A program made the position numbers and the translations under genes. Source: a virus (taxonomy: Duplodnaviria; Heunggongvirae; Uroviricota; Caudoviricetes). From it: a DNA stretch of 64,000 bases. Under the pieces are notes generated by a model. It saw nothing but the letters and a program-made list of their open reading frames with translations. It was not told where the DNA came from and made no database searches. This document shows positions 1-64,000 of this stretch, piece by piece; the first letter of the stretch is position 1; the number at the start of each line of letters is the position of its first letter. Location of the stretch: IMG/VR virus record IMGVR_UViG_3300026097_000001, one strand, 5' to 3'.

Positions 1-1311
1 TCACCTGCATATAATGCTCAGTATCCATTCAACCGTGTTATTGAAACTGCTACCCACTCAATAGAACTCGATGATACTCCTGGCGCAGAACGAATTACCG
101 TATATCATAACGCAGGATCCTACATCACTATCGATGCAAGAGGTAGCACAACTCACAAGTCCACTTCTGATAAGTTTCAGATAAACGACAGAAATAACTA
201 CGTGTATGTTAAGGGCAGGAACATAGTTACCATCGAGGGCGACTCGCAGGTATACGTGAAAGGTAATAAGATAGAAGAGATCACTGGAGATCTTATTCAG
301 AACGTTAGAGGTAATCATCTTCTTTCCGTCGGTGGTCAATCAACTCTTAATGCAAGTGAAGAGGTTCAGATCCGAGGGGCAAAACTTAGACTCGAGTCAA
401 ACGTTGAGAACATAAACCTAAACGCAAATAAGAGTATCAATCTTAAGTCTGTAGAAACAATTAACTTTAAGACTGAAACGATGTACATGGATATAAACGG
501 CGACTTAAACATCAGCGCTGAACATCCAAAGATCGGTGGTAAGTCTCAAGTAAGTATTGATGCCGACCTAGTTGCGATCGACGACTTCGTACATATGGCA
601 ATGGGAGAAGCAGTTAGACCTGACGACTCTGGCGCTGCGGGTGATGCCGAGAAGGTAGAAGCGCCTGAACCAGTTGGTAAAGCTATAAGTACAACTCGTA
701 ACGAATCGTATGACGGTGGCATGATTGGATCGAGTGGTTATGCATCACAGGATGAACCAGAAGACTATGAACAAGAAGAACTTGAAGATGATGTTGTTGA
801 TACTTCCGCTGATGCTGATACCAATGTACAAGACGTGGATAGAACTTCTTCTTCCGGAAATGATATCGTAGAAGTGATTGAGAAGGGCCCGGGATACAAC
901 GTTGTTCGTTTGGCGGATGGTAGTGTTGTAAGACAAGAAGGTGCACGAGCCTGGAGAAACAATAATCCAGGTAACATTGAGTTTGGAAACTTTGCTAAGA
1001 GCCAAGGCGCAATAGGAACCGACGGCAGGTTTGCTATCTTCCCTGATTATGAAACTGGCAGAGCGGCAAAAGAGAAACTGCTGTTTGATACGAATTCGTA
1101 TAGAAATCTTACGCTGTCAAGTGCGATTAATAGATATGCCCCGTCATTTGAGAACAACACGTCGGCATACATATCAAATGTTGCTTCGTCAGCTGGAGTG
1201 TCGCCAGGAACTCGAATGTCAGATATCCCACCGAGTGCAAGAACTAAGATCCTTGATGCATTTGAGCGCCAGGAAGGATTTAGATCAGGTAGAACAGTAC
1301 CAATCGTATAA
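1..1311 (+). CDS. gp5: Baseplate hub/tail spike gp5, 5'-truncated by the window edge, with a C-terminal putative peptidoglycan hydrolase domain
   Basis: Frame +1 is open from base 1 and reads YPFNRVIETATHSIELDDTPGAERITVYH, the typical gp5 motif, followed by beta-helix-like V-x-G repeats. The ORF track start at 202 is internal. The C-terminus has RNNNPGNI...FAIF...YAP..ENNT, a lysozyme-like family motif. Confidence 0.88.
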   Translation, partial: SPAYNAQYPFNRVIETATHSIELDDTPGAERITVYHNAGSYITIDARGSTTHKSTSDKFQINDRNNYVYVKGRNIVTIEGDSQVYVKGNKIEEITGDLIQNVRGNHLLSVGGQSTLNASEEVQIRGAKLRLESNVENINLNANKSINLKSVETINFKTETMYMDINGDLNISAEHPKIGGKSQVSIDADLVAIDDFVHMAMGEAVRPDDSGAAGDAEKVEAPEPVGKAISTTRNESYDGGMIGSSGYASQDEPEDYEQEELEDDVVDTSADADTNVQDVDRTSSSGNDIVEVIEKGPGYNVVRLADGSVVRQEGARAWRNNNPGNIEFGNFAKSQGAIGTDGRFAIFPDYETGRAAKEKLLFDTNSYRNLTLSSAINRYAPSFENNTSAYISNVASSAGVSPGTRMSDIPPSARTKILDAFERQEGFRSGRTVPIV

Positions 1312-1370
1312 TTATATTAAGTCATTCTTTTAACAAGAATAAATAGATTATAAAGCAAAAAGAAAAGAAA

Positions 1371-3071
1371 ATGACTGGATCAACACTATCAAAAAGAAAT
1401 CATTGCGTTATCCGAATAGGATCAACGGCTTCCGATCCAGAAGCTGCGGTTAATGCTGTCGTTGATGCCTTTGCAAATGAATTAAACTTTGGTACATACA
1501 CAATTAACGATGCCGACTCTTTAAGTAATAACTCTCAAAACGGCGAAGCATTTAACTCGATTACAACCACCGAAGCTTTAATACAGGAGTATGGTGAAAA
1601 GCCTTTCTACGATTCCGTTACTGCATTTAACTCTTACTTTGAAAACGGTGATATAAAAGAATTAATTCAAGGCGATCCGGATAGATATCCAAATCTTACG
1701 AAAAGAATAGACGCCGGCTTTGTTTTTACTCCTATTGAAGTTGCAGAATTTACGTCAGAATTCCAATATGTGCCAATTACACTTAAGGAACAGGCAAACA
1801 CCGTTACTCCAAAATTGTGCAATGAAGTAGAAGATTTTTATGGCGGCGGGATTTCTGGCGGAATCCTAGATAGTTTCTGTTCTCTAATGCCAGCTGTGTT
1901 TGGTGCAGTAGATGGCTTTTTTGATGCACTTAACGACATTCAAAATTTAATAAGTTCAATAAAGAATTTTTCTTTTAAAGACTTGGCACTTAAGGCTCTG
2001 ATTGATAAAATTAAAGATCAAATACTAAGTGTAGTTGAAAGAGTTATTGAAAATGTAAAGAATATAATTGATAATTTTAGTATAGCAAATATCATCAAAG
2101 GAGTTACGACAGCTCTTCAAGAAAATGTAGTAGCAAGGTTCTATGATATAAAAGAAAAGGCTTTAAACTTTTTTAGCCCAGCAAACATAGAGAGTTTTAA
2201 GAATAAAATAAAAGCTATGATAGACTATGCTCTTAATTTATTTAAGAACCCAACTCTAGATGAAATACAGTTTCTTATATACCGTTTTTGTAACTTTGGA
2301 TCGCAGGTAGAAAATGGTATAAAGGGTCTCATAAATCCTTTAAAGGAGTATCAGAGTAATTATCAATCCTCTTTAAATACCATTTCATCGAGTTCAAATA
2401 GAAACACTTCAAATGCAATAAGAGCTGGTGCAATTCGCATCTCTCCTGAGGAAAAGGCTTCTATCGTATCTGCGGCAACAGGATCCGCTCCTTCTACTCA
2501 AGCCACCGGGTCGACGGTTCAAAATCCTTCTGACCAAACACCAGTGACGCAGGTACCATCCGGCGATATAAAACCATTTTCGGCCGAGGACTTTAATGAC
2601 ATTACAAAGTACAACGAAGGTAAGGGTGACTCGAGAGTTACATTTATCCAGGGTACATTAAAACCAGCTATCACTAAGGAAGGTAAGAAGCCACCTGCAT
2701 GGAGATGGGAAAACCAATCCTTAAGATCGCGCGCAAAGGTTATGAGAATACAGGCTCGCTTTGGGAAACAACTAAAGGTCTTAAGTGCAAGAAGAACATA
2801 TCAAGAACAGGTAGCAATATATAATAGTACAAGAGATAAGAGCAAGGTGGCTAAACCTGGAAGTTCAAAACACGAGCAAGGCCACGCATACGATATAAAA
2901 TGGGATGGTTATCCGTCTGGGCGTAAAGAGTTTTTAAAAATTGCAGTGCAAGAAGGTATGGTTGGAATCGGTGGATATTCTAAATTTGTTCACATAGATG
3001 AAGGGCATGCTCGTTTTTGGGGATCTGTAGACGGCATAAACCCTAGAGATCCAAAGACTTGGCAAGAGTAG
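1371..3071 (+). CDS. Baseplate-region protein with a C-terminal M15-type zinc peptidase domain
   Basis: C-terminal SARRTYQEQ...PGSSKHEQGHAYDI...FVHID fits the M15 SxHxxGxAxD...H zinc motif. It lies between gp5 and gp25. Confidence 0.7.
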   Translation: MTGSTLSKRNHCVIRIGSTASDPEAAVNAVVDAFANELNFGTYTINDADSLSNNSQNGEAFNSITTTEALIQEYGEKPFYDSVTAFNSYFENGDIKELIQGDPDRYPNLTKRIDAGFVFTPIEVAEFTSEFQYVPITLKEQANTVTPKLCNEVEDFYGGGISGGILDSFCSLMPAVFGAVDGFFDALNDIQNLISSIKNFSFKDLALKALIDKIKDQILSVVERVIENVKNIIDNFSIANIIKGVTTALQENVVARFYDIKEKALNFFSPANIESFKNKIKAMIDYALNLFKNPTLDEIQFLIYRFCNFGSQVENGIKGLINPLKEYQSNYQSSLNTISSSSNRNTSNAIRAGAIRISPEEKASIVSAATGSAPSTQATGSTVQNPSDQTPVTQVPSGDIKPFSAEDFNDITKYNEGKGDSRVTFIQGTLKPAITKEGKKPPAWRWENQSLRSRAKVMRIQARFGKQLKVLSARRTYQEQVAIYNSTRDKSKVAKPGSSKHEQGHAYDIKWDGYPSGRKEFLKIAVQEGMVGIGGYSKFVHIDEGHARFWGSVDGINPRDPKTWQE

Positions 3072-3088
3072 AATTTAAAGGACGTTAA

Positions 3089-3505
3089 ATGGTAGTACAA
3101 CTCATAACTCCAAGACTCAAAAAGCGGAACCTGTATTCCGACGTTCACAAGGATATGACTGTGAACCCTGTATCTGGCGACCTTGCAGCAAAAAGAAACG
3201 AAGAAGCCGTTAAAGAATCCATAAAGAACTTAATTCTTACGGATAAAGGCGAAAGACTAATGCAGCCTCTCATTGGAGGTAACATTCGCGCAATGTTATT
3301 TGAGAACAATACTCCTGCTGTAATTAAAATGATACAAGAACAAGTAAGAACTACAATCGAAACATACGAGCCAAGGTGTTCCCTTATTGATGTAAATGTG
3401 CTTTCTATGATAGACGACAATACCGTAAAAATAGACATATACTTTTACATAAATAACATTGCAGACCCAATTTCACTCACGGTGTTTCTAGAGAGGACTA
3501 GATAA
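3089..3505 (+). CDS. gp25: Baseplate wedge subunit gp25
   Basis: 138 aa with IKNLILT.KGER.MQP..G and YEPR; synteny with gp5 and gp6. Confidence 0.92.
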   Translation: MVVQLITPRLKKRNLYSDVHKDMTVNPVSGDLAAKRNEEAVKESIKNLILTDKGERLMQPLIGGNIRAMLFENNTPAVIKMIQEQVRTTIETYEPRCSLIDVNVLSMIDDNTVKIDIYFYINNIADPISLTVFLERTR

Positions 3506-3508
3506 GAT

Positions 3509-5293
3509 ATGGCTACCAAACCAATTAACGAACTGGATTTTGCAACCATTAAGGATCAATTCATAACGCACCTGCAAGGTCAAACGCAGTTTAAGGACTA
3601 CGATTTTACCGGCGCGAATATGAACGTCCTACTTGATGTTCTTGCATACAACACCCATTTAAATAACTTCTATACAAATATGGCAATCAATGAGATGTTC
3701 CTTGATTCCGCTGTTGTTAAGAACTCTGTTGTTTCACACTCAAAAGAACTTAACTACCTGCCACGCTCGCGAAAGTCCGCGAAGGCTGTTGTGAACGTTA
3801 CTCTGAGAGATACGGCTGAGACTGCTTCTACGATTACCATTCCTAGGTTCACCGAGTTCACCACTACATTTGAGAATAACAGTTACACGTTCCTTACGGA
3901 CCAATCATATATCGCAAGAAAGACTGCGGCCGGAGTATTCGTTGCAACAAACGTAGAAATATTTGAAGGTGAGATCCTTACGGCATTCGAAAAGGACGGT
4001 TTCTTTATCGATGAGAACAACACGTTTAAGTGTAATCTAACGAATGATTCTATTGACACAAACACGATTGAAGTATATGTTGATGATGAAGCTACAGAGG
4101 GTCAGAACCAATTCTTTTATACTCCAGATATATTCGGCGTTACTCCAACGAGTAAGGTGTTCTATCTCGAACCTCATTTTGATAATAGGTATTCAGTATA
4201 CTTTGGTGGGAACGTGTTCGGTGAGCAGCCGGCAAGAGACATTGATGTAAAGATCCAATATCGTGTATGTAGTGGTACAGAAGTAAATGGTGCAAGCGTT
4301 TTCTCAACTTCGTTCAAACCAAACTCAACAGTGACGACAGTTACAGCAGCGACGGGTGGGGCTGAGCGTGAAAGTTTAGAGAGTATAAAGTTCTTTGCTC
4401 CAAAATCAATTCAGGTCCAAGAAAGGGCTATCACTGCAGACGATTATCAGATCATACTCTCTCAAAGGTTTCCAGAGATTAAGAGTGTATCAGCATACGG
4501 TGGTGATGAATTAGATCCACCTCAGTTTGGTCGCGTTGCGATCTCGGTTAATCTACAAGGAGAGGGTTTATTATCCGAAACGGCTAAAAACTCTTATATA
4601 AGATACCTGTCTGATAAGACTCCAATTGCAATTGAACCTATCTTTATTGATCCTGAATTCTTATACGGTGAGATCATTGTTGATGTAATCTATTCGAAAA
4701 AGTTTACAACAAAGTCGACACAGGAACTTGAGGATCTAATTAGGTCTGAGATCGCAACTTATAACGCTGTAAATCTAGATGATTTTGGAGAGACACTTAG
4801 AGTCTCAAGACTCATGTCAATCATTGATGATATTGACGACGGCATATTAAGTAATAACGTTTGTGCAAATCCTATTATTGAATATGCGCCAGTTCTTGAA
4901 CTTGAATTAAACCCAAAGTTTAAGTTCGGAACACAACTAATCAAACCTTATCCATATAAAGCAACGAATGGGTTGTCCGATTTTAAACCGTCTATTACCA
5001 GCTCGACGTTTACATATAAGGGTGTCTTGTCAAAATTGATTGACGATGGTGCAGGCAACATGGCTATTCGAAGTGCAAGTACTTTAAACGAAACCATAAT
5101 TGATCCTTCGATAGGAACAGTTGACTACGATCTCGGCGAAGTAAGACTCATCAATTTTGCAGTAGACGCATTCAGTGGCGATGCTATTAAAATATATGCT
5201 GCATCGATGACGCCAAACATTACAGCGCCAAAGAACAGAGTCATTTCTATTCGAAGTGAAGATATTCAAATTAACTTTACAGAGTCTAATTAA
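3509..5293 (+). CDS. gp6: Baseplate wedge subunit gp6
   Basis: ELDF..IK, QFKDYDF.G, LLDVLAYNT, Q.RAITADDY motifs; 594 aa; follows gp25. Confidence 0.93.
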   Translation: MATKPINELDFATIKDQFITHLQGQTQFKDYDFTGANMNVLLDVLAYNTHLNNFYTNMAINEMFLDSAVVKNSVVSHSKELNYLPRSRKSAKAVVNVTLRDTAETASTITIPRFTEFTTTFENNSYTFLTDQSYIARKTAAGVFVATNVEIFEGEILTAFEKDGFFIDENNTFKCNLTNDSIDTNTIEVYVDDEATEGQNQFFYTPDIFGVTPTSKVFYLEPHFDNRYSVYFGGNVFGEQPARDIDVKIQYRVCSGTEVNGASVFSTSFKPNSTVTTVTAATGGAERESLESIKFFAPKSIQVQERAITADDYQIILSQRFPEIKSVSAYGGDELDPPQFGRVAISVNLQGEGLLSETAKNSYIRYLSDKTPIAIEPIFIDPEFLYGEIIVDVIYSKKFTTKSTQELEDLIRSEIATYNAVNLDDFGETLRVSRLMSIIDDIDDGILSNNVCANPIIEYAPVLELELNPKFKFGTQLIKPYPYKATNGLSDFKPSITSSTFTYKGVLSKLIDDGAGNMAIRSASTLNETIIDPSIGTVDYDLGEVRLINFAVDAFSGDAIKIYAASMTPNITAPKNRVISIRSEDIQINFTESN

Positions 5294-7431
5294 TGCCAGT
5301 CCCAGTAGATAAACTTATATCCTTTCATATTGAAAGACAGTTCCCTGCGATATATCGTGAGGAAGGTCAGGAGCTCGTGCAGTTCGTAAAGGAATACTAT
5401 AAGTTCCTGGAAACTAACGAAAACCAATCTTTATATAACGGTAGAAGGTTATTTGAATACAGGGATATCGATGAAACTCTTGAAAGACTGCTGATATTCT
5501 TTAAGAATAAGTATCTCGCCGATCTTCCGTTTGATGATACATCCGTTCGTATTATCGTAAAGAACATCCTTGGTCTTTATCGTCGTAAGGGTACTTCGGG
5601 TGGTTTGGAACTATTCTTTAGACTATTTTATAACGAGTTTATCAAAGTATACTACCCAGCCAGGGATATGTTTAAACCGTCGGACTCAAAATGGAGAACA
5701 GGTAACTACCTGCAACTCTTTCCAAACGCAGGTATCTTTACTTCTACAAAAATTGGGGACGAGTTTGTATATAACGATATCGTAAACAAAACGATCGTCG
5801 GCGAATCTTCAGGTGCAAAGGCAACCGTTGATAAGATTAACTTCTTTATTATAAACAACTCGTTCGTTCCAATCATCTTTATTAACGATATCGTCGGAGA
5901 GTTTTTAGGCGCTGAAGGTATCTTTGTAGAAATTAATGGTATTCCGATTAGCTTTGGTATCGTGAACGGCGCACTTGCTAGCATTGCAATTAACGTTGAT
6001 GGAACTGGTGGAAATAAAGTTGGAGAAACGGTTACATTCAAAGCAACACCGGACGGTATAGGTGCGACTGGTAGAATTTCTAAAATACGCAATCTAGATA
6101 CAGGAACTATCACCTATGAAGTAGAAGATGGTGGGTGGGGCTATACTATAGATAGTACGCATTTGTATGTATCGAACCAGCTCATCTTTTTGGAAAACGA
6201 GTCATCAAACTTTACTCAGCTAGAAATTCTTGAAGATACATCTGGAAATCGCGGTGTGGTTGTAGACCAAGGGGATTTCTTCGTTGGCGTAAGAATGGAA
6301 CCTGGGGACGAATTTTCAAATACATCGATTATTAGTACAGTTAATAGATCTCCTAACATCAACATACAAACCTTATCTAACGTTACTCTATCGGTAACAC
6401 CTAAAAACGAAACTTCACCTGGTGATCTTTACCCAGAAACTACAAATGCAGGAGACGTTATCGTAGGCGAATTGGAAAACGTAGAAACCATTGGTCTTAT
6501 ATTTGATATCATTGGAGATTTTGTTAACGTTCCATTGGATGCAACAAATTATAACGATGTTCCACCTGCTAACGTTCCAATGTCAGGAAACACGGATCCT
6601 GTTGATATTGACACGAGATTGGTCGATGCATTCAACGTGACTGATGTAGAAATTGGGTCAGTCGTTAGATTTGACAACATAGATCCTGGAATTGCATATG
6701 TTAACGATGTTGTTACACATACCTACGACACGCGCCTTGCTTCGTTTGAAAGAAAGAACCAACTTATTACTCTAAGTTCTATTCCGTCTTCATTAAGTAT
6801 AGGCGACGAAATAGACCAAGGATCTACAAAAGGTAAGGTGGTTGGAATTACTAGCAACACACTAACTGTAAGACCATATAGGTACTACGGGTTTAATTCA
6901 ACGGATCCGATTACATATGGTGGAGTTAATTTTCCAATCGTAGGTATAACTCGAGACTATGCAAGTAACAAGATAGCCGGTGATAATGCCTTTACAAAGG
7001 CTACTACAAATTTTGCACAGGGTATAATAGATACCGTTGATATTATCGATTCTGGTTTTGGGTACGTTGATAATTCTCAAGCCGATATAATTAAAAATGG
7101 GCAGGTCGTTTCTGCAGGAATTATCACAACCGGCGGTACGGGCAAGTCGAGCGGTTTCTGGTCATCATTTAATTCGCATTTGAACGGATATAGAAACGTT
7201 GAAGGTGAATTAGAGTATTACTCCTCAGGCAAGTACGTGCAGGATAGCAACTACTACCAGGAATACTCATATGAAATCCAATCCAAACTAAATCTTGAAA
7301 ACTATGAAGAATCTCTCAAAGAAATTACTCACGTCGCTGGCACAAAGGTGTTCGCAAGATTTAATCTTGAGGAATTTATTTCTACGCCAATTGAGTCTAT
7401 TATTGAGATTAATCGCTCAGAGACAGATTAA
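5293..7431 (+). CDS. gp7: Baseplate wedge initiator, gp7-like
   Basis: QFPAIYRE..LVQFVKEYYKF, LYRRKGT...LFFRLFY and C-terminal QDSNYYQEYSYEI..H.AGTK, as in marine T4-like gp7; position after gp6. Confidence 0.75.
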   Translation: MPVPVDKLISFHIERQFPAIYREEGQELVQFVKEYYKFLETNENQSLYNGRRLFEYRDIDETLERLLIFFKNKYLADLPFDDTSVRIIVKNILGLYRRKGTSGGLELFFRLFYNEFIKVYYPARDMFKPSDSKWRTGNYLQLFPNAGIFTSTKIGDEFVYNDIVNKTIVGESSGAKATVDKINFFIINNSFVPIIFINDIVGEFLGAEGIFVEINGIPISFGIVNGALASIAINVDGTGGNKVGETVTFKATPDGIGATGRISKIRNLDTGTITYEVEDGGWGYTIDSTHLYVSNQLIFLENESSNFTQLEILEDTSGNRGVVVDQGDFFVGVRMEPGDEFSNTSIISTVNRSPNINIQTLSNVTLSVTPKNETSPGDLYPETTNAGDVIVGELENVETIGLIFDIIGDFVNVPLDATNYNDVPPANVPMSGNTDPVDIDTRLVDAFNVTDVEIGSVVRFDNIDPGIAYVNDVVTHTYDTRLASFERKNQLITLSSIPSSLSIGDEIDQGSTKGKVVGITSNTLTVRPYRYYGFNSTDPITYGGVNFPIVGITRDYASNKIAGDNAFTKATTNFAQGIIDTVDIIDSGFGYVDNSQADIIKNGQVVSAGIITTGGTGKSSGFWSSFNSHLNGYRNVEGELEYYSSGKYVQDSNYYQEYSYEIQSKLNLENYEESLKEITHVAGTKVFARFNLEEFISTPIESIIEINRSETD

Positions 7432-7445
7432 GTTAGACCTTTTAT

Positions 7446-7453
7446 TATAAATA
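7446..7453 (+). promoter_or_regulatory. T4-type late promoter
   Basis: Exact TATAAATA 25 bp upstream of the gp8-like start. Confidence 0.8.
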
Positions 7454-7478
7454 AATTAAAGAAAATCTCGAGGAAAAA

Positions 7479-9155
7479 ATGACAGTAATCACTACAAAGT
7501 ATAGATCAGATACAGCACGTCTTTTTGTTGAAGACGTGACTTTTAATGATTACTACCTCTTTACATCAAGCATGTCAAACACTTCAGTTGACAACACTGC
7601 GGTTTCAAAGAGATCTTTTTTAGAAAAAACAATCTTTGGTAAAAAACTATCATCCGACAGCATGTTTTATGTGATAAAGAATAACATATGGCAGAGTGGT
7701 ACTACATATGAACAATACGATGATAATGCAGAGTTGGAAGGTAAAAAATACTATGCGATAGTTTACCCCCAGGATAACTCAACAGGTGATTATAAGATCT
7801 ATAAGTGCCTATTCAATAACTACGGCGGGGTATCTTCAAATCCCCCAAACTATCAGGTATCTACACCAAACCAAATATACATTATGCCGGATGGTTACAT
7901 TTGGAAATATATGTATTCTCTCAGTGTCGCAGAGTTTGATAAGTATAATACTCGAGGATATATACCTATCATAGAGGATGATTTTGATACAGCTAACACT
8001 ACTTCATCGAGTACGAGCACGATAGATCAAATATTTGTCACGAATCCTGAAGAAAATTCTGGTTACGAAAAGGTGGTTGGTACAATCTTTGAAGTGTTAA
8101 GATCGCCAGTCAACACAGTTACGATTACTCCTAACGCCGCAGATCAATTGAGTGCGATCGCTAACTATTACACCGGCTATACTCTCTACGTTACGAACCA
8201 AAACACGCAGTCAGAGGTATATCAAGTTGATACATATACCTTCAATCCAATAACCGGCCGTGCGACTCTTACATTAGTAGAAGGAACTCCTTCTGATGGG
8301 ATACTAGTAGATGCTGCGACGTTTAGCCTTCTTCCAAGAATTGAGATAAGAGGAGACGGGGATAACGCGGTAGCTATACCCAGTGTTGATAATGACGGAT
8401 CTATCGTAAGCGTTACTGTTCTTGACTCCGGCTCAGAATACACAAACGCAACAGCGAGAGTAGTCGATCCGTTTTCATTCGACCCAACAGCGCCAAACAG
8501 TATAGACGCAAGAGTTGAACTCCGACCAGTTCTTTCTCCTCCAGGTGGCCATGGAAAGAACCTAGTTGATGAGTTGAGTTGTACGCGCGTCTTAGCATAC
8601 ACTGACTTAGACGCGGTCGATAACACTTCTATCCCTATTTCAAATAAGTATGCAAGTATTGGTATTGTAAAGAACCCAGAGTTTAAAGATTTTTCATATC
8701 CAGAGATCTTTGACAATAGGATAGAACTTGCATTAGATACAAACCCATTCATAGCAAATGAAGTAGTAACTCAACTCGAGACAGCAAATACGGATAGCCC
8801 ATTCTTTGATGACGCTAGGTTTAGTGCAAAGGTTCACGAAGTGGACGGCGACTTTATTTACTTGGCTGAATATTCCGGTGCGTTTCCAGGCGACCAAGGG
8901 GTATATGCTAATACCGACTTTAGCGACATATCTTTAGACGTTACTTTACCTTTAATTTCCTCGCAGGGACAGCTGGTCACAATAAATACAGATAACGATC
9001 CGGTGTATACTGGAGGTTATGATTCCACATATCCTGGTTTCAAATTATCTCCATATATTCAAAGAACCGGAGAAGTCTATTACATGCACAGTTTTCTTCC
9101 AATTACGAGGACAGGAGACTCAAGAGAACAATTTAAAATCGTCCTTGAATTTTAA
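7479..9155 (+). CDS. gp8: Baseplate wedge subunit, gp8-like
   Basis: W.SG..Y..YDD, YKIYKCLFNN, DGYIWKYMY, PPGGHG and C-terminal R..D.REQFKIVLEF. Confidence 0.8.
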   Translation: MTVITTKYRSDTARLFVEDVTFNDYYLFTSSMSNTSVDNTAVSKRSFLEKTIFGKKLSSDSMFYVIKNNIWQSGTTYEQYDDNAELEGKKYYAIVYPQDNSTGDYKIYKCLFNNYGGVSSNPPNYQVSTPNQIYIMPDGYIWKYMYSLSVAEFDKYNTRGYIPIIEDDFDTANTTSSSTSTIDQIFVTNPEENSGYEKVVGTIFEVLRSPVNTVTITPNAADQLSAIANYYTGYTLYVTNQNTQSEVYQVDTYTFNPITGRATLTLVEGTPSDGILVDAATFSLLPRIEIRGDGDNAVAIPSVDNDGSIVSVTVLDSGSEYTNATARVVDPFSFDPTAPNSIDARVELRPVLSPPGGHGKNLVDELSCTRVLAYTDLDAVDNTSIPISNKYASIGIVKNPEFKDFSYPEIFDNRIELALDTNPFIANEVVTQLETANTDSPFFDDARFSAKVHEVDGDFIYLAEYSGAFPGDQGVYANTDFSDISLDVTLPLISSQGQLVTINTDNDPVYTGGYDSTYPGFKLSPYIQRTGEVYYMHSFLPITRTGDSREQFKIVLEF

Positions 9156-9166
9156 GAGAGAAAAAG

Positions 9167-12100
9167 ATGCCAATTAATACAGATCTTAATGTTGATCCAT
9201 ACTTTGATGATTACGACCTAGAGAAACAATTCTATAAGGTTCTCTTTAAGCCGTCGTTTCCGGTGCAAGCAAGAGAACTTACTCAGCTGCAGACTGTTCT
9301 ACAGAATCAGGTAGAGCAGTTCGGAGATAACATCTTTAAAGAAGGTTCTATCGTTAAGGGCTGTAACTTTACAGAACTTGATGATATTAATTTCGTTAAG
9401 CTAACCGATCGTGCCGGGTTTAATATCTCGGACTACGTCGGGTTTGAAGACACAGTTACCGTATCAGGTGAAGAGTATAACAGGGACAATACTTATGAGC
9501 TGCGCGGCGTTGTATCCGGTGTAAGAGCTTCAGTTGTTGCGGCCGCGGCTGGTTTTGAAACAAGAAACCCAGACCTAAACACATTCTTTATTAACTACAC
9601 GACTACATCAGGTACAACCAAAGAATTTCAAACCGGTGAACTCTTAGAAATTTATAAAATAAGTACAGTCGAAGTAGGCGCCGGTGTAAATACAACCGAG
9701 ACTCTAGTCGACTCTATCAACGTTACTTCCTTTTCGAACGCAACAGGATCCTCTTTTGGTCTACGCTCTGCGCCAGGTATTACTTATCAGCGCGGTCATT
9801 TCCTATACGCCGAAGAACAGCTGATAATCATCTCTAAATACACCAATATTCCGGATGATGTTTCAATAGGATATGCAGTTGAAGAACAGATTATAAATTC
9901 ATTCGACGATCAAACTCTACTCGACAATGCCAATGGGTCTTTTAACCAAAATGCTCCTGGGGCAGACCGTCTCAAACTAATTCCAGTACTTACATCCCTT
10001 CCAACTGAAGAAGCTGATAATAACGCAGACTTTTTCTCGTTAGTTAGGTATTCGAACGGTAATGCCGTTGTGCTCAGGAACGTTTCTCAGTACAACGTTC
10101 TTGGCGATGAGATGGCTCGCCGAACATTTGAAGAGTCTGGCGACTATGTCGTAAGAGGATTTAAACCAAAGATAGTTAGAAAAGATGGTGTTCTTACGGC
10201 CTCAATATCGGCCGGTCTTGCATACATCAAAGGCTATCGCATTGAGACCGCCGCTGAAATCTTTGAACCGATTGAAGAGATTGCAAACACTTCAGTAGAC
10301 GAAAGAGTAAACCAGCCGATCTCGTTCGAGTACGGGTCTTACGTTTCTGTTCCTACGGCAAACACGTCCGGCACGGTTACACTTGGAACCTTTGATACTG
10401 TATCGTTGAAAGACGGTAGTGGAAACGCAGCCGGTACTGCAAGAGTTCGTAACATAACAGATGATAAGATATTCTTATTTGACATTCGTACTTCAAGTGG
10501 ACAAACGTTCGCAGACGTAGAAGAAATTAGTGGGACTGGTGGATCCATAACGATCCCACCGGGATCGGTCATTCAAGAAGCAAGTAAATCGTCTATGGTG
10601 TTTGACACCGGAATGGTAAGTTTAAGTTCAGTTGATAATGCTTCAATTCCAGTAAGAGCTCAAAAATCTTTGTCTGGATTAACGAGTACTACAGTTCTCA
10701 TATCGCCAGATCCTGGTGAAGACTTTATTGTAAACAACGACGATGTTCTTTTCGTTGATGCAACGAACACGCAGATAGACATTCTAAATAATTCTATCGC
10801 AGGAAGCACTCTTAACTTAACTTTGGCACAGCTTCCTTCTGCGACAGCTACGGTTTATTATAACAAGAGAATCACAAACGCGTCTCCGTTTACAAAAGAC
10901 ACAGCGACTCTCTATGTAAAATGCGATTTTGATAATCCACCAATCACATCAGCAAATTCCAAGTACAATCTAGGTTTCCCTGACGTATATGAAATTGTTT
11001 CTATTACTGATATTAGTGGTAATGACGTTACGGATAGCTTTAGACTCAGAACTAACCAAAGAGATAACTACTACGATCATTCTTATATCGAGTTTATTCC
11101 TGGGCGCACTGTTCCTGACGCAGGTGAAATGACCGTTGAAATGAAAGCCTTCAAACTTAATGACACGACGGGTAATTACTACTTTAATATAAACAGCTAC
11201 CCAACTAGTGTGGCTACGAACAAACTGCAGCCTTACACTTCATCTTCTGGTGTTACTTATAACCTCAGGGATAGTTTAGATTTTAGACCATATGTTGAAC
11301 CATTATCGCCAGCAGATTATACGAATGCGGCCTCTGTAGGTACGGCCCCATCAGTAAGCGATTCCACGACCGGTGTAAACGTATCACCTACTTTCTCAAG
11401 TTCATATGAGATACTTACTCCGGCATATAACCAATCCGGCCAAATTGATTACGAATACTTCTTTGGAAGAAAGGACTCTGTTGTATTGGATTCTTTCTCG
11501 AGAATTTCTATCATCAAAGGAATCGAGTCAGAGAACCCATTCCCACAGACAACGCCGAGTGACCAATTAAAAATCGCCGAGATCTTTATTCCAGGAAGAC
11601 CTGCTCTTTCTCCAGCTGAAGCATATGCGCAAAACAGAATAGAATATTCCGCAACGATCCAACAAAAAGGCACTCGCGGATACACTATGAAGTCTATCGA
11701 AAACATAGAACAAAAGGTAGATGCACTTCAGTACTACGTTCTATTGAGTACTCTTGAGGCCGATACTAAAAACTTAAATATCGTTGACGAAAATGGTTTA
11801 AGTAGATTTAAGAACGGCATTATCGTTGATCCGTTTAATGACTTAAGCATCGCAAATCTAGAAAATGCTGAGTATAATGCCGCGATAGACTTTACAGAAA
11901 AATCTCTTATGCCTGCTGTAAAGTCGTTCCCAATTAATCTAAAGTTAAAAACCTTTTCGAGTGCCAGTGTATTCCCGGATGCTACGAATCCAATCACAGG
12001 TTCTTTGCAGAGAGACTCTGACGTTGAGATTATATCGCAACCATATGCAACAGGATTTAGAAACTGCGTAAGTAACTTTTATAACTATGTAGGAACTGGC

Positions 12101-14548
12101 GGTCTTTCTCCAGAGTACGATGCGTTGTATGACACGGTTACAAACCCTGTTAACATAGACATAGACCTGACTACTCCGTTTACTCAGTTAGTAGATGCAA
12201 TTCAGGAATTTGTTCCGTTAACATCTACAACAACAGAGAACCTAGGAACTACAAGGACCGGTACTCGAAGAACCGGCACAACTACGACTACTAGGTTCAG
12301 AGACACAACGACTGCGGTTCAATTATCCGGTGAAAATGTAAACGAGCAAAAGGTTGGCGACTTTGTTACTAACTTTAACTTTAATCCTTACATGAGATCG
12401 AGAGAAGTAAAGGTGTTTATGTCGGGTCTAAGACCTAACACTCAACACTACTTCTTCTTTGACGAACAGGACGTTAACCAACATATTTACCCTGCAAACG
12501 GAGATCCTAACGACGTAGATAACGCAGTGCTGTTTGCTCGCGCAGGAAACCTCGGGGACGCGGTAACTTCAGACTCAGACGGTGTTGTAAGAGCTATATT
12601 TAAAATACCAGAGAGTACTTTCTTTGTTGGTGATAGGAAACTAGAGATCGTTGATGTTGATGTATATTCTTCAATAGCTGCATCAAAAACATCATATGGT
12701 TCATTGGTATATCGTGCGTATAACTTTTCGGTAGAAAAATCTTCGCTGTCAGTATCAACACGAGCACCAGAAAACTTTACTACTACATCAACTTCCGAAA
12801 GATCTGTTACTCGCCGCCAAGCGCCAAGACGCGATGAAGGTGGTGAGGGCGGAGGCGGCGGAGATCCTCTATCGCAAACGTTCTTCATTAAGAACGGTAT
12901 GGGAGCTGGTTCTGAAACGGTATTCATATCTAAGTTGGACATCTTCTTTAAGAGAAAGAGCACTACGAACGGTGTACTCGTAGACATTAGAGAAGTAATC
13001 AACGGTTACCCTTCATATGTATCCGTTCCTTTATCAAAAGTACACCTGAGGGCAAGCGAAGTGCAGGTCTCGGACGATGCATCGGCGGCTACGACTATAA
13101 CATTCAAATCTCCAATTCGTTTGGATGCAGAAAAAGAATATGCATTCGTAGTTAAACCAGATGCAAACGATCCAGAATATCTTTTGTTTACTTCAAAGGT
13201 AGGAGGGTCGGATCTTACTCCGGGCGCAACGCAAGGTCTTACAATCGTACAAGACTGGGGCGACGGTGTTCTGTTTACATCTACGAACAACAGAGCGTGG
13301 AAATCTTACCAAGATGAAGACGTTAAGTTTAAGTTATATCGACACAACTTTGGATCATCGGCCGGTACAATTACGTTTACGAATGACGACAACGAATTCT
13401 TTACTACCGCAAATAACGTAGGCCGCTTTGAAGTCGGAGAGTTCGTATACACCGAACAGCCTCTCATTGGCTCAACCGCGAGTTCTGTGAGCGTTACGGC
13501 TGGAAGTAATGTTATTACTGGCACTGCACTGTCGAGCACATATGCAGCCGGTGATTATATTCTATTGGACGATGGTTCTACGAATAAGCAAATATTTAAA
13601 GTTGTGAGTTCAACTACTTCAACAATTACTGCTGATAGAAATGCGTTCTTTAGTGCTACGGTCGACTCTACTCCAATCACGGTTGGTACTATATCTCATT
13701 ATGACTTTAGGTACCCAACATTCATGGTTCTTGAACAATCATCAGCAAACGCAGATAGAAAGTTTGAGGCCGGTGATACGATCATTGGTTTTGATAGTGA
13801 AGCAACTGCTGCGATCGATTCGGTTGATAATAAAAACGTTAGTTACATACAACCTATGATTATGAGAACGAACGATATGGTAACGAGTACTACTCTTTCC
13901 GGTACATTTGTAAATTCTGTTTCTGGTGCTACTTATAACCAGGGCGTTGCGTTTAATGATAAGACATTATTTGCAAAGAATGGTATATCTATATATAGTA
14001 GATCAAACGATGTCAATGGAGTTCGTGGCCTCGATCTAACGGTATCGTTAGCAAATGGAAATAACCCAACGTCTTCGCCGATAGTTGACATCGAAACAGC
14101 AGCGCTTCTTGCAAGCGAGTGGCAGATTACAGATGATAGTAACACAACTTCAAAATATATTTCAAGAACGGTTGAACTCTCAGAAAACCTTGATGCTGAA
14201 GACTTTACGTTGTATACGACGGCATACCGCCCAATTGGCACTGATGTAAAGGTCTTTATTAAACCTCAGTCAGCAAACGACCCAAGCGTATTTGATACAA
14301 ACGATTGGATAGAGCTTGAAGTCACAGAAGGCGCAAATCTTTATTCTTCAATCAGTAACGTAAATGATTTTAAAGAATACGTATACAGTGTTAAAGAAAC
14401 AGACAAATCACTTGGAGTATTAACGTATACAAATGCTATATCTACGTTTGAAGGATATCGCAGGTTTGCAGTTAAGATAGAATTGCATTCTGAAAATATA
14501 TTTAAAGCACCTAGACTATTAGATTACAGAGGAATTTCATTGACATGA
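9167..14548 (+). CDS. Large baseplate/tail structural protein, VrlC/DUF4815-like
   Basis: 1793 aa; N-terminal DPYFDDYD..K.FYKVLF.P..PVQARELTQLQ, APGADRLK, RFKNGIIVDPF, DPLSQTF; position after gp8 as in marine T4-like phages. Confidence 0.85.
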   Translation: MPINTDLNVDPYFDDYDLEKQFYKVLFKPSFPVQARELTQLQTVLQNQVEQFGDNIFKEGSIVKGCNFTELDDINFVKLTDRAGFNISDYVGFEDTVTVSGEEYNRDNTYELRGVVSGVRASVVAAAAGFETRNPDLNTFFINYTTTSGTTKEFQTGELLEIYKISTVEVGAGVNTTETLVDSINVTSFSNATGSSFGLRSAPGITYQRGHFLYAEEQLIIISKYTNIPDDVSIGYAVEEQIINSFDDQTLLDNANGSFNQNAPGADRLKLIPVLTSLPTEEADNNADFFSLVRYSNGNAVVLRNVSQYNVLGDEMARRTFEESGDYVVRGFKPKIVRKDGVLTASISAGLAYIKGYRIETAAEIFEPIEEIANTSVDERVNQPISFEYGSYVSVPTANTSGTVTLGTFDTVSLKDGSGNAAGTARVRNITDDKIFLFDIRTSSGQTFADVEEISGTGGSITIPPGSVIQEASKSSMVFDTGMVSLSSVDNASIPVRAQKSLSGLTSTTVLISPDPGEDFIVNNDDVLFVDATNTQIDILNNSIAGSTLNLTLAQLPSATATVYYNKRITNASPFTKDTATLYVKCDFDNPPITSANSKYNLGFPDVYEIVSITDISGNDVTDSFRLRTNQRDNYYDHSYIEFIPGRTVPDAGEMTVEMKAFKLNDTTGNYYFNINSYPTSVATNKLQPYTSSSGVTYNLRDSLDFRPYVEPLSPADYTNAASVGTAPSVSDSTTGVNVSPTFSSSYEILTPAYNQSGQIDYEYFFGRKDSVVLDSFSRISIIKGIESENPFPQTTPSDQLKIAEIFIPGRPALSPAEAYAQNRIEYSATIQQKGTRGYTMKSIENIEQKVDALQYYVLLSTLEADTKNLNIVDENGLSRFKNGIIVDPFNDLSIANLENAEYNAAIDFTEKSLMPAVKSFPINLKLKTFSSASVFPDATNPITGSLQRDSDVEIISQPYATGFRNCVSNFYNYVGTGGLSPEYDALYDTVTNPVNIDIDLTTPFTQLVDAIQEFVPLTSTTTENLGTTRTGTRRTGTTTTTRFRDTTTAVQLSGENVNEQKVGDFVTNFNFNPYMRSREVKVFMSGLRPNTQHYFFFDEQDVNQHIYPANGDPNDVDNAVLFARAGNLGDAVTSDSDGVVRAIFKIPESTFFVGDRKLEIVDVDVYSSIAASKTSYGSLVYRAYNFSVEKSSLSVSTRAPENFTTTSTSERSVTRRQAPRRDEGGEGGGGGDPLSQTFFIKNGMGAGSETVFISKLDIFFKRKSTTNGVLVDIREVINGYPSYVSVPLSKVHLRASEVQVSDDASAATTITFKSPIRLDAEKEYAFVVKPDANDPEYLLFTSKVGGSDLTPGATQGLTIVQDWGDGVLFTSTNNRAWKSYQDEDVKFKLYRHNFGSSAGTITFTNDDNEFFTTANNVGRFEVGEFVYTEQPLIGSTASSVSVTAGSNVITGTALSSTYAAGDYILLDDGSTNKQIFKVVSSTTSTITADRNAFFSATVDSTPITVGTISHYDFRYPTFMVLEQSSANADRKFEAGDTIIGFDSEATAAIDSVDNKNVSYIQPMIMRTNDMVTSTTLSGTFVNSVSGATYNQGVAFNDKTLFAKNGISIYSRSNDVNGVRGLDLTVSLANGNNPTSSPIVDIETAALLASEWQITDDSNTTSKYISRTVELSENLDAEDFTLYTTAYRPIGTDVKVFIKPQSANDPSVFDTNDWIELEVTEGANLYSSISNVNDFKEYVYSVKETDKSLGVLTYTNAISTFEGYRRFAVKIELHSENIFKAPRLLDYRGISLT

Positions 14549-14721
14549 TAAGAGACCAAAAATCTAAAGCTTTGATTAGTAACGATGTTGCTGCTCTTAA
14601 TAAATATAAGTTAGAACGAGATCGTATTCGGAAGATTGAAAATCTTTCAAAAGAAGTAAGAGAGATTAAAAAAGTTCTTACATCTGTCTGTGAAAGACTT
14701 GACAGGATAGAAAGCATTTAA
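14545..14721 (+). CDS. Small coiled-coil protein, 58 aa (not in the ORF track)
   Basis: An ATGA overlap with the upstream stop opens MIRDQKSKALISNDVAALNKYK...ERLDRIESI. It fills the gap to the next gene. Confidence 0.7.
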   Translation: MIRDQKSKALISNDVAALNKYKLERDRIRKIENLSKEVREIKKVLTSVCERLDRIESI

Positions 14722-14724
14722 GAA

Positions 14725-15957
14725 ATGGCAAAACCAAATATAACCCAAGTTACAACTACTCAGACTTTTCAGTCTTGGTTGGATAAAACTAACGATATTG
14801 TAGATCTGCTAAAATCAGATGTTATGACAGCATCGGCTCTAGGTGACTCGACGACTGGTAATGCCACTCTAGTTGGTAACTTCACGGCGAATAACCTTAT
14901 CGCAGAAGTTTCTCTTCAGACAAACACTATATCTCCTCGAGCGGGTTTCACCGAAGTATCACACACGTCGCCAATTAGAATCACTTCGTCTGGAACGATT
15001 GCGCAGACGATCGTTAGCCCAGTTGGACCGAGGATGAGATACTCATCCGGGACGGTAAGCTGGAGAACAGGATTTCAGGATACCGCCGATAACAACTTTA
15101 TAATTGATACTGGCACCGGCCAAAGTAAATTGGAACTTACACCGACAGGAGACTTGACGATCGCCGGCAAGTTTATTCCTACTGGTGGAATTGAGCTTCC
15201 TTCCGGCACTTCAATTACTGGTAACCTGATTGGTGATGTAACCGGCGATCTTACTGGCGATGTGACCGGCGACGTGACTGGCGACGTAACCGGCGATCTT
15301 ACAGGTGATGTAACCGGCAATCTTACTGGTAATGTTACAGGGGATTTAACCGGTGATATCTATTCAGACAATGGGGTCCTGGTATTTCAAAACGGTGCAG
15401 ATGGAACTGACGCGTTTTTAACCGGACACATATCAAGCATTTCAAACTTCGATACTTCAGATCTTACCGAGGATCCTAATGCTACGACTAACAGTGGCAC
15501 CATGTATTTTACAGATCAGCGCGCAATTGATGCGATCAACAATGCGCCGCAAGGATCTATAACAAGCATAGTCGGAATAAAAGCATTTGTTGCATTTGAT
15601 GGAACAACCGGTAGTACAATATCAACGGCCGGCCTAACAATAACAAAAGTTGGATCCGGTAATTATGCGGTAACGTTTGATTCTGGTTATGCGCCATCTG
15701 ACGCAAACTATGCAGTTGTGCTAGGTAACGTTGATGATGGCAGAACAGAATCTGCACTTACAAGTGCCAATCGAGGCAACATCGGCGAAGCCCTTCAAAA
15801 TTACAACACATTTATAGAATCAAGAACTTCCGCTGGATTTACAATACGTGCCGTAAAAGCATTAACTAACATTGCAAACTACGGCGATGACAACTCAGTA
15901 GGATTTGGTATTACTGCCGTTGATCCTGAATATATTACAGCTTCCGTACTTTTCTAA
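14725..15957 (+). CDS. Putative tail fibre/baseplate-attached fibre protein
   Basis: N-terminal TF.SW.DKTN motif, central G(D/N)(V/L)T tetrapeptide repeats and a beta-rich C-terminal domain; structural context. Confidence 0.65.
   Translation: MAKPNITQVTTTQTFQSWLDKTNDIVDLLKSDVMTASALGDSTTGNATLVGNFTANNLIAEVSLQTNTISPRAGFTEVSHTSPIRITSSGTIAQTIVSPVGPRMRYSSGTVSWRTGFQDTADNNFIIDTGTGQSKLELTPTGDLTIAGKFIPTGGIELPSGTSITGNLIGDVTGDLTGDVTGDVTGDVTGDLTGDVTGNLTGNVTGDLTGDIYSDNGVLVFQNGADGTDAFLTGHISSISNFDTSDLTEDPNATTNSGTMYFTDQRAIDAINNAPQGSITSIVGIKAFVAFDGTTGSTISTAGLTITKVGSGNYAVTFDSGYAPSDANYAVVLGNVDDGRTESALTSANRGNIGEALQNYNTFIESRTSAGFTIRAVKALTNIANYGDDNSVGFGITAVDPEYITASVLF
15217..15357 (+). repeat. In-frame 12-bp tandem repeat encoding about 11 G(D/N)(V/L)T units
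   Basis: GNLIGDVTGDLTGDVTGDVTGDVTGDLTGDVTGNLTGNVTGDLTGDI in the translation. Confidence 0.85.
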
Positions 15958-15967
15958 GGAAATCACA

Positions 15968-16474
15968 ATGAAGAAAACAATATTTTTTAACAATCCTGTT
16001 GGAACTGAAAAGCTGCAATTTATTGTGTCTGATCTTAGCGTTGAAGCATTAAAAGATAACGGCATAATACCAAAAAAATCAGCGGCCTTATCAATGCCAT
16101 TTATTGACAAAAGCTCGTCGATTGAAAAGGTAGCTCTAGTTTCCTTTCCAGATCGCTGTGTATTTGATGATTATAAAAATCCAACAGAAGTTATGCTTGA
16201 CATTGATTTAATAAACAGTTTTGTTATGTCTGAAATAAAAACAGCAAGGTTAGAATGTCTATCTTTACTTGACACTTATCAAATGAGAGCCATAGCTAAA
16301 AATGATCAAGACGTGATTGCTCGGATCGAGTCAGATAAACAAAAATTAAGAGATATCCCAGACACAATTGATTTTGAGAATGTAACTGATTTTAGATCAG
16401 CATGTAAAGCAATACCATTCGCAGATCTAGTTCCAGAACCTTACGTTTCAAAATACGAGGACGCTTTAAAATGA
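15968..16474 (+). CDS. Hypothetical protein, possible fibre assembly chaperone
   Basis: ATG at 15968 follows AAGGA, so the track start at 15905 is probably too early. C-terminal KQKLRDIP resembles tail-fibre chaperone motifs; it follows a fibre gene. Confidence 0.5.
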   Translation: MKKTIFFNNPVGTEKLQFIVSDLSVEALKDNGIIPKKSAALSMPFIDKSSSIEKVALVSFPDRCVFDDYKNPTEVMLDIDLINSFVMSEIKTARLECLSLLDTYQMRAIAKNDQDVIARIESDKQKLRDIPDTIDFENVTDFRSACKAIPFADLVPEPYVSKYEDALK

Positions 16475-17004
16475 ATATACGATTTAATATTCAAAAAGAT
16501 ATTAAATTAAAAATTGAAAATCATATACAAAAACACCGCAAAGATATTCTTATAAACTCGCGATTAGTTGGAACAAAAAGAGTAGAAAACTGGAAAGAGC
16601 ACTTAACAAAAGACAAGATTGGCGCAAAAAACGTTCCGGTGAGTGAAATTAAAAATATGATTAATTTTAATAACCTCGGCGTTTCTCAGAGAATGAATCA
16701 TTTAATCCAAGAGTTGTTTCCAGAAAATAAAGTAGTTTCAACAGGTTACTTTCATTACCCTCCAACTGGTTACATGGGATGGCACACAAACAGTAATGCA
16801 CCCTGTAGCCGTTTATATCTAACATGGGCAGACGAAGGTGGTAAATCTTTTTTTAGATATTTAAAGGATGGTAAAGAGGTTACTGACTACGATGAAGCAG
16901 GTCTTACTGCTCGGCTGTTTGAAGTTACTGGCGAAGAACCTTTATTCTGGCACTGCGTCGGGAGCGAAACGGATAGATTGAGTTTTGGTTATGCAATACA
17001 ATGA
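16471..17004 (+). CDS. 2OG-Fe(II) oxygenase-like/cupin-fold protein
   Basis: YP..GYMGWHTN...FWHCV....RLS gives an H-x-N...H...R arrangement. Confidence 0.55.
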   Translation: MNIRFNIQKDIKLKIENHIQKHRKDILINSRLVGTKRVENWKEHLTKDKIGAKNVPVSEIKNMINFNNLGVSQRMNHLIQELFPENKVVSTGYFHYPPTGYMGWHTNSNAPCSRLYLTWADEGGKSFFRYLKDGKEVTDYDEAGLTARLFEVTGEEPLFWHCVGSETDRLSFGYAIQ

Positions 17005-17339
17005 AACACCATATAGTTGATGATTGGATTGATAAGGATAAACATTTCATAATAGAATGTAAAGATGTATATGATTGGATATCTTATAAAAGAATGAAGC
17101 CGGATTACATAAGTAATGAGAATATAAAATGCAATAACTTAGATCTTATAACGAATAGTGATGCAAGATATATAGTAGCGGATCTGAATCTACCGGGTAT
17201 CGTGGTTGAGTTGGAAAACCATTACAGAATGATTGACGGAAGACATAGGTTAAAGAAGTCGTTGGATCAAGGAAAGGACACGATACTTACTTACGTTTTG
17301 ACTGAAAAACAGGCTCTGAAGTTTATTAAGCCGGTTTGA
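17001..17339 (+). CDS. ParB/Srx-like N-terminal domain protein
   Basis: PGIVV...YRMIDGRHRLKK matches the ParB-like DG(R/H)HR motif. Confidence 0.6.
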   Translation: MKHHIVDDWIDKDKHFIIECKDVYDWISYKRMKPDYISNENIKCNNLDLITNSDARYIVADLNLPGIVVELENHYRMIDGRHRLKKSLDQGKDTILTYVLTEKQALKFIKPV

Positions 17340-17351
17340 CTTTAAATCGGA

Positions 17352-17426
17352 TATAAATAGAAGTAATAAATAAATTTGAGATTACCCATTAATGAATTCA
17401 AAACAGCATCACGCGTTTTATAAATA
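17352..17426 (+). promoter_or_regulatory. Two T4-type late promoters (17352-17359 and 17419-17426)
   Basis: Two exact TATAAATA upstream of the 1040-aa gene. Confidence 0.75.
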
Positions 17427-17448
17427 TAAGAAAAAAGGTTAATAGCGC

Positions 17449-20400
17449 ATGACAAAAATTACAGACCTGGATCCTATCTCTGGCGATAAGACCAAAGGCA
17501 GAGATCTTTTTGTCATGGTTAACCTAGACCAGGGCGAAGACGGCACTAAGAGTATTACGAGGGAAGAATTACTTAAGGCCCTCCAACAAGAAGCCTTTGA
17601 TGATATTAATGTCCAGGGTGGTGTTGTAGATAATACACCAATCAACGACCCAAATATATCAGTCAACACTCCAATGACAGACGACATTGAGGGGGATGAC
17701 TACTTCTATCTTAAGGACGTATCTTCAGGAACGACCGTTGCGTTTTCATATTCACAGCTCTATAGAGAGATCGGTAGATCTGCAGAAACCGCAAAGAAGG
17801 TATACGTAAGTGTTGACGGTAATGACGATAACGTCGGTAGTGACATTGCGCCGGTCGCAACTCTTGAGCGCGCTGTAACGATTGCCCAAGAAAAGGCAAA
17901 GATCGTAACACCAGGAGTTCTTGAGAGACAGACTGTTCATATCAGTGTTATGCCAGGAACGTATTACACGAACGGCGAATTGGCTCTTCCTGACTTCTGT
18001 TCTATGACTTCAATGTCCGGTCAGTATACAACAACTATCGTAATGAACGAGGGTTATGAAACTAAGAACTGTATCCTCCTAGGATCGGGCTGTTACGTCC
18101 AAGGTTTTTCGTTCTTTAACCTTAAGGTAGACAACTTTGATAATCCAACCGGCGGTTTTGCATTTGCATTTAGGCCTGGTGCTACGATCACAAGATCTCC
18201 ATACGTAAGAGACTCGAGTCAGATATCAAACTACTTCGAGAGACAGATCCCACCGCTGTTGAATCCACTTAACAGCCGCAACACAATCGATGACCTTGGA
18301 TTTGAACTAACGGTGTCGAGTGTTACAGGTACATTTGAGGTTGGCGACGCGATCGAAACGAGCGATGATGTAAACGGTTTCGTGTCGAGAGTCGATGAGA
18401 TTGGATCCGGTACGATCTACGTAAGAAACAACACTGGCGATTTCGCTGCAGCTACAACTATTACATCTTCATCCGGCGGTAGCGCAACAATCACTACCGT
18501 TGGCGAAGAAGACTTCCCAAATAAAGAGGTTGGTCGCGGTGGTGGTATGATCCTCGCGGATCGTGCTGTAGTCGATACGGACTCCATATTTCCTTATATA
18601 CTCTGCTTTGGCGCAACACCTCGTACACAGAACGGTATAGGTTACGTCGCAAAGAACGGTGCAGGTATTAACGGTATTTCTTCGTTGTCGATCTTTGCTC
18701 GCTGTTCCTTCTACGCGTTGGACGGCGGACAGATTACTCTTAACAACTCTGGTACGCAGTTCGGTGACATTTCGATGCGCGCAAAGGGTGTTACTTCAAT
18801 ATTCAACCCATCGGAAACATCAGCAACTCTAGTTGCCAACAGTACTCTTGCTGATACAATTATCGATGGCGCAAACACTGTTATTGACGATCTGTGGGAC
18901 CATCTGACGAACACTCTCGGGTACGAGGGGTACGACTCGATAAAGTGTAAGAGAGATACTGGATACATTCTTGACGGCGTTGGAAATGATCTTGTACTCG
19001 GTACTAACTACTGGGCAGTAACGAATGGTAATTCATATCGTAGAGCAACATCAACAGTTGTAATTGACGATCAATTAACCGAAACATCCGGTGCCATATC
19101 GTTCCTTAAGTCTTCTGTCAAGGATCTTTTGCAAAACTCGGCAAACGAAACGAGAACCGATGCTTCATTCGACGAGATTATCGATATCCTCGAAAATGGT
19201 TTAGGTAATGCCGATGCTCTTACTTTTACAAATACGGGTGTAGAAAATCACGCAAGAGCAAAGGATCTTTTGGTCGCAAACAAGTCTCTCATTCAAACAG
19301 ACCTAATAGCTTGGATCAATACGAACTACCCAGATCTTACGTATGACCAAAGTAAGTGTACTCGTGATACTGGTTATATTATTGATGCTTTGTCACACGA
19401 TCTTAACTACGATACAAATATTGCAACTATACTTAACGCAGAAGCATACTTTGTTGGAACATCGATCGACACTCTGCCTGCTGACCAAATTATTCCAACT
19501 GCGGCTGCTTATGAACAGCTAGGTACTATATGCTCTTCAATTATGTTAGGAACATATACAGGTCAAGATGATGCATCCGGTATCGCATCTCAAGTTGAAG
19601 CTGACCGATGTGTAGAACTTACGAGCGTCATAGAAAATACTATAAAGTATCAGTCACTTAAGTATCTCCCAGGCCCAATTGATCCGGACCTATCATGGGT
19701 TGATGCAAACTATGTAAACGGTAAAGAAGTAATCAACGCGAACAAAGCGGACCTTCAAAGAAAGACCGTTGGATTTGTAAACGCTGAGTACGACTTCATT
19801 GACGAGACTCTTACGCGTCGAGACTCTTTAAACTTCCTTCGTTCGATTACGAATGACTTTAGACGCGGTACGCAGACAGGAACGCGTATCTTTACTGCTG
19901 GCCTGTTTAACTATAAGGGGCAACACGTATTCTCAGTATTCAATCCGACTACAGTTGGGCTCAGATACCTAGGTAGCGTTGCCCAGGTCGGTGATCTACC
20001 TGCCGGATCAACTGTAGAAATAAATGATGCATATATTGTTTATTCAAGTGCTTCAAACCTATATGATGGTACAGTATACTATTGGGACGGATCTGCATGG
20101 ACATCAGACGGTGCGAACGATGTATCACTACTTACCGCGTTCACAAGTTCTTGGGATCGTATACGTACTAAGATTAAGAGCGAGTTTACTCTTACGTCTG
20201 GCGAAGAGGATATGCTTGACGGACTCATCGACGATGTACTCATAGCGAGCGTTCGAAGCCCAACCGTTATCAACTTCGGAAGCTTGGTCGAGAGTCTCTC
20301 TCATCAGTTTAACCTAGCAAGCGCTGGTGTTAACGTCAATGCTCTTCCTGTAAACTTTAGAAGATTGGGCCAACCGGTATCAGCGGCGGCATCGGTTCTT

Positions 20401-20571
20401 CAAGAGGACGGTGGTAGAGTAAGGTGGTCTGGTGCCGATGAAAATAACAATCAATATTTTGCAAAGGGTCTCAGGATTAACGGTAAAACCGGTAGGATTG
20501 AAGGTAGACCATTCACATCTTCAGTAAGAAAGTTAGCTCGTAGAGCCGCAAACAGTAGGACATCAATATGA
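17449..20571 (+). CDS. Large virion structural/tailspike-like protein, cassette A gene 1
   Basis: VYVS.DGND.N.G...AP.ATLERA and PGTY are typical of beta-helix spike N-termini. It has KCxRDTGY repeats and is paralogous to 38085-39707. Confidence 0.6.
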   Translation: MTKITDLDPISGDKTKGRDLFVMVNLDQGEDGTKSITREELLKALQQEAFDDINVQGGVVDNTPINDPNISVNTPMTDDIEGDDYFYLKDVSSGTTVAFSYSQLYREIGRSAETAKKVYVSVDGNDDNVGSDIAPVATLERAVTIAQEKAKIVTPGVLERQTVHISVMPGTYYTNGELALPDFCSMTSMSGQYTTTIVMNEGYETKNCILLGSGCYVQGFSFFNLKVDNFDNPTGGFAFAFRPGATITRSPYVRDSSQISNYFERQIPPLLNPLNSRNTIDDLGFELTVSSVTGTFEVGDAIETSDDVNGFVSRVDEIGSGTIYVRNNTGDFAAATTITSSSGGSATITTVGEEDFPNKEVGRGGGMILADRAVVDTDSIFPYILCFGATPRTQNGIGYVAKNGAGINGISSLSIFARCSFYALDGGQITLNNSGTQFGDISMRAKGVTSIFNPSETSATLVANSTLADTIIDGANTVIDDLWDHLTNTLGYEGYDSIKCKRDTGYILDGVGNDLVLGTNYWAVTNGNSYRRATSTVVIDDQLTETSGAISFLKSSVKDLLQNSANETRTDASFDEIIDILENGLGNADALTFTNTGVENHARAKDLLVANKSLIQTDLIAWINTNYPDLTYDQSKCTRDTGYIIDALSHDLNYDTNIATILNAEAYFVGTSIDTLPADQIIPTAAAYEQLGTICSSIMLGTYTGQDDASGIASQVEADRCVELTSVIENTIKYQSLKYLPGPIDPDLSWVDANYVNGKEVINANKADLQRKTVGFVNAEYDFIDETLTRRDSLNFLRSITNDFRRGTQTGTRIFTAGLFNYKGQHVFSVFNPTTVGLRYLGSVAQVGDLPAGSTVEINDAYIVYSSASNLYDGTVYYWDGSAWTSDGANDVSLLTAFTSSWDRIRTKIKSEFTLTSGEEDMLDGLIDDVLIASVRSPTVINFGSLVESLSHQFNLASAGVNVNALPVNFRRLGQPVSAAASVLQEDGGRVRWSGADENNNQYFAKGLRINGKTGRIEGRPFTSSVRKLARRAANSRTSI

Positions 20572-20987
20572 CAATCATTACAACAAGCCAAGCACCAGAC
20601 GCCAAGCCGGTTGGTCTTAGTGTTACACTCACAGAGGATTGGGAATCAATCATTGAGGTTCCAAGTTACTCAGTCCCAGAACTCGTTTTCGGCGGTACAA
20701 ACGTAACCGTTCCAGGTGTTGCCGAAGTAATTACTCCTTTACTCATCGCAAACCGAGATATAGAAACTGTTTACGTAAGTGTAAGGATACACCGAGATAG
20801 TTCGAATACAACGTTCTGGTTAGCAAATGAAGTTGCAGTACCAGCGTTCGATGTTCTCCCATATCCTATGAACGGGCAATTCATATACACTGGAGATAGG
20901 CTAGAGGTAAAAGCTACTTCAAATAGCACGGTAGATGCTACTATATCATATACGCTGGGCCAAGCGGAGGAAGATGATGTCGCTTAG
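20568..20987 (+). CDS. Small structural protein, cassette A gene 2
   Basis: 139 aa, beta-rich, paralogous to 39711-40175; its start overlaps the upstream stop (ATGA). Confidence 0.55.
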   Translation: MTIITTSQAPDAKPVGLSVTLTEDWESIIEVPSYSVPELVFGGTNVTVPGVAEVITPLLIANRDIETVYVSVRIHRDSSNTTFWLANEVAVPAFDVLPYPMNGQFIYTGDRLEVKATSNSTVDATISYTLGQAEEDDVA

Positions 20988-23322
20988 AACACTCCGTAGC
21001 ACTCCAACTTCACCGAATAAGCTACTCTTTGCAGAGCTACCAATCACTCTTGATCCTGGTGCTCACAAGTACGCATTGGTGTATGGATCTGACGGAAACC
21101 TATATTCATCCGATGGATTGAATTGGGAGCTCGCTGGAACGGGCGGCAATCAAGGTATTCAAGGTATTCAGGGTATTCAAGGTTTCCAAGGTATTCAGGG
21201 TGATCTAGGACCTGCTCTTAAGATTATCGGATCTGAATCTGATGTTAACTTTACTGGCGATCCTGATGCGCTGCTCAATGCAAACTTTCCAAGTGCGGCG
21301 ATTGGTGATACTGTTATTGACGAAGCCGAAAACGAACTTTGGGCATACACTGGTTCGAGTAACTGGGTAAACGTAGGTAGCTTCCGAGGCACTCAAGGTA
21401 CTCAAGGTATACAAGGTCTTACCGGCGAACAAGGCATCCAAGGTACATCTATCCAGGGTAGACAGGGTCGCCAGGGTATACAAGGTACTGCTATACAGGG
21501 TCGCCAAGGTATACAAGGTATCCAAGGCGTACAGGGCACTCAGGGTGTCCAGGGTATAGATGGAACCTTAGGGGCACAGGGTATCCAAGGTATACAAGGT
21601 ATAACTGGCGCACAAGGTATTCAGGGTGTCCAGGGTATCCAAGGTGTTCAAGGTACTTCTATCCAAGGTATCCAAGGTATTATTGGTGAACAAGGTATTC
21701 AGGGTATCGATGGTAACATCGGTGCGCAAGGTGTTCAAGGTATTACTGGCGAACAGGGTGTTCAAGGTCTACGTGGACAAGAAGGTGCACGTGATATATC
21801 CGTCGTTAACTCTGGCAGTATTGCATATCTTATTGACTTTTCTGTAAGCAACGCAGATATCAAACTTATTCGTGGATTGACATATAGATTTAACGTAGAT
21901 GCATCGGGCCATCCGTTCTATATCAAGTCAAGCCCAACGACAGGAACTGGCGACCAATACAATATTGGCGTTGATGGCAACGGAACTGAAGTTGGTGAGG
22001 TTACCTTTGCCGTTCCTTATAACGCACCTAACACGTTGTATTACCAATGTTCTATCCACTCTGCGATGGGTGGCGAGTTACAGATTAGCGATCTTGGTCC
22101 CCAAGGTATCCAAGGTATTCAGGGTATTGCGCAGCAGGGTGTTCAAGGTATTTCTGGAGAACAAGGTGTACAAGGTAGCCAAGGCGTTCAGGGTATCACC
22201 GGTGCTGGCGAGCAGGGTGTTCAAGGTATTACCGGTGAACAAGGCGTTCAGGGTATCCAAGGTAACGATGGCGTCGGCTCTCAAGGTACAACCGGTTCTC
22301 AAGGTATTCAGGGTATTCAGGGTAGGCTCGGTATCCAAGGTAGCGATGGTATACAAGGTACTCAGGGTGAAGATGGCGAGGCCGGTGCTCAAGGTATCGT
22401 AGGTAACACTGGCTCACAAGGTATTCAGGGTATACAGGGTATATCAATACAAGGTGCAACTGGTTCGCAGGGCGAGCAAGGTATCCAAGGTTCACAGGGT
22501 ATTGCTGGATTTGGGCAAGTTGGTGCTCAGGGTGCTCAAGGTATCCAGGGTATTCAAGGTACCGGTGGAGATGGCAATCAAGGTATCCAAGGTATTCAAG
22601 GTACCGGTGGAGATGGCAATCAAGGTATCCAAGGTATCCAAGGTATTACTGGCGCCGATGGTTCGGACGGTGGATCTGGCTCTCAAGGTATTCAAGGCAT
22701 CCAAGGCATCCAAGGTATTACTGGCGCCGATGGTGCCCAGGGTGCTCAAGGTATCCAGGGTATTCAAGGTATTACAGGTGAACAAGGCGTTCAGGGTATT
22801 ACTGGCGCTGGTACTCAAGGTACTACTGGTTCACAAGGTATTACAGGCGAGCAAGGTATACAAGGTATCCAAGGGCCGGAGTCGGCAAGTGCTTCTGCGA
22901 CAGAACTCCAGGCTACGAATGATACTTCTACCGACGCATCGTTCTTCCCTGTATTCGTTGAAAACGTAGGAAGTGTTCAGACCGTAACAGCCACGAGTAC
23001 TAAACTGTACTTCAATCCTTCGACTGGTACTCTTTCTGCAACGAACTTCAACTCGTTATCGGACGTAAGTGCAAAGAAAGACTTTACTCCGATCGATAAT
23101 ATGAATGATATCTTAAATCAGATTGACATATATAAGTTCAAATGGAAAGACAACGGAAAGAACAGTTACGGTGTGATCGCTCAAGAACTTGAGAACGTTC
23201 TACCAGAACTCGTTACGAATATGGATAACAAGAAGTACGTTAACTATATACCGTTGGTTGCATTCCTTATCGAGGGTTACAAACAGTTGGCCGAACGCGT
23301 TTCAAAAATCGAGGAATCTTAA
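20977..23322 (+). CDS. Collagen-like tail fibre with an internal cupredoxin-like domain and a C-terminal S74 intramolecular chaperone, cassette A gene 3
   Basis: Long G-I-Q/G-I-T/G-E-Q triplets; GHPF...YYQCSIHSAMGG insert; C-terminal NSLSD..AKK...YGVIAQELE...VNY. GGAGG precedes the ATG at 20974/20977. Confidence 0.85.
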   Translation: MSLRTLRSTPTSPNKLLFAELPITLDPGAHKYALVYGSDGNLYSSDGLNWELAGTGGNQGIQGIQGIQGFQGIQGDLGPALKIIGSESDVNFTGDPDALLNANFPSAAIGDTVIDEAENELWAYTGSSNWVNVGSFRGTQGTQGIQGLTGEQGIQGTSIQGRQGRQGIQGTAIQGRQGIQGIQGVQGTQGVQGIDGTLGAQGIQGIQGITGAQGIQGVQGIQGVQGTSIQGIQGIIGEQGIQGIDGNIGAQGVQGITGEQGVQGLRGQEGARDISVVNSGSIAYLIDFSVSNADIKLIRGLTYRFNVDASGHPFYIKSSPTTGTGDQYNIGVDGNGTEVGEVTFAVPYNAPNTLYYQCSIHSAMGGELQISDLGPQGIQGIQGIAQQGVQGISGEQGVQGSQGVQGITGAGEQGVQGITGEQGVQGIQGNDGVGSQGTTGSQGIQGIQGRLGIQGSDGIQGTQGEDGEAGAQGIVGNTGSQGIQGIQGISIQGATGSQGEQGIQGSQGIAGFGQVGAQGAQGIQGIQGTGGDGNQGIQGIQGTGGDGNQGIQGIQGITGADGSDGGSGSQGIQGIQGIQGITGADGAQGAQGIQGIQGITGEQGVQGITGAGTQGTTGSQGITGEQGIQGIQGPESASASATELQATNDTSTDASFFPVFVENVGSVQTVTATSTKLYFNPSTGTLSATNFNSLSDVSAKKDFTPIDNMNDILNQIDIYKFKWKDNGKNSYGVIAQELENVLPELVTNMDNKKYVNYIPLVAFLIEGYKQLAERVSKIEES

Positions 23323-23325
23323 CTC

Positions 23326-24429
23326 ATGGCATTAAAATCAAACGGATCAACCTTCCTAGATGATAATCGAAACTATAGCGCAACAGCAAACACTGCGCTG
23401 GCAAATGATGCATATATCCTAATCGCAAACAACGATAGTGTTTCTTCTGATGGTTATTCGATATCCGATACAAAAGCGATTGCTGACGACGGTTTTGCGT
23501 TTAATCAGTTTAATGCGGAAGAGCAGGTGCTTAGTTTTAAAGATGCCCCAACGCCAAACGCATACGGATCAATAAGTGGATATGTTTCCGGTGGATCTAG
23601 TCCTTCACCTACAGACACACCAATTCAGGCTACGATAGAAAAGTTTTCTTTTGCATCGGATGGTAATGGGACTCTTGTTGGTGATTTAACACAAGCAAGA
23701 ACTAGTATACCTGCCGGACAATCGAGTGCCGAATCGGGCTATACTTCTGGTGGGTCCGCGCCACCTCAAACAACAACGATCGATAAGTTTCCTTTTGCTG
23801 CTGATGCTAACGCAACAGACGTCGGAGATTTGACACAAGCACGATCGGGCGTATCAGGACACTCGAGCGATGCGTCAGGCTACACATCTAACGGCACTTT
23901 GCCAGGGTTTGTAAATACAATTGACAAGTTTCCTTTTGCTACAGATGCAAATGCAACTGATGTTGGCGATACAACAGACGCCCGTGGATATTCTTCAGGT
24001 ACTTCGAGCTCAGAGAGCGGTTATTCTTCAGGTGGTTTCTCACCAAATGAAGTTAATAAAATTGATAAATTTCCTTTTGCATCTGATACAAATGGAACAG
24101 ACGTTGGTGATTTAACTGTAGCAAGATATTATGCTGGCGGAAACTCAAGCGATACTTTTGGTTATGCGTCCGGAGGAATAGGTCCTAGCAACAGGTCAGA
24201 AATCGACAAGTTTCCTTTTGCTGCTGATGCAAACGCGACTGACGTTGGCGATTTGGTAACCGCAACTAACTCATTAGCAGGTTCAAACAGTACCACATCG
24301 GGTTATTTGGCCGGAGAAAACCCCGGGACGATACAAAAGTTCCCCTTTGCGACTGATTCTAACTCAACAACCGTAGGTGATTTGACCGCGTCCGTAGGTA
24401 GGATTGGGCCAGCAGGCCAACAGGTATAA
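23326..24429 (+). CDS. Six-repeat putative beta-propeller protein, paralog 1
   Basis: Six repeats of GYxSGG...IDKFPFA.DxNxTDVGDL...GQS, ending GQQV. Confidence 0.75.
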   Translation: MALKSNGSTFLDDNRNYSATANTALANDAYILIANNDSVSSDGYSISDTKAIADDGFAFNQFNAEEQVLSFKDAPTPNAYGSISGYVSGGSSPSPTDTPIQATIEKFSFASDGNGTLVGDLTQARTSIPAGQSSAESGYTSGGSAPPQTTTIDKFPFAADANATDVGDLTQARSGVSGHSSDASGYTSNGTLPGFVNTIDKFPFATDANATDVGDTTDARGYSSGTSSSESGYSSGGFSPNEVNKIDKFPFASDTNGTDVGDLTVARYYAGGNSSDTFGYASGGIGPSNRSEIDKFPFAADANATDVGDLVTATNSLAGSNSTTSGYLAGENPGTIQKFPFATDSNSTTVGDLTASVGRIGPAGQQV

Positions 24430-24432
24430 TGA

Positions 24433-25509
24433 ATGGCTTTACAGTCGAATGGAATAATCTTTCTCGATGATAATAAAAACTTTTCAGCGCAAGGAAATAC
24501 AGTTCTTGCGAACGATGCTTCTATACTTATTGCAAACAACGACTCGGTATCTGGCGATGGTTATGCCATCATAGACGAGAAATCGATCGCAGACGACGGT
24601 TTTGACTTTAATCAGTTTAATTCAGAAGAGTTTTCGATAAGTTTTTTAGAAGGTTATAAGTTTCAAGGTACAGTGAGTGGATACACCTCTGGAGGGAGTC
24701 CTGGAGAGGTTACGATTGATAAGTTCCCATTTGCTTCAGACGGTAACGCGACTGGCGTCGGCGACTTAACAAGGGCTACTTATGGACTTGCCGGATCGTC
24801 GAGTGAAGAGTCAGGTTATACATCAGCCGGGCAATCGCCATCGGTATTTGATATAATTGACAAGTTTCCATTTTCAACTGATGCAAACGCAACGGACGTA
24901 GGCGATCTTACAATAGGAAGGTTTAGTCCGGCGGGTCAATCGAGTGAAGAGTCAGGTTACGTTTCAGGAGGGGATGTACCTGGATATTCTAACGTGATCG
25001 ACAAGTTTCCATTTTCAACTGATGCAAACGCGACAGACGTAGGTGACCTATCTCAAGCAAGGCCAGCAAGCGGAGGTCAATCCAGTGATGTTTCTGGGTA
25101 TACCTCAGGTGGAGGTAATGTATTGGCAACAATTGACAAGTTTCCATTTGCATCAGACGCTAACGCAACCGACGTAGGTGATTTAACAGTCGCAAGATCA
25201 AATACTCCGGCTGGCCAATCGAGTGAAGAGTCGGGTTATGCATCGGGCGGTTTTGGTCCGAGTTTTTCAAACGTTATTGATAAGTTCCCATTTGCTTCAG
25301 ACGGTAACGCAACGGACGTTGGCAATCTAACTCAAGCAAGATATTATGCCGCTGGGCAATCGAGTGATACGTCCGGCTATACATCAGGTGGTACGACGCC
25401 GCCTCATGCCAATACGATCGATAAGTTTCCATTTGCTTCGGATGGGTTTGCCGCCGATGTTGGTAATCTAGCACAGGCAAGATCAGCTGCCGCCGGGCAA
25501 CAAGTATAA
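24433..25509 (+). CDS. Six-repeat putative beta-propeller protein, paralog 2
   Basis: Same six-repeat architecture; its ~75-aa N-terminus is similar to paralog 1. Confidence 0.75.
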   Translation: MALQSNGIIFLDDNKNFSAQGNTVLANDASILIANNDSVSGDGYAIIDEKSIADDGFDFNQFNSEEFSISFLEGYKFQGTVSGYTSGGSPGEVTIDKFPFASDGNATGVGDLTRATYGLAGSSSEESGYTSAGQSPSVFDIIDKFPFSTDANATDVGDLTIGRFSPAGQSSEESGYVSGGDVPGYSNVIDKFPFSTDANATDVGDLSQARPASGGQSSDVSGYTSGGGNVLATIDKFPFASDANATDVGDLTVARSNTPAGQSSEESGYASGGFGPSFSNVIDKFPFASDGNATDVGNLTQARYYAAGQSSDTSGYTSGGTTPPHANTIDKFPFASDGFAADVGNLAQARSAAAGQQV

Positions 25510-25512
25510 ATA
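25505..25512 (+). promoter_or_regulatory. T4-type late promoter overlapping the stop codon of paralog 2
   Basis: GTA TAA ATA creates an exact TATAAATA. Confidence 0.65.
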
Positions 25513-25539
25513 GTCTAAAGATTTATAAGGATTTTATGA

Positions 25540-26517
25540 ATGCCTATTTCAATTAACAAAAGCTCGATTAACTTTGGTACCTATAGTATCTCGTTGCATC
25601 CTGATGGAATCGAGATCGACGGTAAGTTCAAGTACGGGTCGTATGGGACTCCACCCCCGCCACCTCCCACTGCATATGGTACAGTAAGTGGGTATACTTC
25701 AGGCGGTCGGTCATCGGGTGGTTATTCAAATGTAATCGACAAGTTTCCTTTTGCGAGCGACGCAAACGCAACTGATGTTGGCAACCTAGCTACATTATTC
25801 TCAGCAAGAGCCGGGCAGTCTAGTTCATCTTCTGGTTATGTGTCTGGGGGGTATAGCCCAAACACAACTACTATTGAAAAATTTCCTTTCGCAACTGATG
25901 GTAATGCAACAGACGTCGGTGATCTTACTCAAGGAAGGAACAGCCCGGCCGGTAATGAAAGTTCAGAGTCTGGTTACACTTCAGGCGGATACAGCGGTGG
26001 CGTTCAAAACACGATAGATAAATTTCCATTTGCAACCGATGCGAATGCAACTGATGTTGGTGATTTGACTCAAGCAAGGAACAGCGTGACTGGTCAATCA
26101 AGTTCGGTGAGTGGATATAATTCAGGCGGAGGCTCTCCTCCGAATACTACTACGATAGACAAGTTCCCATTCGCAACAGACGCAGATGCAACTGACGTTG
26201 GGGATCTAACGCAGGCAAGAAGAAATACAGCCGGGCAGAACAGCGATGATAATGGATACACTTCAGGAGGAGAATCTCCTATTGTTAATATCATCGATAA
26301 GTTTCCTTTTGCATCCGATGCAAATGCGACTGACGTCGGTGACTTAACACAAACGACCCGTGAAGCTGCAGGTCAATCGAGTACAGTGAGCGGATATACT
26401 TCTGGCGATGACATGACAAATGTAATCGACAAGTTTCCTTTTGCATCCGATGCAAATGCGACTGACGTCGGTGACTTAACACAAGCAAGAAAAAATGTCG
26501 CTGGACAACAAGTATAA
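25540..26517 (+). CDS. Six-repeat putative beta-propeller protein, paralog 3
   Basis: Six repeats, a PPPPPP linker after the N-terminal segment, ending GQQV. Confidence 0.75.
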   Translation: MPISINKSSINFGTYSISLHPDGIEIDGKFKYGSYGTPPPPPPTAYGTVSGYTSGGRSSGGYSNVIDKFPFASDANATDVGNLATLFSARAGQSSSSSGYVSGGYSPNTTTIEKFPFATDGNATDVGDLTQGRNSPAGNESSESGYTSGGYSGGVQNTIDKFPFATDANATDVGDLTQARNSVTGQSSSVSGYNSGGGSPPNTTTIDKFPFATDADATDVGDLTQARRNTAGQNSDDNGYTSGGESPIVNIIDKFPFASDANATDVGDLTQTTREAAGQSSTVSGYTSGDDMTNVIDKFPFASDANATDVGDLTQARKNVAGQQV

Positions 26518-26554
26518 ATAACAATACATTATTACTATATTATGAGGGAATGAA

Positions 26555-27115
26555 ATGAGTGAACACCAGTTTAATGTATTTAATACACCTATTTGGGGTC
26601 ACGTGTTAAGTCATGAAAAGTACCAGACCGAGGACTACCTTGAACGAGTCCTCGAGATCTACGACAGCGAACCATCCGCAGAAAAGAGTAACGCGGGTGG
26701 TGGTTGGCAGTCGAGAGACGATCTTCACAAAGAACCTATCTTTAAAGAGTTTATAAACAATACTCTCTTAAAATCAATCTCACAACCAATCCTGAAAGAA
26801 TACGGAATTGAAGATTTTGGTATTCAGAGTATGTGGGCAAATGTCAATCAAAAACATTCTTTTAATTACCAGCATACTCACGAGGGTTATCTCTCGGGTG
26901 TATATTATCTAAAGGTTCCGAAGAACAGCGGTAGATTAGTATTTACAAATCCAGCCGTTCGCAGTGAGTCCCATCCTATTCGTCAAAAGAACTATCCGGT
27001 AGTTCCACAAGAACTCGCATGTATTGTTTTTCCAAGTTGGCTCGAACACTACGTGGAACCGAATATGTCAGACGAAGCAAGAGTAAGTATTAGCTTTAAC
27101 GTAGGTAGATTATGA
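26555..27115 (+). CDS. Putative 2OG-Fe(II) oxygenase (TIGR02466-like)
   Basis: SMWAN.N.....NYQHTH...LSGVYY...GRLVF...IVFPSWLEHYV..N....RVSISFN. Confidence 0.8.
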   Translation: MSEHQFNVFNTPIWGHVLSHEKYQTEDYLERVLEIYDSEPSAEKSNAGGGWQSRDDLHKEPIFKEFINNTLLKSISQPILKEYGIEDFGIQSMWANVNQKHSFNYQHTHEGYLSGVYYLKVPKNSGRLVFTNPAVRSESHPIRQKNYPVVPQELACIVFPSWLEHYVEPNMSDEARVSISFNVGRL

Positions 27116-27684
27116 AACACCAAAAGATACAGATAAACGGCCGTGATATCGATATATACGATGATCTCTTTTCCTTTGATGAAGTAGCAAGAATGTTCAT
27201 TAAGGTTCGTCAGTACGCGTATACTGCAACAAACTTTAGCGACGGATTTCGTTCTCACATATACGGAGAAAAGCATAAACTCAAGTACACATTTGGATCA
27301 CGTGAAGAAGCAACTGAGTTTGGAATTATAAATAGACTCAATAGCGTGGATCAAAACATCGCTAAGAATTATATCGTTCATCGTCAGTATGTAAATCTTG
27401 CAACAACGAGCGATTTCGACACGATTCATATCGATGATAACCATCTAGAAAAACCAAAGACTGTTCTATATTATCCACATCCGGATTGGAACATTCATTG
27501 GGGAGGACATACATTCTTCTTTAATGAGACGCTCGATAATATAGAATATGCTGCGGCATATAAACCAGGGCGGTTGGTTGTTTTCGATGGATTGATTCCA
27601 CACTGTGGTTCCCCGCCCTTTAGTGGCGCTCAAGATAAAAGATACGTTGTGACTTGCAAATTTCAATATACGAATGGAGAATGA
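27112..27684 (+). CDS. 2OG-Fe(II) oxygenase, prolyl-hydroxylase-like
   Basis: IHIDD (HxD), YY....W...WGG.T.F, GRLVVFDG..PH, R.V. Confidence 0.78.
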   Translation: MKHQKIQINGRDIDIYDDLFSFDEVARMFIKVRQYAYTATNFSDGFRSHIYGEKHKLKYTFGSREEATEFGIINRLNSVDQNIAKNYIVHRQYVNLATTSDFDTIHIDDNHLEKPKTVLYYPHPDWNIHWGGHTFFFNETLDNIEYAAAYKPGRLVVFDGLIPHCGSPPFSGAQDKRYVVTCKFQYTNGE

Positions 27685-27690
27685 TTGATT

Positions 27691-29043
27691 ATGACTAATA
27701 CCGCGAATTATTTTGACCAGAATGGTTATGTTGTATTACAAAATGTTTTAACAAAGGAACAGTGCGACTCTCTTGTCGAACATATGTTTCAACTACACGC
27801 CGATGGAAAACTCGTTCAGGACGATCAGTGTCCACTGTCGGATGCTGTATACGGCGATGAGAAGTTTGATACGCTCCTACAAAACATTGCTGAGCCGCTA
27901 GGTAAAGCCGTTGGTAAGAGACTACTTCCAACTTATTCCTATGCTCGCATCTACCGTCCTGGTGACGTACTCAAAAAGCATAAGGATAGACCAGCCTGCG
28001 AGATTAGTACTACTCTTACTCTCGGATACGACGCAAAGGTTAACTGGCCAATTCATTTTGCGAACGACGATGGTACGATCGAGTCCGCAGTAGCAATGGA
28101 ACCTGGTGAGATGGCTGCCTATAAGGGTACCGAGATGGTTCATTGGAGAAAACCATTTAAAGGTAACTGGCACTGTCAAGTATTCCTACATTATGTAGAT
28201 GCAGATGGTCCACATGCAGATCAGGCAATGGACGGTCGTACTTCTCTAGGAGTTGATAAGAACCAAGAGACTCTTCGTCAGACGAATGCAAAGGAAGAAC
28301 CGAAACCAGTTCAACAGAATGCGGTTCAGCAGGCGAAGGCTGAAGGTAAGACGATCGTGAACCAACCGGTAATTAAAAAGCCAACGGCTCCAAACAACGA
28401 AATGTTGATCCCGGATCCAGTCTTTGGTGGCGTTATGCTACCAGGTCGTGATAATACTCTTCCTGGATACTATCCGATTAATAAGGATACGTTTCCTAAC
28501 CTTATGTTTACGAATGATGAATGCGATCGTATTATTCAGATCGCGAAGGACTCATATTCCGCGTCTGCAAGCGTAGGTGGTGGCGGTAAGGGTAGCGTTG
28601 CTCGTCAGATCCGTTCAGCTGAGATCTATCCGGTTGAAAACGTTGAAGAGAACCGTTGGATCTTTAAAAAGATCGCTGATATTGTGTCAGTCGCAAATGC
28701 CGTTCATTTTGACTACGATGTAACTGGTATCGAGTATTCGCTGCAGCTTATTCACTACGCATCAGACGCTGAAGTACCAGGCCACTATGACTGGCACGTC
28801 GACGCGGGTAACGGTACTGTCGCGACTCGTAAGATATCCTTTACAGCTCAGCTCACAGATTCAAATGCATATACGGGTTGCGATCTAATAGTTGACGACC
28901 ACGGAAATAAAATTCAGGCAGTTCGAGATCGAGGTTCTATCTCAATGTTCCCGAGCTATATGCCACACGTAGTTACTCCAATTGAAACAGGAGATCGTTA
29001 TGCTCTTGTGATTTGGATCCATGGACCAAGGAGGTTTAGATAA
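27691..29043 (+). CDS. Tandem two-domain 2OG-Fe(II) oxygenase
   Basis: Domain 1 has LKKHKDRPACEIS...HWR; domain 2 has YDWHVD...RKIS...FPSY.PH.V.P...G.RYALV.W. ATG at 27691. Confidence 0.82.
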   Translation: MTNTANYFDQNGYVVLQNVLTKEQCDSLVEHMFQLHADGKLVQDDQCPLSDAVYGDEKFDTLLQNIAEPLGKAVGKRLLPTYSYARIYRPGDVLKKHKDRPACEISTTLTLGYDAKVNWPIHFANDDGTIESAVAMEPGEMAAYKGTEMVHWRKPFKGNWHCQVFLHYVDADGPHADQAMDGRTSLGVDKNQETLRQTNAKEEPKPVQQNAVQQAKAEGKTIVNQPVIKKPTAPNNEMLIPDPVFGGVMLPGRDNTLPGYYPINKDTFPNLMFTNDECDRIIQIAKDSYSASASVGGGGKGSVARQIRSAEIYPVENVEENRWIFKKIADIVSVANAVHFDYDVTGIEYSLQLIHYASDAEVPGHYDWHVDAGNGTVATRKISFTAQLTDSNAYTGCDLIVDDHGNKIQAVRDRGSISMFPSYMPHVVTPIETGDRYALVIWIHGPRRFR

Positions 29044-29044
29044 T

Positions 29045-29995
29045 ATGGAAGAAGAAAAAAAGACCACTCGCGAGCTAGCAGTCTTTGAGGAGATTCGTAA
29101 GAGTGATATCGTAACGGCAGAGGACGCCGAAAAAATGAAGGTACCGATGGCTATGGTCTTTGGCCATGGAACCACTGGTAACCTTCCTAGCTTCGGTAAC
29201 AAGACTCTCAACGAGAACTCTGAGTTAGTTGATGCTGCTCTTAAGAACGTTGGCGAGTTAGGAAACATCTGGAACCACAGCCATACACAATGGATGTGGA
29301 AGCATATTAACTTTAGCTATCATAGCCCACATAAGAATATGCGTCAGATCTCGGCTGAACTGTCAAAAAAGAAGTCGGCTCTTAACGAGGCTAAGTGGCG
29401 TCATATTAAGAAGGAAGCTAAGATCCGTAAGCTGCAGGAAGAACTTCAGGAAGCGGTGAACCTTGATTATTGGAGAGAGGTGGATCTCAAAATTAAACTC
29501 GCGGAACTTCAAGAAGGTGCTATCGAGGGTATGACCTATATCGAGGGTGCTATGAAGGACGTCCTTGCGCTTCAAGAGATCTACGAGGACCTCAAGGAAA
29601 AGGCAAGTGGTTTCTCTGAGCACGATATTGAAAAAGAAGAGTCGATTACTCACCTAAAAAGAAGTATCGTTCAGTGTATTCGAGACGTTCGCCAATCCGG
29701 TCGGATTACAAAAGGTGAACAGGAATATATGGAGCAGATCGGTGTTAACCCGAGCAAGATGCAACGTATTATTCAAGAGTACGTAAAGAAAGAAGTCGAG
29801 CAGGATTCTTGGGGTAGCGAAGGACTGTTTGAATTTGTTGATGGCCTTTCTCGTGAACTCATCGAGAAACATAAGGTAGACATTACTCGTATGGAACTTC
29901 TTGGATATGATCCAAATCCAAACGAAGCTATCTCTTTCTCAAATAAGGTTGCGTTGCTCGACAACTTTACAGCAGAAGAGAACGATGAAGAATAA
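29045..29995 (+). CDS. Hypothetical coiled-coil-rich protein
   Basis: ATG at 29045 follows the upstream stop; long helical charged segments; no recognised motif. Confidence 0.6.
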   Translation: MEEEKKTTRELAVFEEIRKSDIVTAEDAEKMKVPMAMVFGHGTTGNLPSFGNKTLNENSELVDAALKNVGELGNIWNHSHTQWMWKHINFSYHSPHKNMRQISAELSKKKSALNEAKWRHIKKEAKIRKLQEELQEAVNLDYWREVDLKIKLAELQEGAIEGMTYIEGAMKDVLALQEIYEDLKEKASGFSEHDIEKEESITHLKRSIVQCIRDVRQSGRITKGEQEYMEQIGVNPSKMQRIIQEYVKKEVEQDSWGSEGLFEFVDGLSRELIEKHKVDITRMELLGYDPNPNEAISFSNKVALLDNFTAEENDEE

Positions 29996-30755
29996 CTTCT
30001 ACGATAGGTTTGTAGAACTAAAGAGGTATACCGATAGAGTTGGATCCATATACGGAACAGAAGACTTTTCGGTATACCTCTATTCTATGATTAAAATGAT
30101 GAAACCCGAGATCGTTGTTGAACTAGGAACAGGCCTCGGTTCTGCTATGTTATGGTCAGGCCTTGCTCTCGAGGAGAATAAGTTTGGTACGATACATACG
30201 GTAGATGACGGTAGTGAATGGTATCGCCTTAAGACTGCAAAGAATGCAATGGGTGATCATTATCGTGATGATTATAATGATTTCATAACGGATTTAATTC
30301 AGAAGTACGAGGTACAGGATCGAGTACACTTTTTAAACCAAAGGATCGATGTATTGGATCTAAAGAACATCGATATACTCTTTTCTGATTTTGCTCACGG
30401 AGTCTTTGACGTAACAAAATTATTAGTTGATTATATTCCAAAGATGAACGACCATTCTAAAATATATATTGATAGCGCAAGTACTCATTATTCTTCTTAC
30501 ATGGCAATTAATCGTATAGTCGATATATTAAACAGTGGAAGAATACCTAGAACGTTTTACGAAGTATTTGAAAGCAAAAATAATTTACAAAAAGAATACA
30601 ATATTGAAAATTTAAAACAAAAAGTCGAGAATACAACGTTTAGTGTAGAACATATGGTCGAAAATAAAGACAGAGACCAAAACAGTACATGTTGTATTAC
30701 TCTTACACCAATTGATATTTTTCCCTATCCAAGGAAGAATATAAGATCATTATAA
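29985..30755 (+). CDS. Class I SAM-dependent methyltransferase
   Basis: IVVELGTGLGSA glycine-rich motif, IHTVDD, DILFSD. ATG at 29985. Confidence 0.72.
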   Translation: MKNNFYDRFVELKRYTDRVGSIYGTEDFSVYLYSMIKMMKPEIVVELGTGLGSAMLWSGLALEENKFGTIHTVDDGSEWYRLKTAKNAMGDHYRDDYNDFITDLIQKYEVQDRVHFLNQRIDVLDLKNIDILFSDFAHGVFDVTKLLVDYIPKMNDHSKIYIDSASTHYSSYMAINRIVDILNSGRIPRTFYEVFESKNNLQKEYNIENLKQKVENTTFSVEHMVENKDRDQNSTCCITLTPIDIFPYPRKNIRSL

Positions 30756-30756
30756 T

Positions 30757-30764
30757 TATAAATA
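30757..30764 (+). promoter_or_regulatory. T4-type late promoter
   Basis: Exact TATAAATA upstream of 30808. Confidence 0.7.
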
Positions 30765-30807
30765 CCTTGAGAAACTCTTATTCAAACTATAACACCCGGA
30801 GGAAAAA

Positions 30808-31143
30808 ATGGCTGTAATAGAATATATGCTTCACAGAATTAATGGAAGTGCACGCGCTGAAATACCAGGTTGGGTCGGCGATCGTGGTCACTGGTTCAAC
30901 CCAGCGGACAACACATACATTGGTTGGGTAGACGACGTTCGTGATTACTACGTACCCGACACGGTTACATCTTTCACAAAAGCTGAGTTCGTAACGCGTC
31001 TACTTACAATGCATGGAACAACACCGTTTCAGAATATGAACAACGAGGATCCTGATGTGGCTCCAACGAATATGACTGATGCTGAAGTGACTACGATGGC
31101 TGAAACCTGGTACGACGATTTTGTAGCTAAGAACGGTAGCTAA
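30808..31143 (+). CDS. Hypothetical protein, 111 aa
   Basis: Strong GGAGG RBS and a late promoter upstream. Confidence 0.7.
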   Translation: MAVIEYMLHRINGSARAEIPGWVGDRGHWFNPADNTYIGWVDDVRDYYVPDTVTSFTKAEFVTRLLTMHGTTPFQNMNNEDPDVAPTNMTDAEVTTMAETWYDDFVAKNGS

Positions 31144-31145
31144 TC

Positions 31146-31274
31146 ATGGAATTAATTCTTGCAAAAAAGATTGAGGACCTTGACTTCGATGAGTTACTCG
31201 AGGTCCTACGAAAATTTGAGATGGAAGACCGTGATGCGTTTAATCTTTTACAAGAGTTAGTTGAAGACGTTTAA
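31146..31274 (+). CDS. Small acidic protein, 42 aa (not in the ORF track)
   Basis: MELILAKKIEDLDFDELLEVLRKFEMEDRDAFNLLQELVEDV starts 2 bp after the previous stop and fills the gap. Confidence 0.55.
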   Translation: MELILAKKIEDLDFDELLEVLRKFEMEDRDAFNLLQELVEDV

Positions 31275-31292
31275 TAAAAAGGATAACCCTTC

Positions 31293-32279
31293 ATGGCAAC
31301 TGAGATTAAATTTAACGCTGATGGTACAATTAACTTCGGTGACTACACTCTTACCTTTACTGACGAAGGGTTTGAGTTCGACGGGGCTATTCTAGCGACT
31401 GAGTATGAGCAGAGATACTCGACCCAAGGTTCAACGAGTGGTTATACTTCAGGTGGTGATGCGCCTGGTGATGTAAATACCATCGATAAGTTTCCTTTCG
31501 CTGCTGATGCCAATGCAACGGACGTCGGCGATTTGACTCAGGCAAGAGAGCGGCCAACAGGTCAATCTAGCTCAACATCAGGATACACGTCCGGTGGCGC
31601 TAGGCCTGCGGTTAATATAATTGACAAGTTTCCTTTTGCTGCCGACGCAAATGCAACTGATGTTGGCGATTTGACGCAGGGAAGATATGGTTTGGCTGGC
31701 CAATCTAGCTCAGAAAATGGTTATACTTCTGGTGGAGGGTACCCAACTTCAAACATTATTGACAAATTTCCTTTTGCAACAGACGCAAATGCAACGGACG
31801 TCGGGGATCTAACGCAAGGAAGGTACAATACTACCGGCCAGTCCAGCTCAGAAAATGGTTATACTTCCGGTGGAGGGTTAGGCCCTGCTTTTGACACGAT
31901 TGATAAATTTCCTTTTGCATCTGATGGAAATGCTACTGACGTGGGTAATTTAACTCAAGCAAGAAAAGCTTTGGCCGGAAATGGTCAACAAAGTGATGCG
32001 TCTGGATATACTTCAGGTGGTTGGACTCCACCTTTTAGGAATACAATTGACAAGTTTCCATTTGCAACTGATGCTAATGCAACCGACGTCGGCGACCTAA
32101 CACAAGCCCGATCGAGCGCAGCAGGCCAATCAAGTACTACATCTGGCTATGTTTCCGGGGGTAATGCGCCACCTAGTTCGAATGTAATTGATAAGTTTCC
32201 TTTTGCGTCTGATGGAAACGCAACGGATGTTGGTGATTTAACACAAGCAAGGGAATATGGAGCAGGTCATCAGGTATAA
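31293..32279 (+). CDS. Six-repeat putative beta-propeller protein, paralog 4
   Basis: Six repeats ending GHQV; N-terminal INFGDY segment resembles paralog 3. Confidence 0.75.
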   Translation: MATEIKFNADGTINFGDYTLTFTDEGFEFDGAILATEYEQRYSTQGSTSGYTSGGDAPGDVNTIDKFPFAADANATDVGDLTQARERPTGQSSSTSGYTSGGARPAVNIIDKFPFAADANATDVGDLTQGRYGLAGQSSSENGYTSGGGYPTSNIIDKFPFATDANATDVGDLTQGRYNTTGQSSSENGYTSGGGLGPAFDTIDKFPFASDGNATDVGNLTQARKALAGNGQQSDASGYTSGGWTPPFRNTIDKFPFATDANATDVGDLTQARSSAAGQSSTTSGYVSGGNAPPSSNVIDKFPFASDGNATDVGDLTQAREYGAGHQV

Positions 32280-32322
32280 CCAATGAATGTTTTCAAGATA
32301 TCACACAAGAAAGTATAGATAG

Positions 32323-33237
32323 ATGGCAATAAGAATTACTCAGGATAAGATATCAAGTGTAACGGTTACTCCACCGCCTTCAGTACAGGGAAGTATAAGC
32401 GGTTACTCTTCGGGAGGCAATCCTGGAAACGTTAACACAATTGAAAAGTTTTCTTTTTCTTCTGACGGCAATGCGACTGACGTTGGCGATCTCGTATTAG
32501 GTGGAAGATATGCAGCAGGGCAATCGAGCTCGGTATCTGGTTATATGTCAGGCGGTAATGGGCCTCCTTTAATGTCAAGTACAATCCAAAAATTTCCATT
32601 TGCGGTTGATGGTAATGGAACAGATGTTGGGGATTTATCGCAGGCAAGGAATCAAGCATCTGGGCAAATGTCTGGTGCATCTGGGTATAGCTCAGGTGGA
32701 ACCGGGCCAGGGTCGCTCAACACGATTGATAAGTTTCCATTTGCTACTGACACGAATGCTACCGATGTCGGCGATCTAGTGGCGCCAGTAAGATTTAATT
32801 CCGGTCAATCTTCCACAGAATCTGGTTATTCATCAGGTGGATATAATGGCCCCGTTCAAAATGTAATTCAAAAATTTCCATTTGCTTCTGATGCAAATGC
32901 GACTGATGTTGGAGATTTAACACAGGCAAGAGGGTCTCTAGGAGGGCAATCATCATCTGAGAACGGTTATTCCACGGGCGGGACTCCTGCCGGCATAAAC
33001 ACTATTGATAAGTTTCCATTCGCAACGGATGCAAATGCAACGGATGTTGGCAACCTAACACAGGGTAGAGGTTTTACCACGGGCCAGTCTAGCACAGAAT
33101 CTGGATACACAACTGGTGGATGGCAGCCGGGCCTATCTAACGTAATAGATAAGTTTCCTTTTGCCTCTGATGCAAATGCAACCGACGTCGGTGACATGAC
33201 GCAGGGTGTGTATGGTCCTACCGGTAATCAACATTAA
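32323..33237 (+). CDS. Six-repeat putative beta-propeller protein, paralog 5
   Basis: Six repeats and a short N-terminus, ending GNQH. Confidence 0.75.
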   Translation: MAIRITQDKISSVTVTPPPSVQGSISGYSSGGNPGNVNTIEKFSFSSDGNATDVGDLVLGGRYAAGQSSSVSGYMSGGNGPPLMSSTIQKFPFAVDGNGTDVGDLSQARNQASGQMSGASGYSSGGTGPGSLNTIDKFPFATDTNATDVGDLVAPVRFNSGQSSTESGYSSGGYNGPVQNVIQKFPFASDANATDVGDLTQARGSLGGQSSSENGYSTGGTPAGINTIDKFPFATDANATDVGNLTQGRGFTTGQSSTESGYTTGGWQPGLSNVIDKFPFASDANATDVGDMTQGVYGPTGNQH

Positions 33238-34227
33238 ATGGCATGGTTCGTTAAAGGTGTAGAAGTCGTAGACGATGCCGCTATCATCTCTACAGACAAG
33301 ACTAAGTTCGTAATGAACGATCACCTAAAAGTGTTTGAAGTACCTCCGTCTCAAGCACAGGGATCCGTGTCTGGTTATACTTCCGGTGGATATGTTCCAG
33401 GATCCACGCTCAACACGGTTCAAAAGTTTCCTTTTGCTTCTGATGCAAACTCAACTGACGTTGGTGATTTATCTCAGGCAAGAACATATGCGTCGGGCCA
33501 GTCATCTTCAACGCACGGTTATACATCGGGCGGTCTTGCCCCTCCTCACCAGTCTCGAATTGATAAGTTTCCTTTTGCTTCTGACGGTAACGCTTCTCTC
33601 GTAGGTGGTTTGTCTGACTCAAGGTCTCTCTTAGCTGGTCATACAAGCACGACAGCAGGATATGCGTCGGGTGGTTTTGACACTGAGGCTCCTACTGGAA
33701 AAACTGTTATTGATAAGTTTTTGTTTGCGTCTGATGGAGACGGTGGAACAAACATTGGTGATCTAACTCAGGCAAGACAAGGCGTCGCAGGGCAGTCGAG
33801 TGTAGATTTTGGATATACGTCCGGTGGTTTTAATCCACCAAACTATTTTAATACGATAGATAAGTTTCCTTTTGCTACTGATGCGAGTGCAACGGATGTT
33901 GGAGATCTAACTCAAGCGAGATATATCGCGTCTGGACAGAACAGTAATGAATCTGGTTACACATCGGGCGGTAACGCTCCACCATATGTAGATACGATAG
34001 ATAAGTTTCCATTCGCAACTGATACAAACGCAACGGACGTTGGCGATCTAACCGATGCGAGAGGATACTCGGCAGGTCAATCGAGCACGAGTTCTGGATA
34101 TACAGCAGCTGGATTTTCTACCATTACGAATACGATAGATAAGTTTCCTTTTGCGGCCGATGCAAATGCAACTGACGTCGGGGACCTATTACAAAGTATC
34201 TACGGTCCAACGGGTCAACAAGTATAA
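33238..34227 (+). CDS. Six-repeat putative beta-propeller protein, paralog 6
   Basis: Six repeats ending GQQV; N-terminus resembles paralog 9. Confidence 0.75.
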   Translation: MAWFVKGVEVVDDAAIISTDKTKFVMNDHLKVFEVPPSQAQGSVSGYTSGGYVPGSTLNTVQKFPFASDANSTDVGDLSQARTYASGQSSSTHGYTSGGLAPPHQSRIDKFPFASDGNASLVGGLSDSRSLLAGHTSTTAGYASGGFDTEAPTGKTVIDKFLFASDGDGGTNIGDLTQARQGVAGQSSVDFGYTSGGFNPPNYFNTIDKFPFATDASATDVGDLTQARYIASGQNSNESGYTSGGNAPPYVDTIDKFPFATDTNATDVGDLTDARGYSAGQSSTSSGYTAAGFSTITNTIDKFPFAADANATDVGDLLQSIYGPTGQQV

Positions 34228-35351
34228 ATAGACTAAACAAAGTAGGATTTATTCATGCCAGTCGACATAACAGAAAACTTCTTCTTTACAGAGTATTCCG
34301 ACGGAGTCTACTTTAACGGTAAGGCAACCGCAACTGCATTTAATTTACCAGCACCGCCAGATCCTACACAAGCACAGGGTACTACGAGTGGGTACACTGC
34401 CGGGGGGGCTGGTCCATCAGGTAGAGTAAATACGATTCAAAAGTTTTCTTTATCGTCTGACGGCAACGCAACCGACGTTGGTGATCTGACCGGTACTCGG
34501 TCAGGTGTTACTGGAAATTCAAGTGATGTATCCGGTTATGCGAATGGAGGCTCGTTTTTTCCACCTGTTCAATATTTTAATATAATTGAAAAATACCCAT
34601 TTGCTTCTGACGGTAACGCATCTGATGTAGGAGATTTAACAGTAGCAAGGCAGGAGGCCTCGGGCCAAATTAGTACGACGTCGGGCTATGTTTCAGGTGG
34701 TTTTTCTCCACCTCAAGTGAATACTATTGATAAGTTTCCATTTGCGACCGATACAAATGCAACAGACGTAGGTGATCTGTTGGAAATAAAAAATCGTGCA
34801 GCTGGACAATCAAGCACCTCAGATGGGTACGTTTCTGGCGGCAACCCCGAGGTTAATGTAATTCAAAAGTTTCCTTTTGCTGCCGATGTTAATGCGACGG
34901 ACGTCGGCGATTTAACACAGGCAAACATAGGCCCAACTGGAAATTCAAGTGATGTATCTGGCTATAGCGCAGGCGGATTTATACCAACCGGCGTTGTTAA
35001 TACGATTGACAAGTTTCCATTTGCGTCTGATGCAAATGCAACGGATGTTGGTGATTTGACACAGGCCAGAAACCTGGCGGCAGGTGTATCAAGTAATGCG
35101 TCTGGGTACGTTGCAGGCGGATTTGAACCTGTGTCAACAAGAGCAAATGCAATAGATAAGTACCCTTTTGCTTCTGATGCAAACGCAACTGATGTTGGCG
35201 ATCTAATAGTAGGAAACACGACATCTGGTTCTGGCGCTCAGGTATAAATAGACTAAACAAAGTAGGATTTATTCATGCCAGTCGATATAACAGAAAACTT
35301 CTTCTTTACAGAGTATTCCGACGGAGTCTACTTTAACGGTAAGGCGACCGC
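34222..35351 (+). repeat. ~110-bp direct repeat (34222-34331 and 35242-35351)
   Basis: The copies differ at two positions and cover a stop codon, TATAAATA, the RBS region and the first ~25 codons of paralogs 7 and 8. Confidence 0.9.
34255..35247 (+). CDS. Six-repeat putative beta-propeller protein, paralog 7
   Basis: Six repeats ending GAQV. Confidence 0.75.
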   Translation: MPVDITENFFFTEYSDGVYFNGKATATAFNLPAPPDPTQAQGTTSGYTAGGAGPSGRVNTIQKFSLSSDGNATDVGDLTGTRSGVTGNSSDVSGYANGGSFFPPVQYFNIIEKYPFASDGNASDVGDLTVARQEASGQISTTSGYVSGGFSPPQVNTIDKFPFATDTNATDVGDLLEIKNRAAGQSSTSDGYVSGGNPEVNVIQKFPFAADVNATDVGDLTQANIGPTGNSSDVSGYSAGGFIPTGVVNTIDKFPFASDANATDVGDLTQARNLAAGVSSNASGYVAGGFEPVSTRANAIDKYPFASDANATDVGDLIVGNTTSGSGAQV

Positions 35352-35520
35352 GGATGCGTTTAATGCGCCAACTCCAGTTCCAAACTCTTACGGAGTAACA
35401 TCAGGTTATGTTAGTTCACCCAATACGATTCAAAAGTTCTCATTTGCTTCTGACGGAAACGCAACCAGCGTTGGTAATCTCCTACAGGCCACGACAACCA
35501 GGGCAGGACATCAGGTATAA
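35275..35520 (+). CDS. Single-repeat paralog 8 (internally deleted copy of paralog 7; possibly a pseudogene)
   Basis: N-terminus identical to paralog 7, a single repeat (IQKFSFASDGNATSVGNL) and the normal GHQV-stop end. Confidence 0.65.
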   Translation: MPVDITENFFFTEYSDGVYFNGKATADAFNAPTPVPNSYGVTSGYVSSPNTIQKFSFASDGNATSVGNLLQATTTRAGHQV

Positions 35521-35550
35521 ATAATCTTGTGAAACAACGAAAGCTATATT

Positions 35551-36381
35551 ATGAAACGATTAAACTTTTGTGGCGGTCTACCTCGAACAGGGTCGACCGT
35601 CCTAATGAATCTATTACAGCAGAACCCTGAAGTATTTACGACAGCGACCGACGTCTTTCCACAGATACTCAGCGAACAGATCCTTATTAAATCGAGATAC
35701 TCTGAATCCTTTCAAGCGATGAGCTGTGAACAGGCCGATGATGCCGTCTATGGTATGGCAATTGGAGCTACTCGCGGTTGGTACGAAGGTATCACAGATA
35801 AACCAACCGTGATATCAAAATCAAGACACTGGTCGGGTCTGCATCATTTATTTCCGAACGCAAAGATCCTCGTTACTGTTCGAGATCTTAGAGATATCGT
35901 AGAAAGTTTTGATCGAGTCAACGATAAGATAAAGGCTCTACATACCTTTGGCGACGACCATACTCTATACGGTTCTATGTCTGAAACAGAGAAGTACGCG
36001 TATCACTTCCAGGAAACAAACTCTTTCTCGGCTACGCTAAGACACGAGATACCAAAGTATGTCGATCTATTTCAACAGGATCCGTCAAGAGTAAAGTTTA
36101 TTCGTTATGAGGACCTTCTTCGAGATCCAAACTATATGTTAAAGCGTATATATGATTTCCTTGGTCTACAACCGTTCGATCACGATTTAAATAATATCCA
36201 ACAGTCACATATGTTTGAACACGATAATGCGTACTTCCGAGAAAAGACAGATCATCATACGAAACCTACACTTATGCCATGGAAAGAACCAACAAGAAAG
36301 CTATCAGAAGGTTTTCATAAGAGAGTCGTCGAAGAAAACCCGTGGTTCTACCGCTCTTTTTATCCAGATGTCGTAGGATAA
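35551..36381 (+). CDS. Sulfotransferase family protein
   Basis: GLPRTGST PAPS-binding loop, RDLRDIVES, IRYEDL..DP. Confidence 0.85.
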   Translation: MKRLNFCGGLPRTGSTVLMNLLQQNPEVFTTATDVFPQILSEQILIKSRYSESFQAMSCEQADDAVYGMAIGATRGWYEGITDKPTVISKSRHWSGLHHLFPNAKILVTVRDLRDIVESFDRVNDKIKALHTFGDDHTLYGSMSETEKYAYHFQETNSFSATLRHEIPKYVDLFQQDPSRVKFIRYEDLLRDPNYMLKRIYDFLGLQPFDHDLNNIQQSHMFEHDNAYFREKTDHHTKPTLMPWKEPTRKLSEGFHKRVVEENPWFYRSFYPDVVG

Positions 36382-36411
36382 ATAAACTATATTGAACAAG
36401 GAGTCTATACT

Positions 36412-37437
36412 ATGAAAAGAATTTTGATTACTGGCGGAGCTGGATTTATTGCTCACCACCTCGTAAATAAAGTGTTAAAAGAGACAGACTGGGAAGTAGT
36501 TACACTCGATAGATTGGATTACAGTGGAAATCTAAATCGCTTAAATGATGCTCTACAAGAGTTTGATGACGAAACGAAAAAGCGAGTAAAGGTTGTATTC
36601 CACGATCTGAAAGCAGAGCTCAATCCACTTATTCGCGCCGAAATAGGAAAGGTAGATTACATTGCTCACCTTGCGGCAGGATCCCATGTTGACCGTTCGA
36701 TCGAGTACCCGATGGAATTTGTCCTTGACAACGTCGTAGGAACCTGTAATATATTGGAGTTCGCAAAGGCTCAGAAGGACAACCTCGAAAGATTTATCTA
36801 CTTCAGTACAGACGAAGTCTTTGGTCCTGCACCGGATGGCATTAAGTATAAAGAGAACGATAGATACAATTCAACGAATCCATACAGCGCATCAAAGGCA
36901 GGTGGAGAAGAACTCGCGGTTGCATATGAAAACACATACGGTCTTCCAATCTACATTACTCATACTATGAACGTATTCGGTGAGAGACAGCATCCTGAGA
37001 AATACATTCCTATGTGTATTAAGAGAGCAAGAGACGGTGAAAAGATTACTATCCATAGTGACCACACAAAGACCGTTGCCGGATCGAGACATTACATTCA
37101 CGCCGAAGACGTGGCCGATGCAGTTCATTTTCTCCTTGACAAAGACGTAACAGAATTAGAATGGGGTGGAGCAAAGTGTCCTAAGTTTAATATCGTTGGC
37201 GCTGAAGAGATTGATAACTACGAACTCGCAAAGATCATTGCAGAGGCACAGGGTAAAGAATTGAACTACGAATTCGTTGATTTCCACTCGAGTCGACCAG
37301 GTCACGATCTTCGTTATGCGTTGGACGGTAGTAAGATGGCAGAGATGGGATGGGTTCCATCGAAAACAGTGCGTGAAAGAATCTCAGAAGTTGTTGATTG
37401 GACTCTTAAAAATGATAGATGGCTCGTTTCAGAGTAA
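36412..37437 (+). CDS. NAD-dependent epimerase/dehydratase, dTDP-glucose 4,6-dehydratase-like
   Basis: ILITGGAGFIA, HLAAGSHVDRSI, STDEVFG, YSASK, RPGHDLRYA. Confidence 0.88.
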   Translation: MKRILITGGAGFIAHHLVNKVLKETDWEVVTLDRLDYSGNLNRLNDALQEFDDETKKRVKVVFHDLKAELNPLIRAEIGKVDYIAHLAAGSHVDRSIEYPMEFVLDNVVGTCNILEFAKAQKDNLERFIYFSTDEVFGPAPDGIKYKENDRYNSTNPYSASKAGGEELAVAYENTYGLPIYITHTMNVFGERQHPEKYIPMCIKRARDGEKITIHSDHTKTVAGSRHYIHAEDVADAVHFLLDKDVTELEWGGAKCPKFNIVGAEEIDNYELAKIIAEAQGKELNYEFVDFHSSRPGHDLRYALDGSKMAEMGWVPSKTVRERISEVVDWTLKNDRWLVSE

Positions 37438-37445
37438 AACTTTTT

Positions 37446-37453
37446 TATAAATA
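37446..37453 (+). promoter_or_regulatory. T4-type late promoter
   Basis: Exact TATAAATA upstream of 37481. Confidence 0.75.
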
Positions 37454-37480
37454 AAGGTAAAGGATTAATAGGTTTTTCAA

Positions 37481-37822
37481 ATGACGACTCAGGCTAATTT
37501 ATATGTAAATAAAGGTACTGATTTTTCAATAGACCTTGAGATAACCTATGAATTGAATGCCGGTGAAGTTTTTACTCTAGACAATCGAACTTTTCATTCG
37601 AGTTTTCGCAAACATTATTCTTCAGATCCTGTAGCAAATGCCGAAGTTACTGTCCTATCGACGGCAAATAACATTTTAGAGTTTGCTATACCTGCTGAGA
37701 GTACTGAAAACATCGATTCTGGAAACTATGTTTATGATATTATAATGGTCAACCCTTCGGGCGATAAAACAAAGATCCTCGAAGGGGTTTTAAAAATAGT
37801 ACCAACTGTAACGGTAACATAA
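37481..37822 (+). CDS. Small beta-sandwich virion structural protein
   Basis: ANLYVNKGTDFS...GNYVYDI.....G.KTKILEG...I.PTVT pattern of T4-like marine phage structural proteins; late promoter upstream. Confidence 0.6.
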   Translation: MTTQANLYVNKGTDFSIDLEITYELNAGEVFTLDNRTFHSSFRKHYSSDPVANAEVTVLSTANNILEFAIPAESTENIDSGNYVYDIIMVNPSGDKTKILEGVLKIVPTVTVT

Positions 37823-37824
37823 GC

Positions 37825-38043
37825 ATGATTTCAAATAGAGAAAAGATAAAAGTTTTTGTAAATCAACACTCTGGAGTGGTCACTCGATCCATCTTTGACC
37901 TAGCCGATGTTGATCTTGCTGACGCAGCAAATAATGAAATTTTAACTTACGACGCAGCAACGAATACGATAGTCCCAACGGACGCGTCCACTATTCTTTC
38001 GATTAGTGGAGACGATAACGTGATCGACGGCGGCAGTTATTAA
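37825..38043 (+). CDS. Small hypothetical structural protein
   Basis: 72 aa, LADVD......ILTYD and C-terminal IDGGSY; tightly packed with neighbours. Confidence 0.55.
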   Translation: MISNREKIKVFVNQHSGVVTRSIFDLADVDLADAANNEILTYDAATNTIVPTDASTILSISGDDNVIDGGSY

Positions 38044-38045
38044 AT

Positions 38046-38053
38046 TATAAATA
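38046..38053 (+). promoter_or_regulatory. T4-type late promoter
   Basis: Exact TATAAATA upstream of 38085. Confidence 0.75.
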
Positions 38054-38084
38054 AAAGAAAACAGAATAAGTTTAGGGTGTAAAA

Positions 38085-39707
38085 GTGGCTATAATCAAAC
38101 ATAGATTATCTAATGTAGTTGGCAAGGTACCAACTACAGACCAGCTCGTTTTAGGCGAATTGGCCGTCAATACATATGATGGTAATATCTTTACGAAAGT
38201 AGATCGTGAGGGTACTGAAGAAATAATTAAGTTCACTGGTACGAATCCTGTTAAGAACGTTTATTACGTTCAAAAGAACGGCAGCGATGCAAACAACGTA
38301 TTAGGGACTACATGGGACGACGCCTTCCTAACTATCGAAAGAGCGGTTGAAGAAGCAAATACAAGAGACGGCGAGCTTACTCTTATCGACGTAGGACCTG
38401 GTGAGTTTGAAACACAGGGTCATATCGACGTTCCGGATAACTGCCTTCTTCGTACCTGCCACAGATCTACTATCCTGAAACCAGAAGCAGGCTATGAAGA
38501 AAAGAACGTTCTTAGACTTGGATCCGGTTGTTTCGTAGAAGGATTCGTCTTTGAAGGTTGGAGACTCGACAGTCTGGACAACCCTACCGAAGGTTTCGCG
38601 GTATCGTTCAGACCAGGCGCGGTTATTCGTAGAACTCCATACGTTCACAAATGCGTTGTAAGAACTACTCCTTTCTGGGATACGATTGCTCCACCGCTCG
38701 ATAGAGACAATGCAAACCCTCTCATAGGTAGAGGCGCCGGTGTGATTATTGCTGATGGCGCAGTCTGTTCTCCATATAGTATCTATCCAAACATTATGGC
38801 ATGGGGTGCTACTCCTGTTTCTCATAACGGTATCGGCTACTGCGCAAAGAACGGCGCAATGATCAACGCGGTAAACGCGATTAGCCTTTGGGCTCACAAA
38901 CACTTCCTTGCACTCTCGGGCGGTCAGATCCTTCTCTCGGCATGTTCGACTCAGTTTGGCGACTTTACGATGGTCGCAAGCGGTACTCGTGATATCGTTT
39001 CTCCAACCGAAGTTGCTGAAGGTACACTTACAATTCAGACCGCGGCATACCAGGCGATCGATGCTGCAGCAAACACGATCATTGATGATATGTGGAGCGA
39101 TCTCGAGGATAACGGATTTACTTCTACTTGGGACGCGCAGGACGAGGAATTTACTCGTCGCGACGGTAGAAATTTCCTACAGTCAATGGAATGGGTTCTT
39201 CAAACAGCAAACGAAAAACCAATGCTTGACTTTGGTCGAGGCCTTTTTGATCTCGAAGGTGATAAGGCATACTCACTCGATAAGGAAGCAGCATTTATTC
39301 GGTCCTTTGAGTTTATGAGAGACGCAATGATAGCTCTTCCTGGAGTAAATGCTGCAGCGGATACGATCATTACAGCGCTCACGGCCGCGTTAATTAATAC
39401 AATAAACAATCCAACAAAGGTTTCAGAACCTTCGACTATCACGGCTATCGGTCATACCTGGAACTCAATTATGACCGGTGTTGCTCTTACTCGCATTCCG
39501 CCAGCAAGAAATAAGACGACGATAGAAGAAAGTATTTTGGAATTAAATAACGGAGTAGTTATTGCTTCTGGACAAGACGATCAAGGTTCTGCGCTATTCG
39601 TTGGCGGCATGAAGATTGACGCTGACACAGGGGAACTATCCGGACCACCATTCGATCAAGCAGTAAATAGAATTGCCACAAGAGCAGCAATCGCAAGGAG
39701 TTTTTAA
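38085..39707 (+). CDS. Virion structural/tailspike-like protein, cassette B gene 1
   Basis: N-terminal VP....L..GELAVNT.DG fibre-anchor motif; YYVQKNGSD....G...AFLTIERA; shares GSGC.V.GF.F....D..DNPT.GFA..FRPGA.I.R.PY with 17449-20571. Confidence 0.6.
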   Translation: MAIIKHRLSNVVGKVPTTDQLVLGELAVNTYDGNIFTKVDREGTEEIIKFTGTNPVKNVYYVQKNGSDANNVLGTTWDDAFLTIERAVEEANTRDGELTLIDVGPGEFETQGHIDVPDNCLLRTCHRSTILKPEAGYEEKNVLRLGSGCFVEGFVFEGWRLDSLDNPTEGFAVSFRPGAVIRRTPYVHKCVVRTTPFWDTIAPPLDRDNANPLIGRGAGVIIADGAVCSPYSIYPNIMAWGATPVSHNGIGYCAKNGAMINAVNAISLWAHKHFLALSGGQILLSACSTQFGDFTMVASGTRDIVSPTEVAEGTLTIQTAAYQAIDAAANTIIDDMWSDLEDNGFTSTWDAQDEEFTRRDGRNFLQSMEWVLQTANEKPMLDFGRGLFDLEGDKAYSLDKEAAFIRSFEFMRDAMIALPGVNAAADTIITALTAALINTINNPTKVSEPSTITAIGHTWNSIMTGVALTRIPPARNKTTIEESILELNNGVVIASGQDDQGSALFVGGMKIDADTGELSGPPFDQAVNRIATRAAIARSF

Positions 39708-39710
39708 ATA

Positions 39711-40175
39711 ATGGCACGCATTACATGTAGAACCCCATCAACGGGTAAACCATTAAGAATTATACAAGCAGATGTTGCAAACACCTTTGTGACAGTTGCA
39801 GAAGCACCGGACTTTTCAGTTCCTGATGCATCAAACAAGTTTCCGGATCGCGATCCAACGGATGACACGCGCGCAATCAGACCAGGAGAGATATTCTTTC
39901 TTACTCCGATTGCAGCAAAGAATAAGGATACGGTAACAAGATTTATAGAAATAATCTATGTAACTGAAAACGACGAGACGATAGAAGTTGCAAAGGTTGA
40001 TATACCTGCCGGTGATACGGCGCTAGTTCCATTGCAAGGTAGAAGTCTACTAAAGAGAACGGCAAATACCGTCTCCGGTGATACTCTACAGATAAAAGCA
40101 GAAGTAGAAAACGTTATTGATATTTGGGTTTCAGCTGAAGAGAAAACATCGAACGAACACGTTGGAGTTGAATAA
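39711..40175 (+). CDS. Small structural protein, cassette B gene 2
   Basis: Paralog of 20568-20987 (E.P..SVP, TP...AN/KN, P..G......GD.L..KA). Confidence 0.55.
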   Translation: MARITCRTPSTGKPLRIIQADVANTFVTVAEAPDFSVPDASNKFPDRDPTDDTRAIRPGEIFFLTPIAAKNKDTVTRFIEIIYVTENDETIEVAKVDIPAGDTALVPLQGRSLLKRTANTVSGDTLQIKAEVENVIDIWVSAEEKTSNEHVGVE

Positions 40176-40177
40176 AA

Positions 40178-42142
40178 ATGGTTAGATTTATATCCGATTC
40201 TACCGTATCGGGTAGAATAACAAAAACTCCGTCCGATGAGGTATCTGAAGAAAGATATGAGTTTATTACTTTATCTGAAACAGAACCAGATCTCGGTGTA
40301 CCTAATGCGAATGGTTACATACTTACATCTGATGAAGATGGTACACGTAATTGGATAGACGGAAGTACTATCTTTGGACCTCAAGGTATCCAGGGTATCC
40401 AAGGTATTCAGGGTCTTCTTGGTGTTCAGGGTGCACAAGGTCTCCAAGGTACAAAGGGCGATCCATTTAAAGTTTTAGGATCCGTTCCTGATGTTAATGT
40501 AGATCCACCGAACGATCCTCAGGCCACACTCACGGCTGCGTTTCCTACTCCTTCTCTCGCAGACGGTGTAATTGACGAAGCAACCACAGATCTCTGGGTT
40601 TGGAATGGAACTGATTGGATTAACACCGGAGACATCGTTGGCCCTCAAGGTATCCAAGGTATTCAAGGTATATCTATACAAGGTACACAGGGTATTACCG
40701 GTGAGCAAGGCGTCCAAGGGATACAAGGTATTGACGGCGCACAGGGTGCTCAAGGTAGCCAGGGTATTCAAGGTATCACTGGAACTGGTGCTCAAGGTAT
40801 CCAAGGTACTGACGGAACTGGTAATCAGGGTATTCAAGGTGTCCAAGGTATCACTGGAGAACAGGGTATTCAAGGTATCACTGGTGAGCAAGGTGTTCAA
40901 GGTACTGCTATTCAAGGTACGACTGGCGAACAAGGTATTCAGGGTATTACTGGAGAACAAGGCGTTCAAGGTATTACTGGTGCCGGAGAACAGGGTATTC
41001 AGGGTATTACTGGCGAACAGGGTATTCAGGGTACTGACGGAACTGGTAATCAAGGTATCCAAGGTATTCAAGGTATACAAGGTATTACTGGAGAGCAGGG
41101 TGTTCAGGGTATTCAAGGTACTGCTATCCAAGGTACAACGGGTGAGCAAGGTATCCAAGGTATAACTGGTGAACAGGGTATTCAGGGTACTGACGGAACT
41201 GGTAACCAGGGTATTCAAGGTATCCAAGGTATCACTGGTGCTCAAGGCATTACTGGTGAACAAGGTATTCAAGGTACTGATGGAACTGGTAACCAGGGTA
41301 TTCAAGGACCTCAAGGTACGCAGGGTATAACTGGTGAACAAGGTATTCAGGGTACCGACGGAACTGGTAACCAGGGTATTCAAGGACCTCAGGGTCCTCA
41401 AGGTATTACGGGCGCCGATGGTGTTGATGGTGGAACTGGTGCCCAAGGTGTTCAAGGTACAGTTGGGCCGCAAGGTATCCAAGGTATTACTGGTGCTGAT
41501 GGTGCAAACGGTGGAACTGGTGCCCAAGGTATTCAGGGTACGACTGGCGCTCAAGGTGTACAAGGTGTTCAGGGTATCCAAGGTATTACCGGAGAACAGG
41601 GCATTCAAGGTATAACTGGTGCTCAAGGTATACAAGGTATTACTGGAGAGCAGGGTGTACAGGGTATCAACGGTGGCCAAGGTATCCAGGGTATTCAAGG
41701 ACCTGAGTCGGCAAGTGCTTCAGCAACTGAACTACAAGCAACAAACGACACTACAACTGATGCCGATTTCTACCCAGTGTTCGTAGCTGCAACTGGATCG
41801 GTTCAAACGGTAACATCAACCGCCTCTAAACTATACTTTAACCCATCATCTGGAGAGCTATCAGCAACGAGCTTCAATTCACTATCAGATGCTACAGTTA
41901 AAGAAAATGTTCAATCGATCGAGGATAGCTTCTCAATGCTTGACAAGATTGATACATATAAGTTTAATTGGAAAGACACAAAAGAACTAAGCTACGGTGT
42001 TATGGCTCAAGAACTTGAAAAAGTAATGCCAGAATTGGTAAGAAAGAACGGAAAAGGACAAAGAACAGTTTCTTATATTCCGTTAATCGCAATCATGATC
42101 GACGCGATAAATAAACTAAAGGAAGAAGTTGACAAAAAATAA
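40178..42142 (+). CDS. Collagen-like tail fibre with a C-terminal S74 chaperone, cassette B gene 3
   Basis: About 140 Gly-X-Y triplets (mostly GIQ/GIT/GEQ); NSLSDATVKEN...YGVMAQELE...VSY at the C-terminus. Confidence 0.85.
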   Translation: MVRFISDSTVSGRITKTPSDEVSEERYEFITLSETEPDLGVPNANGYILTSDEDGTRNWIDGSTIFGPQGIQGIQGIQGLLGVQGAQGLQGTKGDPFKVLGSVPDVNVDPPNDPQATLTAAFPTPSLADGVIDEATTDLWVWNGTDWINTGDIVGPQGIQGIQGISIQGTQGITGEQGVQGIQGIDGAQGAQGSQGIQGITGTGAQGIQGTDGTGNQGIQGVQGITGEQGIQGITGEQGVQGTAIQGTTGEQGIQGITGEQGVQGITGAGEQGIQGITGEQGIQGTDGTGNQGIQGIQGIQGITGEQGVQGIQGTAIQGTTGEQGIQGITGEQGIQGTDGTGNQGIQGIQGITGAQGITGEQGIQGTDGTGNQGIQGPQGTQGITGEQGIQGTDGTGNQGIQGPQGPQGITGADGVDGGTGAQGVQGTVGPQGIQGITGADGANGGTGAQGIQGTTGAQGVQGVQGIQGITGEQGIQGITGAQGIQGITGEQGVQGINGGQGIQGIQGPESASASATELQATNDTTTDADFYPVFVAATGSVQTVTSTASKLYFNPSSGELSATSFNSLSDATVKENVQSIEDSFSMLDKIDTYKFNWKDTKELSYGVMAQELEKVMPELVRKNGKGQRTVSYIPLIAIMIDAINKLKEEVDKK

Positions 42143-42177
42143 GTCACTTCTAGTTTTATGATGGAGTGAAATATATT

Positions 42178-43248
42178 ATGAGTTTTTTCGAAAACACTAA
42201 AGACGGACAACAGGTTGAAAGTACATACCAATACGGTAATAATGATAGCTTAGCAAGAAACGTTTTAAATGATGGGGGTGACATACACCCCCTCATTATC
42301 CCTTCTAATCTTACAAACGGTACAGGTTTAATGAACCCGTCTATATTAAATATAGACGGTAAACTTGTTGTAAATATAAGACATGTAAACTATACGTTTT
42401 ACCATTCAGAAAGAAAACTGTTTCAGCATCCATGGGGCCCGCTTACGTATCTTCATCCTGAGAACGATATGCACTTGCGAACAGAAAACTATTACTGTGA
42501 GCTAAATGATTCCTTTGAGATATCTCGATTTAATAAGATCGACACGAGTAAGTTCGATACATATGAACCTATGTGGGATTTCGTTGGCCTTGAGGATGCT
42601 CGTCTAATTGAATGGAACGGAAAACTATTTACATCCGGTGTTCGACGTGATACAACTACAAACGGTCAAGGAAGGATGGAACTCTGTGAAATTGAAGTAC
42701 GTGATGATAGCGTAGTTGAGGTTTCAAGATGGAGAATTCATCCGCCAAAAGATAAGAACTCATATTGTGAAAAGAACTGGATGCCAGTTGCGGATCGTCC
42801 GTTTGAATATGTAAAGTGGTGTAACCCAGTCGAGGTTGTAAAAGTTGCGGAAACACCAACCGACGATAAAGTATTCGAGTCAAATTGGGTTGAGTCTGAA
42901 ACGGTACACTTACAGGCATCTGGTAACTTTTTAAGTAAGGATCCTCGCGGTGGATCGCAGGTAATACCGGTAGGAGACAACTACCTAACACTTACTCACG
43001 ATGTTGATCTATTTAAGAGCGAGGTTGGTCGAAAGGACGGTGTATATCGTCACCGCTTTATTCTATTCGATAAGGATTGGAATATCATTAAGTATTCAAA
43101 AGACTTCTCACTTATGAACGGCCATACCGAGTTTGCAGCTGGTATGTGTCATTATAAAGATAAGATACTTATTACATTTGGTTTCCAAGATAATGCTGCT
43201 TTTGTATTAGAAGTAAATCCAAAAACAATTGAAAAGATGTTAGGTTGA
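42178..43248 (+). CDS. Putative glycoside hydrolase-like five-bladed propeller protein
   Basis: NPSI, GLEDARL, EKNWMP, RGGSQ, EFA.G motifs recall GH43/GH130-like folds. Start could be GTG 42166 or ATG 42178. Confidence 0.55.
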   Translation: MSFFENTKDGQQVESTYQYGNNDSLARNVLNDGGDIHPLIIPSNLTNGTGLMNPSILNIDGKLVVNIRHVNYTFYHSERKLFQHPWGPLTYLHPENDMHLRTENYYCELNDSFEISRFNKIDTSKFDTYEPMWDFVGLEDARLIEWNGKLFTSGVRRDTTTNGQGRMELCEIEVRDDSVVEVSRWRIHPPKDKNSYCEKNWMPVADRPFEYVKWCNPVEVVKVAETPTDDKVFESNWVESETVHLQASGNFLSKDPRGGSQVIPVGDNYLTLTHDVDLFKSEVGRKDGVYRHRFILFDKDWNIIKYSKDFSLMNGHTEFAAGMCHYKDKILITFGFQDNAAFVLEVNPKTIEKMLG

Positions 43249-43262
43249 GAGGAAACAATATC

Positions 43263-45125
43263 ATGAATAGAACTGACATTATACAAACTCTCATAAACCA
43301 TGTAAAGGCAAAAAGCTATCTTGAGATAGGAATATCAGCCGGTGATAATTGGGAAAAAATACGTTGCGAAAACAAAGTAAGTGTTGATCCAGAACCACTT
43401 GCGAAGGCAGATATTGTTTTAACATCAGACGAATTCTTTAAACAAAATAAAGAAACGTTTGATGTTATATTCGTAGATGGTCTTCACCACGCAGACCAAG
43501 TATATCGCGACATCACAAATGCTCTCGATGTTTTAAACGAAGGTGGTTACATCGTATGTCACGATATGAACCCTTTAAAGAAAGAACATCAGGTTATACC
43601 TTTTAACGGTGGCACCTGGAACGGCGACTGTTGGAAAGCGTTTGTTGAATTGAGAAAGGATCGTGAAGATCTTGAAATGTACACAGTGGATACAGATCAT
43701 GGCTGTGGTGTTATTCGTAGAGGTACACAAAAAACCATTGACATTCAATATCCAATGGATAAATTAGAGTTTGAAGACTTTAACGAAAATAGAGCTGAAT
43801 GGTTAAATCTTATTAATCCTGAAAAGTTTAGAAAAATGTTTGGTCTTAATGATCTAAAAACTCTAGTTAAAACATATATCATGGATCCAAACAACCCAGA
43901 GAATAACTGGGCATTGGCTCTACGATATGATGGTTTAGGTCAACTTGCGTCTGCTGTTTCATTTTACATCCGAACGGCTGAAAGAACTGATGACGATCTA
44001 CTTAAATATGAATGTCTTATTCGTGCTGCGATGTGTTTTGAGAAACAAGGTACGCGCAGATTTACAGTAAAGGGTATCATACAACACGCGATCGCAACTC
44101 AGCCTCATCGCCCAGAAGGATACTATCTACTCAGCCGGTTCTACGAGAATGACCCTGGAGACGGTAAATGGTTTGACTCGTATACCACCGCATCGATTGG
44201 CTACTCCTTTGCAGACGACGTTCTAGAGCCTCTCAGGACAGAAGTGGATTATCCTGGTAAACACGCGCTGCTGTTCCAAAAAGCTCATACTGCCTGGTGG
44301 TGTGGACTTGGTGAAGATTGCAGAAGTATACTAATGGATCTTTACACAAACTATGATCTGAAAGAAGAGTATCGCAATGCCGTATATGAAAACTTGTCAA
44401 GATTAGGTGCATTCCAATCAAAGAGCCTTACACTATATACAAAAGACAAACATAACGAGCTTGCAAACCAATTTGGTGGTTCTGAAAACATCGAACAGAA
44501 CTATTCGGAAGCGTATCAAGATATGTTTGTCCTTACTCTATTCGGTGGTAAAAAGAATGGCAGTTATGTTGAAATTGGATCTGGACATCCGACGTATGGA
44601 AACAACACGTACCTCTTGGAAAAAGACTACGGATGGAATGGAGTATCCCTTGATATTAGTGAACAGTTCGTTGCTCAGCATAATCAAGAAAGAAAACATA
44701 CCTGTCTTCTCAAAGATGCAACTACGGTGAATTATGAGCCGTTCCTCAGTGGTCTTGGTTTTGGCAAGGATATCGACTACCTTCAGATCGACTGCGATCC
44801 ACCTGAAATAAGTTATAAGGTTCTACTTTCAATTCCATTTGATACAAGACGATTTGGTGTAATTACATTTGAGCACGACCATTATGCAGATCCAAACGGT
44901 GGTTATCGTGAAAAGGCTCGTAAGTACCTTGCAGCCTACGGTTATCAGTTGGTCGCAGGTAACATATCACCGGATAAAGATAGACCATACGAAGACTGGT
45001 ACGTACACCCCGACATTATAAATATCGATATGTTTGGAGCCTTAAAGAATACTGGTGATTCTACAAAAATGGCTGAAGATTATATGATGGGCAGAACTAC
45101 ACGTGACAAAGCAAAAGCAGCTTAA
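43263..45125 (+). CDS. Methyltransferase-TPR-methyltransferase (FkbM-like) fusion
   Basis: N-terminal YLEIG...FDVIFVDGLH; central TPR-like helices (P.RPEGYYLL); C-terminal YVEIGSG.P..GNNT...IDYLQIDCD...ITFEHD. Confidence 0.72.
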   Translation: MNRTDIIQTLINHVKAKSYLEIGISAGDNWEKIRCENKVSVDPEPLAKADIVLTSDEFFKQNKETFDVIFVDGLHHADQVYRDITNALDVLNEGGYIVCHDMNPLKKEHQVIPFNGGTWNGDCWKAFVELRKDREDLEMYTVDTDHGCGVIRRGTQKTIDIQYPMDKLEFEDFNENRAEWLNLINPEKFRKMFGLNDLKTLVKTYIMDPNNPENNWALALRYDGLGQLASAVSFYIRTAERTDDDLLKYECLIRAAMCFEKQGTRRFTVKGIIQHAIATQPHRPEGYYLLSRFYENDPGDGKWFDSYTTASIGYSFADDVLEPLRTEVDYPGKHALLFQKAHTAWWCGLGEDCRSILMDLYTNYDLKEEYRNAVYENLSRLGAFQSKSLTLYTKDKHNELANQFGGSENIEQNYSEAYQDMFVLTLFGGKKNGSYVEIGSGHPTYGNNTYLLEKDYGWNGVSLDISEQFVAQHNQERKHTCLLKDATTVNYEPFLSGLGFGKDIDYLQIDCDPPEISYKVLLSIPFDTRRFGVITFEHDHYADPNGGYREKARKYLAAYGYQLVAGNISPDKDRPYEDWYVHPDIINIDMFGALKNTGDSTKMAEDYMMGRTTRDKAKAA

Positions 45126-46668
45126 AAACTTTCCAACAGTATACTATCTTTCTTTAAAAGATTCCTTAGAGCGGCAGCGTGACCTCGAGTCGCAGCTGTC
45201 CTCGAGAGGAGTATCCTATCAGATGGTGGAAGGATATGATGGAAGAACCGTTGATATTCGAGACCAATTGAACATAACCGGTCCACACCTAAACCCAGAA
45301 GGTATTTCATCGGAAGTACTCTCGGTTGCCGTTTCACATTTACATATGATATATCGTTGGTATACAGAGACCGATGAAGAGATTGGTTTCTTTTGTGAGG
45401 ACGATATTAATTTTTCTCTTGTAGATCATTGGAACTTTGACATTGATGAATTTGTAGAGCGTTTGCCAAACGACTGGCAAGTTATGCAGATGTCACTTAT
45501 TAAGGAAGATCCTGTTAATTACAGTGACATGAGAATAAGAAGAAAGCGATGGAACGATTGGTCCTGTTGCGCGTATATGATGCGCCGAGAATATGCAAAG
45601 GAAATACTCGACGATTTTTACGACGAGGAAACGAATACATATAACCTCAAGATCAAGGAAACAAAACATTTTCCTTTGCCTGAGAACGTAATCTATCCTT
45701 ATAACTATAAAAGATGTTATGTGTTTCCGTTCTTTACAGAGAACAGAGTACACGACTCGACATTAATTAGACAAGACAATAAAGACAGCATAGATACCAT
45801 TCAGGACCAGAGCAGCAAGTTTATAACTGATTGGTGGCAAGAAAATGGAAAAGATATTAATATAAAGGAGTTGGTGAATATGGTAGATAAAATTCCAGTC
45901 ATAGGAGCGCCGGTTGTAAATAGTACATATTGGATCTCAAGACTTATTATGAGCGTTGATTATCCGGTTGAAAACTTCGTGATCATTAACAACAACGGTC
46001 GTGGGGAACTCGATGAGGAGCTCGATCGCTTAGTTAAGATAGATCACAAGTTCATTGATAACATCAAGGTAGTACATATGCCGGCTAACGTTGGCTGCGC
46101 AGGAGCTTGGAACCTTATTATTAAATGTTACATGTTGGCGCCGTATTGGATTATCGCAAACGATGACGTTGCATTCGGTCCTGGGTTGTTGGCTGAGATG
46201 GTTGAGAGAGTAAACGGTGACCCGGTCGTAGGTATGATACATCCGAACGCAGGAGACTTTGGAGTTGGCGCATGGGATCTATTCCTTATTCGTGAGAACG
46301 TTGTCAAGGTATTTGGATTGTTCGATGAGAATACATATCCTGCATACTGTGAAGATGCCGACTACATTATGAGAATGTCACACCGTCCTATTCGAAAGAT
46401 CGTTGGTCTAGAGAATAAATATATGCATGGACATGGTGATAGTACAATGTACTATGAGACCGGTAGCCAGACAGAAAAGAATGAAGAAGGTCTTAAAGAA
46501 AAACTGGATCATTCGAATAATTTAAATATCGAGTATCTTACACGCAAGTGGGGCGTAGGTTGGAGAAAGTTATCTCCGAATAAAGAAGTATTTGAAGGAG
46601 AAGAAACTCCTATCTCAACTACTACGTACGATTTAGATTTTGTTAGACAAAAACATTTAGGTTTCTAA
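45103..46668 (+). CDS. Two-domain glycosyltransferase (GT25-like plus GT2-like)
   Basis: N-terminal VYYLSL....ER, VEGYDG, VSHL, CEDD; C-terminal IINN.G, NVGCAGAWN, IANDDV, FDEN.YPAYCEDADY. Confidence 0.72.
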   Translation: MTKQKQLKNFPTVYYLSLKDSLERQRDLESQLSSRGVSYQMVEGYDGRTVDIRDQLNITGPHLNPEGISSEVLSVAVSHLHMIYRWYTETDEEIGFFCEDDINFSLVDHWNFDIDEFVERLPNDWQVMQMSLIKEDPVNYSDMRIRRKRWNDWSCCAYMMRREYAKEILDDFYDEETNTYNLKIKETKHFPLPENVIYPYNYKRCYVFPFFTENRVHDSTLIRQDNKDSIDTIQDQSSKFITDWWQENGKDINIKELVNMVDKIPVIGAPVVNSTYWISRLIMSVDYPVENFVIINNNGRGELDEELDRLVKIDHKFIDNIKVVHMPANVGCAGAWNLIIKCYMLAPYWIIANDDVAFGPGLLAEMVERVNGDPVVGMIHPNAGDFGVGAWDLFLIRENVVKVFGLFDENTYPAYCEDADYIMRMSHRPIRKIVGLENKYMHGHGDSTMYYETGSQTEKNEEGLKEKLDHSNNLNIEYLTRKWGVGWRKLSPNKEVFEGEETPISTTTYDLDFVRQKHLGF

Positions 46669-46669
46669 T

Positions 46670-47398
46670 ATGAAAAATTGGATTATACAAGAAGAAGAAC
46701 ATTTTCATGAAGAGGTGGTTGAAGAAGCCGTTCAGCCGCAAGAAGATGAGATTGTTCACGAGGAAGAACAGAATCCGGTATATATGATAAACCCGGATCT
46801 TCAGGCAAACAAAAGAGCGTTTGTAGTTGATAACTTTTACGCGGATCCTTATGCAATGCGTGACTATGCATTGCAGCAGGAATACTTTGATGATCCTGGT
46901 TATATCGGAAGAAGAACGAGAACGCAGCACCTGTTTCCTGGTCTTAAAGAAACTTTCGAGAGCATCATCGGCGAAAGGATTAGCGAGTGGGAAACCTATG
47001 GAATGAACGGTAGGTTTCAACACAACTTTGCTGGCGAAAAGTTAGTATATCACTGTGACCAACAGAAGTGGGCAGCTATGATATATCTAACACCAGATGC
47101 TCCACCTCAGACTGGTACGAGTACTTATGTGCACCGAGAAACAAAAGTACACCATAACTCTCAGATCAATTGGGAAGACGGCACAGGCGCAAAGGTATTT
47201 CCTGGAAAAACGTTCCTTGATAAGACTCCATTTGATACTGTTGACTCATTTGGGAATATCTTTAATCGTTTGGTTATATTCGAAGGTGGATCAATTCACG
47301 CTGCTTCAGAGTACTTTGGTAGCGATATACACGACTGTAGATTATGGCAAATGTTCTTTTTCGATGGGGAAGAATCAAGAATACATTTAGGAGATTGA
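46670..47398 (+). CDS. 2OG-Fe(II) oxygenase-like protein (DUF6445-like)
   Basis: VVDNFY.DP, YHCD (HxD), WAAMIYLTP, GTS.Y, FNRLVIF....IHA, R..Q.FF. Confidence 0.72.
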   Translation: MKNWIIQEEEHFHEEVVEEAVQPQEDEIVHEEEQNPVYMINPDLQANKRAFVVDNFYADPYAMRDYALQQEYFDDPGYIGRRTRTQHLFPGLKETFESIIGERISEWETYGMNGRFQHNFAGEKLVYHCDQQKWAAMIYLTPDAPPQTGTSTYVHRETKVHHNSQINWEDGTGAKVFPGKTFLDKTPFDTVDSFGNIFNRLVIFEGGSIHAASEYFGSDIHDCRLWQMFFFDGEESRIHLGD

Positions 47399-47400
47399 TA

Positions 47401-48159
47401 ATGAAAGTTGTTTTAGTTTCTGGCGGATTTGACCCAATTCATTCTGGTCATATTGCATACTTTAACGAGGCAAAGAAGCTGGGTGATATCCTAGTCGTAG
47501 GTGTAAACAGTAACGAATGGTTGACTCGCAAGAAGGGTCAGCCGTTCATGGATATAAACGAAAGGGTTGAGATCGTAAAGAACCTTTCGGTAGTCGATAC
47601 GGTTATGGTTTTTGACGATAGTGACGGTGGCGCAAGTCAGGCAATTCGTAACTGTTTAGTTATGTATCCGGACTCTGAGATCATCTTTGCAAACGGTGGA
47701 GACAGAACAGATGATAATATTCCAGAGATGAAGATCGACGATCCAAGATTATCTTTTGTATTTGGAGTAGGCGGAGTTCACAAGATGAACTCCAGCAGTA
47801 AGATACTTACCGAATGGAAAACTCCAAAAACAGAAAGGAAATGGGGATACTATCGTGTACTTCATTCAGACGGTCCTTCCACAAAAGCAAAGGAACTCGT
47901 TGTTTCTCCAGGTAAGTCTTTGAGTCTTCAGAGACACGAGTCACGTAGTGAATATTGGCTCGTAAGTTACGGAGTTGCGACAGTTAATCATGGAAATGAT
48001 CTTGATAATATTCAAACTTCAATACTTGAAAAGCACGATGAGATTGATATTCCTGTAGGTACTTGGCACCAGCTTATAAATAATACAGATGATGAAGTAC
48101 GGATCGTAGAGATCCAGTACGGAACAAATTGTATTGAAGAGGATATCGAGCGCGTCTAG
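47401..48159 (+). CDS. Cytidylyl/nucleotidyltransferase fused to a cupin (mannose-6-phosphate isomerase type II-like C-terminal domain)
   Basis: SGGFDPIHSGH HIGH-like motif, RKKG, ANGGDR; C-terminal WG.Y.VL...PG.SLSLQ.H..RSEYW, WHQL. ATG at 47401. Confidence 0.8.
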   Translation: MKVVLVSGGFDPIHSGHIAYFNEAKKLGDILVVGVNSNEWLTRKKGQPFMDINERVEIVKNLSVVDTVMVFDDSDGGASQAIRNCLVMYPDSEIIFANGGDRTDDNIPEMKIDDPRLSFVFGVGGVHKMNSSSKILTEWKTPKTERKWGYYRVLHSDGPSTKAKELVVSPGKSLSLQRHESRSEYWLVSYGVATVNHGNDLDNIQTSILEKHDEIDIPVGTWHQLINNTDDEVRIVEIQYGTNCIEEDIERV

Positions 48160-48188
48160 ATACCATAGCTCCCAGAATTGATAATTCT

Positions 48189-48216
48189 ATTATACTCATT
48201 GTTGAAGAAATGTCAA
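48189..48216 (-). promoter_or_regulatory. Consensus sigma70-type promoter, copy 1 (leftward)
   Basis: Minus strand TTGACA (48216-48211), 16 nt, TATAAT (48194-48189). Confidence 0.65.
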
Positions 48217-48282
48217 TGGAAAAGTAGTGCAGTCTTGAATTTAGTTTATTCTAATACCACAACTCCCAGAATTAATAATTCT

Positions 48283-48310
48283 ATTATATCTACAAATTAC
48301 ATAATGTCAA
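48283..48310 (-). promoter_or_regulatory. Consensus sigma70-type promoter, copy 2 (leftward)
   Basis: Minus strand TTGACA (48310-48305), 16 nt, TATAAT (48288-48283). Confidence 0.65.
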
Positions 48311-48337
48311 TAGAAAAAATCACAATAGCTCTCTTTT

Positions 48338-48345
48338 TATAAATA
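48338..48345 (+). promoter_or_regulatory. T4-type late promoter for the neck operon
   Basis: Exact TATAAATA upstream of gp13. Confidence 0.8.
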
Positions 48346-48369
48346 GAAACAAAAATAGGGTAAACTTAC

Positions 48370-49113
48370 ATGGCATTACCAGCATCGAGATCAGAGTTCA
48401 AAGATTACATTCTTCGTAAAATAGGTGCGCCAGTCATTGAAATCAATGTCTCTGACGAACAAGTCGAGGATAGAATTGACGAGGCTATCTCCTTTTGGAG
48501 AGACTACCACTACGATGGTAGTCAGATGGTGTATCTCAAGCACGAGCTAACTCAAGAAGAGATAGATCAGGGTTATATTGAGATCCCTGAGAATATGCTA
48601 GGTGTTACTCGCATATTTGATCTCAGTTCATCGATATCTACAGGTACCGGTTTCTTCAACGTTCAGTATCAATTCGTTTTGAATAATATTGACGATATCA
48701 CCGGATATAACATACAGCACTACTACATGTCAATGTCTCACCTACAGTTTCTTCAGGAGATCCTTGTAGGCAAACAACTCGTTCGCTATAACCGCCACGT
48801 AAATCGTTTGTATATCGACGGCAAGAGGACTGTGATGACGCCAGGATCCTTTATCATCGTTGAAGGATATGATATCATAAGTGGTGAAACATACTCAGAT
48901 GTTTGGCAGGACCGTTTCCTTCAGAACTATGCGTCCGCTCTTATAAGAGAACAGTGGGGACTAAACCTAACTAAGTTTACGAATATGCAACTCGTAGGTG
49001 GAGTTCAGTTCAATGGAGAACAGATCCTCAGCGAAGCGAAGACGGATCGAAAAGAGATGGAAGAAAATGCCATCAACTCGCTGCAACCCTTGACCTATAA
49101 CTTCGTGGGTTAA
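48370..49113 (+). CDS. gp13: Neck protein gp13
   Basis: P.SR.E.KDY.LR..GAPV.EINV..EQ..DRIDEA; QWG.NL.KF..MQL.GGV..NG. Confidence 0.93.
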   Translation: MALPASRSEFKDYILRKIGAPVIEINVSDEQVEDRIDEAISFWRDYHYDGSQMVYLKHELTQEEIDQGYIEIPENMLGVTRIFDLSSSISTGTGFFNVQYQFVLNNIDDITGYNIQHYYMSMSHLQFLQEILVGKQLVRYNRHVNRLYIDGKRTVMTPGSFIIVEGYDIISGETYSDVWQDRFLQNYASALIREQWGLNLTKFTNMQLVGGVQFNGEQILSEAKTDRKEMEENAINSLQPLTYNFVG

Positions 49114-49114
49114 T

Positions 49115-49795
49115 ATGGCAACGAACGTATTCTTTAATAATTATAATTATTCTAACGAACAGACTCTCATCGATGACCTGGTGATTGAGTCCATTCGCAT
49201 GTATGGGATAGACACATACTACCTTACACGTAGCCTCCAGGCCGTCGATAACATTCTTAACGAGGACGATCTCTCTATCTTTGACACTGCGTATGAGATG
49301 GAAATGTACGTTAAGAGTGTTGATGGTTTCCAAGGAGAAGGCGACTTCCTGAGCAGGTTTGGTCTACAGATTCGAGATCAAGTTACATTTACCGTTGCTA
49401 TAAGAACGTTTGAAAAGAACGTAACGAACATAGATCCAAGTATACTAAGACCCAAGGAAGGCGAGCTCGTATACTTCCCAATGGTAAACAAGTTTTTTAA
49501 AGTTACTCACGTTGAACACGAGAGTGTATTCTATCAGAGTGGTGCCCTTCAAGTATTTGATCTTCAGTGTGAACTGTTTGAATACTCTAACGAAAGGTTC
49601 CAGACGGGGATCGTCGATATCGATGAGTTCTTTGACGATATCAACACTACTTCGGTTACTTCCCTCGAGACTCTCAAGACAAAAGATCCTATTGCGAACA
49701 ATATCGATTTTGAAGAAGAGGGTGATGATATAATAGACTTCACCGAGATAGATCCGTTCAGCGAAGCAATTACAAACCCAACAAATACTGGATAA
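49115..49795 (+). CDS. gp14: Neck protein gp14
   Basis: EQ.L..DL..ESI..YG, FLS.FGL...D, PKEG.LVYFP, VEHE..FYQ.G. Confidence 0.93.
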   Translation: MATNVFFNNYNYSNEQTLIDDLVIESIRMYGIDTYYLTRSLQAVDNILNEDDLSIFDTAYEMEMYVKSVDGFQGEGDFLSRFGLQIRDQVTFTVAIRTFEKNVTNIDPSILRPKEGELVYFPMVNKFFKVTHVEHESVFYQSGALQVFDLQCELFEYSNERFQTGIVDIDEFFDDINTTSVTSLETLKTKDPIANNIDFEEEGDDIIDFTEIDPFSEAITNPTNTG

Positions 49796-49800
49796 GAGAT

Positions 49801-50769
49801 ATGGTATATAAAATTCAAGGTACAGAAGTTGTAGACTCATCTGGTAATATTGTACCGGGAGACAAGACTAAATTTGTTATAAACCAAAGTTTAAACATAA
49901 CCACAGGCCCAGAAAATGGCCAAGGATCGACTAGTGGATACACTTCAGGCGGAGACGCACCGCCAGACTCAACAGCAATCGATAAGTTTCCTTTTGCTTC
50001 TGATGCGAATGCAACTAACGTGGGTGACTTAACTCAAGCAAGGGATCACCCTGCTGGTCAATCGAGTACTGAGAACGGTTATACATCAGGTGGGGCCCCA
50101 TCAAATAAGGATACTATTGACAAGTTTCCTTTTGCTTCCGATGGCAATGCCACTGATGTTGGTGACCTAACCGACCCCAGAGCAAGGGTCTCAGGCCAAT
50201 CAAGTACCGAAAGCGGTTACACCACCGGCGGTGACACCCCAACGTCAACTATAATTGACAAGTTTCCTTTTGCAGCGGATGCTAATGCCACTGATGTTGG
50301 TGATCTAACCCAGTCCAGGAATTCTGCCACCGGGCAATCGAGCACCGAAAGCGGTTATACTTCAGGCGGTTTCACACCGCCCTCTAGGAATACAATTGAT
50401 AAGTTTCCATTCGCGTCTGATGCAAATGCAACTGATGTCGGTGACTTAACTCAAGCGAGGGATGGGCCAGCCGGCCAATCAAGCACCGTATCTGGATATA
50501 CTTCAGGCGGTAACGCACCACCCCTTGTAAATACAATCGATAAATTTCCTTTTGCTTCTGACGCAAATGCAACGGATGTCGGTGACTTAACTGAAACTAA
50601 AGAAGATGTTGCAGGGCAGTCTAGTACTGCGAGTGGATACACCTCGGGTGGCTCAACTCCACCGCGATCCAATGTTATTGAAAAATTTCCTTTTGCGTCT
50701 GATGTGAATGCAACTGATGTCGGTGACTTAACCCAGGCACGCGGCGCGCCAGCCGGCCAGCAGGTATAA
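49801..50769 (+). CDS. Six-repeat putative beta-propeller protein, paralog 9
   Basis: Same six repeats and GQQV end; located between gp14 and gp15. Confidence 0.75.
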   Translation: MVYKIQGTEVVDSSGNIVPGDKTKFVINQSLNITTGPENGQGSTSGYTSGGDAPPDSTAIDKFPFASDANATNVGDLTQARDHPAGQSSTENGYTSGGAPSNKDTIDKFPFASDGNATDVGDLTDPRARVSGQSSTESGYTTGGDTPTSTIIDKFPFAADANATDVGDLTQSRNSATGQSSTESGYTSGGFTPPSRNTIDKFPFASDANATDVGDLTQARDGPAGQSSTVSGYTSGGNAPPLVNTIDKFPFASDANATDVGDLTETKEDVAGQSSTASGYTSGGSTPPRSNVIEKFPFASDVNATDVGDLTQARGAPAGQQV

Positions 50770-50770
50770 C

Positions 50771-51595
50771 ATGGCATTTGTAAATCACTTTTATAATTCG
50801 AGCACAAGAAAATACGTTGCTCTATTCGGTACTCTCTTTAATAAGATTCGAATCACTCGTAATGAGAGTAATGGTGCTGAAGCTCAGAGTATGATAGTAC
50901 CTATTGCCTACGGCCCGTTTCAAAAGTTTCTTGCTAAGATTACACAGGATCCAAACTTAAGTAATCCTTCCGCGATCACTCTACCAAGAATGTCTTTTGA
51001 AATGACTTCGATGGCATACGATGGAACGAGAAAGATTGCGTCAAAACAGAGAATGTTTAAGACGAGTCCAGAAGGAGAGGACAAGAGATTCTATACTTGG
51101 TCCGGAGCTCCATATAACGTGGACTTTTCTCTATATATTATGACCAAGTATTCCGAGGACGCAACAAAGATATTCGAACAGATCATTCCGTTCTTTAAAC
51201 CCGAATGGACATCGACAGTTAAACTTATCGACGATCTCGAACCAATCGATATTCCTCTTATACTCAACGGTATTACGAACGAAGAGTTATACGAAGGAGC
51301 ATTCACAGAAAGAAGAGCAGTTCTGTGGACTCTTAACTTTACGATGAAGTGTTGGTACTTCGGGCCTGAGAAGGATAACAAGGTAATTAAGTTCGTTGAT
51401 ACCGACGTGTTTGATACCACAAACGATACTCCTGGCGACCCTGTGGATCCTATAAGAGGCATTAATACATTCCCAGGTCTAACCGCCAATGGAACTCCAA
51501 CTACCGATCCAGACGAGTCCATTCCCTTTAGCGACGTTGAGTATGACGATGACTGGTCGCCGATTGGGGTTGTTACTGAAAATCCAGAGGATTAG
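50771..51595 (+). CDS. gp15: Tail terminator/sheath stabiliser gp15
   Basis: FYN...RK....FG.LFN, VPIAYGP.QKFL, LPRMSFEM, EQI.PFFKP. Confidence 0.93.
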   Translation: MAFVNHFYNSSTRKYVALFGTLFNKIRITRNESNGAEAQSMIVPIAYGPFQKFLAKITQDPNLSNPSAITLPRMSFEMTSMAYDGTRKIASKQRMFKTSPEGEDKRFYTWSGAPYNVDFSLYIMTKYSEDATKIFEQIIPFFKPEWTSTVKLIDDLEPIDIPLILNGITNEELYEGAFTERRAVLWTLNFTMKCWYFGPEKDNKVIKFVDTDVFDTTNDTPGDPVDPIRGINTFPGLTANGTPTTDPDESIPFSDVEYDDDWSPIGVVTENPED

Positions 51596-51600
51596 ATATA

Positions 51601-52044
51601 ATGAGTGATGATGATAAAATTGCAAAAGTATTAGGTGTAAGACCATTGGCAGAAGCAAAATCAGAAAACTTACCAGAGATAGTCGAGGAAGAGTCACATG
51701 AAGTTGTTGTGGCCTCTACCGAAGAAGACGATACGATAAACGATATCGAGCAGGCTCGTGGTAATATTAAAAATATTATAGAGCAGGGAGACGATGCCCT
51801 TAGCGAAATGATAGAACTGGCTAAACAGTCGGAGTCCCCTCGTGCATTTGAGGTTGCATCTACTCTTATGAAGACTCTTCTTGATGCAAACAAAGACTTT
51901 GTTGAGATGTCAACGAAAAAGAAGTACGCGAAGGAAGAGGCAAATGGTCCGAAGGAAGCCGCTCAGACTAACGTAACGAACAACAACCTTATATTGTCGA
52001 CTGCCGATCTATTAAAAATGATCAAGGATGGCGACAGTGGCTGA
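51601..52044 (+). CDS. gp16: Terminase small subunit gp16
   Basis: D.E.AR.N, A.QSESPRAFEV, ST.DL; position before gp17. Confidence 0.9.
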   Translation: MSDDDKIAKVLGVRPLAEAKSENLPEIVEEESHEVVVASTEEDDTINDIEQARGNIKNIIEQGDDALSEMIELAKQSESPRAFEVASTLMKTLLDANKDFVEMSTKKKYAKEEANGPKEAAQTNVTNNNLILSTADLLKMIKDGDSG

Positions 52045-53650
52045 TGGTTACCTAGGAAACTCTCATCTTAAAAAGACCGGCGAACAGATAGAATGGACTC
52101 CGGATCTTATTAAAGAATACCTCAAGTGTGCAGAGGATCCTGTATATTTTTCGAGGACCTACATTAAGATCGTTCACGTCGATAAGGGCCTCGTCCCATT
52201 TGAAATGTATGATTACCAAAAAGAGATCGTAGAAAAAATTACCGACCATAGAAGGCTCGCGGTTCTTACTGCAAGACAGTCCGGTAAGACCACGACTGCG
52301 GTTGCTGTCATTTTACATTATATACTCTTCAGTGAACATAAAACTGTTGCTATCCTTGCGAACAAAGGTGACGCTGCAAGGGAGGTTCTATCAAGAGTTA
52401 AACTTGCGTACGAGGCTCTACCTAAGTGGCTGCAGCAGGGTATTACAGAATGGAATAAGGGTAATATCGAACTCGAAAACGGATGTAAGATTCTCGCTGG
52501 CACGACATCATCGAGCGCAATTCGTGGTAAGTCTATTAACTTTCTATACCTCGACGAGGTCGCGTTCATCGAAGGCTTCGACGAATTCTTTGCATCGGTA
52601 TATCCTACGATTTCGTCCGGTGAGTCTACAAAGCTTCTCATGACCTCTACACCAAATGGATTAAACCATTTTTGGAAGACGTGTAAGGGTGCCAAGGAAG
52701 GTACGAACGGATATGAATACGTTGAGGTTATGTGGGATGACGTACCAGGCCGGGATGAAAAGTGGAAGCAAGAAACTCTCGAGGCATTGGATCACGACGA
52801 AGAAAAGTTCAACCAAGAATTCTGTTGTCAGTTCCTTGGTAGTTCCGGTACTCTCATAAGTAGTGCAAAGCTCAAACAGCTTGCCTATGATAAACCGATG
52901 TATGAAAAGGATGGGATGTGCCAGTACGAAAAGCCGCAGCAGGATAGAATATATACAATGATCGTCGACGTGTCAAGGGGAAAAGGCCTTGACTACTCGA
53001 CCTTTAACATAATTGATATAACAGAAATGCCGTACCGTCAGGTGTGTACATTCCGAGATAATTACATAGGACCAGTAGATTTTGCTTCAATTATATTTAG
53101 AGCAGGTAAAGCATATAATGAAGCTTTTGCTCTTATTGAAATCAACGATATCGGCGAACAGGTTTCTGATACTCTTGTTATGGACTTTGGTTACGAAAAC
53201 GTATTATATACTGAAAGCGCAGGTAGAAGTGGTAAAAGAATCTCAAATGGTTTCGGTAAGATATCCGATAACGGCATAAGAACGACAAAATCAGTTAAGT
53301 CTATTGGTTGCTCTATGCTAAAGATGCTTATAGAACAAGATCAACTTATCCTTGTTGATTTTAATACGATACAAGAGATCTCAAGGTTCTCGAAGAAAGG
53401 TAGCTCATACGAAGCTGAGTCCGGTCACCATGACGATCTCGTCATGAACCTCGTACTTTTTGCTTGGTTGACGGACCAAAACTTTTTTAAAGAAATAACA
53501 GACATAAATACACTGCACAGATTGAGAGAAAGATCCGAAGAGCAGATACAAGATGACTTATTGCCCTTTGGATTTATTGATTCCGGAGAAGATATGGAAC
53601 AGCAAGGAGGATGGAGGCCTATATCGGAGAGTCAAGGATGGATGATGTAA
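52028..53650 (+). CDS. gp17: Terminase large subunit gp17
   Basis: RQSGKTT Walker A, YLDEVAF Walker B, TSTPNG, DVSRGKGLDYS and HDDLVM nuclease motifs. Confidence 0.96.
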   Translation: MATVADGYLGNSHLKKTGEQIEWTPDLIKEYLKCAEDPVYFSRTYIKIVHVDKGLVPFEMYDYQKEIVEKITDHRRLAVLTARQSGKTTTAVAVILHYILFSEHKTVAILANKGDAAREVLSRVKLAYEALPKWLQQGITEWNKGNIELENGCKILAGTTSSSAIRGKSINFLYLDEVAFIEGFDEFFASVYPTISSGESTKLLMTSTPNGLNHFWKTCKGAKEGTNGYEYVEVMWDDVPGRDEKWKQETLEALDHDEEKFNQEFCCQFLGSSGTLISSAKLKQLAYDKPMYEKDGMCQYEKPQQDRIYTMIVDVSRGKGLDYSTFNIIDITEMPYRQVCTFRDNYIGPVDFASIIFRAGKAYNEAFALIEINDIGEQVSDTLVMDFGYENVLYTESAGRSGKRISNGFGKISDNGIRTTKSVKSIGCSMLKMLIEQDQLILVDFNTIQEISRFSKKGSSYEAESGHHDDLVMNLVLFAWLTDQNFFKEITDINTLHRLRERSEEQIQDDLLPFGFIDSGEDMEQQGGWRPISESQGWMM

Positions 53651-53661
53651 AATCAGGTTTT

Positions 53662-53669
53662 TATAAATA
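53662..53669 (+). promoter_or_regulatory. T4-type late promoter for gp18
   Basis: Exact TATAAATA upstream of gp18. Confidence 0.8.
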
Positions 53670-53723
53670 GACAGGAATAAAGTGAAAACAAGTGTCAAAT
53701 AATCTTACACAAAGGAGAAAAAT

Positions 53724-55553
53724 ATGACTTTTTCTGTAAGTCCATCCGTAATCGTTAGGGAAGTCGATGCATCGGCAGTAATTCCAGCCATCGGAACTCC
53801 ACCTGCTGCGATTGCTGGTGTTTTTCGTTGGGGTCCAACTAACGAGCGTATTCTAGTTTCTTCAGAAGAAGAGCTAGCAAGCCGTTTTGGTAGGCCGTAT
53901 GCAAATACGACTTGGCAGAACTATGAAACATTCTTTAGCGCTGCAGACTTTTTGTCGTATTCAAATGCGTTGTATGTAACACGAGTTGTCGGTGATACTG
54001 CAGCCGCTGCTGATGGTACATATTTTCAAGCAAAATATCCAGGCGAATTAGGAAACAGCATTGAGGTTGCAATCACGTCTTCTTCCTCATACGAAGAAAC
54101 AATCGCTGCCGTTGGCGATCTAACAGGTACCGTAACGTTTAATTCAACTACACTAGCGATTTCTGGTTTAGCTTCAGATATCGGCGATCTTCAGGAAAAC
54201 GATATCATTAGAATCGGAAACGACTCTGGCGGTTATCAGGAACTTATTGTTGATACATTCACAGATGACGCATCAAACACAGCTCCATTTGATTACACAA
54301 TAACTACAAAGAACAGATTTACTCTTGCTGAAACAGATCTTTCTGAACTGAGCATAGAAAGAAAATGGGGATACGCAAACATTGCGCAGGCTGCCCCTTC
54401 AACGGCAAACAATATTCACATTGCCGTGATTGATAAAGGTGGTGAAATTACAGGTACTGCTGGTACTGTTCTTGAACTATATGAAAATCTATCAATCAAC
54501 CCAGCGGCTAAGCTTCCTGATGGTACGAACAACTACTATGGTACTGTTTTGGAAAATTCTTCTGCTTGGATCGAACAGATCACTGGTACTACGATTAACA
54601 CGGCGATTACAATCCCTGTATACGATCGTATGGCAGACGGTGCAGACGGCGACGGTGAGGCTGGTATCGCGTTTGGAAAGATCGCGGCTGGTTACGATCT
54701 GTATAAAGATTCTAACGAAGTTGATATTTCCGCTATCATTTGCGGTAAATCTTCAAGTGCTAACCTTCCAAACTACGTGGTAGCGAATATTGCAGAAGAC
54801 AGAAAAGACTGCGTCGTTTACTTCTCTCCACCACTTGCTGCGGCGGTTACACCGGCAAATCCAGCAACTAAAACGACTGACATCATTGCGTTTAGAAACC
54901 AAGTACAATCGTCCTCGTACTGGTTCATGGATACCGGTTATAAATATCGCTACGATAAGTATAACGACGTATATCGTTGGGTACCACTTAACGGTGATAT
55001 CGCAGGTCTTTCTGCAAGAGTTGAGCCGTGGGTATCGCCAGCTGGTTTCAAAAGAGGTATCATTAAGAACGTTGTTAAACTCGCGTTTAACCCAAATAAA
55101 GCTCAGCGAGATCAACTATACGGCGCTGATGTCAACCCGGTTATCTCGCAGGTTGGACAAGGTGTATTGCTCTTCGGTGATAAAACCGGTCTAGGTACGG
55201 CAACAGGAAGCGCGTTTACTCGCATCAACGTTCGTCGTCTCTTCATCACGGTTGAGAAAGCAATCTCTACAGTGTCGGCCTCGTTCCTCTTCGACTTTAA
55301 CGACGAGTTTACACAAACCCAGTTTAAAAACTTGGTGGAACCATTCCTTCGTGATATCCAAGGAAAGCGTGGTATTATCGACTTTAGAGTTGTATCTGAC
55401 TCTACCGTAAATACTCCAGACGTTGTTGATAGAAACTTGTTCAGAGGCAATATCTTTATTAAGCCTGCGCGTTCAATCAACATCATCGAGCTAACGTTCG
55501 TTGCTACAAGAACCGGCGTTGAATTCGATGAAATCGTTGGTCAGCCACTCTAA
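53724..55553 (+). CDS. gp18: Tail sheath protein gp18
   Basis: SP.V..REVD, F.WGP, W.SPAG..RG, FGDKT, RINVRRLF, FIKPARSIN.I.L.F.A. Confidence 0.96.
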   Translation: MTFSVSPSVIVREVDASAVIPAIGTPPAAIAGVFRWGPTNERILVSSEEELASRFGRPYANTTWQNYETFFSAADFLSYSNALYVTRVVGDTAAAADGTYFQAKYPGELGNSIEVAITSSSSYEETIAAVGDLTGTVTFNSTTLAISGLASDIGDLQENDIIRIGNDSGGYQELIVDTFTDDASNTAPFDYTITTKNRFTLAETDLSELSIERKWGYANIAQAAPSTANNIHIAVIDKGGEITGTAGTVLELYENLSINPAAKLPDGTNNYYGTVLENSSAWIEQITGTTINTAITIPVYDRMADGADGDGEAGIAFGKIAAGYDLYKDSNEVDISAIICGKSSSANLPNYVVANIAEDRKDCVVYFSPPLAAAVTPANPATKTTDIIAFRNQVQSSSYWFMDTGYKYRYDKYNDVYRWVPLNGDIAGLSARVEPWVSPAGFKRGIIKNVVKLAFNPNKAQRDQLYGADVNPVISQVGQGVLLFGDKTGLGTATGSAFTRINVRRLFITVEKAISTVSASFLFDFNDEFTQTQFKNLVEPFLRDIQGKRGIIDFRVVSDSTVNTPDVVDRNLFRGNIFIKPARSINIIELTFVATRTGVEFDEIVGQPL

Positions 55554-55577
55554 TAAATAAAAGAAAAGGAGATAATC

Positions 55578-56111
55578 ATGGCGTTCAATATCAACGAATT
55601 TAAGTCACAATTAGTAGGGGGTGGTGCAAGACCCACCCTCTTCCAAGTACAAATTACAAACCCAGTAACGGGTGTAGCTGATCTAAAAGTGCCATTCATG
55701 GTTAAAACAGCTGCACTTCCTGCTTCAACTCTCGGCTCATACGTAGTTCCATACTTCGGTCGACAGGTTAAATATGCAGGAGACAGAACATTTGAAGATT
55801 GGCCGGTTACAATCATCAATGACGAAGACTTCCTAGTTCGCAACGCGATGGAAACATGGTCAAATGCAATAAATACTCATGATTCTAACGCAAGATCTTT
55901 ACCGCAGGATTATAAATCAAACGCGATTGTAACACAGTTTGGTAAAGACGGTAGTCTTCTAAGAACATACGTATTTGAAGGTATATATCCAGTCAGTGTC
56001 GACGCTATACCTCTTTCATGGGAATCCACAGATGTTATCGAAGAATTTGGAGTTACATTCCAATACGATCTATGGAGAGTTGAAGGAACTACCGGCACTT
56101 CTACTACTTAA
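55578..56111 (+). CDS. gp19: Tail tube protein gp19
   Basis: GGARP.LF.V, P.FGR..K.AGDRTFEDW..TI.ND, IEEF.VT.QY. Confidence 0.95.
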   Translation: MAFNINEFKSQLVGGGARPTLFQVQITNPVTGVADLKVPFMVKTAALPASTLGSYVVPYFGRQVKYAGDRTFEDWPVTIINDEDFLVRNAMETWSNAINTHDSNARSLPQDYKSNAIVTQFGKDGSLLRTYVFEGIYPVSVDAIPLSWESTDVIEEFGVTFQYDLWRVEGTTGTSTT

Positions 56112-56130
56112 TTTATAGGATGATTAATTA

Positions 56131-57804
56131 ATGCGAATTTTTGGCTTCGAGGTAAAAAGAGACGTTGATGGCGCTGAAGAAGAAACCGCAGTTTCTTTTG
56201 TAGCACCAAATAATGAAGAAGGCGCAATTACCATAGGAAACTCTCTTGGGGGATCCTATGGTATTTCTATTAATATGGATGGTGATGCCAAGTCCGAAGG
56301 GGAATTGGTAACTCGCTATCGTGGAATGATGTTACAGCCAGAAATTTCTCAGGCTGTAGACGAAGTGATTAACGAAGCCATAAACATTGACTCTCATGAA
56401 AACGCGGTAGAAGTTGTTCTTGACGATACAGATCTACCCGATAAAGTAAAGGACAGGATATCAGAAGAGTTCGAAGAAGTTCTTCGTCTTCTTGATTTTT
56501 CTAACTTTGGTTACGATATATTTCAAAAATTCTATGTTGATGGTCGATTGAACTATCACATCATTATTGATAACGAAAATTTGAGGGAAGGAATACAAGA
56601 AGTTCGTTATATCGATCCGCGCAAACTTCGTCTTATTAAAGAGATGGATGAAAAGCAAAAGGATCCACACTCAGGCATTCCTCTCAAGAAAGTAAAGAAG
56701 GAATACTACCTTTACTCCGACTCTGGGTTTGGATCAAAGTCTATAAACAATACGAGCACAGCGACGGGCCAAGCGGTACAAGGTTTTCGGATAGCAAAGG
56801 ACTCAGTAGCCAGGATTACGTCTGGTTATATGAATGAGAACAATTCCCTAGTCCTTTCATACCTGCATCCCGCCATTAAGCCACTCAACCAGCTTCGTAT
56901 GTTGGAAGATGCTACGGTTATCTATACGATCACGAGAGCTCCGGAAAGAAGAATATTCTATATCGATGTAGGACAGCTTCCTAAGGCAAAGGCCGAGCAG
57001 TATCTACACGATATGATGACTCGCCATAAGAACAAACTACAGTACGACTCCGACAGCGGTGATATTACAGACGGTCGCAAGTTCATGACCATGACTGAAG
57101 ATTTTTGGTTCCCACGTAGAGGCGGAGAACGTTCGACAGAAGTTGACATTCTCGCTGGTGGTAATGCTGCAGCTTTGAGTGGAGACGAGAACCTAACGTA
57201 CTTCCAAAGAAAACTGTATAAATCTCTAAAGGTTCCGATCTCAAGACTCGAACCAGAAAACATGTATTCCTTTGGCCGAGTTTCAGAAATGACTCGTGAC
57301 GAATTGAAGTTTAGTAAGTTTATTCGTAGAATGAGAAATCGTTTCTCGGGCATATTCGATACTCTTCTTGAAAAGCAACTCATACTAAAGGGCGTGGTTG
57401 ATCCAGAAGAATGGGCCGACATTAAAAACAAGATACGTTATGACTTTATGAAGGATAACTATTTTGAAGAACTGAAACAGTCCGAGATCCTAAGAGAAAA
57501 AGTAACTACTCTAAGAGATATGGAAGAACAGGTTGGTAAGTACTATTCAAGACAGTGGATTACCAAGAACGTTCTGTTTATGACCGACGACGAAATGCGC
57601 GAAATGGATAAGCAGATCAAACAAGAAAGAGCAGCCGGACTATACGATGACGGCGTGCCAATGGATATGGATATGGGTTCCGAGGACGATCAAGATCAAG
57701 AGACTCCAGATAGCAATAACGATGATGAAACTGAAATCGATGCTGAAGAATCACTGAAAGTTATAAATAAAACAAAATCATTTAAAAGAGGGAATCAAAA
57801 ATGA
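56131..57804 (+). CDS. gp20: Portal protein gp20
   Basis: YVDGRL, NQLRMLEDA.VIY.ITRAPERRIFYIDVG, EDFWFPRRGG. Confidence 0.97.
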   Translation: MRIFGFEVKRDVDGAEEETAVSFVAPNNEEGAITIGNSLGGSYGISINMDGDAKSEGELVTRYRGMMLQPEISQAVDEVINEAINIDSHENAVEVVLDDTDLPDKVKDRISEEFEEVLRLLDFSNFGYDIFQKFYVDGRLNYHIIIDNENLREGIQEVRYIDPRKLRLIKEMDEKQKDPHSGIPLKKVKKEYYLYSDSGFGSKSINNTSTATGQAVQGFRIAKDSVARITSGYMNENNSLVLSYLHPAIKPLNQLRMLEDATVIYTITRAPERRIFYIDVGQLPKAKAEQYLHDMMTRHKNKLQYDSDSGDITDGRKFMTMTEDFWFPRRGGERSTEVDILAGGNAAALSGDENLTYFQRKLYKSLKVPISRLEPENMYSFGRVSEMTRDELKFSKFIRRMRNRFSGIFDTLLEKQLILKGVVDPEEWADIKNKIRYDFMKDNYFEELKQSEILREKVTTLRDMEEQVGKYYSRQWITKNVLFMTDDEMREMDKQIKQERAAGLYDDGVPMDMDMGSEDDQDQETPDSNNDDETEIDAEESLKVINKTKSFKRGNQK

Positions 57805-58949
57805 AAACCTTTAAAACTTTAGTATCTGAAGTTGCCGAGCCAAAGGCAGGCGACGAAAAGGCATTTAAAGATAAACACATTGTAACTAAAGTAGGTCATC
57901 CTGTTGCTTTGGACCATCAATTCACTGGCGAAATTCCAGGAACTTCTAAGTCCAAGCGTAGAGCGGATCTTGAAGCAGGCGAAGATGAAAAGGTATACGA
58001 AGCGATGGATCCTGTCAATCCAAAAGCTGTTAAAAAGAAATTTGACGACCGTAAAGATAAAGACATCGACAACGATGGCGATGTAGATAGTTCTGATGAA
58101 TATCTTCACAAGCGTCGTAAAGCTATTTCTAAAGCAATGAAAAAAGAAGGTAATGCGTTTACGAAAGCTCTATTTGCTGCTCGTGAAGCAGGTGACAAAA
58201 CTTTCATTGTGGCAGGAAAGACGTATAACTGCGAAGATTATGACGACGAAGGAAACATAGCAGAAGCTCCACAGCCTAAGTGGAAGGTTGCGATTGGCAA
58301 GAAACATTATACTGTAATTGCTCGTAATACCGCAGAAGCAGACAGAAAAGCAAAAATGCTTGCAAAGAAAGATGGCAACAGTGGATTGCCGGGCGAGATT
58401 AAAAGAATGAATGAAGACGCATGGGAAGAAATTCCGATGATGATGAACTCTTTGCGTTCTATGTCTCACAATATATCCGGCATCTCGCGTTATCTTCAAA
58501 CAACTCAGGATCCTGAAGAATGGTTCCAGAATAAACTTGCCGGCGTTGCCAAAGAATTGCAGACGCTGTATTCTTATGCAACCGCAGAGGTAATGTCAAT
58601 GGGTGAAGAAACGGATCTTGAGGAAGCAAAGAAGCCGATTTCCAGAAAAACAATAAATAGGGCATTGCAGGGAATGAAGGTCCAACCTAAAGACAAGGTT
58701 TCTGTAAAGAAAGCCCCTTGGGATAAAAAAGAAGAAGCCGACCAAATTGATGAAGCTGTTAAATTTAAAGCTGGTATGATAAAGTTAAAAGACGGTTCTT
58801 CTATGATTATTAAAAAGCAAGATGCCGATCTTCTAACGCAAATGTTTAAAGATCTTTCTCCAGCTAACCGCAAGAAGATGGAAAAGGTTGCGATGGAAGA
58901 CAAAGCTGGGTTTGAAGAGATCCTTGGTTTTGCAAGAGAAGCTCTATAA
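57801..58949 (+). CDS. Putative prohead core protein (gp67/gp68 position)
   Basis: Highly charged and E/K-rich; MKTFK..V.E start; lies between portal and protease. Assignment rests on synteny. Confidence 0.5.
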   Translation: MKTFKTLVSEVAEPKAGDEKAFKDKHIVTKVGHPVALDHQFTGEIPGTSKSKRRADLEAGEDEKVYEAMDPVNPKAVKKKFDDRKDKDIDNDGDVDSSDEYLHKRRKAISKAMKKEGNAFTKALFAAREAGDKTFIVAGKTYNCEDYDDEGNIAEAPQPKWKVAIGKKHYTVIARNTAEADRKAKMLAKKDGNSGLPGEIKRMNEDAWEEIPMMMNSLRSMSHNISGISRYLQTTQDPEEWFQNKLAGVAKELQTLYSYATAEVMSMGEETDLEEAKKPISRKTINRALQGMKVQPKDKVSVKKAPWDKKEEADQIDEAVKFKAGMIKLKDGSSMIIKKQDADLLTQMFKDLSPANRKKMEKVAMEDKAGFEEILGFAREAL

Positions 58950-58951
58950 AG

Positions 58952-59176
58952 ATGGCTTGGGTTACTGTTCCGGGGTCAAATAACATTTGGCAATATGATA
59001 ATGCCGCAACAGCGGCTGACACATATTCGGATGCAAATGGGACTACATCTGGTGGGATAAGATCTTTTACTCCGCCTGGTGGAAATACACAGTATACCTA
59101 CGTCAAATGTAGAAAAACAGGTGAGACTCAGGAACGCGGTGAGCTGTCAAAAAACTACTACGACGCCAGAGTATAA
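58952..59176 (+). CDS. Hypothetical protein, 74 aa
   Basis: Fills the gap between 57801-58949 and gp21. Confidence 0.55.
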   Translation: MAWVTVPGSNNIWQYDNAATAADTYSDANGTTSGGIRSFTPPGGNTQYTYVKCRKTGETQERGELSKNYYDARV

Positions 59177-59179
59177 ATA
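59172..59179 (+). promoter_or_regulatory. T4-type late promoter for gp21
   Basis: Exact TATAAATA overlapping the upstream stop. Confidence 0.75.
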
Positions 59180-59213
59180 TAATGTATTACAAATATAAAC
59201 GAGGAGTATATAC

Positions 59214-59900
59214 ATGAAGTTAATTACCGAAGTATTCAACGAAGATTGCGCGGTTGTAACAGAATCGGCTGAGAACGGCAAGAAGAATTACTTCATCGAG
59301 GGTATCTTCATGCAAGGCGACATTAAAAATCGCAACGGCCGTGTATACCCTTCGCAAATTCTTGAAAAGGAAATGGGCAGGTACCAAAAGACCTTTATCG
59401 ATACGAATAGAGCTCTTGGCGAACTAGGCCACCCAGACGGCCCACAGATCAATGGTGATAGAGTTTCTCATCTTATCACTGAAATGAGAAGAGATGGTAC
59501 AAACTTTATTGGAAAAGCAAAGATTCTTTCTACTCCAATGGGTGAGATCGTTAAAACCTTTGTAGACGAAGGGGTGAGAGTTGGTGTTTCGACACGCGGT
59601 CTTGGTTCGGTGAAACCTACTAAGGATGGTATTATGGAAGTTCAAGACGACTTTCATTTGGCAACTGTAGATATTGTAACGGATCCTTCTGGACCCGATT
59701 GTTTTGTAAACGGTATTATGGAAAATACTGAATACTACTATGATATCGCGGCAGGAACTTGGAGACAACACGCCGTTGAGCAGGTTGTTGAAGAAATAGT
59801 TCAAGAAGTGAAAAGGGAATATAAAACAACAACTAGAGTGATTGGTGAGTCTCACGCAGCAAAACTCTTTGAAAAATTCCTTACTTCTCTGAAAAATTAA
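59214..59900 (+). CDS. gp21: Prohead protease gp21
   Basis: IEGIFMQ...KNRNGRVY, ALGELGHP, GVSTRGLGS, DIV.DPS. Confidence 0.96.
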   Translation: MKLITEVFNEDCAVVTESAENGKKNYFIEGIFMQGDIKNRNGRVYPSQILEKEMGRYQKTFIDTNRALGELGHPDGPQINGDRVSHLITEMRRDGTNFIGKAKILSTPMGEIVKTFVDEGVRVGVSTRGLGSVKPTKDGIMEVQDDFHLATVDIVTDPSGPDCFVNGIMENTEYYYDIAAGTWRQHAVEQVVEEIVQEVKREYKTTTRVIGESHAAKLFEKFLTSLKN

Positions 59901-59904
59901 ATAT

Positions 59905-59912
59905 TATAAATA
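59905..59912 (+). promoter_or_regulatory. T4-type late promoter for gp22
   Basis: Exact TATAAATA. Confidence 0.78.
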
Positions 59913-59952
59913 TGGATATGATAACACGAATCCAAATAAGAGGAGAGTAAAT

Positions 59953-60927
59953 ATGTCAGAATTAGAAGAAAAATTCGTTGCTGACGACGGTGTTTCCGAG
60001 GTTCCTGAACCAACGGCGCCAGAGGGCGGTGAAGCGAAAAAGAAAAAGGCTGATCTTAAAAAGAAAGTAGATCCTAAAGCTGATACTGTAGAAACACCAC
60101 CAATGGCTGAAGAAACTGATGAAGTTGACGCAGACGAAGTTGTTGAAGTTGCAGAAGAAGCTGAAGAAGTAGAGGAAGTTATTTCCGTTGAGGAATCAAT
60201 CGCTTCTATGTTCGAAGGTGCTGACCTTTCTGAAGAGTTCAAATCAAAGGTATCCTTGGTATTTGAAACTGCTGTTAGAGAAGCAACAGACACAAGAGTC
60301 AACGAAGCAGTTGCAACTCTTGAAGAAGAATTTGATAATCGCTTGGTTGAGACTGTTAACGAAGCTATTGAAGAAATTACCGAAAACCTAGACTCATATC
60401 TCGACTATGTCGTTGAGCAGTGGATGGAAGAAAACAAGGTTGCTGTAGAATCTGGCGTTAAAGTAGAAATGGCAGAATCTCTAATGGACGGCCTAAGAGA
60501 TATCTTCTCTTCGCATAACATCGATATCGACGAAGAAACGGTTGATGTTGTCGCTGGTTTGGAAGAACAAGTTGGTGAGCTTCAGGAACAAACGAATGAA
60601 GCAATCAACGAAAATATTTCCCTTGCAAAGGAAATAGCTGCACTCAAAGCTGAAAAGGTTTTTGATACAATTTCAGAAGGACTTACTGTCTCTCAGAAAG
60701 AAAGATTGAAATCTTTGTCAGAAAAGCTTGACAACGAAGACTTAGAAGCTTACGAGTCAGACCTTGGTACTCTCAAGGAATCGTTCTTTAAAACTAAGAA
60801 GACACAGGTAATAAGCGAAGAAACAGAAGAAGAAGTTCTTACAGAAGAAACTGAAACAAGAAAACCAGTTTCCCAGTATGCTTCGGTTTCTGCGATCGTT
60901 GAAGCGATTAACAGCAAATCCAAGTGA
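59953..60927 (+). CDS. gp22: Prohead scaffold gp22
   Basis: Very acidic; LSEEFK.K....FE.AV, YLDYVVEQW.EEN; position before gp23. Confidence 0.92.
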   Translation: MSELEEKFVADDGVSEVPEPTAPEGGEAKKKKADLKKKVDPKADTVETPPMAEETDEVDADEVVEVAEEAEEVEEVISVEESIASMFEGADLSEEFKSKVSLVFETAVREATDTRVNEAVATLEEEFDNRLVETVNEAIEEITENLDSYLDYVVEQWMEENKVAVESGVKVEMAESLMDGLRDIFSSHNIDIDEETVDVVAGLEEQVGELQEQTNEAINENISLAKEIAALKAEKVFDTISEGLTVSQKERLKSLSEKLDNEDLEAYESDLGTLKESFFKTKKTQVISEETEEEVLTEETETRKPVSQYASVSAIVEAINSKSK

Positions 60928-60939
60928 AAATAAAAAAAT

Positions 60940-60947
60940 TATAAATA
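60940..60947 (+). promoter_or_regulatory. T4-type late promoter for gp23
   Basis: Exact TATAAATA. Confidence 0.8.
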
Positions 60948-60986
60948 CAACTATAATTAAAAACAACAAGAATAGGAGAGACAAAA

Positions 60987-62297
60987 ATGAGTCAATCTAG
61001 CAGAACTTTAGTCGAAAAGTGGGGTCCTCTTCTTGAGCATTCTTCTTTCGCAGAAATCAAGGACGAGCACAGAAAAGCAGTTACTGCTACTCTCCTTGAG
61101 AACACAGAAAAGGCGCTCGTAGAAAGCGGTGACCAGTCAATCAACATGACTTCACTTCTACAAGAAGCTCCAACTAACGCTGCCGGTACAGGCGGTTTTG
61201 GTTCAGCTTCTGCAACGCCAACAGCAGGTTATGACCCAGTTCTAATCAGCTTGGTTCGTCGCTCAATGCCAAACCTAATGGCATACGACATTGCAGGCGT
61301 TCAGCCAATGACAGGCCCAACAGGCTTGATCTTCGCAATGCGTTCCAACTACAACGCAATGTCCGGTAACACAGCTGCTGAAGCATTCTATAACGAAGCT
61401 GATACAGACTTCTCTGGTACAGGCACAATGGCTGGTACAACCGGTGGTGCAGCAACTGCTAATACTGGTACAGGTATGGATACTGCTGCAGCTGAAGCAC
61501 TCGGTGATGGCGACGGTACAAACTTTGCAGAGATGGCTCTTGCTATCGAAAAAGTTACTGTAGCTGCGAAAAGCCGCGCGTTGAAAGCGGAATACACAAC
61601 TGAGCTCGCTCAGGATCTTCGCGCAGTCCACGGTCTCGATGCAGAAACAGAACTCGCGAACATTCTTCAGTCTGAGATCCTTGCGGAAATCAACCGCGAA
61701 GTTGTTCGTACGATCTATAACACAGCTGTAACAGGTGCTGCGGCAACTGCATCGGCCGGTGTATTCGATCTTGACGTTGACGCAAACGGTCGTTGGTCAG
61801 TTGAGAAGTTCAAAGGATTGATGTTCCAAGTTGAAATCGAAGCCAACGCGATTGCAAAAGCAACTCGTAGAGGTAAAGGTAACATCGTTATCTGTTCTTC
61901 CGATGTTGCATCAGCACTTCAGATGTCAGGTGTTCTCGATTATACGCCAGCTCTTAACAGCAACGCGCTAAACGTTGACGATACAGGCAACACATTCGCA
62001 GGTATCCTAAACGGTCGTTACAGAGTATACATCGATCCATATGCAGGTTCGAACTACATGGTCGTAGGTTATAAAGGTTCCAGCGCGTTTGACGCAGGCC
62101 TCTTCTACTGCCCATATGTTCCACTACAGATGTACCGTGCAGTTGGTGAGAACAGCTTCCAGCCAAAAATCGGGTTCAAAACTCGTTACGGTATGGTTGC
62201 AAACCCATTCGCATTCGGCTCAGCCCGCAGCGAAGGCGCTCTCACAGCGAACAGCAACGTATACTACAGAAGAGTTCGCGTCAGCAACTTGTTCTAA
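60987..62297 (+). CDS. gp23: Major capsid protein gp23
   Basis: KW.PLLE, GVQPMTGPTGLIFAMR, KSRALKAEYT.ELAQDL, FYCPYVPL, FQPKIGFKTRYG. Confidence 0.98.
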   Translation: MSQSSRTLVEKWGPLLEHSSFAEIKDEHRKAVTATLLENTEKALVESGDQSINMTSLLQEAPTNAAGTGGFGSASATPTAGYDPVLISLVRRSMPNLMAYDIAGVQPMTGPTGLIFAMRSNYNAMSGNTAAEAFYNEADTDFSGTGTMAGTTGGAATANTGTGMDTAAAEALGDGDGTNFAEMALAIEKVTVAAKSRALKAEYTTELAQDLRAVHGLDAETELANILQSEILAEINREVVRTIYNTAVTGAAATASAGVFDLDVDANGRWSVEKFKGLMFQVEIEANAIAKATRRGKGNIVICSSDVASALQMSGVLDYTPALNSNALNVDDTGNTFAGILNGRYRVYIDPYAGSNYMVVGYKGSSAFDAGLFYCPYVPLQMYRAVGENSFQPKIGFKTRYGMVANPFAFGSARSEGALTANSNVYYRRVRVSNLF

Positions 62298-62354
62298 TAA
62301 AAAAAGAAGAGGGGATAAAACCCCTCCTCTATCACTCGTTATTAATGAGTACCT

Positions 62355-62380
62355 GGGAGATCTTCGGATCTCCCTTTTTT
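62355..62380 (+). terminator. Intrinsic terminator with a cUUCGg tetraloop after gp23
   Basis: GGGAGATC-TTCG-GATCTCCC, a perfect 8-bp stem followed by TTTTTT. Confidence 0.92.
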
Positions 62381-62825
62381 ATTTGTATTGCTTTAAGAAC
62401 TCATACTTGTTCTGTATGTCCATATCAGGAATAGGATCCGCAGCCCAATGTAAAAGAGCTTGGCGCTGCTTTAAACGTTTATTTAGATCTCCATTTCCAT
62501 TTTTACGAACCTGCGCAGAGTGGCGAGCAACAAACGATTTCCACCTTTTAATCTGATGTGTGTCTAGATCATCTATCCGGCGTCCCTGGTAGTAACGTAG
62601 ATACCATTGGAACCAACCCATAGGATCCTCAGGAGTGATCCAGCCGTTCTCTTTCCATACAGAAAGAGGTTGAGATGCTCCTTCCATAAAAAGGTTCTTT
62701 TGTCTAATAATAGGAGTTCTGTTGAAATCTTTGTTCGTTGGCAGATAGTACTTACCATCAAAGATCCCGAGTTCCAACATTTCATACGGAGTAAAGGTTG
62801 GATTGAACTCCAAGTTATTAGTCAT
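62379..62825 (-). CDS. Hypothetical protein, 148 aa
   Basis: Trp-rich DP.GWFQWY.RYY.GRR...QI.RW..F...RQALLHWA motif suggests a conserved family; function unknown. Confidence 0.7.
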   Translation of the reverse strand: MTNNLEFNPTFTPYEMLELGIFDGKYYLPTNKDFNRTPIIRQKNLFMEGASQPLSVWKENGWITPEDPMGWFQWYLRYYQGRRIDDLDTHQIKRWKSFVARHSAQVRKNGNGDLNKRLKQRQALLHWAADPIPDMDIQNKYEFLKQYK

Positions 62826-62997
62826 TACCTAATCCAAAACATGGCATGTGAATGGCTCGTACGCAGTAGTTACCGTACTGTTCTGGTCCCATGATAGCAA
62901 GGTTCATAAGTAAAGGCACGCCAAGCATAAAGAACGTAATTAGCAAGAAAGCCCAGCCAAGACCTTTTAGTGTACAATAGTATGTTTTATCGCTCAT
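62818..62997 (-). CDS. Small single-pass membrane protein, 59 aa (not in the ORF track)
   Basis: MSDKTYYCTLKGLGWAFLLITFFMLGVPLLMNLAIMGP... has one hydrophobic stretch and overlaps both neighbours by a few bases. Confidence 0.6.
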   Translation of the reverse strand: MSDKTYYCTLKGLGWAFLLITFFMLGVPLLMNLAIMGPEQYGNYCVRAIHMPCFGLGND

Positions 62998-63166
62998 CTT
63001 TTTTCCTTTTCACCCCGGTATCATCATAGTACCAACTACGTTTATCTGGATCTAAACTTTCGATATCAAAGTCTGTATCCTCTTTTTCGCCCAAGAGAAG
63101 ATACTTAAGCTGCTTCATCTCTTCTCTAAGAGATCTTACTTGTTCAAGAATATCATCATTATTCAC
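62987..63166 (-). CDS. Small hypothetical protein, 59 aa
   Basis: 3' part of track ORF 62987-63259; the GTG at 63166 follows AGGA. Confidence 0.5.
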   Translation of the reverse strand: MNNDDILEQVRSLREEMKQLKYLLLGEKEDTDFDIESLDPDKRSWYYDDTGVKRKKDER

Positions 63167-63300
63167 GATCTTTCCTTTTATGCTGTTTTCTATAACGGAT
63201 CTCTTCTGCAATTCGTGTGAACGGCCAAATTGAAATTTGCCATAATACCATAACTGCAAATATAAAACTTAATAAAATTTTATTCAGATACATTTTACAA

Positions 63301-63468
63301 TTAGGTTTGTTTTTTACTGCTTACGCTTTTGCGCAGTTCACTACCTTCAAAGTTATCCATCTGCATAAACTTTTGAAGCACCGAGTTTGTTGGATCTAAT
63401 CGAAATACCTCTTGTCCGAGCTGTTCAATCATATCGTAGTCAATTTGTGTCTTAAGGTGTTTACCCAT
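63301..63468 (-). CDS. Small hypothetical early protein, 55 aa (not in the ORF track)
   Basis: AAAGGAGA RBS then MGKHLKTQIDYDMIEQLGQEVFRLDP...; sigma70-like promoter just upstream. Confidence 0.65.
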   Translation of the reverse strand: MGKHLKTQIDYDMIEQLGQEVFRLDPTNSVLQKFMQMDNFEGSELRKSVSSKKQT

Positions 63469-63491
63469 ATTGATTCTCCTTTACATATAAT

Positions 63492-63520
63492 ACAATACCA
63501 TAAAAGTTGAGTGATGTCAA
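63492..63520 (-). promoter_or_regulatory. Sigma70-type early promoter
   Basis: Minus strand TTGACA, 17 nt, TATTGT, with a TGn extended -10. Confidence 0.6.
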
Positions 63521-63530
63521 CCATTTTAAG

Positions 63531-63564
63531 AAAAAAAAAAACAGAGGCAGTGTACCTCTGTTTT
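63531..63564 (-). terminator. Intrinsic terminator downstream of pseudoazurin
   Basis: AAAACAGAGG/CCTCTGTTTT stem, 7-nt loop and a long U-tract on the minus strand. Confidence 0.8.
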
Positions 63565-63585
63565 CTCAAAGTCTTGTTTATAAAC

Positions 63586-64000
63586 TTACAGGTCTGATAG
63601 TAGATCTTTTAGTTTCTTTTTTGACTTGCCGCGTACCTTGGCATCCGCTGCTTGCGCGATTGCTTCTGGTGTTGCAACACCTACGACTACTACGCCAATC
63701 ATGCCCATAGTTGCGTGCGGTGTACATACATACACATATACGCCTGGCTCCGTCATTGTGATAGTTACGTCTTTATTGAGTTTTGACTTGTCTGCCAACT
63801 CAACGCCATCAGGGCCATCAATAAACTCTACATTATGACCACGATCTGTTGCTAACCAAGTAACTTCTGCACCCGGTGCCACGGTGATTACATCTTCAGA
63901 GAATACCATCTTACGCTTACGGTCATCCGGATCTCTGTTCCACATTTCTAAAGTGTATTCTGCAGGCAACTCTGTTTCAGCAAAGGCTGGTGTGCAAAAG
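63586..64000 (-). CDS. Pseudoazurin-type blue copper protein, 5'-truncated by the window edge
   Basis: MVF....I.V.PG..VTW...D.GHNVE...Y.Y.CTPH..MGM...V.VG supplies all four type-1 Cu ligands. The frame stays open to the window end and reads ...FCTPAFA|ETELP, a signal-peptidase-like site. Confidence 0.88.
   Translation of the reverse strand, partial: FCTPAFAETELPAEYTLEMWNRDPDDRKRKMVFSEDVITVAPGAEVTWLATDRGHNVEFIDGPDGVELADKSKLNKDVTITMTEPGVYVYVCTPHATMGMIGVVVVGVATPEAIAQAADAKVRGKSKKKLKDLLSDL

What the first reader, a model, noticed from the sequence alone, without database searches (positions are those of the whole stretch)
23326..50769. Nine-member family of six-repeat propeller-like proteins expanded inside a phage morphogenesis region
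Seen: eight full genes and one truncated gene share a ~47-aa repeat, GY(T/V)SGG-(variable)-IDKFPFA(S/T/A)DxNxTDVGDLT(Q)AR-(variable)-GQSS. Each full gene has six copies and a terminal GxQV that supplies the strand missing from the first repeat. Established: six such repeats with a permuted closure are typical of Kelch-like beta-propellers, whose variable loops form a ligand face. Inference: this is an array of virion-displayed adhesins or lectins with a constant scaffold and variable loops, diversified by recombination among 49 similar DNA units. I recognise no named family or described system for it.
Basis: partly seen in the sequence, partly recalled or inferred. Interest (0 to 1): 0.8.

Follow-up and report, generated by a model that had tools for sequence, protein, structure and literature searches.

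The report
Hypervariable Kelch-fold propeller genes in marine phage
An uncultured marine T4-like phage carries eight genes (plus a one-blade remnant) for six-bladed Kelch-type propeller proteins with a nearly frozen scaffold and fast-changing loops on one face; they belong to a huge, unnamed, phage-only family and most likely serve as host-surface binding heads on the virus particle, which nobody has yet shown directly.

Summary
Eight genes have six ~47-aa units each, and one 81-aa ORF has one unit, giving 49 units.

**Fold.** AlphaFold2 (pLDDT 93) and Foldseek give a six-bladed Kelch-type propeller: TM 0.77-0.80 by model and 0.87-0.94 by target against KLHL12, KEAP1 and KLHL3, at 15-18% identity. 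No Pfam family passes its cutoff. The only family hit is phrog_19111, of unknown function.

**Distribution.** The family is very large (8,100 clusters at 50% identity) and essentially phage-only. In relatives it forms tandem arrays of up to 9 genes, almost always with six units per gene.

**Variation.** It is concentrated in the B-C and D-A loops, which form the ligand face in Keap1. dN/dS there is about 1.1, against 0.18 for the rest of the repeat and 0.06 for the strands.

**Context.** The genes sit in late (TATAAATA) transcription units inside the host-recognition island, often directly after S74-processed fibre genes. They travel with a cassette of 2OG oxygenases, a sulfotransferase, orf324 and orf111.

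**Not shown.** Virion display and lectin or adhesin function are plausible but unproven. Recombination among units is documented only as occasional events.

**Earlier scan notes.** The scan noted arrays read the same way on other DNA (e1-5351987, e1-5388626, e1-5388614); I did not compare their sequences with this family.

The parts
23326..24429 (+). Propeller gene A (367 aa): 84-aa N-terminal tail plus six units. It starts 3 nt after the stop of the collagen-like, S74-ended fibre gene 20935-23322.
24433..25509 (+). Propeller gene B (358 aa): N-terminal tail homologous to that of A, six units. Its Q-V-TAA end lies inside a TATAAATA late-promoter box (25505-25512).
25540..26517 (+). Propeller gene C (325 aa): six units. 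Units 5 and 6 share a 54-nt identical tract. Its end overlaps TATAAATA (26513-26520), which precedes the 2OG oxygenase gene.
31293..32279 (+). Propeller gene D (328 aa): six units. It is the first gene of the second array and lies downstream of orf111, whose late promoter is at 30757.
32323..33237 (+). Propeller gene E (304 aa): the shortest N-terminal tail (26 aa), six units, ends in NQH.
33238..34227 (+). Propeller gene F (329 aa): N-terminal tail related to that of H, six units. Its end overlaps TATAAATA (34223-34230).
34255..35247 (+). Propeller gene G (330 aa): six units, directly preceded by a late promoter. Its end overlaps TATAAATA (35243-35250).
35275..35520 (+). One-blade remnant T (81 aa). 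The promoter, RBS and first 26 codons are about 98% identical to G. One G1-like unit (83% nt identity over 60 nt) is joined in frame to a GHQV end.
49801..50769 (+). Propeller gene H (322 aa): six units, lying between neck gene gp14 and tail-terminator gene gp15. This is the protein that was modelled.
26555..31143 (+). Co-inherited cassette between the two arrays: three 2OG-Fe(II) oxygenases (26555-27115, 27112-27684, 27685-29043), orf324 (29021-29995), a methyltransferase (29901-30755) and orf111 (30808-31143).
35551..36381 (+). Sulfotransferase (Sulfotransfer_3/1), late promoter at 35516. It is the most frequent downstream neighbour of propeller arrays in relatives.
20935..23322 (+). Collagen-like fibre with a C-terminal Peptidase_S74 chaperone, immediately upstream of array 1. 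A paralogous fibre lies at 40178-42142.

Best explanation
The nine ORFs belong to a very large, phage-specific family of six-bladed Kelch-type beta-propellers. Each protein is a short N-terminal tail (26-84 aa, three or four types) followed by a propeller. The strands and C-D loops of the propeller are almost invariant. The B-C and D-A loops, which lie together on one face, are hypervariable in sequence and, for B-C, in length.

The genes are read from T4-type late promoters inside the phage's host-recognition island. Most likely the proteins are late, virion-attached binding heads: accessory adhesins or receptor-binding modules. On this reading the N-terminal tail anchors them to fibres, baseplate or neck, and the variable face contacts host surface structures. 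The ligand may be glycan, since the loops are rich in Ser, Thr, Ala, Gly, Pro and Tyr and almost uncharged.

The repertoire grows and turns over by whole-gene duplication, replacement and loss. Point changes and indels in the loops add to it, and recombination between units is occasional.

Shown: repeat anatomy, fold, where variation lies, late-promoter motifs, synteny, and phage-only distribution. Inferred: presence in the virion, the anchoring mode, and the ligand.
For: **Fold.**
- The AF2 model of H has pLDDT 93 and pTM 0.87, with four strands per unit.
- Foldseek against the PDB: the top 50 hits are all Kelch domains or designed Kelch proteins (SAKe6), E about 1e-19 to 1e-20, rmsd about 2 A. 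The Swiss-Prot AFDB search gives the same picture.
- A profile search of PDB sequences aligns the units in register with SAKe6FR (E 2e-4) and KLHL12 (E 0.012).

**Variable face.**
- Over 1,026 units, entropy is 3.2-3.9 bits at B-C states 7, 8, 11, 12 and D-A states 37-39. It is mostly below 1 bit in the strands and at most C-D loop positions, with peaks near 2 bits.
- In nine pairs, dN/dS is 1.08 in these loops and 0.18 in the rest of the repeat (Fisher p 3e-21). It is 0.06 in the strands.
- B-C and D-A loops form the Keap1 ligand pocket (PMC12314335).

**Fast turnover.**
- In syntenic relatives the flanking genes are 87-97% identical, but the best propeller match is only 59-68%.
- A marine contig is 98% identical over F and joins to the sulfotransferase gene through 977 nt, where this genome has the 1,267 nt of G plus T.

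**Late and structural context.**
- All 21 TATAAATA boxes lie on the + strand, against 5 expected. They sit directly upstream of C, G and T and at the heads of the units containing A, D-F and H.
- The genome encodes a gp55-type late sigma factor.
- H lies between gp14 and gp15.
- In relatives, arrays start right after S74-ended fibre genes in 13 non-redundant cases.
- The region corresponds to the host-recognition cluster described for pelagimyophages and cyanomyophages (PMC7029224).

**Domain partners.** Some homologues carry an N-terminal Mtd_N (tropism-determinant fibre anchor), Gly_rich_2 or Laminin_G_3 domain.

**Phage-only.** There are 8,100 representative clusters, but only 9 small MAG contigs among 185,579 species genomes.

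**Precedents.** The Kelch protein CBB_552 was found in virions by mass spectrometry (PMC5259590). Propeller domains occur in the receptor-binding proteins of phi11, PRD1 and phiKZ (PMC4901313).
Against: - There is no direct evidence that any member is in a virion. No proteomics or cryo-EM exists for a carrier.
- The window's own N-terminal tails match no known fibre anchor.
- Loop dN/dS of about 1 is not significantly above 1 (p 0.35), so relaxed constraint cannot be separated from diversifying selection.
- The top fold matches are eukaryotic protein-binding Kelch domains, not lectins.
- The extreme conservation of the opposite face, the same in all six blades, is not explained by a simple adhesin model.
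Confidence: 0.6

Rival explanations
1. The propellers are client proteins of the co-inherited modification cassette (2OG oxygenases, PAPS-dependent sulfotransferase, methyltransferase, orf324, orf111). On this reading the invariant motif in every blade, or the conserved Pro in the B-C loops, is hydroxylated, sulfated or glycosylated. The family then forms a chemically decorated virion coat rather than acting only as a plain protein adhesin. This is not exclusive of virion display.
For: - A 2OG oxygenase lies in 22 of 26 loci of at least 16 kb, and orf324 in 19 of those 26.
- Minimal cassettes travel with propellers at other genome positions: gp13-propeller-2OG_c-orf324-gp14 in L050, and propellers-orf324-2OG_c-orf111 in L078.
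- The cultured Synechococcus phage S-SKS1 (genus Llyrvirus) has propeller genes only about 31% identical to H. They also flank a sulfotransferase and sit beside 2OG oxygenases.
- L079 adds an APS kinase next to an array.
- The cassette genes carry late promoters.
- 45 of 49 units carry D/E-x-N-x-S/T. Family-wide the figure is 74%.
Against: - The cassette also occurs without propellers within 21 kb (Marine virus AG-345-E08). A sulfotransferase in S-SCSM1 sits in a replication region.
- The genome has no STT3-type or GT41-type N-glycosyltransferase.
- The D-x-N-x-T motif aligns with the canonical Kelch 'DPxTxxW' C-D turn, so it is explained structurally.
- The collagen-like fibres are alternative substrates.
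- Conserved synteny within one phage lineage could explain most of the linkage.
Confidence: 0.15
2. The propellers are intracellular binders, not virion parts. They would act as host-takeover or anti-defence adaptors that use variable loops to capture variable host proteins, as poxvirus Kelch proteins do.
For: - The closest structures are protein-binding substrate adaptors (KLHL, Keap1).
- Multigene expansion with fast-evolving binding surfaces also fits an arms race with host defences.
- There is no signal peptide or transmembrane segment.
Against: - There is no BTB/BACK or other effector domain.
- The genes lie in late transcription units among fibre, neck and tail genes.
- Homologues are fused to fibre-type N-terminal domains.
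- Anti-defence genes of T4-like phages are typically early genes (general knowledge).
Confidence: 0.1
3. The propellers are head, neck or tail-surface decoration proteins. They would give weak, non-specific adherence to particles or polymers in seawater, in the manner of T4 Hoc, rather than host-receptor specificity.
For: - H lies in the neck module between gp14 and gp15.
- The pseudo-six-fold constant face could sit on a hexameric site (inference).
- The related Kelch proteins of jumbo phages are annotated as virion structural proteins, and phage CBB has tail whiskers (PMC5259590).
Against: - The position between gp14 and gp15 holds only in close relatives.
- Most copies follow fibre genes.
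- Hypervariability and gene turnover fit specific recognition better than generic adherence.
Confidence: 0.1
4. The propellers are enzymes with a Kelch fold, such as a NanM-like sugar mutarotase or a galactose-oxidase-like enzyme, acting on the sugars made by the neighbouring glycan genes.
For: The neighbourhood is rich in sugar-nucleotide and glycosyltransferase genes. Kelch-fold enzymes exist (general knowledge).
Against: The face where Kelch-fold proteins bind their ligands is the hypervariable one. There is no conserved pocket signature. Eight paralogues with divergent loops are not expected of an enzyme.
Confidence: 0.03

Closest known systems
Kelch-repeat beta-propeller domains of BTB-Kelch adaptors (KLHL12, KLHL3, KEAP1) and designed SAKe6 propellers
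   Same: - Six four-stranded blades of about 47 aa.
- A GG doublet after strand B, an aromatic residue in strand C and an Arg before strand A.
- A ligand face made of the B-C and D-A loops.
- A C-terminal strand that appears to close blade 1.
- TM 0.77-0.80 by model and 0.87-0.94 by target.
   Different: - Only 15-18% identity, and no Pfam Kelch model hits.
- No BTB/BACK domains.
- The Kelch Trp in strand D is replaced by V-G-D-L.
- Blades are unusually alike, about 61% identical to one another.
- Phage-only distribution.
Kelch-like virion proteins of jumbo phages (vB_PcaM_CBB CBB_552; PhiPA3, Noxifer and Phabio 'virion structural proteins')
   Same: They are Kelch-fold proteins encoded by phages, often in several copies. 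CBB_552 was found in particles by mass spectrometry (PMC5259590). They appear as structural matches in BFVD.
   Different: A different sequence family: 13-16% identity for the PhiPA3, Noxifer, Phabio and CBB Kelch-like rows, and 11% for the CBB row annotated 'structural protein'. They match standard Kelch signatures (InterPro). No comparable near-identical blades or hypervariable loop pattern has been reported for them.
Propeller-containing phage receptor-binding proteins (phi11 Gp45 five-bladed platform; PRD1 P2; phiKZ gp131C seven-bladed)
   Same: A beta-propeller used, or proposed to be used, as the host-binding module of a tail device (PMC4901313).
   Different: Different blade numbers and families. 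Those propellers are domains of larger trimeric proteins, whereas here the propeller follows only a short N-terminal tail.
T2/T6/S16-type gp38 tail-fibre tip adhesins
   Same: A functional analogy only: a gene just after the fibre gene, a constant scaffold holding hypervariable receptor-binding loops, and a monomer that could cap a trimeric fibre tip (general knowledge).
   Different: An unrelated fold (polyglycine-II sandwich versus propeller). The docking of propeller A on the processed fibre tip could not be assessed (see Tried and rejected).
PHROG phrog_19111 and uncharacterised proteins of Synechococcus phage S-SKS1
   Same: True sequence relatives: E 1e-17 to 1e-31 against phrog_19111 and 31% identity to S-SKS1. 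S-SKS1 has about 35 units in several genes, again beside a sulfotransferase and a 2OG oxygenase.
   Different: These entries have no function, name or publication. S-SKS1 belongs to another phage genus (Llyrvirus), not this T4-like lineage.

Membership tests
Kelch-type beta-propeller fold (structural superfamily) | Six blades, each a four-stranded antiparallel sheet of about 44-56 residues | tested here: met
   47-aa units, six per gene. DSSP on the AF2 model gives four strands per unit at pLDDT 93.
Kelch-type beta-propeller fold (structural superfamily) | Close structural superposition on solved Kelch domains | tested here: met
   Foldseek PDB hits to KLHL12, KEAP1, KLHL3 and SAKe6: E about 1e-19 to 1e-20, TM 0.77-0.80 by model and 0.87-0.94 by target, rmsd 1.7-2.7 A. 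Swiss-Prot AFDB gives the same.
Kelch repeat sequence family (Pfam Kelch_1 to Kelch_6) | Match to a Pfam Kelch model above the gathering score | tested here: not met
   No Kelch family is listed even at E <= 1 for any of the eight proteins.
Kelch repeat sequence family (Pfam Kelch_1 to Kelch_6) | Motif: GG doublet, aromatic residue in strand C, Trp in strand D, Arg/Lys before strand A | tested here: inconclusive
   GG (96%), F (96%) and R (78%) are conserved and align in register with SAKe6FR and KLHL12. The Trp position is V-G-D-L. Profile E-values are weak (2e-4 and 0.012).
Kelch-type beta-propeller fold (structural superfamily) | Ring closure by a C-terminal strand that completes blade 1, as in Keap1 | tested here: inconclusive
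   The model has a terminal strand at E318-321, and the first unit begins at strand B. Coordinates could not be inspected, so the pairing is inferred.
BTB-Kelch (KLHL) substrate adaptors | N-terminal BTB and BACK domains that recruit cullin-3 | tested here: not met
   The N-terminal parts are 26-84 aa with no Pfam domain.
Phage receptor-binding proteins / tail-fibre adhesins | Physical presence in the virion at fibre, baseplate or neck | not testable with these tools
   No proteomics or cryo-EM exists for any carrier. There is only context and a precedent in another Kelch family (PMC5259590).
Phage receptor-binding proteins / tail-fibre adhesins | Gene located in the tail-fibre or host-recognition module and expressed late | tested here: met
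   The genes lie between the baseplate genes (3509-9155) and gp13-gp15, interleaved with fibre genes. TATAAATA late promoters and a gp55 homologue are present.
Phage receptor-binding proteins / tail-fibre adhesins | Recognisable N-terminal virion-anchor domain | tested here: not met
   None is found in the window's paralogues. Mtd_N is present in some homologues (P0198; L078).
Phage receptor-binding proteins / tail-fibre adhesins | Distal surface that evolves much faster than the scaffold | tested here: met
   Loop dN/dS is 1.08 against 0.18 for the rest of the repeat, Fisher p 3e-21. Entropy profile.
Propeller lectins (tachylectin-2, AAL, RSL, PLL) | Structural or sequence relation to a known lectin propeller, with one conserved sugar site per blade | tested here: not met
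   None appears among the top 50 PDB or 30 Swiss-Prot fold matches. Sugar binding itself was not testable.
Substrates of bacterial N-glycosylation | D/E-x-N-x-S/T sequon | tested here: met
   45 of 49 units carry it; 761 of 1,026 family-wide. The motif coincides with the Kelch C-D turn.
Substrates of bacterial N-glycosylation | A cognate oligosaccharyltransferase (STT3/PglB) or cytoplasmic N-glycosyltransferase (GT41) is available | tested here: not met
   Neither PF02516 nor PF13844 matches the 201-kb genome. Host enzymes are unknown.

The most novel reading that the evidence does not exclude
The propellers and the late-expressed enzyme cassette that travels with them (P4H-like and Oxy_5 2OG oxygenases, a PAPS-dependent sulfotransferase with an APS kinase in some relatives, a methyltransferase, and the conserved unknowns orf324 and orf111) form one system. 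In it, the invariant motif repeated in every blade is enzymatically hydroxylated, sulfated or glycosylated. The result would be a multivalent, chemically decorated virion surface protein of a kind not described for phages.
Probability: 0.15. Interest if true: 0.85.

Novelty: new variant of a known kind. Interest (0 to 1): 0.6.

Why it matters
Host recognition is the least understood part of the abundant uncultured marine T4-like phages. This family has thousands of sequence clusters, occurs essentially only in phages, and is arrayed inside the host-recognition island. Its loop variability is antibody-like.

If the proteins are the binding heads of these phages, their loops would record host range in metagenomes. 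The scaffold would also be a natural, highly symmetric, loop-tolerant binder framework, close to the designed SAKe propellers.

The repeated linkage with oxygenase and sulfotransferase genes raises a second question that can be tested: whether phage particles carry enzymatically modified surface proteins.

The near-identical blades and the one-blade remnant also bear on how propellers arise and are maintained.

Tried and rejected
- **Complex prediction.** Three copies of the processed fibre tip (residues 635-709 of 20935-23322) were folded with propeller A. The result was no verdict (score 0.02), so it is not evidence either way.
- **orf324.** It has no Pfam, PHROG or Atlas match. The AF2 model is all-alpha at pLDDT 68 with no PDB fold match at E <= 0.001. 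There is no tblastn match in the phage collection. Its function stays unknown.
- **orf111.** Only unnamed viral clusters turned up.
- **Diversity-generating retroelement.** The genome has no reverse transcriptase, so this idea was rejected.
- **Cyanophage identity.** There is no psbA. The best TerL match is 59% to Sinorhizobium phages phiN3 and phiM12. The host remains unknown.
- **N-glycosylation.** No STT3 or GT41 is present.
- **Near-identical DNA in the phage collection.** None was found.
- **Positional orthology or concerted evolution of blades.** Neither is seen. Identity is 61-62% for same gene, same position, and neither.
- **Stop codon overlapping a late promoter as a family rule.** It holds for 5 of 9 genes here but only 11 of 166 in relatives, so it is lineage-specific.
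- **N-terminal tails.** Single-linkage clustering lumps 148 of 171 tails together and was not informative.
- **RNA evidence.** No RNA holder is listed among the sequencing runs. The contigs laid list no long piece over H, which proves nothing.
- **Sulfotransferase specificity.** Homologues also occur without propellers (AG-345-E08, S-SCSM1), so the link is not obligatory.

Full report
**Setting.** The window is the minus strand of positions 80,694-144,693 of a complete 201-kb IMG/VR virus record with terminal repeats. It is a T4-like myovirus:
- baseplate wedge genes at 3509-9155;
- neck genes gp13 (48370-49113) and gp14 (49115-49795);
- gp15, gp16, the large terminase and the sheath from 50771 onward.

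The terminase is closest to Sinorhizobium phages phiN3 and phiM12 (59%) and about 50% identical to cyanophage terminases. The genome has no psbA. Related DNA occurs in marine plankton metagenomes. The host is unknown.

**Observation.** I built a profile from twelve units and searched all six frames. It finds exactly 49 units, all on the + strand:
- six in each of genes A (23326-24429), B (24433-25509), C (25540-26517), D (31293-32279), E (32323-33237), F (33238-34227), G (34255-35247) and H (49801-50769);
- one in the 81-aa ORF T (35275-35520).

The rest of the genome has no further copy.

**Fold.** An AlphaFold2 model of H, built on an alignment of 51 homologues, has pLDDT 93 and pTM 0.87. 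Residues 1-44 are of lower confidence. After that come four strands per unit.
- The 50 best Foldseek matches in the PDB are all Kelch domains (KLHL12, KEAP1, KLHL3, KLHL2) or designed Kelch propellers (SAKe6). E-values are about 1e-19 to 1e-20, TM is 0.77-0.80 by model and 0.87-0.94 by target, rmsd is about 2 A, and identity is 15-18%. The reviewed AlphaFold DB entries give the same picture.
- At sequence level no Pfam Kelch model matches, even at E <= 1.
- A family profile does align in register with SAKe6FR (E 2e-4) and KLHL12 (E 0.012). GYxSGG aligns on 'YaxGG', IDKF on 'VExY', SDxNAT on 'DPETDTW', and R on R.

So this is a remote, unnamed branch of the Kelch fold. The only library family it hits is phrog_19111, of unknown function.

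**Where the variation lies.** I analysed 171 non-identical six-unit genes (1,026 units) from this window and 64 related viral loci.
- Most positions in the strands and the C-D loop 'SDxNAT' are conserved: entropy is mostly below 1 bit, with peaks near 2 bits.
- B-C loop states 7, 8, 11 and 12 reach 3.2-3.9 bits and carry indels. D-A hairpin-tip states 37-39 reach 3.3-3.7 bits.
- In a four-stranded meander the B-C and D-A loops lie on the same face. In Keap1 they form the ligand pocket (PMC12314335).
- Nine gene pairs are 75-99.7% identical. Across them, Nei-Gojobori dN/dS is 1.08 in the hypervariable loop positions, 0.18 in the rest of the repeat and 0.06 in the strands alone. The contrast is highly significant (Fisher p 3e-21). 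The loop value is not significantly above 1 (p 0.35).
- The loops are rich in Ser, Thr, Ala, Gly, Pro and Tyr and are almost free of Lys, Glu and Asp.

Positive selection as such is not proven.

**How the repertoire evolves.**
- Units are about equally distant from one another. Amino-acid and nucleotide identities are 61-62% whether units share a gene, share a blade position, or share neither. That means there is neither recognisable positional orthology nor general concerted evolution. The scaffold is simply held at one consensus.
- A few tracts do show recombination or conversion: 54 identical nt between C5 and C6, 35 and 32 nt within B, and the G/T duplication.
- T shares the preceding stop/promoter, the RBS and 26 codons with G at about 98%. 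It then diverges, then carries a G1-like unit core (83% over 60 nt), and ends in GHQV. It is an in-frame one-blade derivative of a G-like gene.
- Close relatives show no T-like gene at that position. For example, L013 goes from a six-unit gene straight to the sulfotransferase.
- Turnover is mainly at gene level. Relatives whose flanking genes are 87-97% identical have propellers only 59-68% identical to their best match here, no closer than the paralogues are to each other (51-73%).
- Array sizes differ between relatives. L030 has four genes where this window has A-C.
- One marine contig is 98% identical over F and joins to the sulfotransferase through 977 nt, instead of the 1,267 nt of G plus T (X2 record 1).
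- The genome has no reverse transcriptase, so a diversity-generating retroelement is excluded.

**Family size and range.**
- A word-indexed search finds more than 4,689 relatives, none of them named.
- An exhaustive search of 1.8 billion cluster representatives finds 8,100 at E <= 1e-3 and 1,546 at E <= 1e-30. Many have long N-terminal extensions.
- Some extensions are Mtd_N (the N-terminal domain of the Bordetella phage tropism determinant), Gly_rich_2 or Laminin_G_3.
- Among 185,579 prokaryotic species genomes, only nine small MAG contigs carry the family. It is effectively phage-only.
- In 64 viral loci, 231 of 260 unit-bearing ORFs have exactly six units, and arrays reach nine genes.
- Among cultured phages only Synechococcus phage S-SKS1 matched. 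It has about 35 units in several genes.

**Context and expression.**
- The T4 late-promoter box TATAAATA occurs 21 times, always on the + strand, against 5 expected. The genome encodes a gp55-type late sigma factor.
- Boxes lie 27-35 nt upstream of C, G, T, 2OG_a and the sulfotransferase gene. They also head the units that contain A (17352 and 17419), D-F (30757) and H (48338).
- In five genes the Q-V-TAA end is itself part of the box (CAxGTATAAATA). This is specific to this lineage: 11 of 166 genes in relatives show it.
- Gene A starts 3 nt after the stop of a collagen-like fibre gene that ends in a Peptidase_S74 chaperone. In relatives, arrays begin right after such S74-ended genes in 13 non-redundant cases.
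- The region between the baseplate genes and gp13/gp14 corresponds to the 'host recognition cluster' described in pelagimyophages and cyanomyophages. That paper does not mention propellers (PMC7029224).

**A recurrent enzyme cassette.**
- The two arrays flank a block made of 2OG_a, 2OG_b, 2OG_c (a two-domain protein with a P4H-type C-terminal domain), orf324, a methyltransferase and orf111. A sulfotransferase follows array 2.
- Across relatives whose gp13 is only 37-44% identical, this block persists next to propellers. 2OG_c occurs in 37 of 64 loci, orf324 in 32, orf111 in 31 and the sulfotransferase in 23. Among loci of at least 16 kb, 22 of 26 have a 2OG oxygenase.
- Small versions occur at other positions. 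L050 has gp13-propeller-2OG_c-orf324-gp14. L078 has two Mtd_N genes followed by orf324, 2OG_c and orf111. One of the two was confirmed as a six-unit propeller; the unit scan found no units in the other. L077 has a propeller followed by an Oxy_5 oxygenase. L079 adds an APS kinase.
- In S-SKS1, which belongs to a different phage genus (Llyrvirus), the propeller genes also surround a sulfotransferase and abut 2OG oxygenases.
- The link is not obligatory. Marine virus AG-345-E08 has the enzymes without propellers within 21 kb, and the S-SCSM1 sulfotransferase sits elsewhere.
- orf324 is highly conserved (63% mean column identity). Its model is all-alpha and matches no known fold or family.

Whether the enzymes act on the propellers, on the fibres, on glycans, or on none of these cannot be decided here.

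**The D-x-N-x-S/T motif.** It is present in 45 of 49 units and in 74% of 1,026 units. It sits in the C-D turn and aligns with the canonical Kelch 'DPxTxxW' turn. The genome has neither an STT3-type nor a GT41-type N-glycosyltransferase. A structural explanation is therefore sufficient, and glycosylation remains a minor possibility.

**Interpretation.** The best-supported reading (about 0.6) is that these are late, virion-attached binding heads of the host-recognition apparatus. A short N-terminal tail would serve as the anchor. The nearly invariant propeller is the scaffold, and the B-C/D-A face is the variable contact surface. The repertoire is renewed by gene gain, loss and replacement.
- Precedents exist. 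A Kelch protein was found in virions of jumbo phage CBB (PMC5259590). Propeller domains occur in the receptor-binding proteins of phi11, PRD1 and phiKZ (PMC4901313).
- The conceptual analogue is the gp38 adhesin of T2- and S16-type phages, with its constant scaffold and hypervariable loops (general knowledge).
- Rivals are a modified-coat system (0.15, not exclusive), intracellular adaptors (0.10), generic decoration (0.10) and enzymes (0.03).
- Two things remain unexplained: the extreme conservation of the opposite face, repeated six times, and the strict count of six blades. Both could reflect docking on a three-fold or six-fold symmetric virion site. That is inference only.

**Novelty.** The fold is known. 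Kelch or propeller proteins in phage particles have precedents. This sequence family sits unnamed in PHROGs and in UniProt and BFVD entries. What I did not find described is the family as such: its size, its restriction to phages, its array organisation in the host-recognition island, its scaffold/loop evolutionary pattern, and its linkage with the oxygenase and sulfotransferase cassette. The scan has noted arrays read the same way on other genomes (e1-5351987, e1-5388626, e1-5388614); I did not compare their sequences with this family. I rate it a new variant of a known kind, with interest 0.6.

Noticed in passing
window 17449-23322 and 38085-42142: A three-gene fibre module occurs twice as paralogues. 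It consists of a tail-fibre-like protein (1040 or 540 aa), a small protein (139 or 154 aa), and a collagen-like fibre with a Peptidase_S74 C-terminal chaperone (795 or 654 aa). The collagen repeats are G-x-Q rich and almost proline-free, although P4H-type oxygenases are encoded nearby.
   Followed up: partly
window 25505, 26513, 34223, 35243, 35516: The last sense codon and the stop codon of five propeller genes (GTA-TAA), read with the ATA that follows, spell the T4 late-promoter box TATAAATA, which drives the next gene; the preceding CAx (Gln) codon lies outside the box. Each duplicated gene therefore brings a promoter for its downstream neighbour. The arrangement is lineage-specific: 11 of 166 genes in relatives show it.
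   Followed up: yes
window 29021-29995 (orf324): A highly conserved 324-aa protein with many invariant Trp, His, Lys and Arg residues accompanies propeller arrays in 32 of 64 loci. It has no Pfam, PHROG or Atlas family. The predicted all-alpha fold (pLDDT 68) has no PDB match.
   Followed up: partly
L079:13163-13936: A relative encodes an APS kinase (the PAPS-forming step) directly after a three-gene propeller array, in the same island as the sulfotransferase. This suggests a phage-supplied sulfation pathway.
   Followed up: no
L075 and L001 (Synechococcus phage S-SKS1, record 201.8-208.0 kb and 1-1.9 kb): This cultured phage of another genus (Llyrvirus) carries about 35 propeller units in several genes around a sulfotransferase (SWZG_00288) and next to a 2OG oxygenase (SWZG_00002). 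It would be a tractable system for proteomics.
   Followed up: partly
window 34248-35515: A contig from a marine plankton metagenome is 98% identical over gene F. It reaches the sulfotransferase gene through 977 nt that do not align, in place of G plus T (1,267 nt). This indicates population-level replacement at this slot.
   Followed up: partly
window 9167-14548: A 1,793-aa protein (phrog_358 and phrog_877, unknown function) lies just after the baseplate wedge genes. It is probably the large VrlC-like structural protein that marks the start of the host-recognition island in related phage groups.
   Followed up: no
window 42166-48159: A block of sugar-related genes lies between fibre module 2 and gp13. 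It includes a 626-aa methyltransferase-containing protein, a GT25+GT2 two-domain glycosyltransferase, a DUF6445 protein and a cytidylyltransferase/mannose-6-P isomerase-type protein. Close relatives conserve it at 80-96% identity.
   Followed up: no

Follow-up and report, generated by a model that had tools for sequence, protein, structure and literature searches.

The span from 23326 to 48159 of the genome of an uncultured, T4-like, aquatic phage (Caudoviricetes; IMG/VR record IMGVR_UViG_3300026097_000001) carries what contig comparison identifies as two co-inherited cassettes, A (~23.3–36.4 kb) and B (~36.4–48.2 kb), whose enzymes probably serve to decorate those parts of the phage that bind the host. 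With middling confidence, we read them as late-transcribed sets that would mature appendage proteins in the host cytoplasm; targets on the host surface, among host proteins or in DNA are possible.

Gene content (assigned with Pfam/NCBIfam/PHROGs across the window, the whole 64,000-nt stretch analysed) comprises seven propeller genes, a one-blade remnant, a tail-fibre gene and a collagen-like fibre. These alternate with genes for four 2OG/Fe(II) oxygenases (five oxygenase domains), two methyltransferases, a sulfotransferase, an RmlB-like dehydratase, a GH130/BMT-like protein, a GT25+GT2 protein and a nucleotidyltransferase-cupin. A sequence-only reading had described structural repeat genes interleaved with oxygenase, methyl-, sulfo- and glycosyltransferase genes ahead of gp13, a layout that the family searches and a model of the propeller PRO4 bear out. 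The neck genes gp13, gp14 and gp15, together with an eighth propeller paralogue, PRO8 (49801–50769), bound the region (48370–51595; phrog_211; T4_neck-protein 1.1e-38; T4-gp15_tss 1.4e-68).

Every gene listed here is on the + strand, and so are all 21 copies of the late-type box TATAAATA in the window, an approximately fourfold enrichment over the 5.0 ± 2.5 expected on both strands; sigma-70-like sites were not enriched (40 versus 39.6 expected). The earlier view that the genes sit on one strand behind late promoters thus stands. The span holds 11 copies, eight of them 24–43 nt before an ORF start. Three of the eight precede 26555 (box at 26513, 34 nt 5′ of OXY5, the first gene behind it), 35551 (27 nt) and 37481; boxes also lie before 25540 (27 nt), u30808 (43 nt), u35275 (24 nt) and 38085. 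The other three copies are two internal ones and one 78 nt before GT25GT2. Operons starting with OXY5, SULFO and GT25GT2 each lie directly behind such boxes. None of 38 proteins has a membrane segment (hydropathy peak 1.45), and the cassette enzymes are soluble by this criterion.

Propellers and hydroxylases of cassette A

The span encodes seven paralogous proteins, each built of six 47-aa repeats. PRO1–PRO3 (23326–24429, 24433–25509 and 25540–26517; phrog_19111) are Kelch-type six-bladed propellers with six repeats and 53–61% identity to the first paralogue (alignment A1). PRO4–PRO7 follow at 31293–32279, 32323–33237, 33238–34227 and 34255–35247; the PRO4 model (pLDDT 93) matches Kelch/KLHL/Keap1 structures with TM 0.77 by query and 0.9 by target. 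Direct inspection of the 81-aa u35275 (35275–35520) reveals a one-blade remnant with a PRO7-like N terminus. Some propeller homologues have Pfam matches to TIG (PF01833) or Mtd_N (PF18454). A D-x-N-A-T-D-V-G-D loop is conserved more than a glycosylation sequon requires (Ala at 90%) and may be structural or ligand-binding. Compared with the three nearest relatives, propellers share 53–70% identity (53–69% for PRO4–PRO7), against 73–98% for the enzymes and 83–88% for gp13; by these identities the enzymes are as conserved as core virion genes, whereas the propellers evolve much faster.

The first oxygenase, OXY5 (26555–27115), belongs to the small 2OG-FeII_Oxy_5/TIGR02466 family (Pfam 3e-20; TIGR02466 9e-25), its sequence having an H-T-H-E stretch instead of an H-x-D/E pair. 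OXYflmC (27112–27684; 2OG-FeII_Oxy_3, Pfam 1.2e-6; H106-x-D108...H164) is a distant FlmC-family relative, with a match to NF052475 (8.9e-20) far below the family cut-off. NOXY3 (27685–29043) is a fused two-domain hydroxylase, differentiated in its AF2 model (pLDDT 83) into two DSBH domains (residues 1–190 and 255–452) joined by a disordered linker of ~60 aa; the C-terminal domain matches 2OG-FeII_Oxy_3. Both triads are invariant across 36 homologues. Fold matches to the C-domain are headed by the P. putida P4H (PPHD)/EF-Tu structure (Z 20.4), with Trichoplax PHD (18.6), PBCV-1 collagen P4H (17.3) and mimivirus lysyl hydroxylase (14.5) also found, placing the modelled domain in the fold class of protein prolyl hydroxylases. 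The N-domain has a match to 6n1f (Z 17.4).

Upstream of the span, x16471 had been counted as a fifth 2OG oxygenase, an assignment we withdraw: it has no family match and no HxD triad (reading H-T-N), and is DSBH-like by predicted-structure match only. Its Atlas model matches 2OG oxygenase clusters at TM 0.59–0.66 and a 306-aa cluster, 95% of whose members carry Phage_tail_APC, at TM 0.89. The gene overlaps u15905, which has a weak tail-fibre assembly chaperone match (Phage_tail_APC, E 0.001), at an ATGA (15905–17004 for the pair).

The remainder of the cassette includes u29021 (29021–29995), a conserved Glu- and Lys-rich protein that accompanies NOXY3 and propellers, is 86–93% identical in the nearest relatives and has no match in Pfam, PHROG, PDB or Atlas. 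It occurs in 30 of 35 fused-NOXY3 loci, as does u30808 (111 aa). The latter and a 42-aa acidic ORF (31146–31274) fill 30808–31274; both are cassette-conserved, an ORF of 42–43 aa following u30808 in four relatives (L002–L005). MT24a (29901–30755; Methyltransf_24, Pfam 9.3e-6), a class I methyltransferase, is present in 11/35 of the same loci. SULFO (35551–36381; Sulfotransfer_3, 1.7e-20) is a soluble PAPS-type sulfotransferase that in most related loci comes after the propellers; its nearest solved relatives are the protein-tyrosine sulfotransferases TPST1/2 (E 3e-6, the match being limited to the N-terminal 120 residues).

Fibres and glycan enzymes of cassette B

Cassette B opens with DEHYD (36412–37437), an RmlB-like (dTDP-glucose 4,6-dehydratase-like) NDP-hexose 4,6-dehydratase (GDP_Man_Dehyd 3.5e-51; TIGR01181 1.4e-77, below the family cut-off). 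The block that follows (37481–40175), syntenic in relatives, is formed by u37481, u37825, the tail-fibre N-terminus protein FIB38085 (38085–39707; phrog_17885 tail fibre, 2.6e-19) and u39711. COL2 (40178–42142; Collagen 5.6e-47; Peptidase_S74 1.1e-13) is a collagen-like fibre with an S74 chaperone, and a second such protein, COL1 (20935–23322; Collagen 4e-48; Peptidase_S74 4.9e-13), ends in an S74 intramolecular chaperone just 5′ of the span. COL1 has 134 GXY triplets, with Gln at Y in 83, Thr in 14 and neither Pro nor Lys in any; COL2 has 119, with Gln in 73, Thr in 22 and Pro and Lys in 1 each. Canonical X-Pro-Gly and X-Lys-Gly sites are, on this composition, missing from the repeats.

Directly downstream, u42166 (42166–43248) had been called GH-like. 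The label can be narrowed to GH130/BMT-like (beta-mannoside phosphorylase or transferase-like) using language-model features (Atlas score 0.96 to a cluster with Glyco_hydro_130 in 32% of members) and homologues that other authors annotate as beta-mannosyltransferase or MGP, although searches of Pfam and of PDB sequences gave no match. MT24FkbM (43245–45125), a multi-domain methyltransferase (Methyltransf_24, Pfam 4.4e-12, plus a weak FkbM match), follows u42166 in 64/66 unique loci. In the cultured phage DSL-LC02 an FkbM-annotated homologue adjoins a GH130-like gene, the pair abutting a collagen-like gene; another carrier of a GH130-like plus FkbM pair is S-SCSM2R. Next come the two-domain glycosyltransferase GT25GT2 (45103–46668; Glyco_transf_25 1.1e-5; Glycos_transf_2 4.8e-7) and, directly after it, DUF6445 (46670–47398; Pfam 8.2e-11; H128-x-D130...H210), a DSBH oxygenase candidate. 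NTcupin (47344–48159) fuses an RfaE-domain-II-like sugar-phosphate nucleotidyltransferase to a mannose-6-P-isomerase-type cupin (CTP_transf_like 5.8e-14; MannoseP_isomer 4e-18; TIGR02199 2.6e-22) and lies 5′ of gp13 in 36/38 relatives.

Co-inheritance across related viruses

The sequence-only reading had taken adjacent virion proteins as the enzymes' substrates on the grounds of interleaving and late timing. These are weak arguments, because in Pelagibacter phage Mosig the equivalent fibre-to-gp13 gap is also home to genes whose products have no virion target (denV, ho1 and pcyA), beside five genes annotated 2OG oxygenase or 'ferrochelatase'; S-SSM5 has a similar mix, and the gap is, judging from gene content, a general insertion hotspot. 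The substrate proposal itself is favoured on other grounds, namely cassette co-inheritance, the position of the fibre gene, gene fusions, fold class and the lack of membrane segments in the enzymes. Comparison with more than 250 related viral contigs is the better evidence (co-occurrence being given as raw locus counts, shared ancestry ignored).

Cassette A recurs as propeller arrays, the fused hydroxylase, two of the uncharacterized conserved proteins and often the sulfotransferase. The anticipated co-occurrence of enzymes and propeller repeats was found: fused NOXY3 shares its locus with propellers in 31 of 35 unique loci (the other four lying at contig edges), as against 0/28 loci carrying only shorter, non-fused homologues. 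A minimal set (propeller, NOXY3 and u29021) is found in the gp13–gp14 interval (L101–L103, L220) or after gp15 (L204, L206), which argues that the set travels as a unit and is not merely parked in a single hotspot. In 223 cultured phage records (Kyanoviridae, pelagiphages), the two NOXY3 halves have homologues encoded by neighbouring, unfused genes. The only cultured phage matching a propeller, S-SKS1, which has a propeller plus OXY5-type pair, is absent among the 20 of these records listed, so the two hydroxylases probably act on something else in such phages.

Cassette B, with GH130-like, FkbM methyltransferase, GT25 and DUF6445 genes, usually lies just 3′ of a collagen-like or S74 fibre gene, with or without gp13 nearby. 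Among 66 unique loci taken with the GH130-like gene as anchor, such a fibre ends within 3 kb 5′ of the anchor in 25 of 39, versus 2 of 37 for same-size 3′ windows; within 5 kb the counts are 27/36 (5′) and 1/18 (3′). gp13 is missing from 42/48 of the GH130-like loci having at least 1.5 kb upstream. Relatives also encode a GT17-DUF6445 fusion (L033:6798–8396), longer ORFs of up to ~1000 aa that best match u42166, MT24FkbM, GT25GT2 or DUF6445, and a DSBH-like domain fused to a tail-fibre assembly chaperone. Such fusions would connect the enzymes with one another in a single pathway and with the assembly of fibres.

Possible targets of the enzymes

Soluble sugar, methyl and sulfate enzymes could instead remodel the host surface, altering envelope glycans (LPS, capsule or S-layer glycan precursors on the membrane's inner face) and thereby blocking superinfection or preventing newly made virions from adhering to debris. 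Clusters of 'LPS' and glycosyltransferase genes in large cyanophages are usually read in this way (PMC3037559; PMC12801897), and homologues of the GT25 half occur in 99 phage records, almost all of them from cyanophages. Linkage of fibre and cassette is also expected here if a receptor-modifying enzyme must match the receptor-binding protein. Additional glycan operons are present elsewhere in the same genome, outside the structural region; they fit a wider glycan programme and could also serve host-surface targets. We nevertheless consider surface remodelling unlikely. The lack of membrane segments means that the window is without any membrane-embedded transferase, flippase or polymerase, enrichment of only late-type boxes would be late for a surface change in a lytic cycle, and protein-hydroxylase-class domains tied to propellers are left unexplained.

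We also doubt that the enzymes are unrelated cargo gathered in a plastic fibre-to-gp13 gap, with hydroxylases acting on host proteins (such as translation factors, EF-Tu being the target of PPHD), small molecules or 2-oxoglutarate pools, and sugar enzymes on metabolite pools. The Mosig and S-SSM5 gaps, the many split NOXY3 homologues and an EF-Tu hydroxylase as top NOXY3 fold match favour such an account, as do the 2OG/NtcA and DNA-repair ideas in PMC3037559. Against it, cassette membership is kept while position and order change, enzymes are fused to each other and once to a fibre chaperone domain, and the fibre lies 5′ of cassette B far more often than 3′. Most improbable is base modification of the phage DNA by oxygenases, methyltransferases and glycosyltransferases as a means of escaping restriction, although phage glycosyltransferases often have that role, according to the passage of PMC12619734 that cites Pyle et al. 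2024, and it has been suggested for S-SCSM2R (PMC12801897). A divergent thymidylate-synthase-family gene adjoining a dCMP deaminase could encode a hydroxymethylase; it lies >20 kb outside the window. The methyltransferases are of Methyltransf_24 and FkbM types, with no DNA-methylase family matched; a Tet/JBP search gave no match, nor did its control; and late-type boxes are again the only ones enriched. Sulfotransferases, GH130-like proteins and NDP-sugar enzymes are atypical of DNA pathways.

For maturation of the phage's own appendages, we infer both the substrates and every chemical step. The fast-evolving propellers of cassette A would probably be host-binding heads on fibre, baseplate or neck. 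OXY5, the FlmC-like enzyme and the fused double hydroxylase may hydroxylate them before assembly, perhaps with sulfation or methylation by the sulfotransferase and methyltransferase, alongside three conserved proteins of no assigned role. Cassette B would supply a tail-fibre protein and a collagen-like S74 fibre, and then its glycan: the RmlB-like dehydratase and RfaE-II-like nucleotidyltransferase-cupin would activate sugars, and the GH130/BMT-like protein, FkbM-type methyltransferases, GT25+GT2 transferase and DSBH oxygenase would assemble on the fibre a methylated glycan of the 6-deoxyhexose, mannose or heptose type. The earlier analogy to mimivirus, which modifies collagen-like proteins of its own, fails on substrate because the Y position of these repeats is almost without Pro or Lys. 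The most likely acceptor would be Thr of the Gly-X-Thr triplets, as in Bacillus BclA.

Gene content and promoter boxes

Within its 201-kb IMG/VR record, which carries direct terminal repeats, the window corresponds to the reverse strand of bases 80694–144693. The gene set is T4-like, with gp13, gp14, gp15 and the small terminase placed after the span considered here (23326–48159, + strand), and every gene between 9 and 52 kb of the window lies on the + strand. No match was obtained when the region was run by megablast against the phage collection. A psbA match (Photo_RC) is absent from the complete 201-kb genome. A cyanobacterial host therefore cannot be assumed; unlike typical T4-like cyanophages, this psbA-less virus may infect a heterotroph.

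Pfam and NCBIfam identify three 2OG oxygenase genes, small or fused (26555, 27112 and 27685), and a Methyltransf_24 gene (MT24a, 29901). The same strand encodes a sulfotransferase (SULFO, 35551), an RmlB-like dehydratase (36412), a Methyltransf_24 + FkbM protein (MT24FkbM, 43245), a GT25+GT2 protein (GT25GT2, 45103), a DUF6445 protein (46670) and an RfaE-II-like nucleotidyltransferase fused to a cupin (47344), along with two collagen-like fibres that carry S74 chaperones by Pfam (20935 and 40178). None of 38 window proteins has a membrane segment; no 19-residue stretch reaches a Kyte–Doolittle value of 1.6 (maximum 1.45).

The TATAAATA box occurs 21 times in the window against 5.0 expected, every copy on the + strand. 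Within the span, 8 of 11 copies sit 24–43 nt 5′ of a start, and three precede the genes at 26555, 35551 and 37481. T4-type late units are laid out in this way, with an enriched TATAAATA near −10 on the coding strand, a short distance 5′ of starts; the boxes are candidate late promoters, and the proteins are apparently late. Sigma-70-like sites and terminators occur in the span at chance level, and early promoters were rejected on the former count. The sequence-only reading had described fibres and propellers alternating with oxygenase, methyltransferase, sulfotransferase and sugar-enzyme genes behind these boxes, and both the family searches and the box counts bear it out.

Propellers and oxygenases

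The eight propeller paralogues (PRO1–PRO8) share a 47-residue repeat, present in six copies each. AlphaFold2 models PRO4 (31293–32279) as a six-bladed Kelch-type propeller (pLDDT 93, pTM 0.86), its predicted four-stranded blades closing into a ring. Foldseek relates it to KLHL2/3/12, Keap1 and the designed SAKe propellers (E 1e-19 to 1e-17; TM 0.77 by query, about 0.9 by target). Pfam Kelch families give no match at E ≤ 0.01, only sub-threshold, chance-like ones; the propellers form a separate sequence family, phrog_19111, with more than 5000 metagenomic relatives. The Synechococcus phage S-SKS1 is the sole cultured phage matching this family, and no dedicated study of it stood out among the papers listed by a literature search.

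Across 1246 repeats, a D-x-N-A-T-D loop is 84–94% conserved at nearly every position, Ala included. The full D-x-N-x-S/T motif is found in 920 of the 1246, and the adjacent Ala, Asp, Val and Gly are equally conserved. We did not adopt this loop as a simple N-glycosylation sequon, its neighbours being conserved as strongly; Pfam matches in the window include no oligosaccharyltransferase or GT41-type enzyme. Because the conservation exceeds what a sequon needs, the pattern suggests a structural or ligand-binding loop. Segments of the repeat include S-G-Y-T-S-G-G-x-x-P and I-D-K-F-P-F-A-S-D-A-N-A-T-D-V-G-D-L; as candidate acceptors we would guess at Lys and Pro in I-D-K-F-P-F, and at Asp and Asn in the D-x-N-A-T-D loop. 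An 81-residue gene at 35275–35520 (+), with its own late box, combines the PRO7 N-terminus with a single blade, and may represent a degenerate paralogue or a protein built from one blade.

NOXY3 (27685) is a 452-residue protein whose two DSBH domains are separated by ~60 disordered residues. The top fold matches of the C-terminal domain are protein hydroxylases, among them P. putida P4H with EF-Tu (Z 20.4), a PHD (18.6), PBCV-1 collagen P4H (5c5t, 17.3) and mimivirus lysyl hydroxylase (6ax6, 14.5); a Dictyostelium prolyl hydroxylase (PHD) also appears in the fold search (Z 16.4). The N-terminal domain adopts a generic 2OG oxygenase fold (Z 17.4). Triads of the Fe(II)/2OG oxygenase superfamily are present in both NOXY3 domains (H99-x-D101…H153 and H371-x-D373…H428, invariant in 36 homologues), in OXYflmC (27112; H106-x-D108…H164) and in the DUF6445 protein (H128-x-D130…H210). 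OXY5 (26555) matches Pfam 2OG-FeII_Oxy_5 (3e-20) but has no H-x-D/E pair, an H-T-H-E stretch taking its place.

In cultured Kyanoviridae and pelagiphages the NOXY3 homologues are split into two adjacent genes, with the C-domain-like one first and so in reverse order relative to the fusion; their annotations are ‘2OG-Fe(II) oxygenase’ and, for the N-domain half, ‘ferrochelatase’. This ‘ferrochelatase’ family (T4-GC 615), homologous to the NOXY3 N-domain, is found in S-SSM5 (34202–35322; L228) and Mosig (43207–44735; L229). The label is probably wrong, because the NOXY3 N-domain is modelled with a 2OG/Fe(II) oxygenase fold and keeps its H-x-D…H triad intact.

The gene at 16471 (x16471), counted as a fifth oxygenase in the sequence-only reading, is not demonstrably one: it has no Pfam or NCBIfam match, and reads H-T-N where H-x-D is expected. 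Its predicted model resembles DSBH oxygenases (TM 0.59–0.66). At 15905–17004 (+), u15905, which shares an ATGA overlap with x16471, gives a weak match to a family of tail-fibre assembly chaperones. In a 306-residue cluster of the Atlas (a collection of protein and structure clusters), the chaperone part and the DSBH-like part seem to be joined in one protein, a hint that some phage proteins that look ‘oxygenase-like’ may serve fibre assembly.

Two cassettes across related loci

Related IMG/VR loci were gathered by anchor (gp13, 80; hydroxylase, 78; propeller, 67; GH130-like gene, 80) and their ORFs labelled by BLASTP against the window’s proteins; co-occurrence counts are uncorrected for shared ancestry. 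Two separate cassettes emerge, and the hydroxylases go with propellers, not collagen.

Cassette A consists of a propeller array, NOXY3 and the proteins u29021 and u30808, with sulfotransferase, OXY5 and FlmC-like genes as optional members ahead of NOXY3 and MT24a as an optional last one. The sequence-only reading had proposed co-occurrence of enzymes and propellers across relatives as a check, and the outcome agrees with it: propellers accompany the fused hydroxylase in 31 of 35 unique loci (in the remaining four the contig ends within 340 nt upstream), and are found in 0/28 loci with only shorter, non-fused homologues. From the propeller side, NOXY3 is present in 35 of 61 anchored loci, most exceptions stopping at a contig edge. 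Reduced to its minimum (propeller, NOXY3 and u29021), the cassette is found between gp13 and gp14 and also after gp15. For u29021, there is no match in Pfam, PHROGs, a PDB profile search, the Atlas or cultured-phage tblastn. The best solved relatives of SULFO are TPST1/2 (E 3e-6, over residues 4–120 only), with a weak match also to the carbohydrate sulfotransferase NoeE.

Two small genes recur. A 42-residue acidic ORF at 31146–31274 (+) follows u30808, and an ORF of 42–43 residues stands at the same place in loci L002–L005, marking a putative conserved microprotein inside the propeller cassette. The 113-residue u37481 (37481–37822, +) is found again just 5′ of gp13 in propeller-less relatives; in L155, L159, L162 and L164 the gene order is NOXY3-like, OXY5, u37481, gp13.

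Cassette B runs from a fibre through small ORFs to a GH130-like gene and an FkbM methyltransferase, with GT25(+GT2), DUF6445 and nucleotidyltransferase–cupin genes optional. In 36 of 38 close relatives it stands ahead of gp13, with propellers near or not, and it lies far from gp13 too (gp13 is missing from 42 of the 48 loci that extend 1.5 kb or more upstream). A collagen-like/S74 fibre gene ends upstream of the GH130-like gene within 3 kb in 25/39 loci and within 5 kb in 27/36; equal windows downstream hold a fibre in 2/37 and 1/18, respectively. Long upstream ORFs lacking collagen repeats still have S74. In DSL-LC02 the GH130-like + FkbM pair abuts a collagen-like gene; this phage, S-SCSM2R (also with that pair) and S-SKS1 (a propeller beside an OXY5-type gene; host Synechococcus WH7803) are cultured phages carrying cassette parts. 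The window’s own phage has no cultured isolate.

The gene at 42166 (u42166), earlier termed GH-like, resembles GH130/BMT proteins in its language-model features (0.96 against a cluster in which 32% of members are GH130) and in the annotation of its homologues (beta-mannosyltransferase in DSL-LC02, MGP in S-SCSM2R), but a Pfam match is absent; PDB sequence searches found none and the profile search gave a chance match only. Single-sequence PDB searches with GT25GT2, MT24FkbM and the DUF6445 protein found nothing. GT25GT2 is directly followed by DUF6445 in the window. Relatives carry a GT17–DUF6445 fusion (L033:6798–8396, +, 533 residues) and, in L262/L263, L276 and L302–L309, ORFs of ~870–1000 residues whose best match is u42166, MT24FkbM, GT25GT2 or DUF6445. 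These larger enzyme fusions suggest that the cassette enzymes act as one pathway. Identity to the three nearest relatives is 73–98% for the enzymes, 83–88% for gp13 and 53–70% for the propellers; the proteins are under purifying selection.

Candidate substrates and likenesses to known systems

The sequence-only reading concluded that the appendage proteins are the substrates, a view we regard as evenly poised. What favours it is that the enzymes are soluble and apparently late, that they show purifying selection and are inherited together with particular appendage genes, and that one domain falls in a fold class whose top matches all hydroxylate proteins. Two of the arguments first offered for it fare worse. 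Interleaving is weak evidence because the same gap in the Pelagibacter phage Mosig holds denV, ho1 and pcyA. The analogy with mimivirus collagen fails on the substrate: Y positions are Gln in ~62% and Thr in 10–18%, and across the two fibres Pro occupies 0/134 and 1/119 of them, with the same counts for Lys, leaving the repeats short of the X-Lys-Gly and X-Pro-Gly acceptor motifs. Collagen Pro/Lys hydroxylation was rejected as the main mechanism on this composition. If the fibres are modified, Thr O-glycosylation at Gly-X-Thr, by analogy with Bacillus BclA, would fit better; it would also suit the dehydratase and methyltransferases.

Other substrates deserve weighing. Remodelling of the host surface or receptor would likewise explain the linkage to receptor-binding genes; we think it unlikely, as the window contains no membrane component for it (no membrane-embedded transferase, flippase or polymerase of Gtr or Wzx/Wzy type). 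We are similarly sceptical that the genes are hotspot cargo acting on host proteins or metabolites, a proposal that leaves the polar, mobile cassettes unexplained, although it fits the EF-Tu hydroxylase match and the split homologues in cultured phages. DNA modification seems very improbable, its sole support being a divergent ThyA-family gene next to a dCMP deaminase in another part of the genome; a Tet_JBP search gave no match, with its control search likewise matching nowhere. That gene, outside the window at G000:C1:165275–165901 (−) (L231:1501–2190, −), encodes a 229-residue thymidylate-synthase-family protein far below the family cut-offs. It adjoins the dCMP-deaminase-like gene, and a normal ThyA is also encoded at genome 36135–37019. 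The divergent protein could be a dNMP hydroxymethylase.

Building on appendage substrates, we tentatively propose that a large, uncultured group of aquatic T4-like phages (>5000 propeller homologues in metagenomes) modifies the chemistry of its receptor-binding parts. A dedicated double hydroxylase and its sulfotransferase/methyltransferase partners would act on fast-evolving propeller heads, and a separate glycan cassette would put methylated sugars on collagen-like/S74 fibres. Host recognition would then hinge on post-translational chemistry invisible in protein sequence alone. Cyanophage and pelagiphage genomes are rich in 2OG oxygenases and ‘LPS’/glycosyltransferase genes of unassigned substrate. 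The roles offered in PMC3037559 and PMC12801897 are guesses: DNA repair, 2-oxoglutarate signalling, host-surface change and DNA glucosylation. Should some of these genes serve such tailoring, predicting host range from fibre sequences would overlook a layer of chemistry, some auxiliary metabolic genes of ocean surveys would be virion-maturation genes, and phage-encoded protein hydroxylation and sulfation would join mycobacteriophage virion glycosylation. The comparison defines units for such work (propeller + NOXY3 + u29021; fibre + GH130-like + FkbM) and names cultured part-carriers.

Our literature searches returned no paper describing either a propeller + hydroxylase cassette or a fibre + GH130/FkbM cassette, and the cyanophage transcriptome papers searched make no mention of 2OG oxygenases. 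Virion glycosylation in mycobacteriophages and viral collagen hydroxylation and glycosylation in mimivirus are already known; the cassettes here we infer. As summarized in PMC12619734, glycosyltransferases encoded by mycobacteriophages act in the cytoplasm to decorate virion proteins of the same phage (Freeman et al. 2023, Cell Host Microbe; also cited in PMC12801897), with glycans shown by experiment on the C-termini of capsid and tail-tube subunits. Phage-encoded glycosyltransferase action on own virion proteins in the cytoplasm is the proposed common ground. In the present phage, fibres and propellers would be the targets, and the predicted enzyme set adds hydroxylases, a sulfotransferase and methyltransferases.

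Mimivirus hydroxylates and glycosylates viral collagen, L230 being a bifunctional lysyl hydroxylase/glycosyltransferase. With L230 and PBCV-1 P4H the phage shares collagen-like proteins and a P4H/LH-class oxygenase fold, and the adjacency of GT25GT2 and DUF6445, with the GT17–DUF6445 fusion of relatives, may be a hydroxylase–glycosyltransferase coupling; but its repeats (Gly-Ile-Gln, Gly-X-Thr and similar) miss the canonical acceptor sites, and its P4H-class domain co-occurs with propellers, not collagen genes. BclA of Bacillus anthracis is a collagen-like exosporium filament O-glycosylated at Gly-X-Thr with methylated 6-deoxy sugars. The phage likewise has a Gly-X-Thr-rich filament (Thr at 10–18% of Y) beside an RmlB-like dehydratase, glycosyltransferases and O-methyltransferase-type enzymes; the transferase families differ, however, and this is a phage fibre with a hypothetical glycan, not a spore filament.

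Heptosylation of adhesins (TibC/TibA, Aah/AIDA-I) offers repeat-rich binding proteins and, as proposed here, cytoplasmic modification by soluble enzymes. The phage encodes an RfaE-domain-II-like (ADP-heptose-type) nucleotidyltransferase, but no GT9/BAHT-type enzyme is among the window’s Pfam matches, and the repeats are Kelch propellers, not β-helices. In Dictyostelium and Toxoplasma, cytoplasmic Skp1 undergoes prolyl hydroxylation, then glycosylation. A soluble PHD/P4H-class hydroxylase with soluble glycosyltransferases is common to both, as a proposal only in the phage; the target there is one proline on a regulatory protein, whereas repeated structural proteins are the proposed targets here. 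A likeness by homology is the oxygenase/‘ferrochelatase’ pair of S-SSM5, S-CAM8, S-MbCM6, Mosig and HTVC023P, which matches the NOXY3 halves at 32–39% identity and in S-SSM5 and Mosig also follows fibre genes. There the pair is split and in opposite order, whereas the fused form here accompanies propellers, u29021 and u30808.
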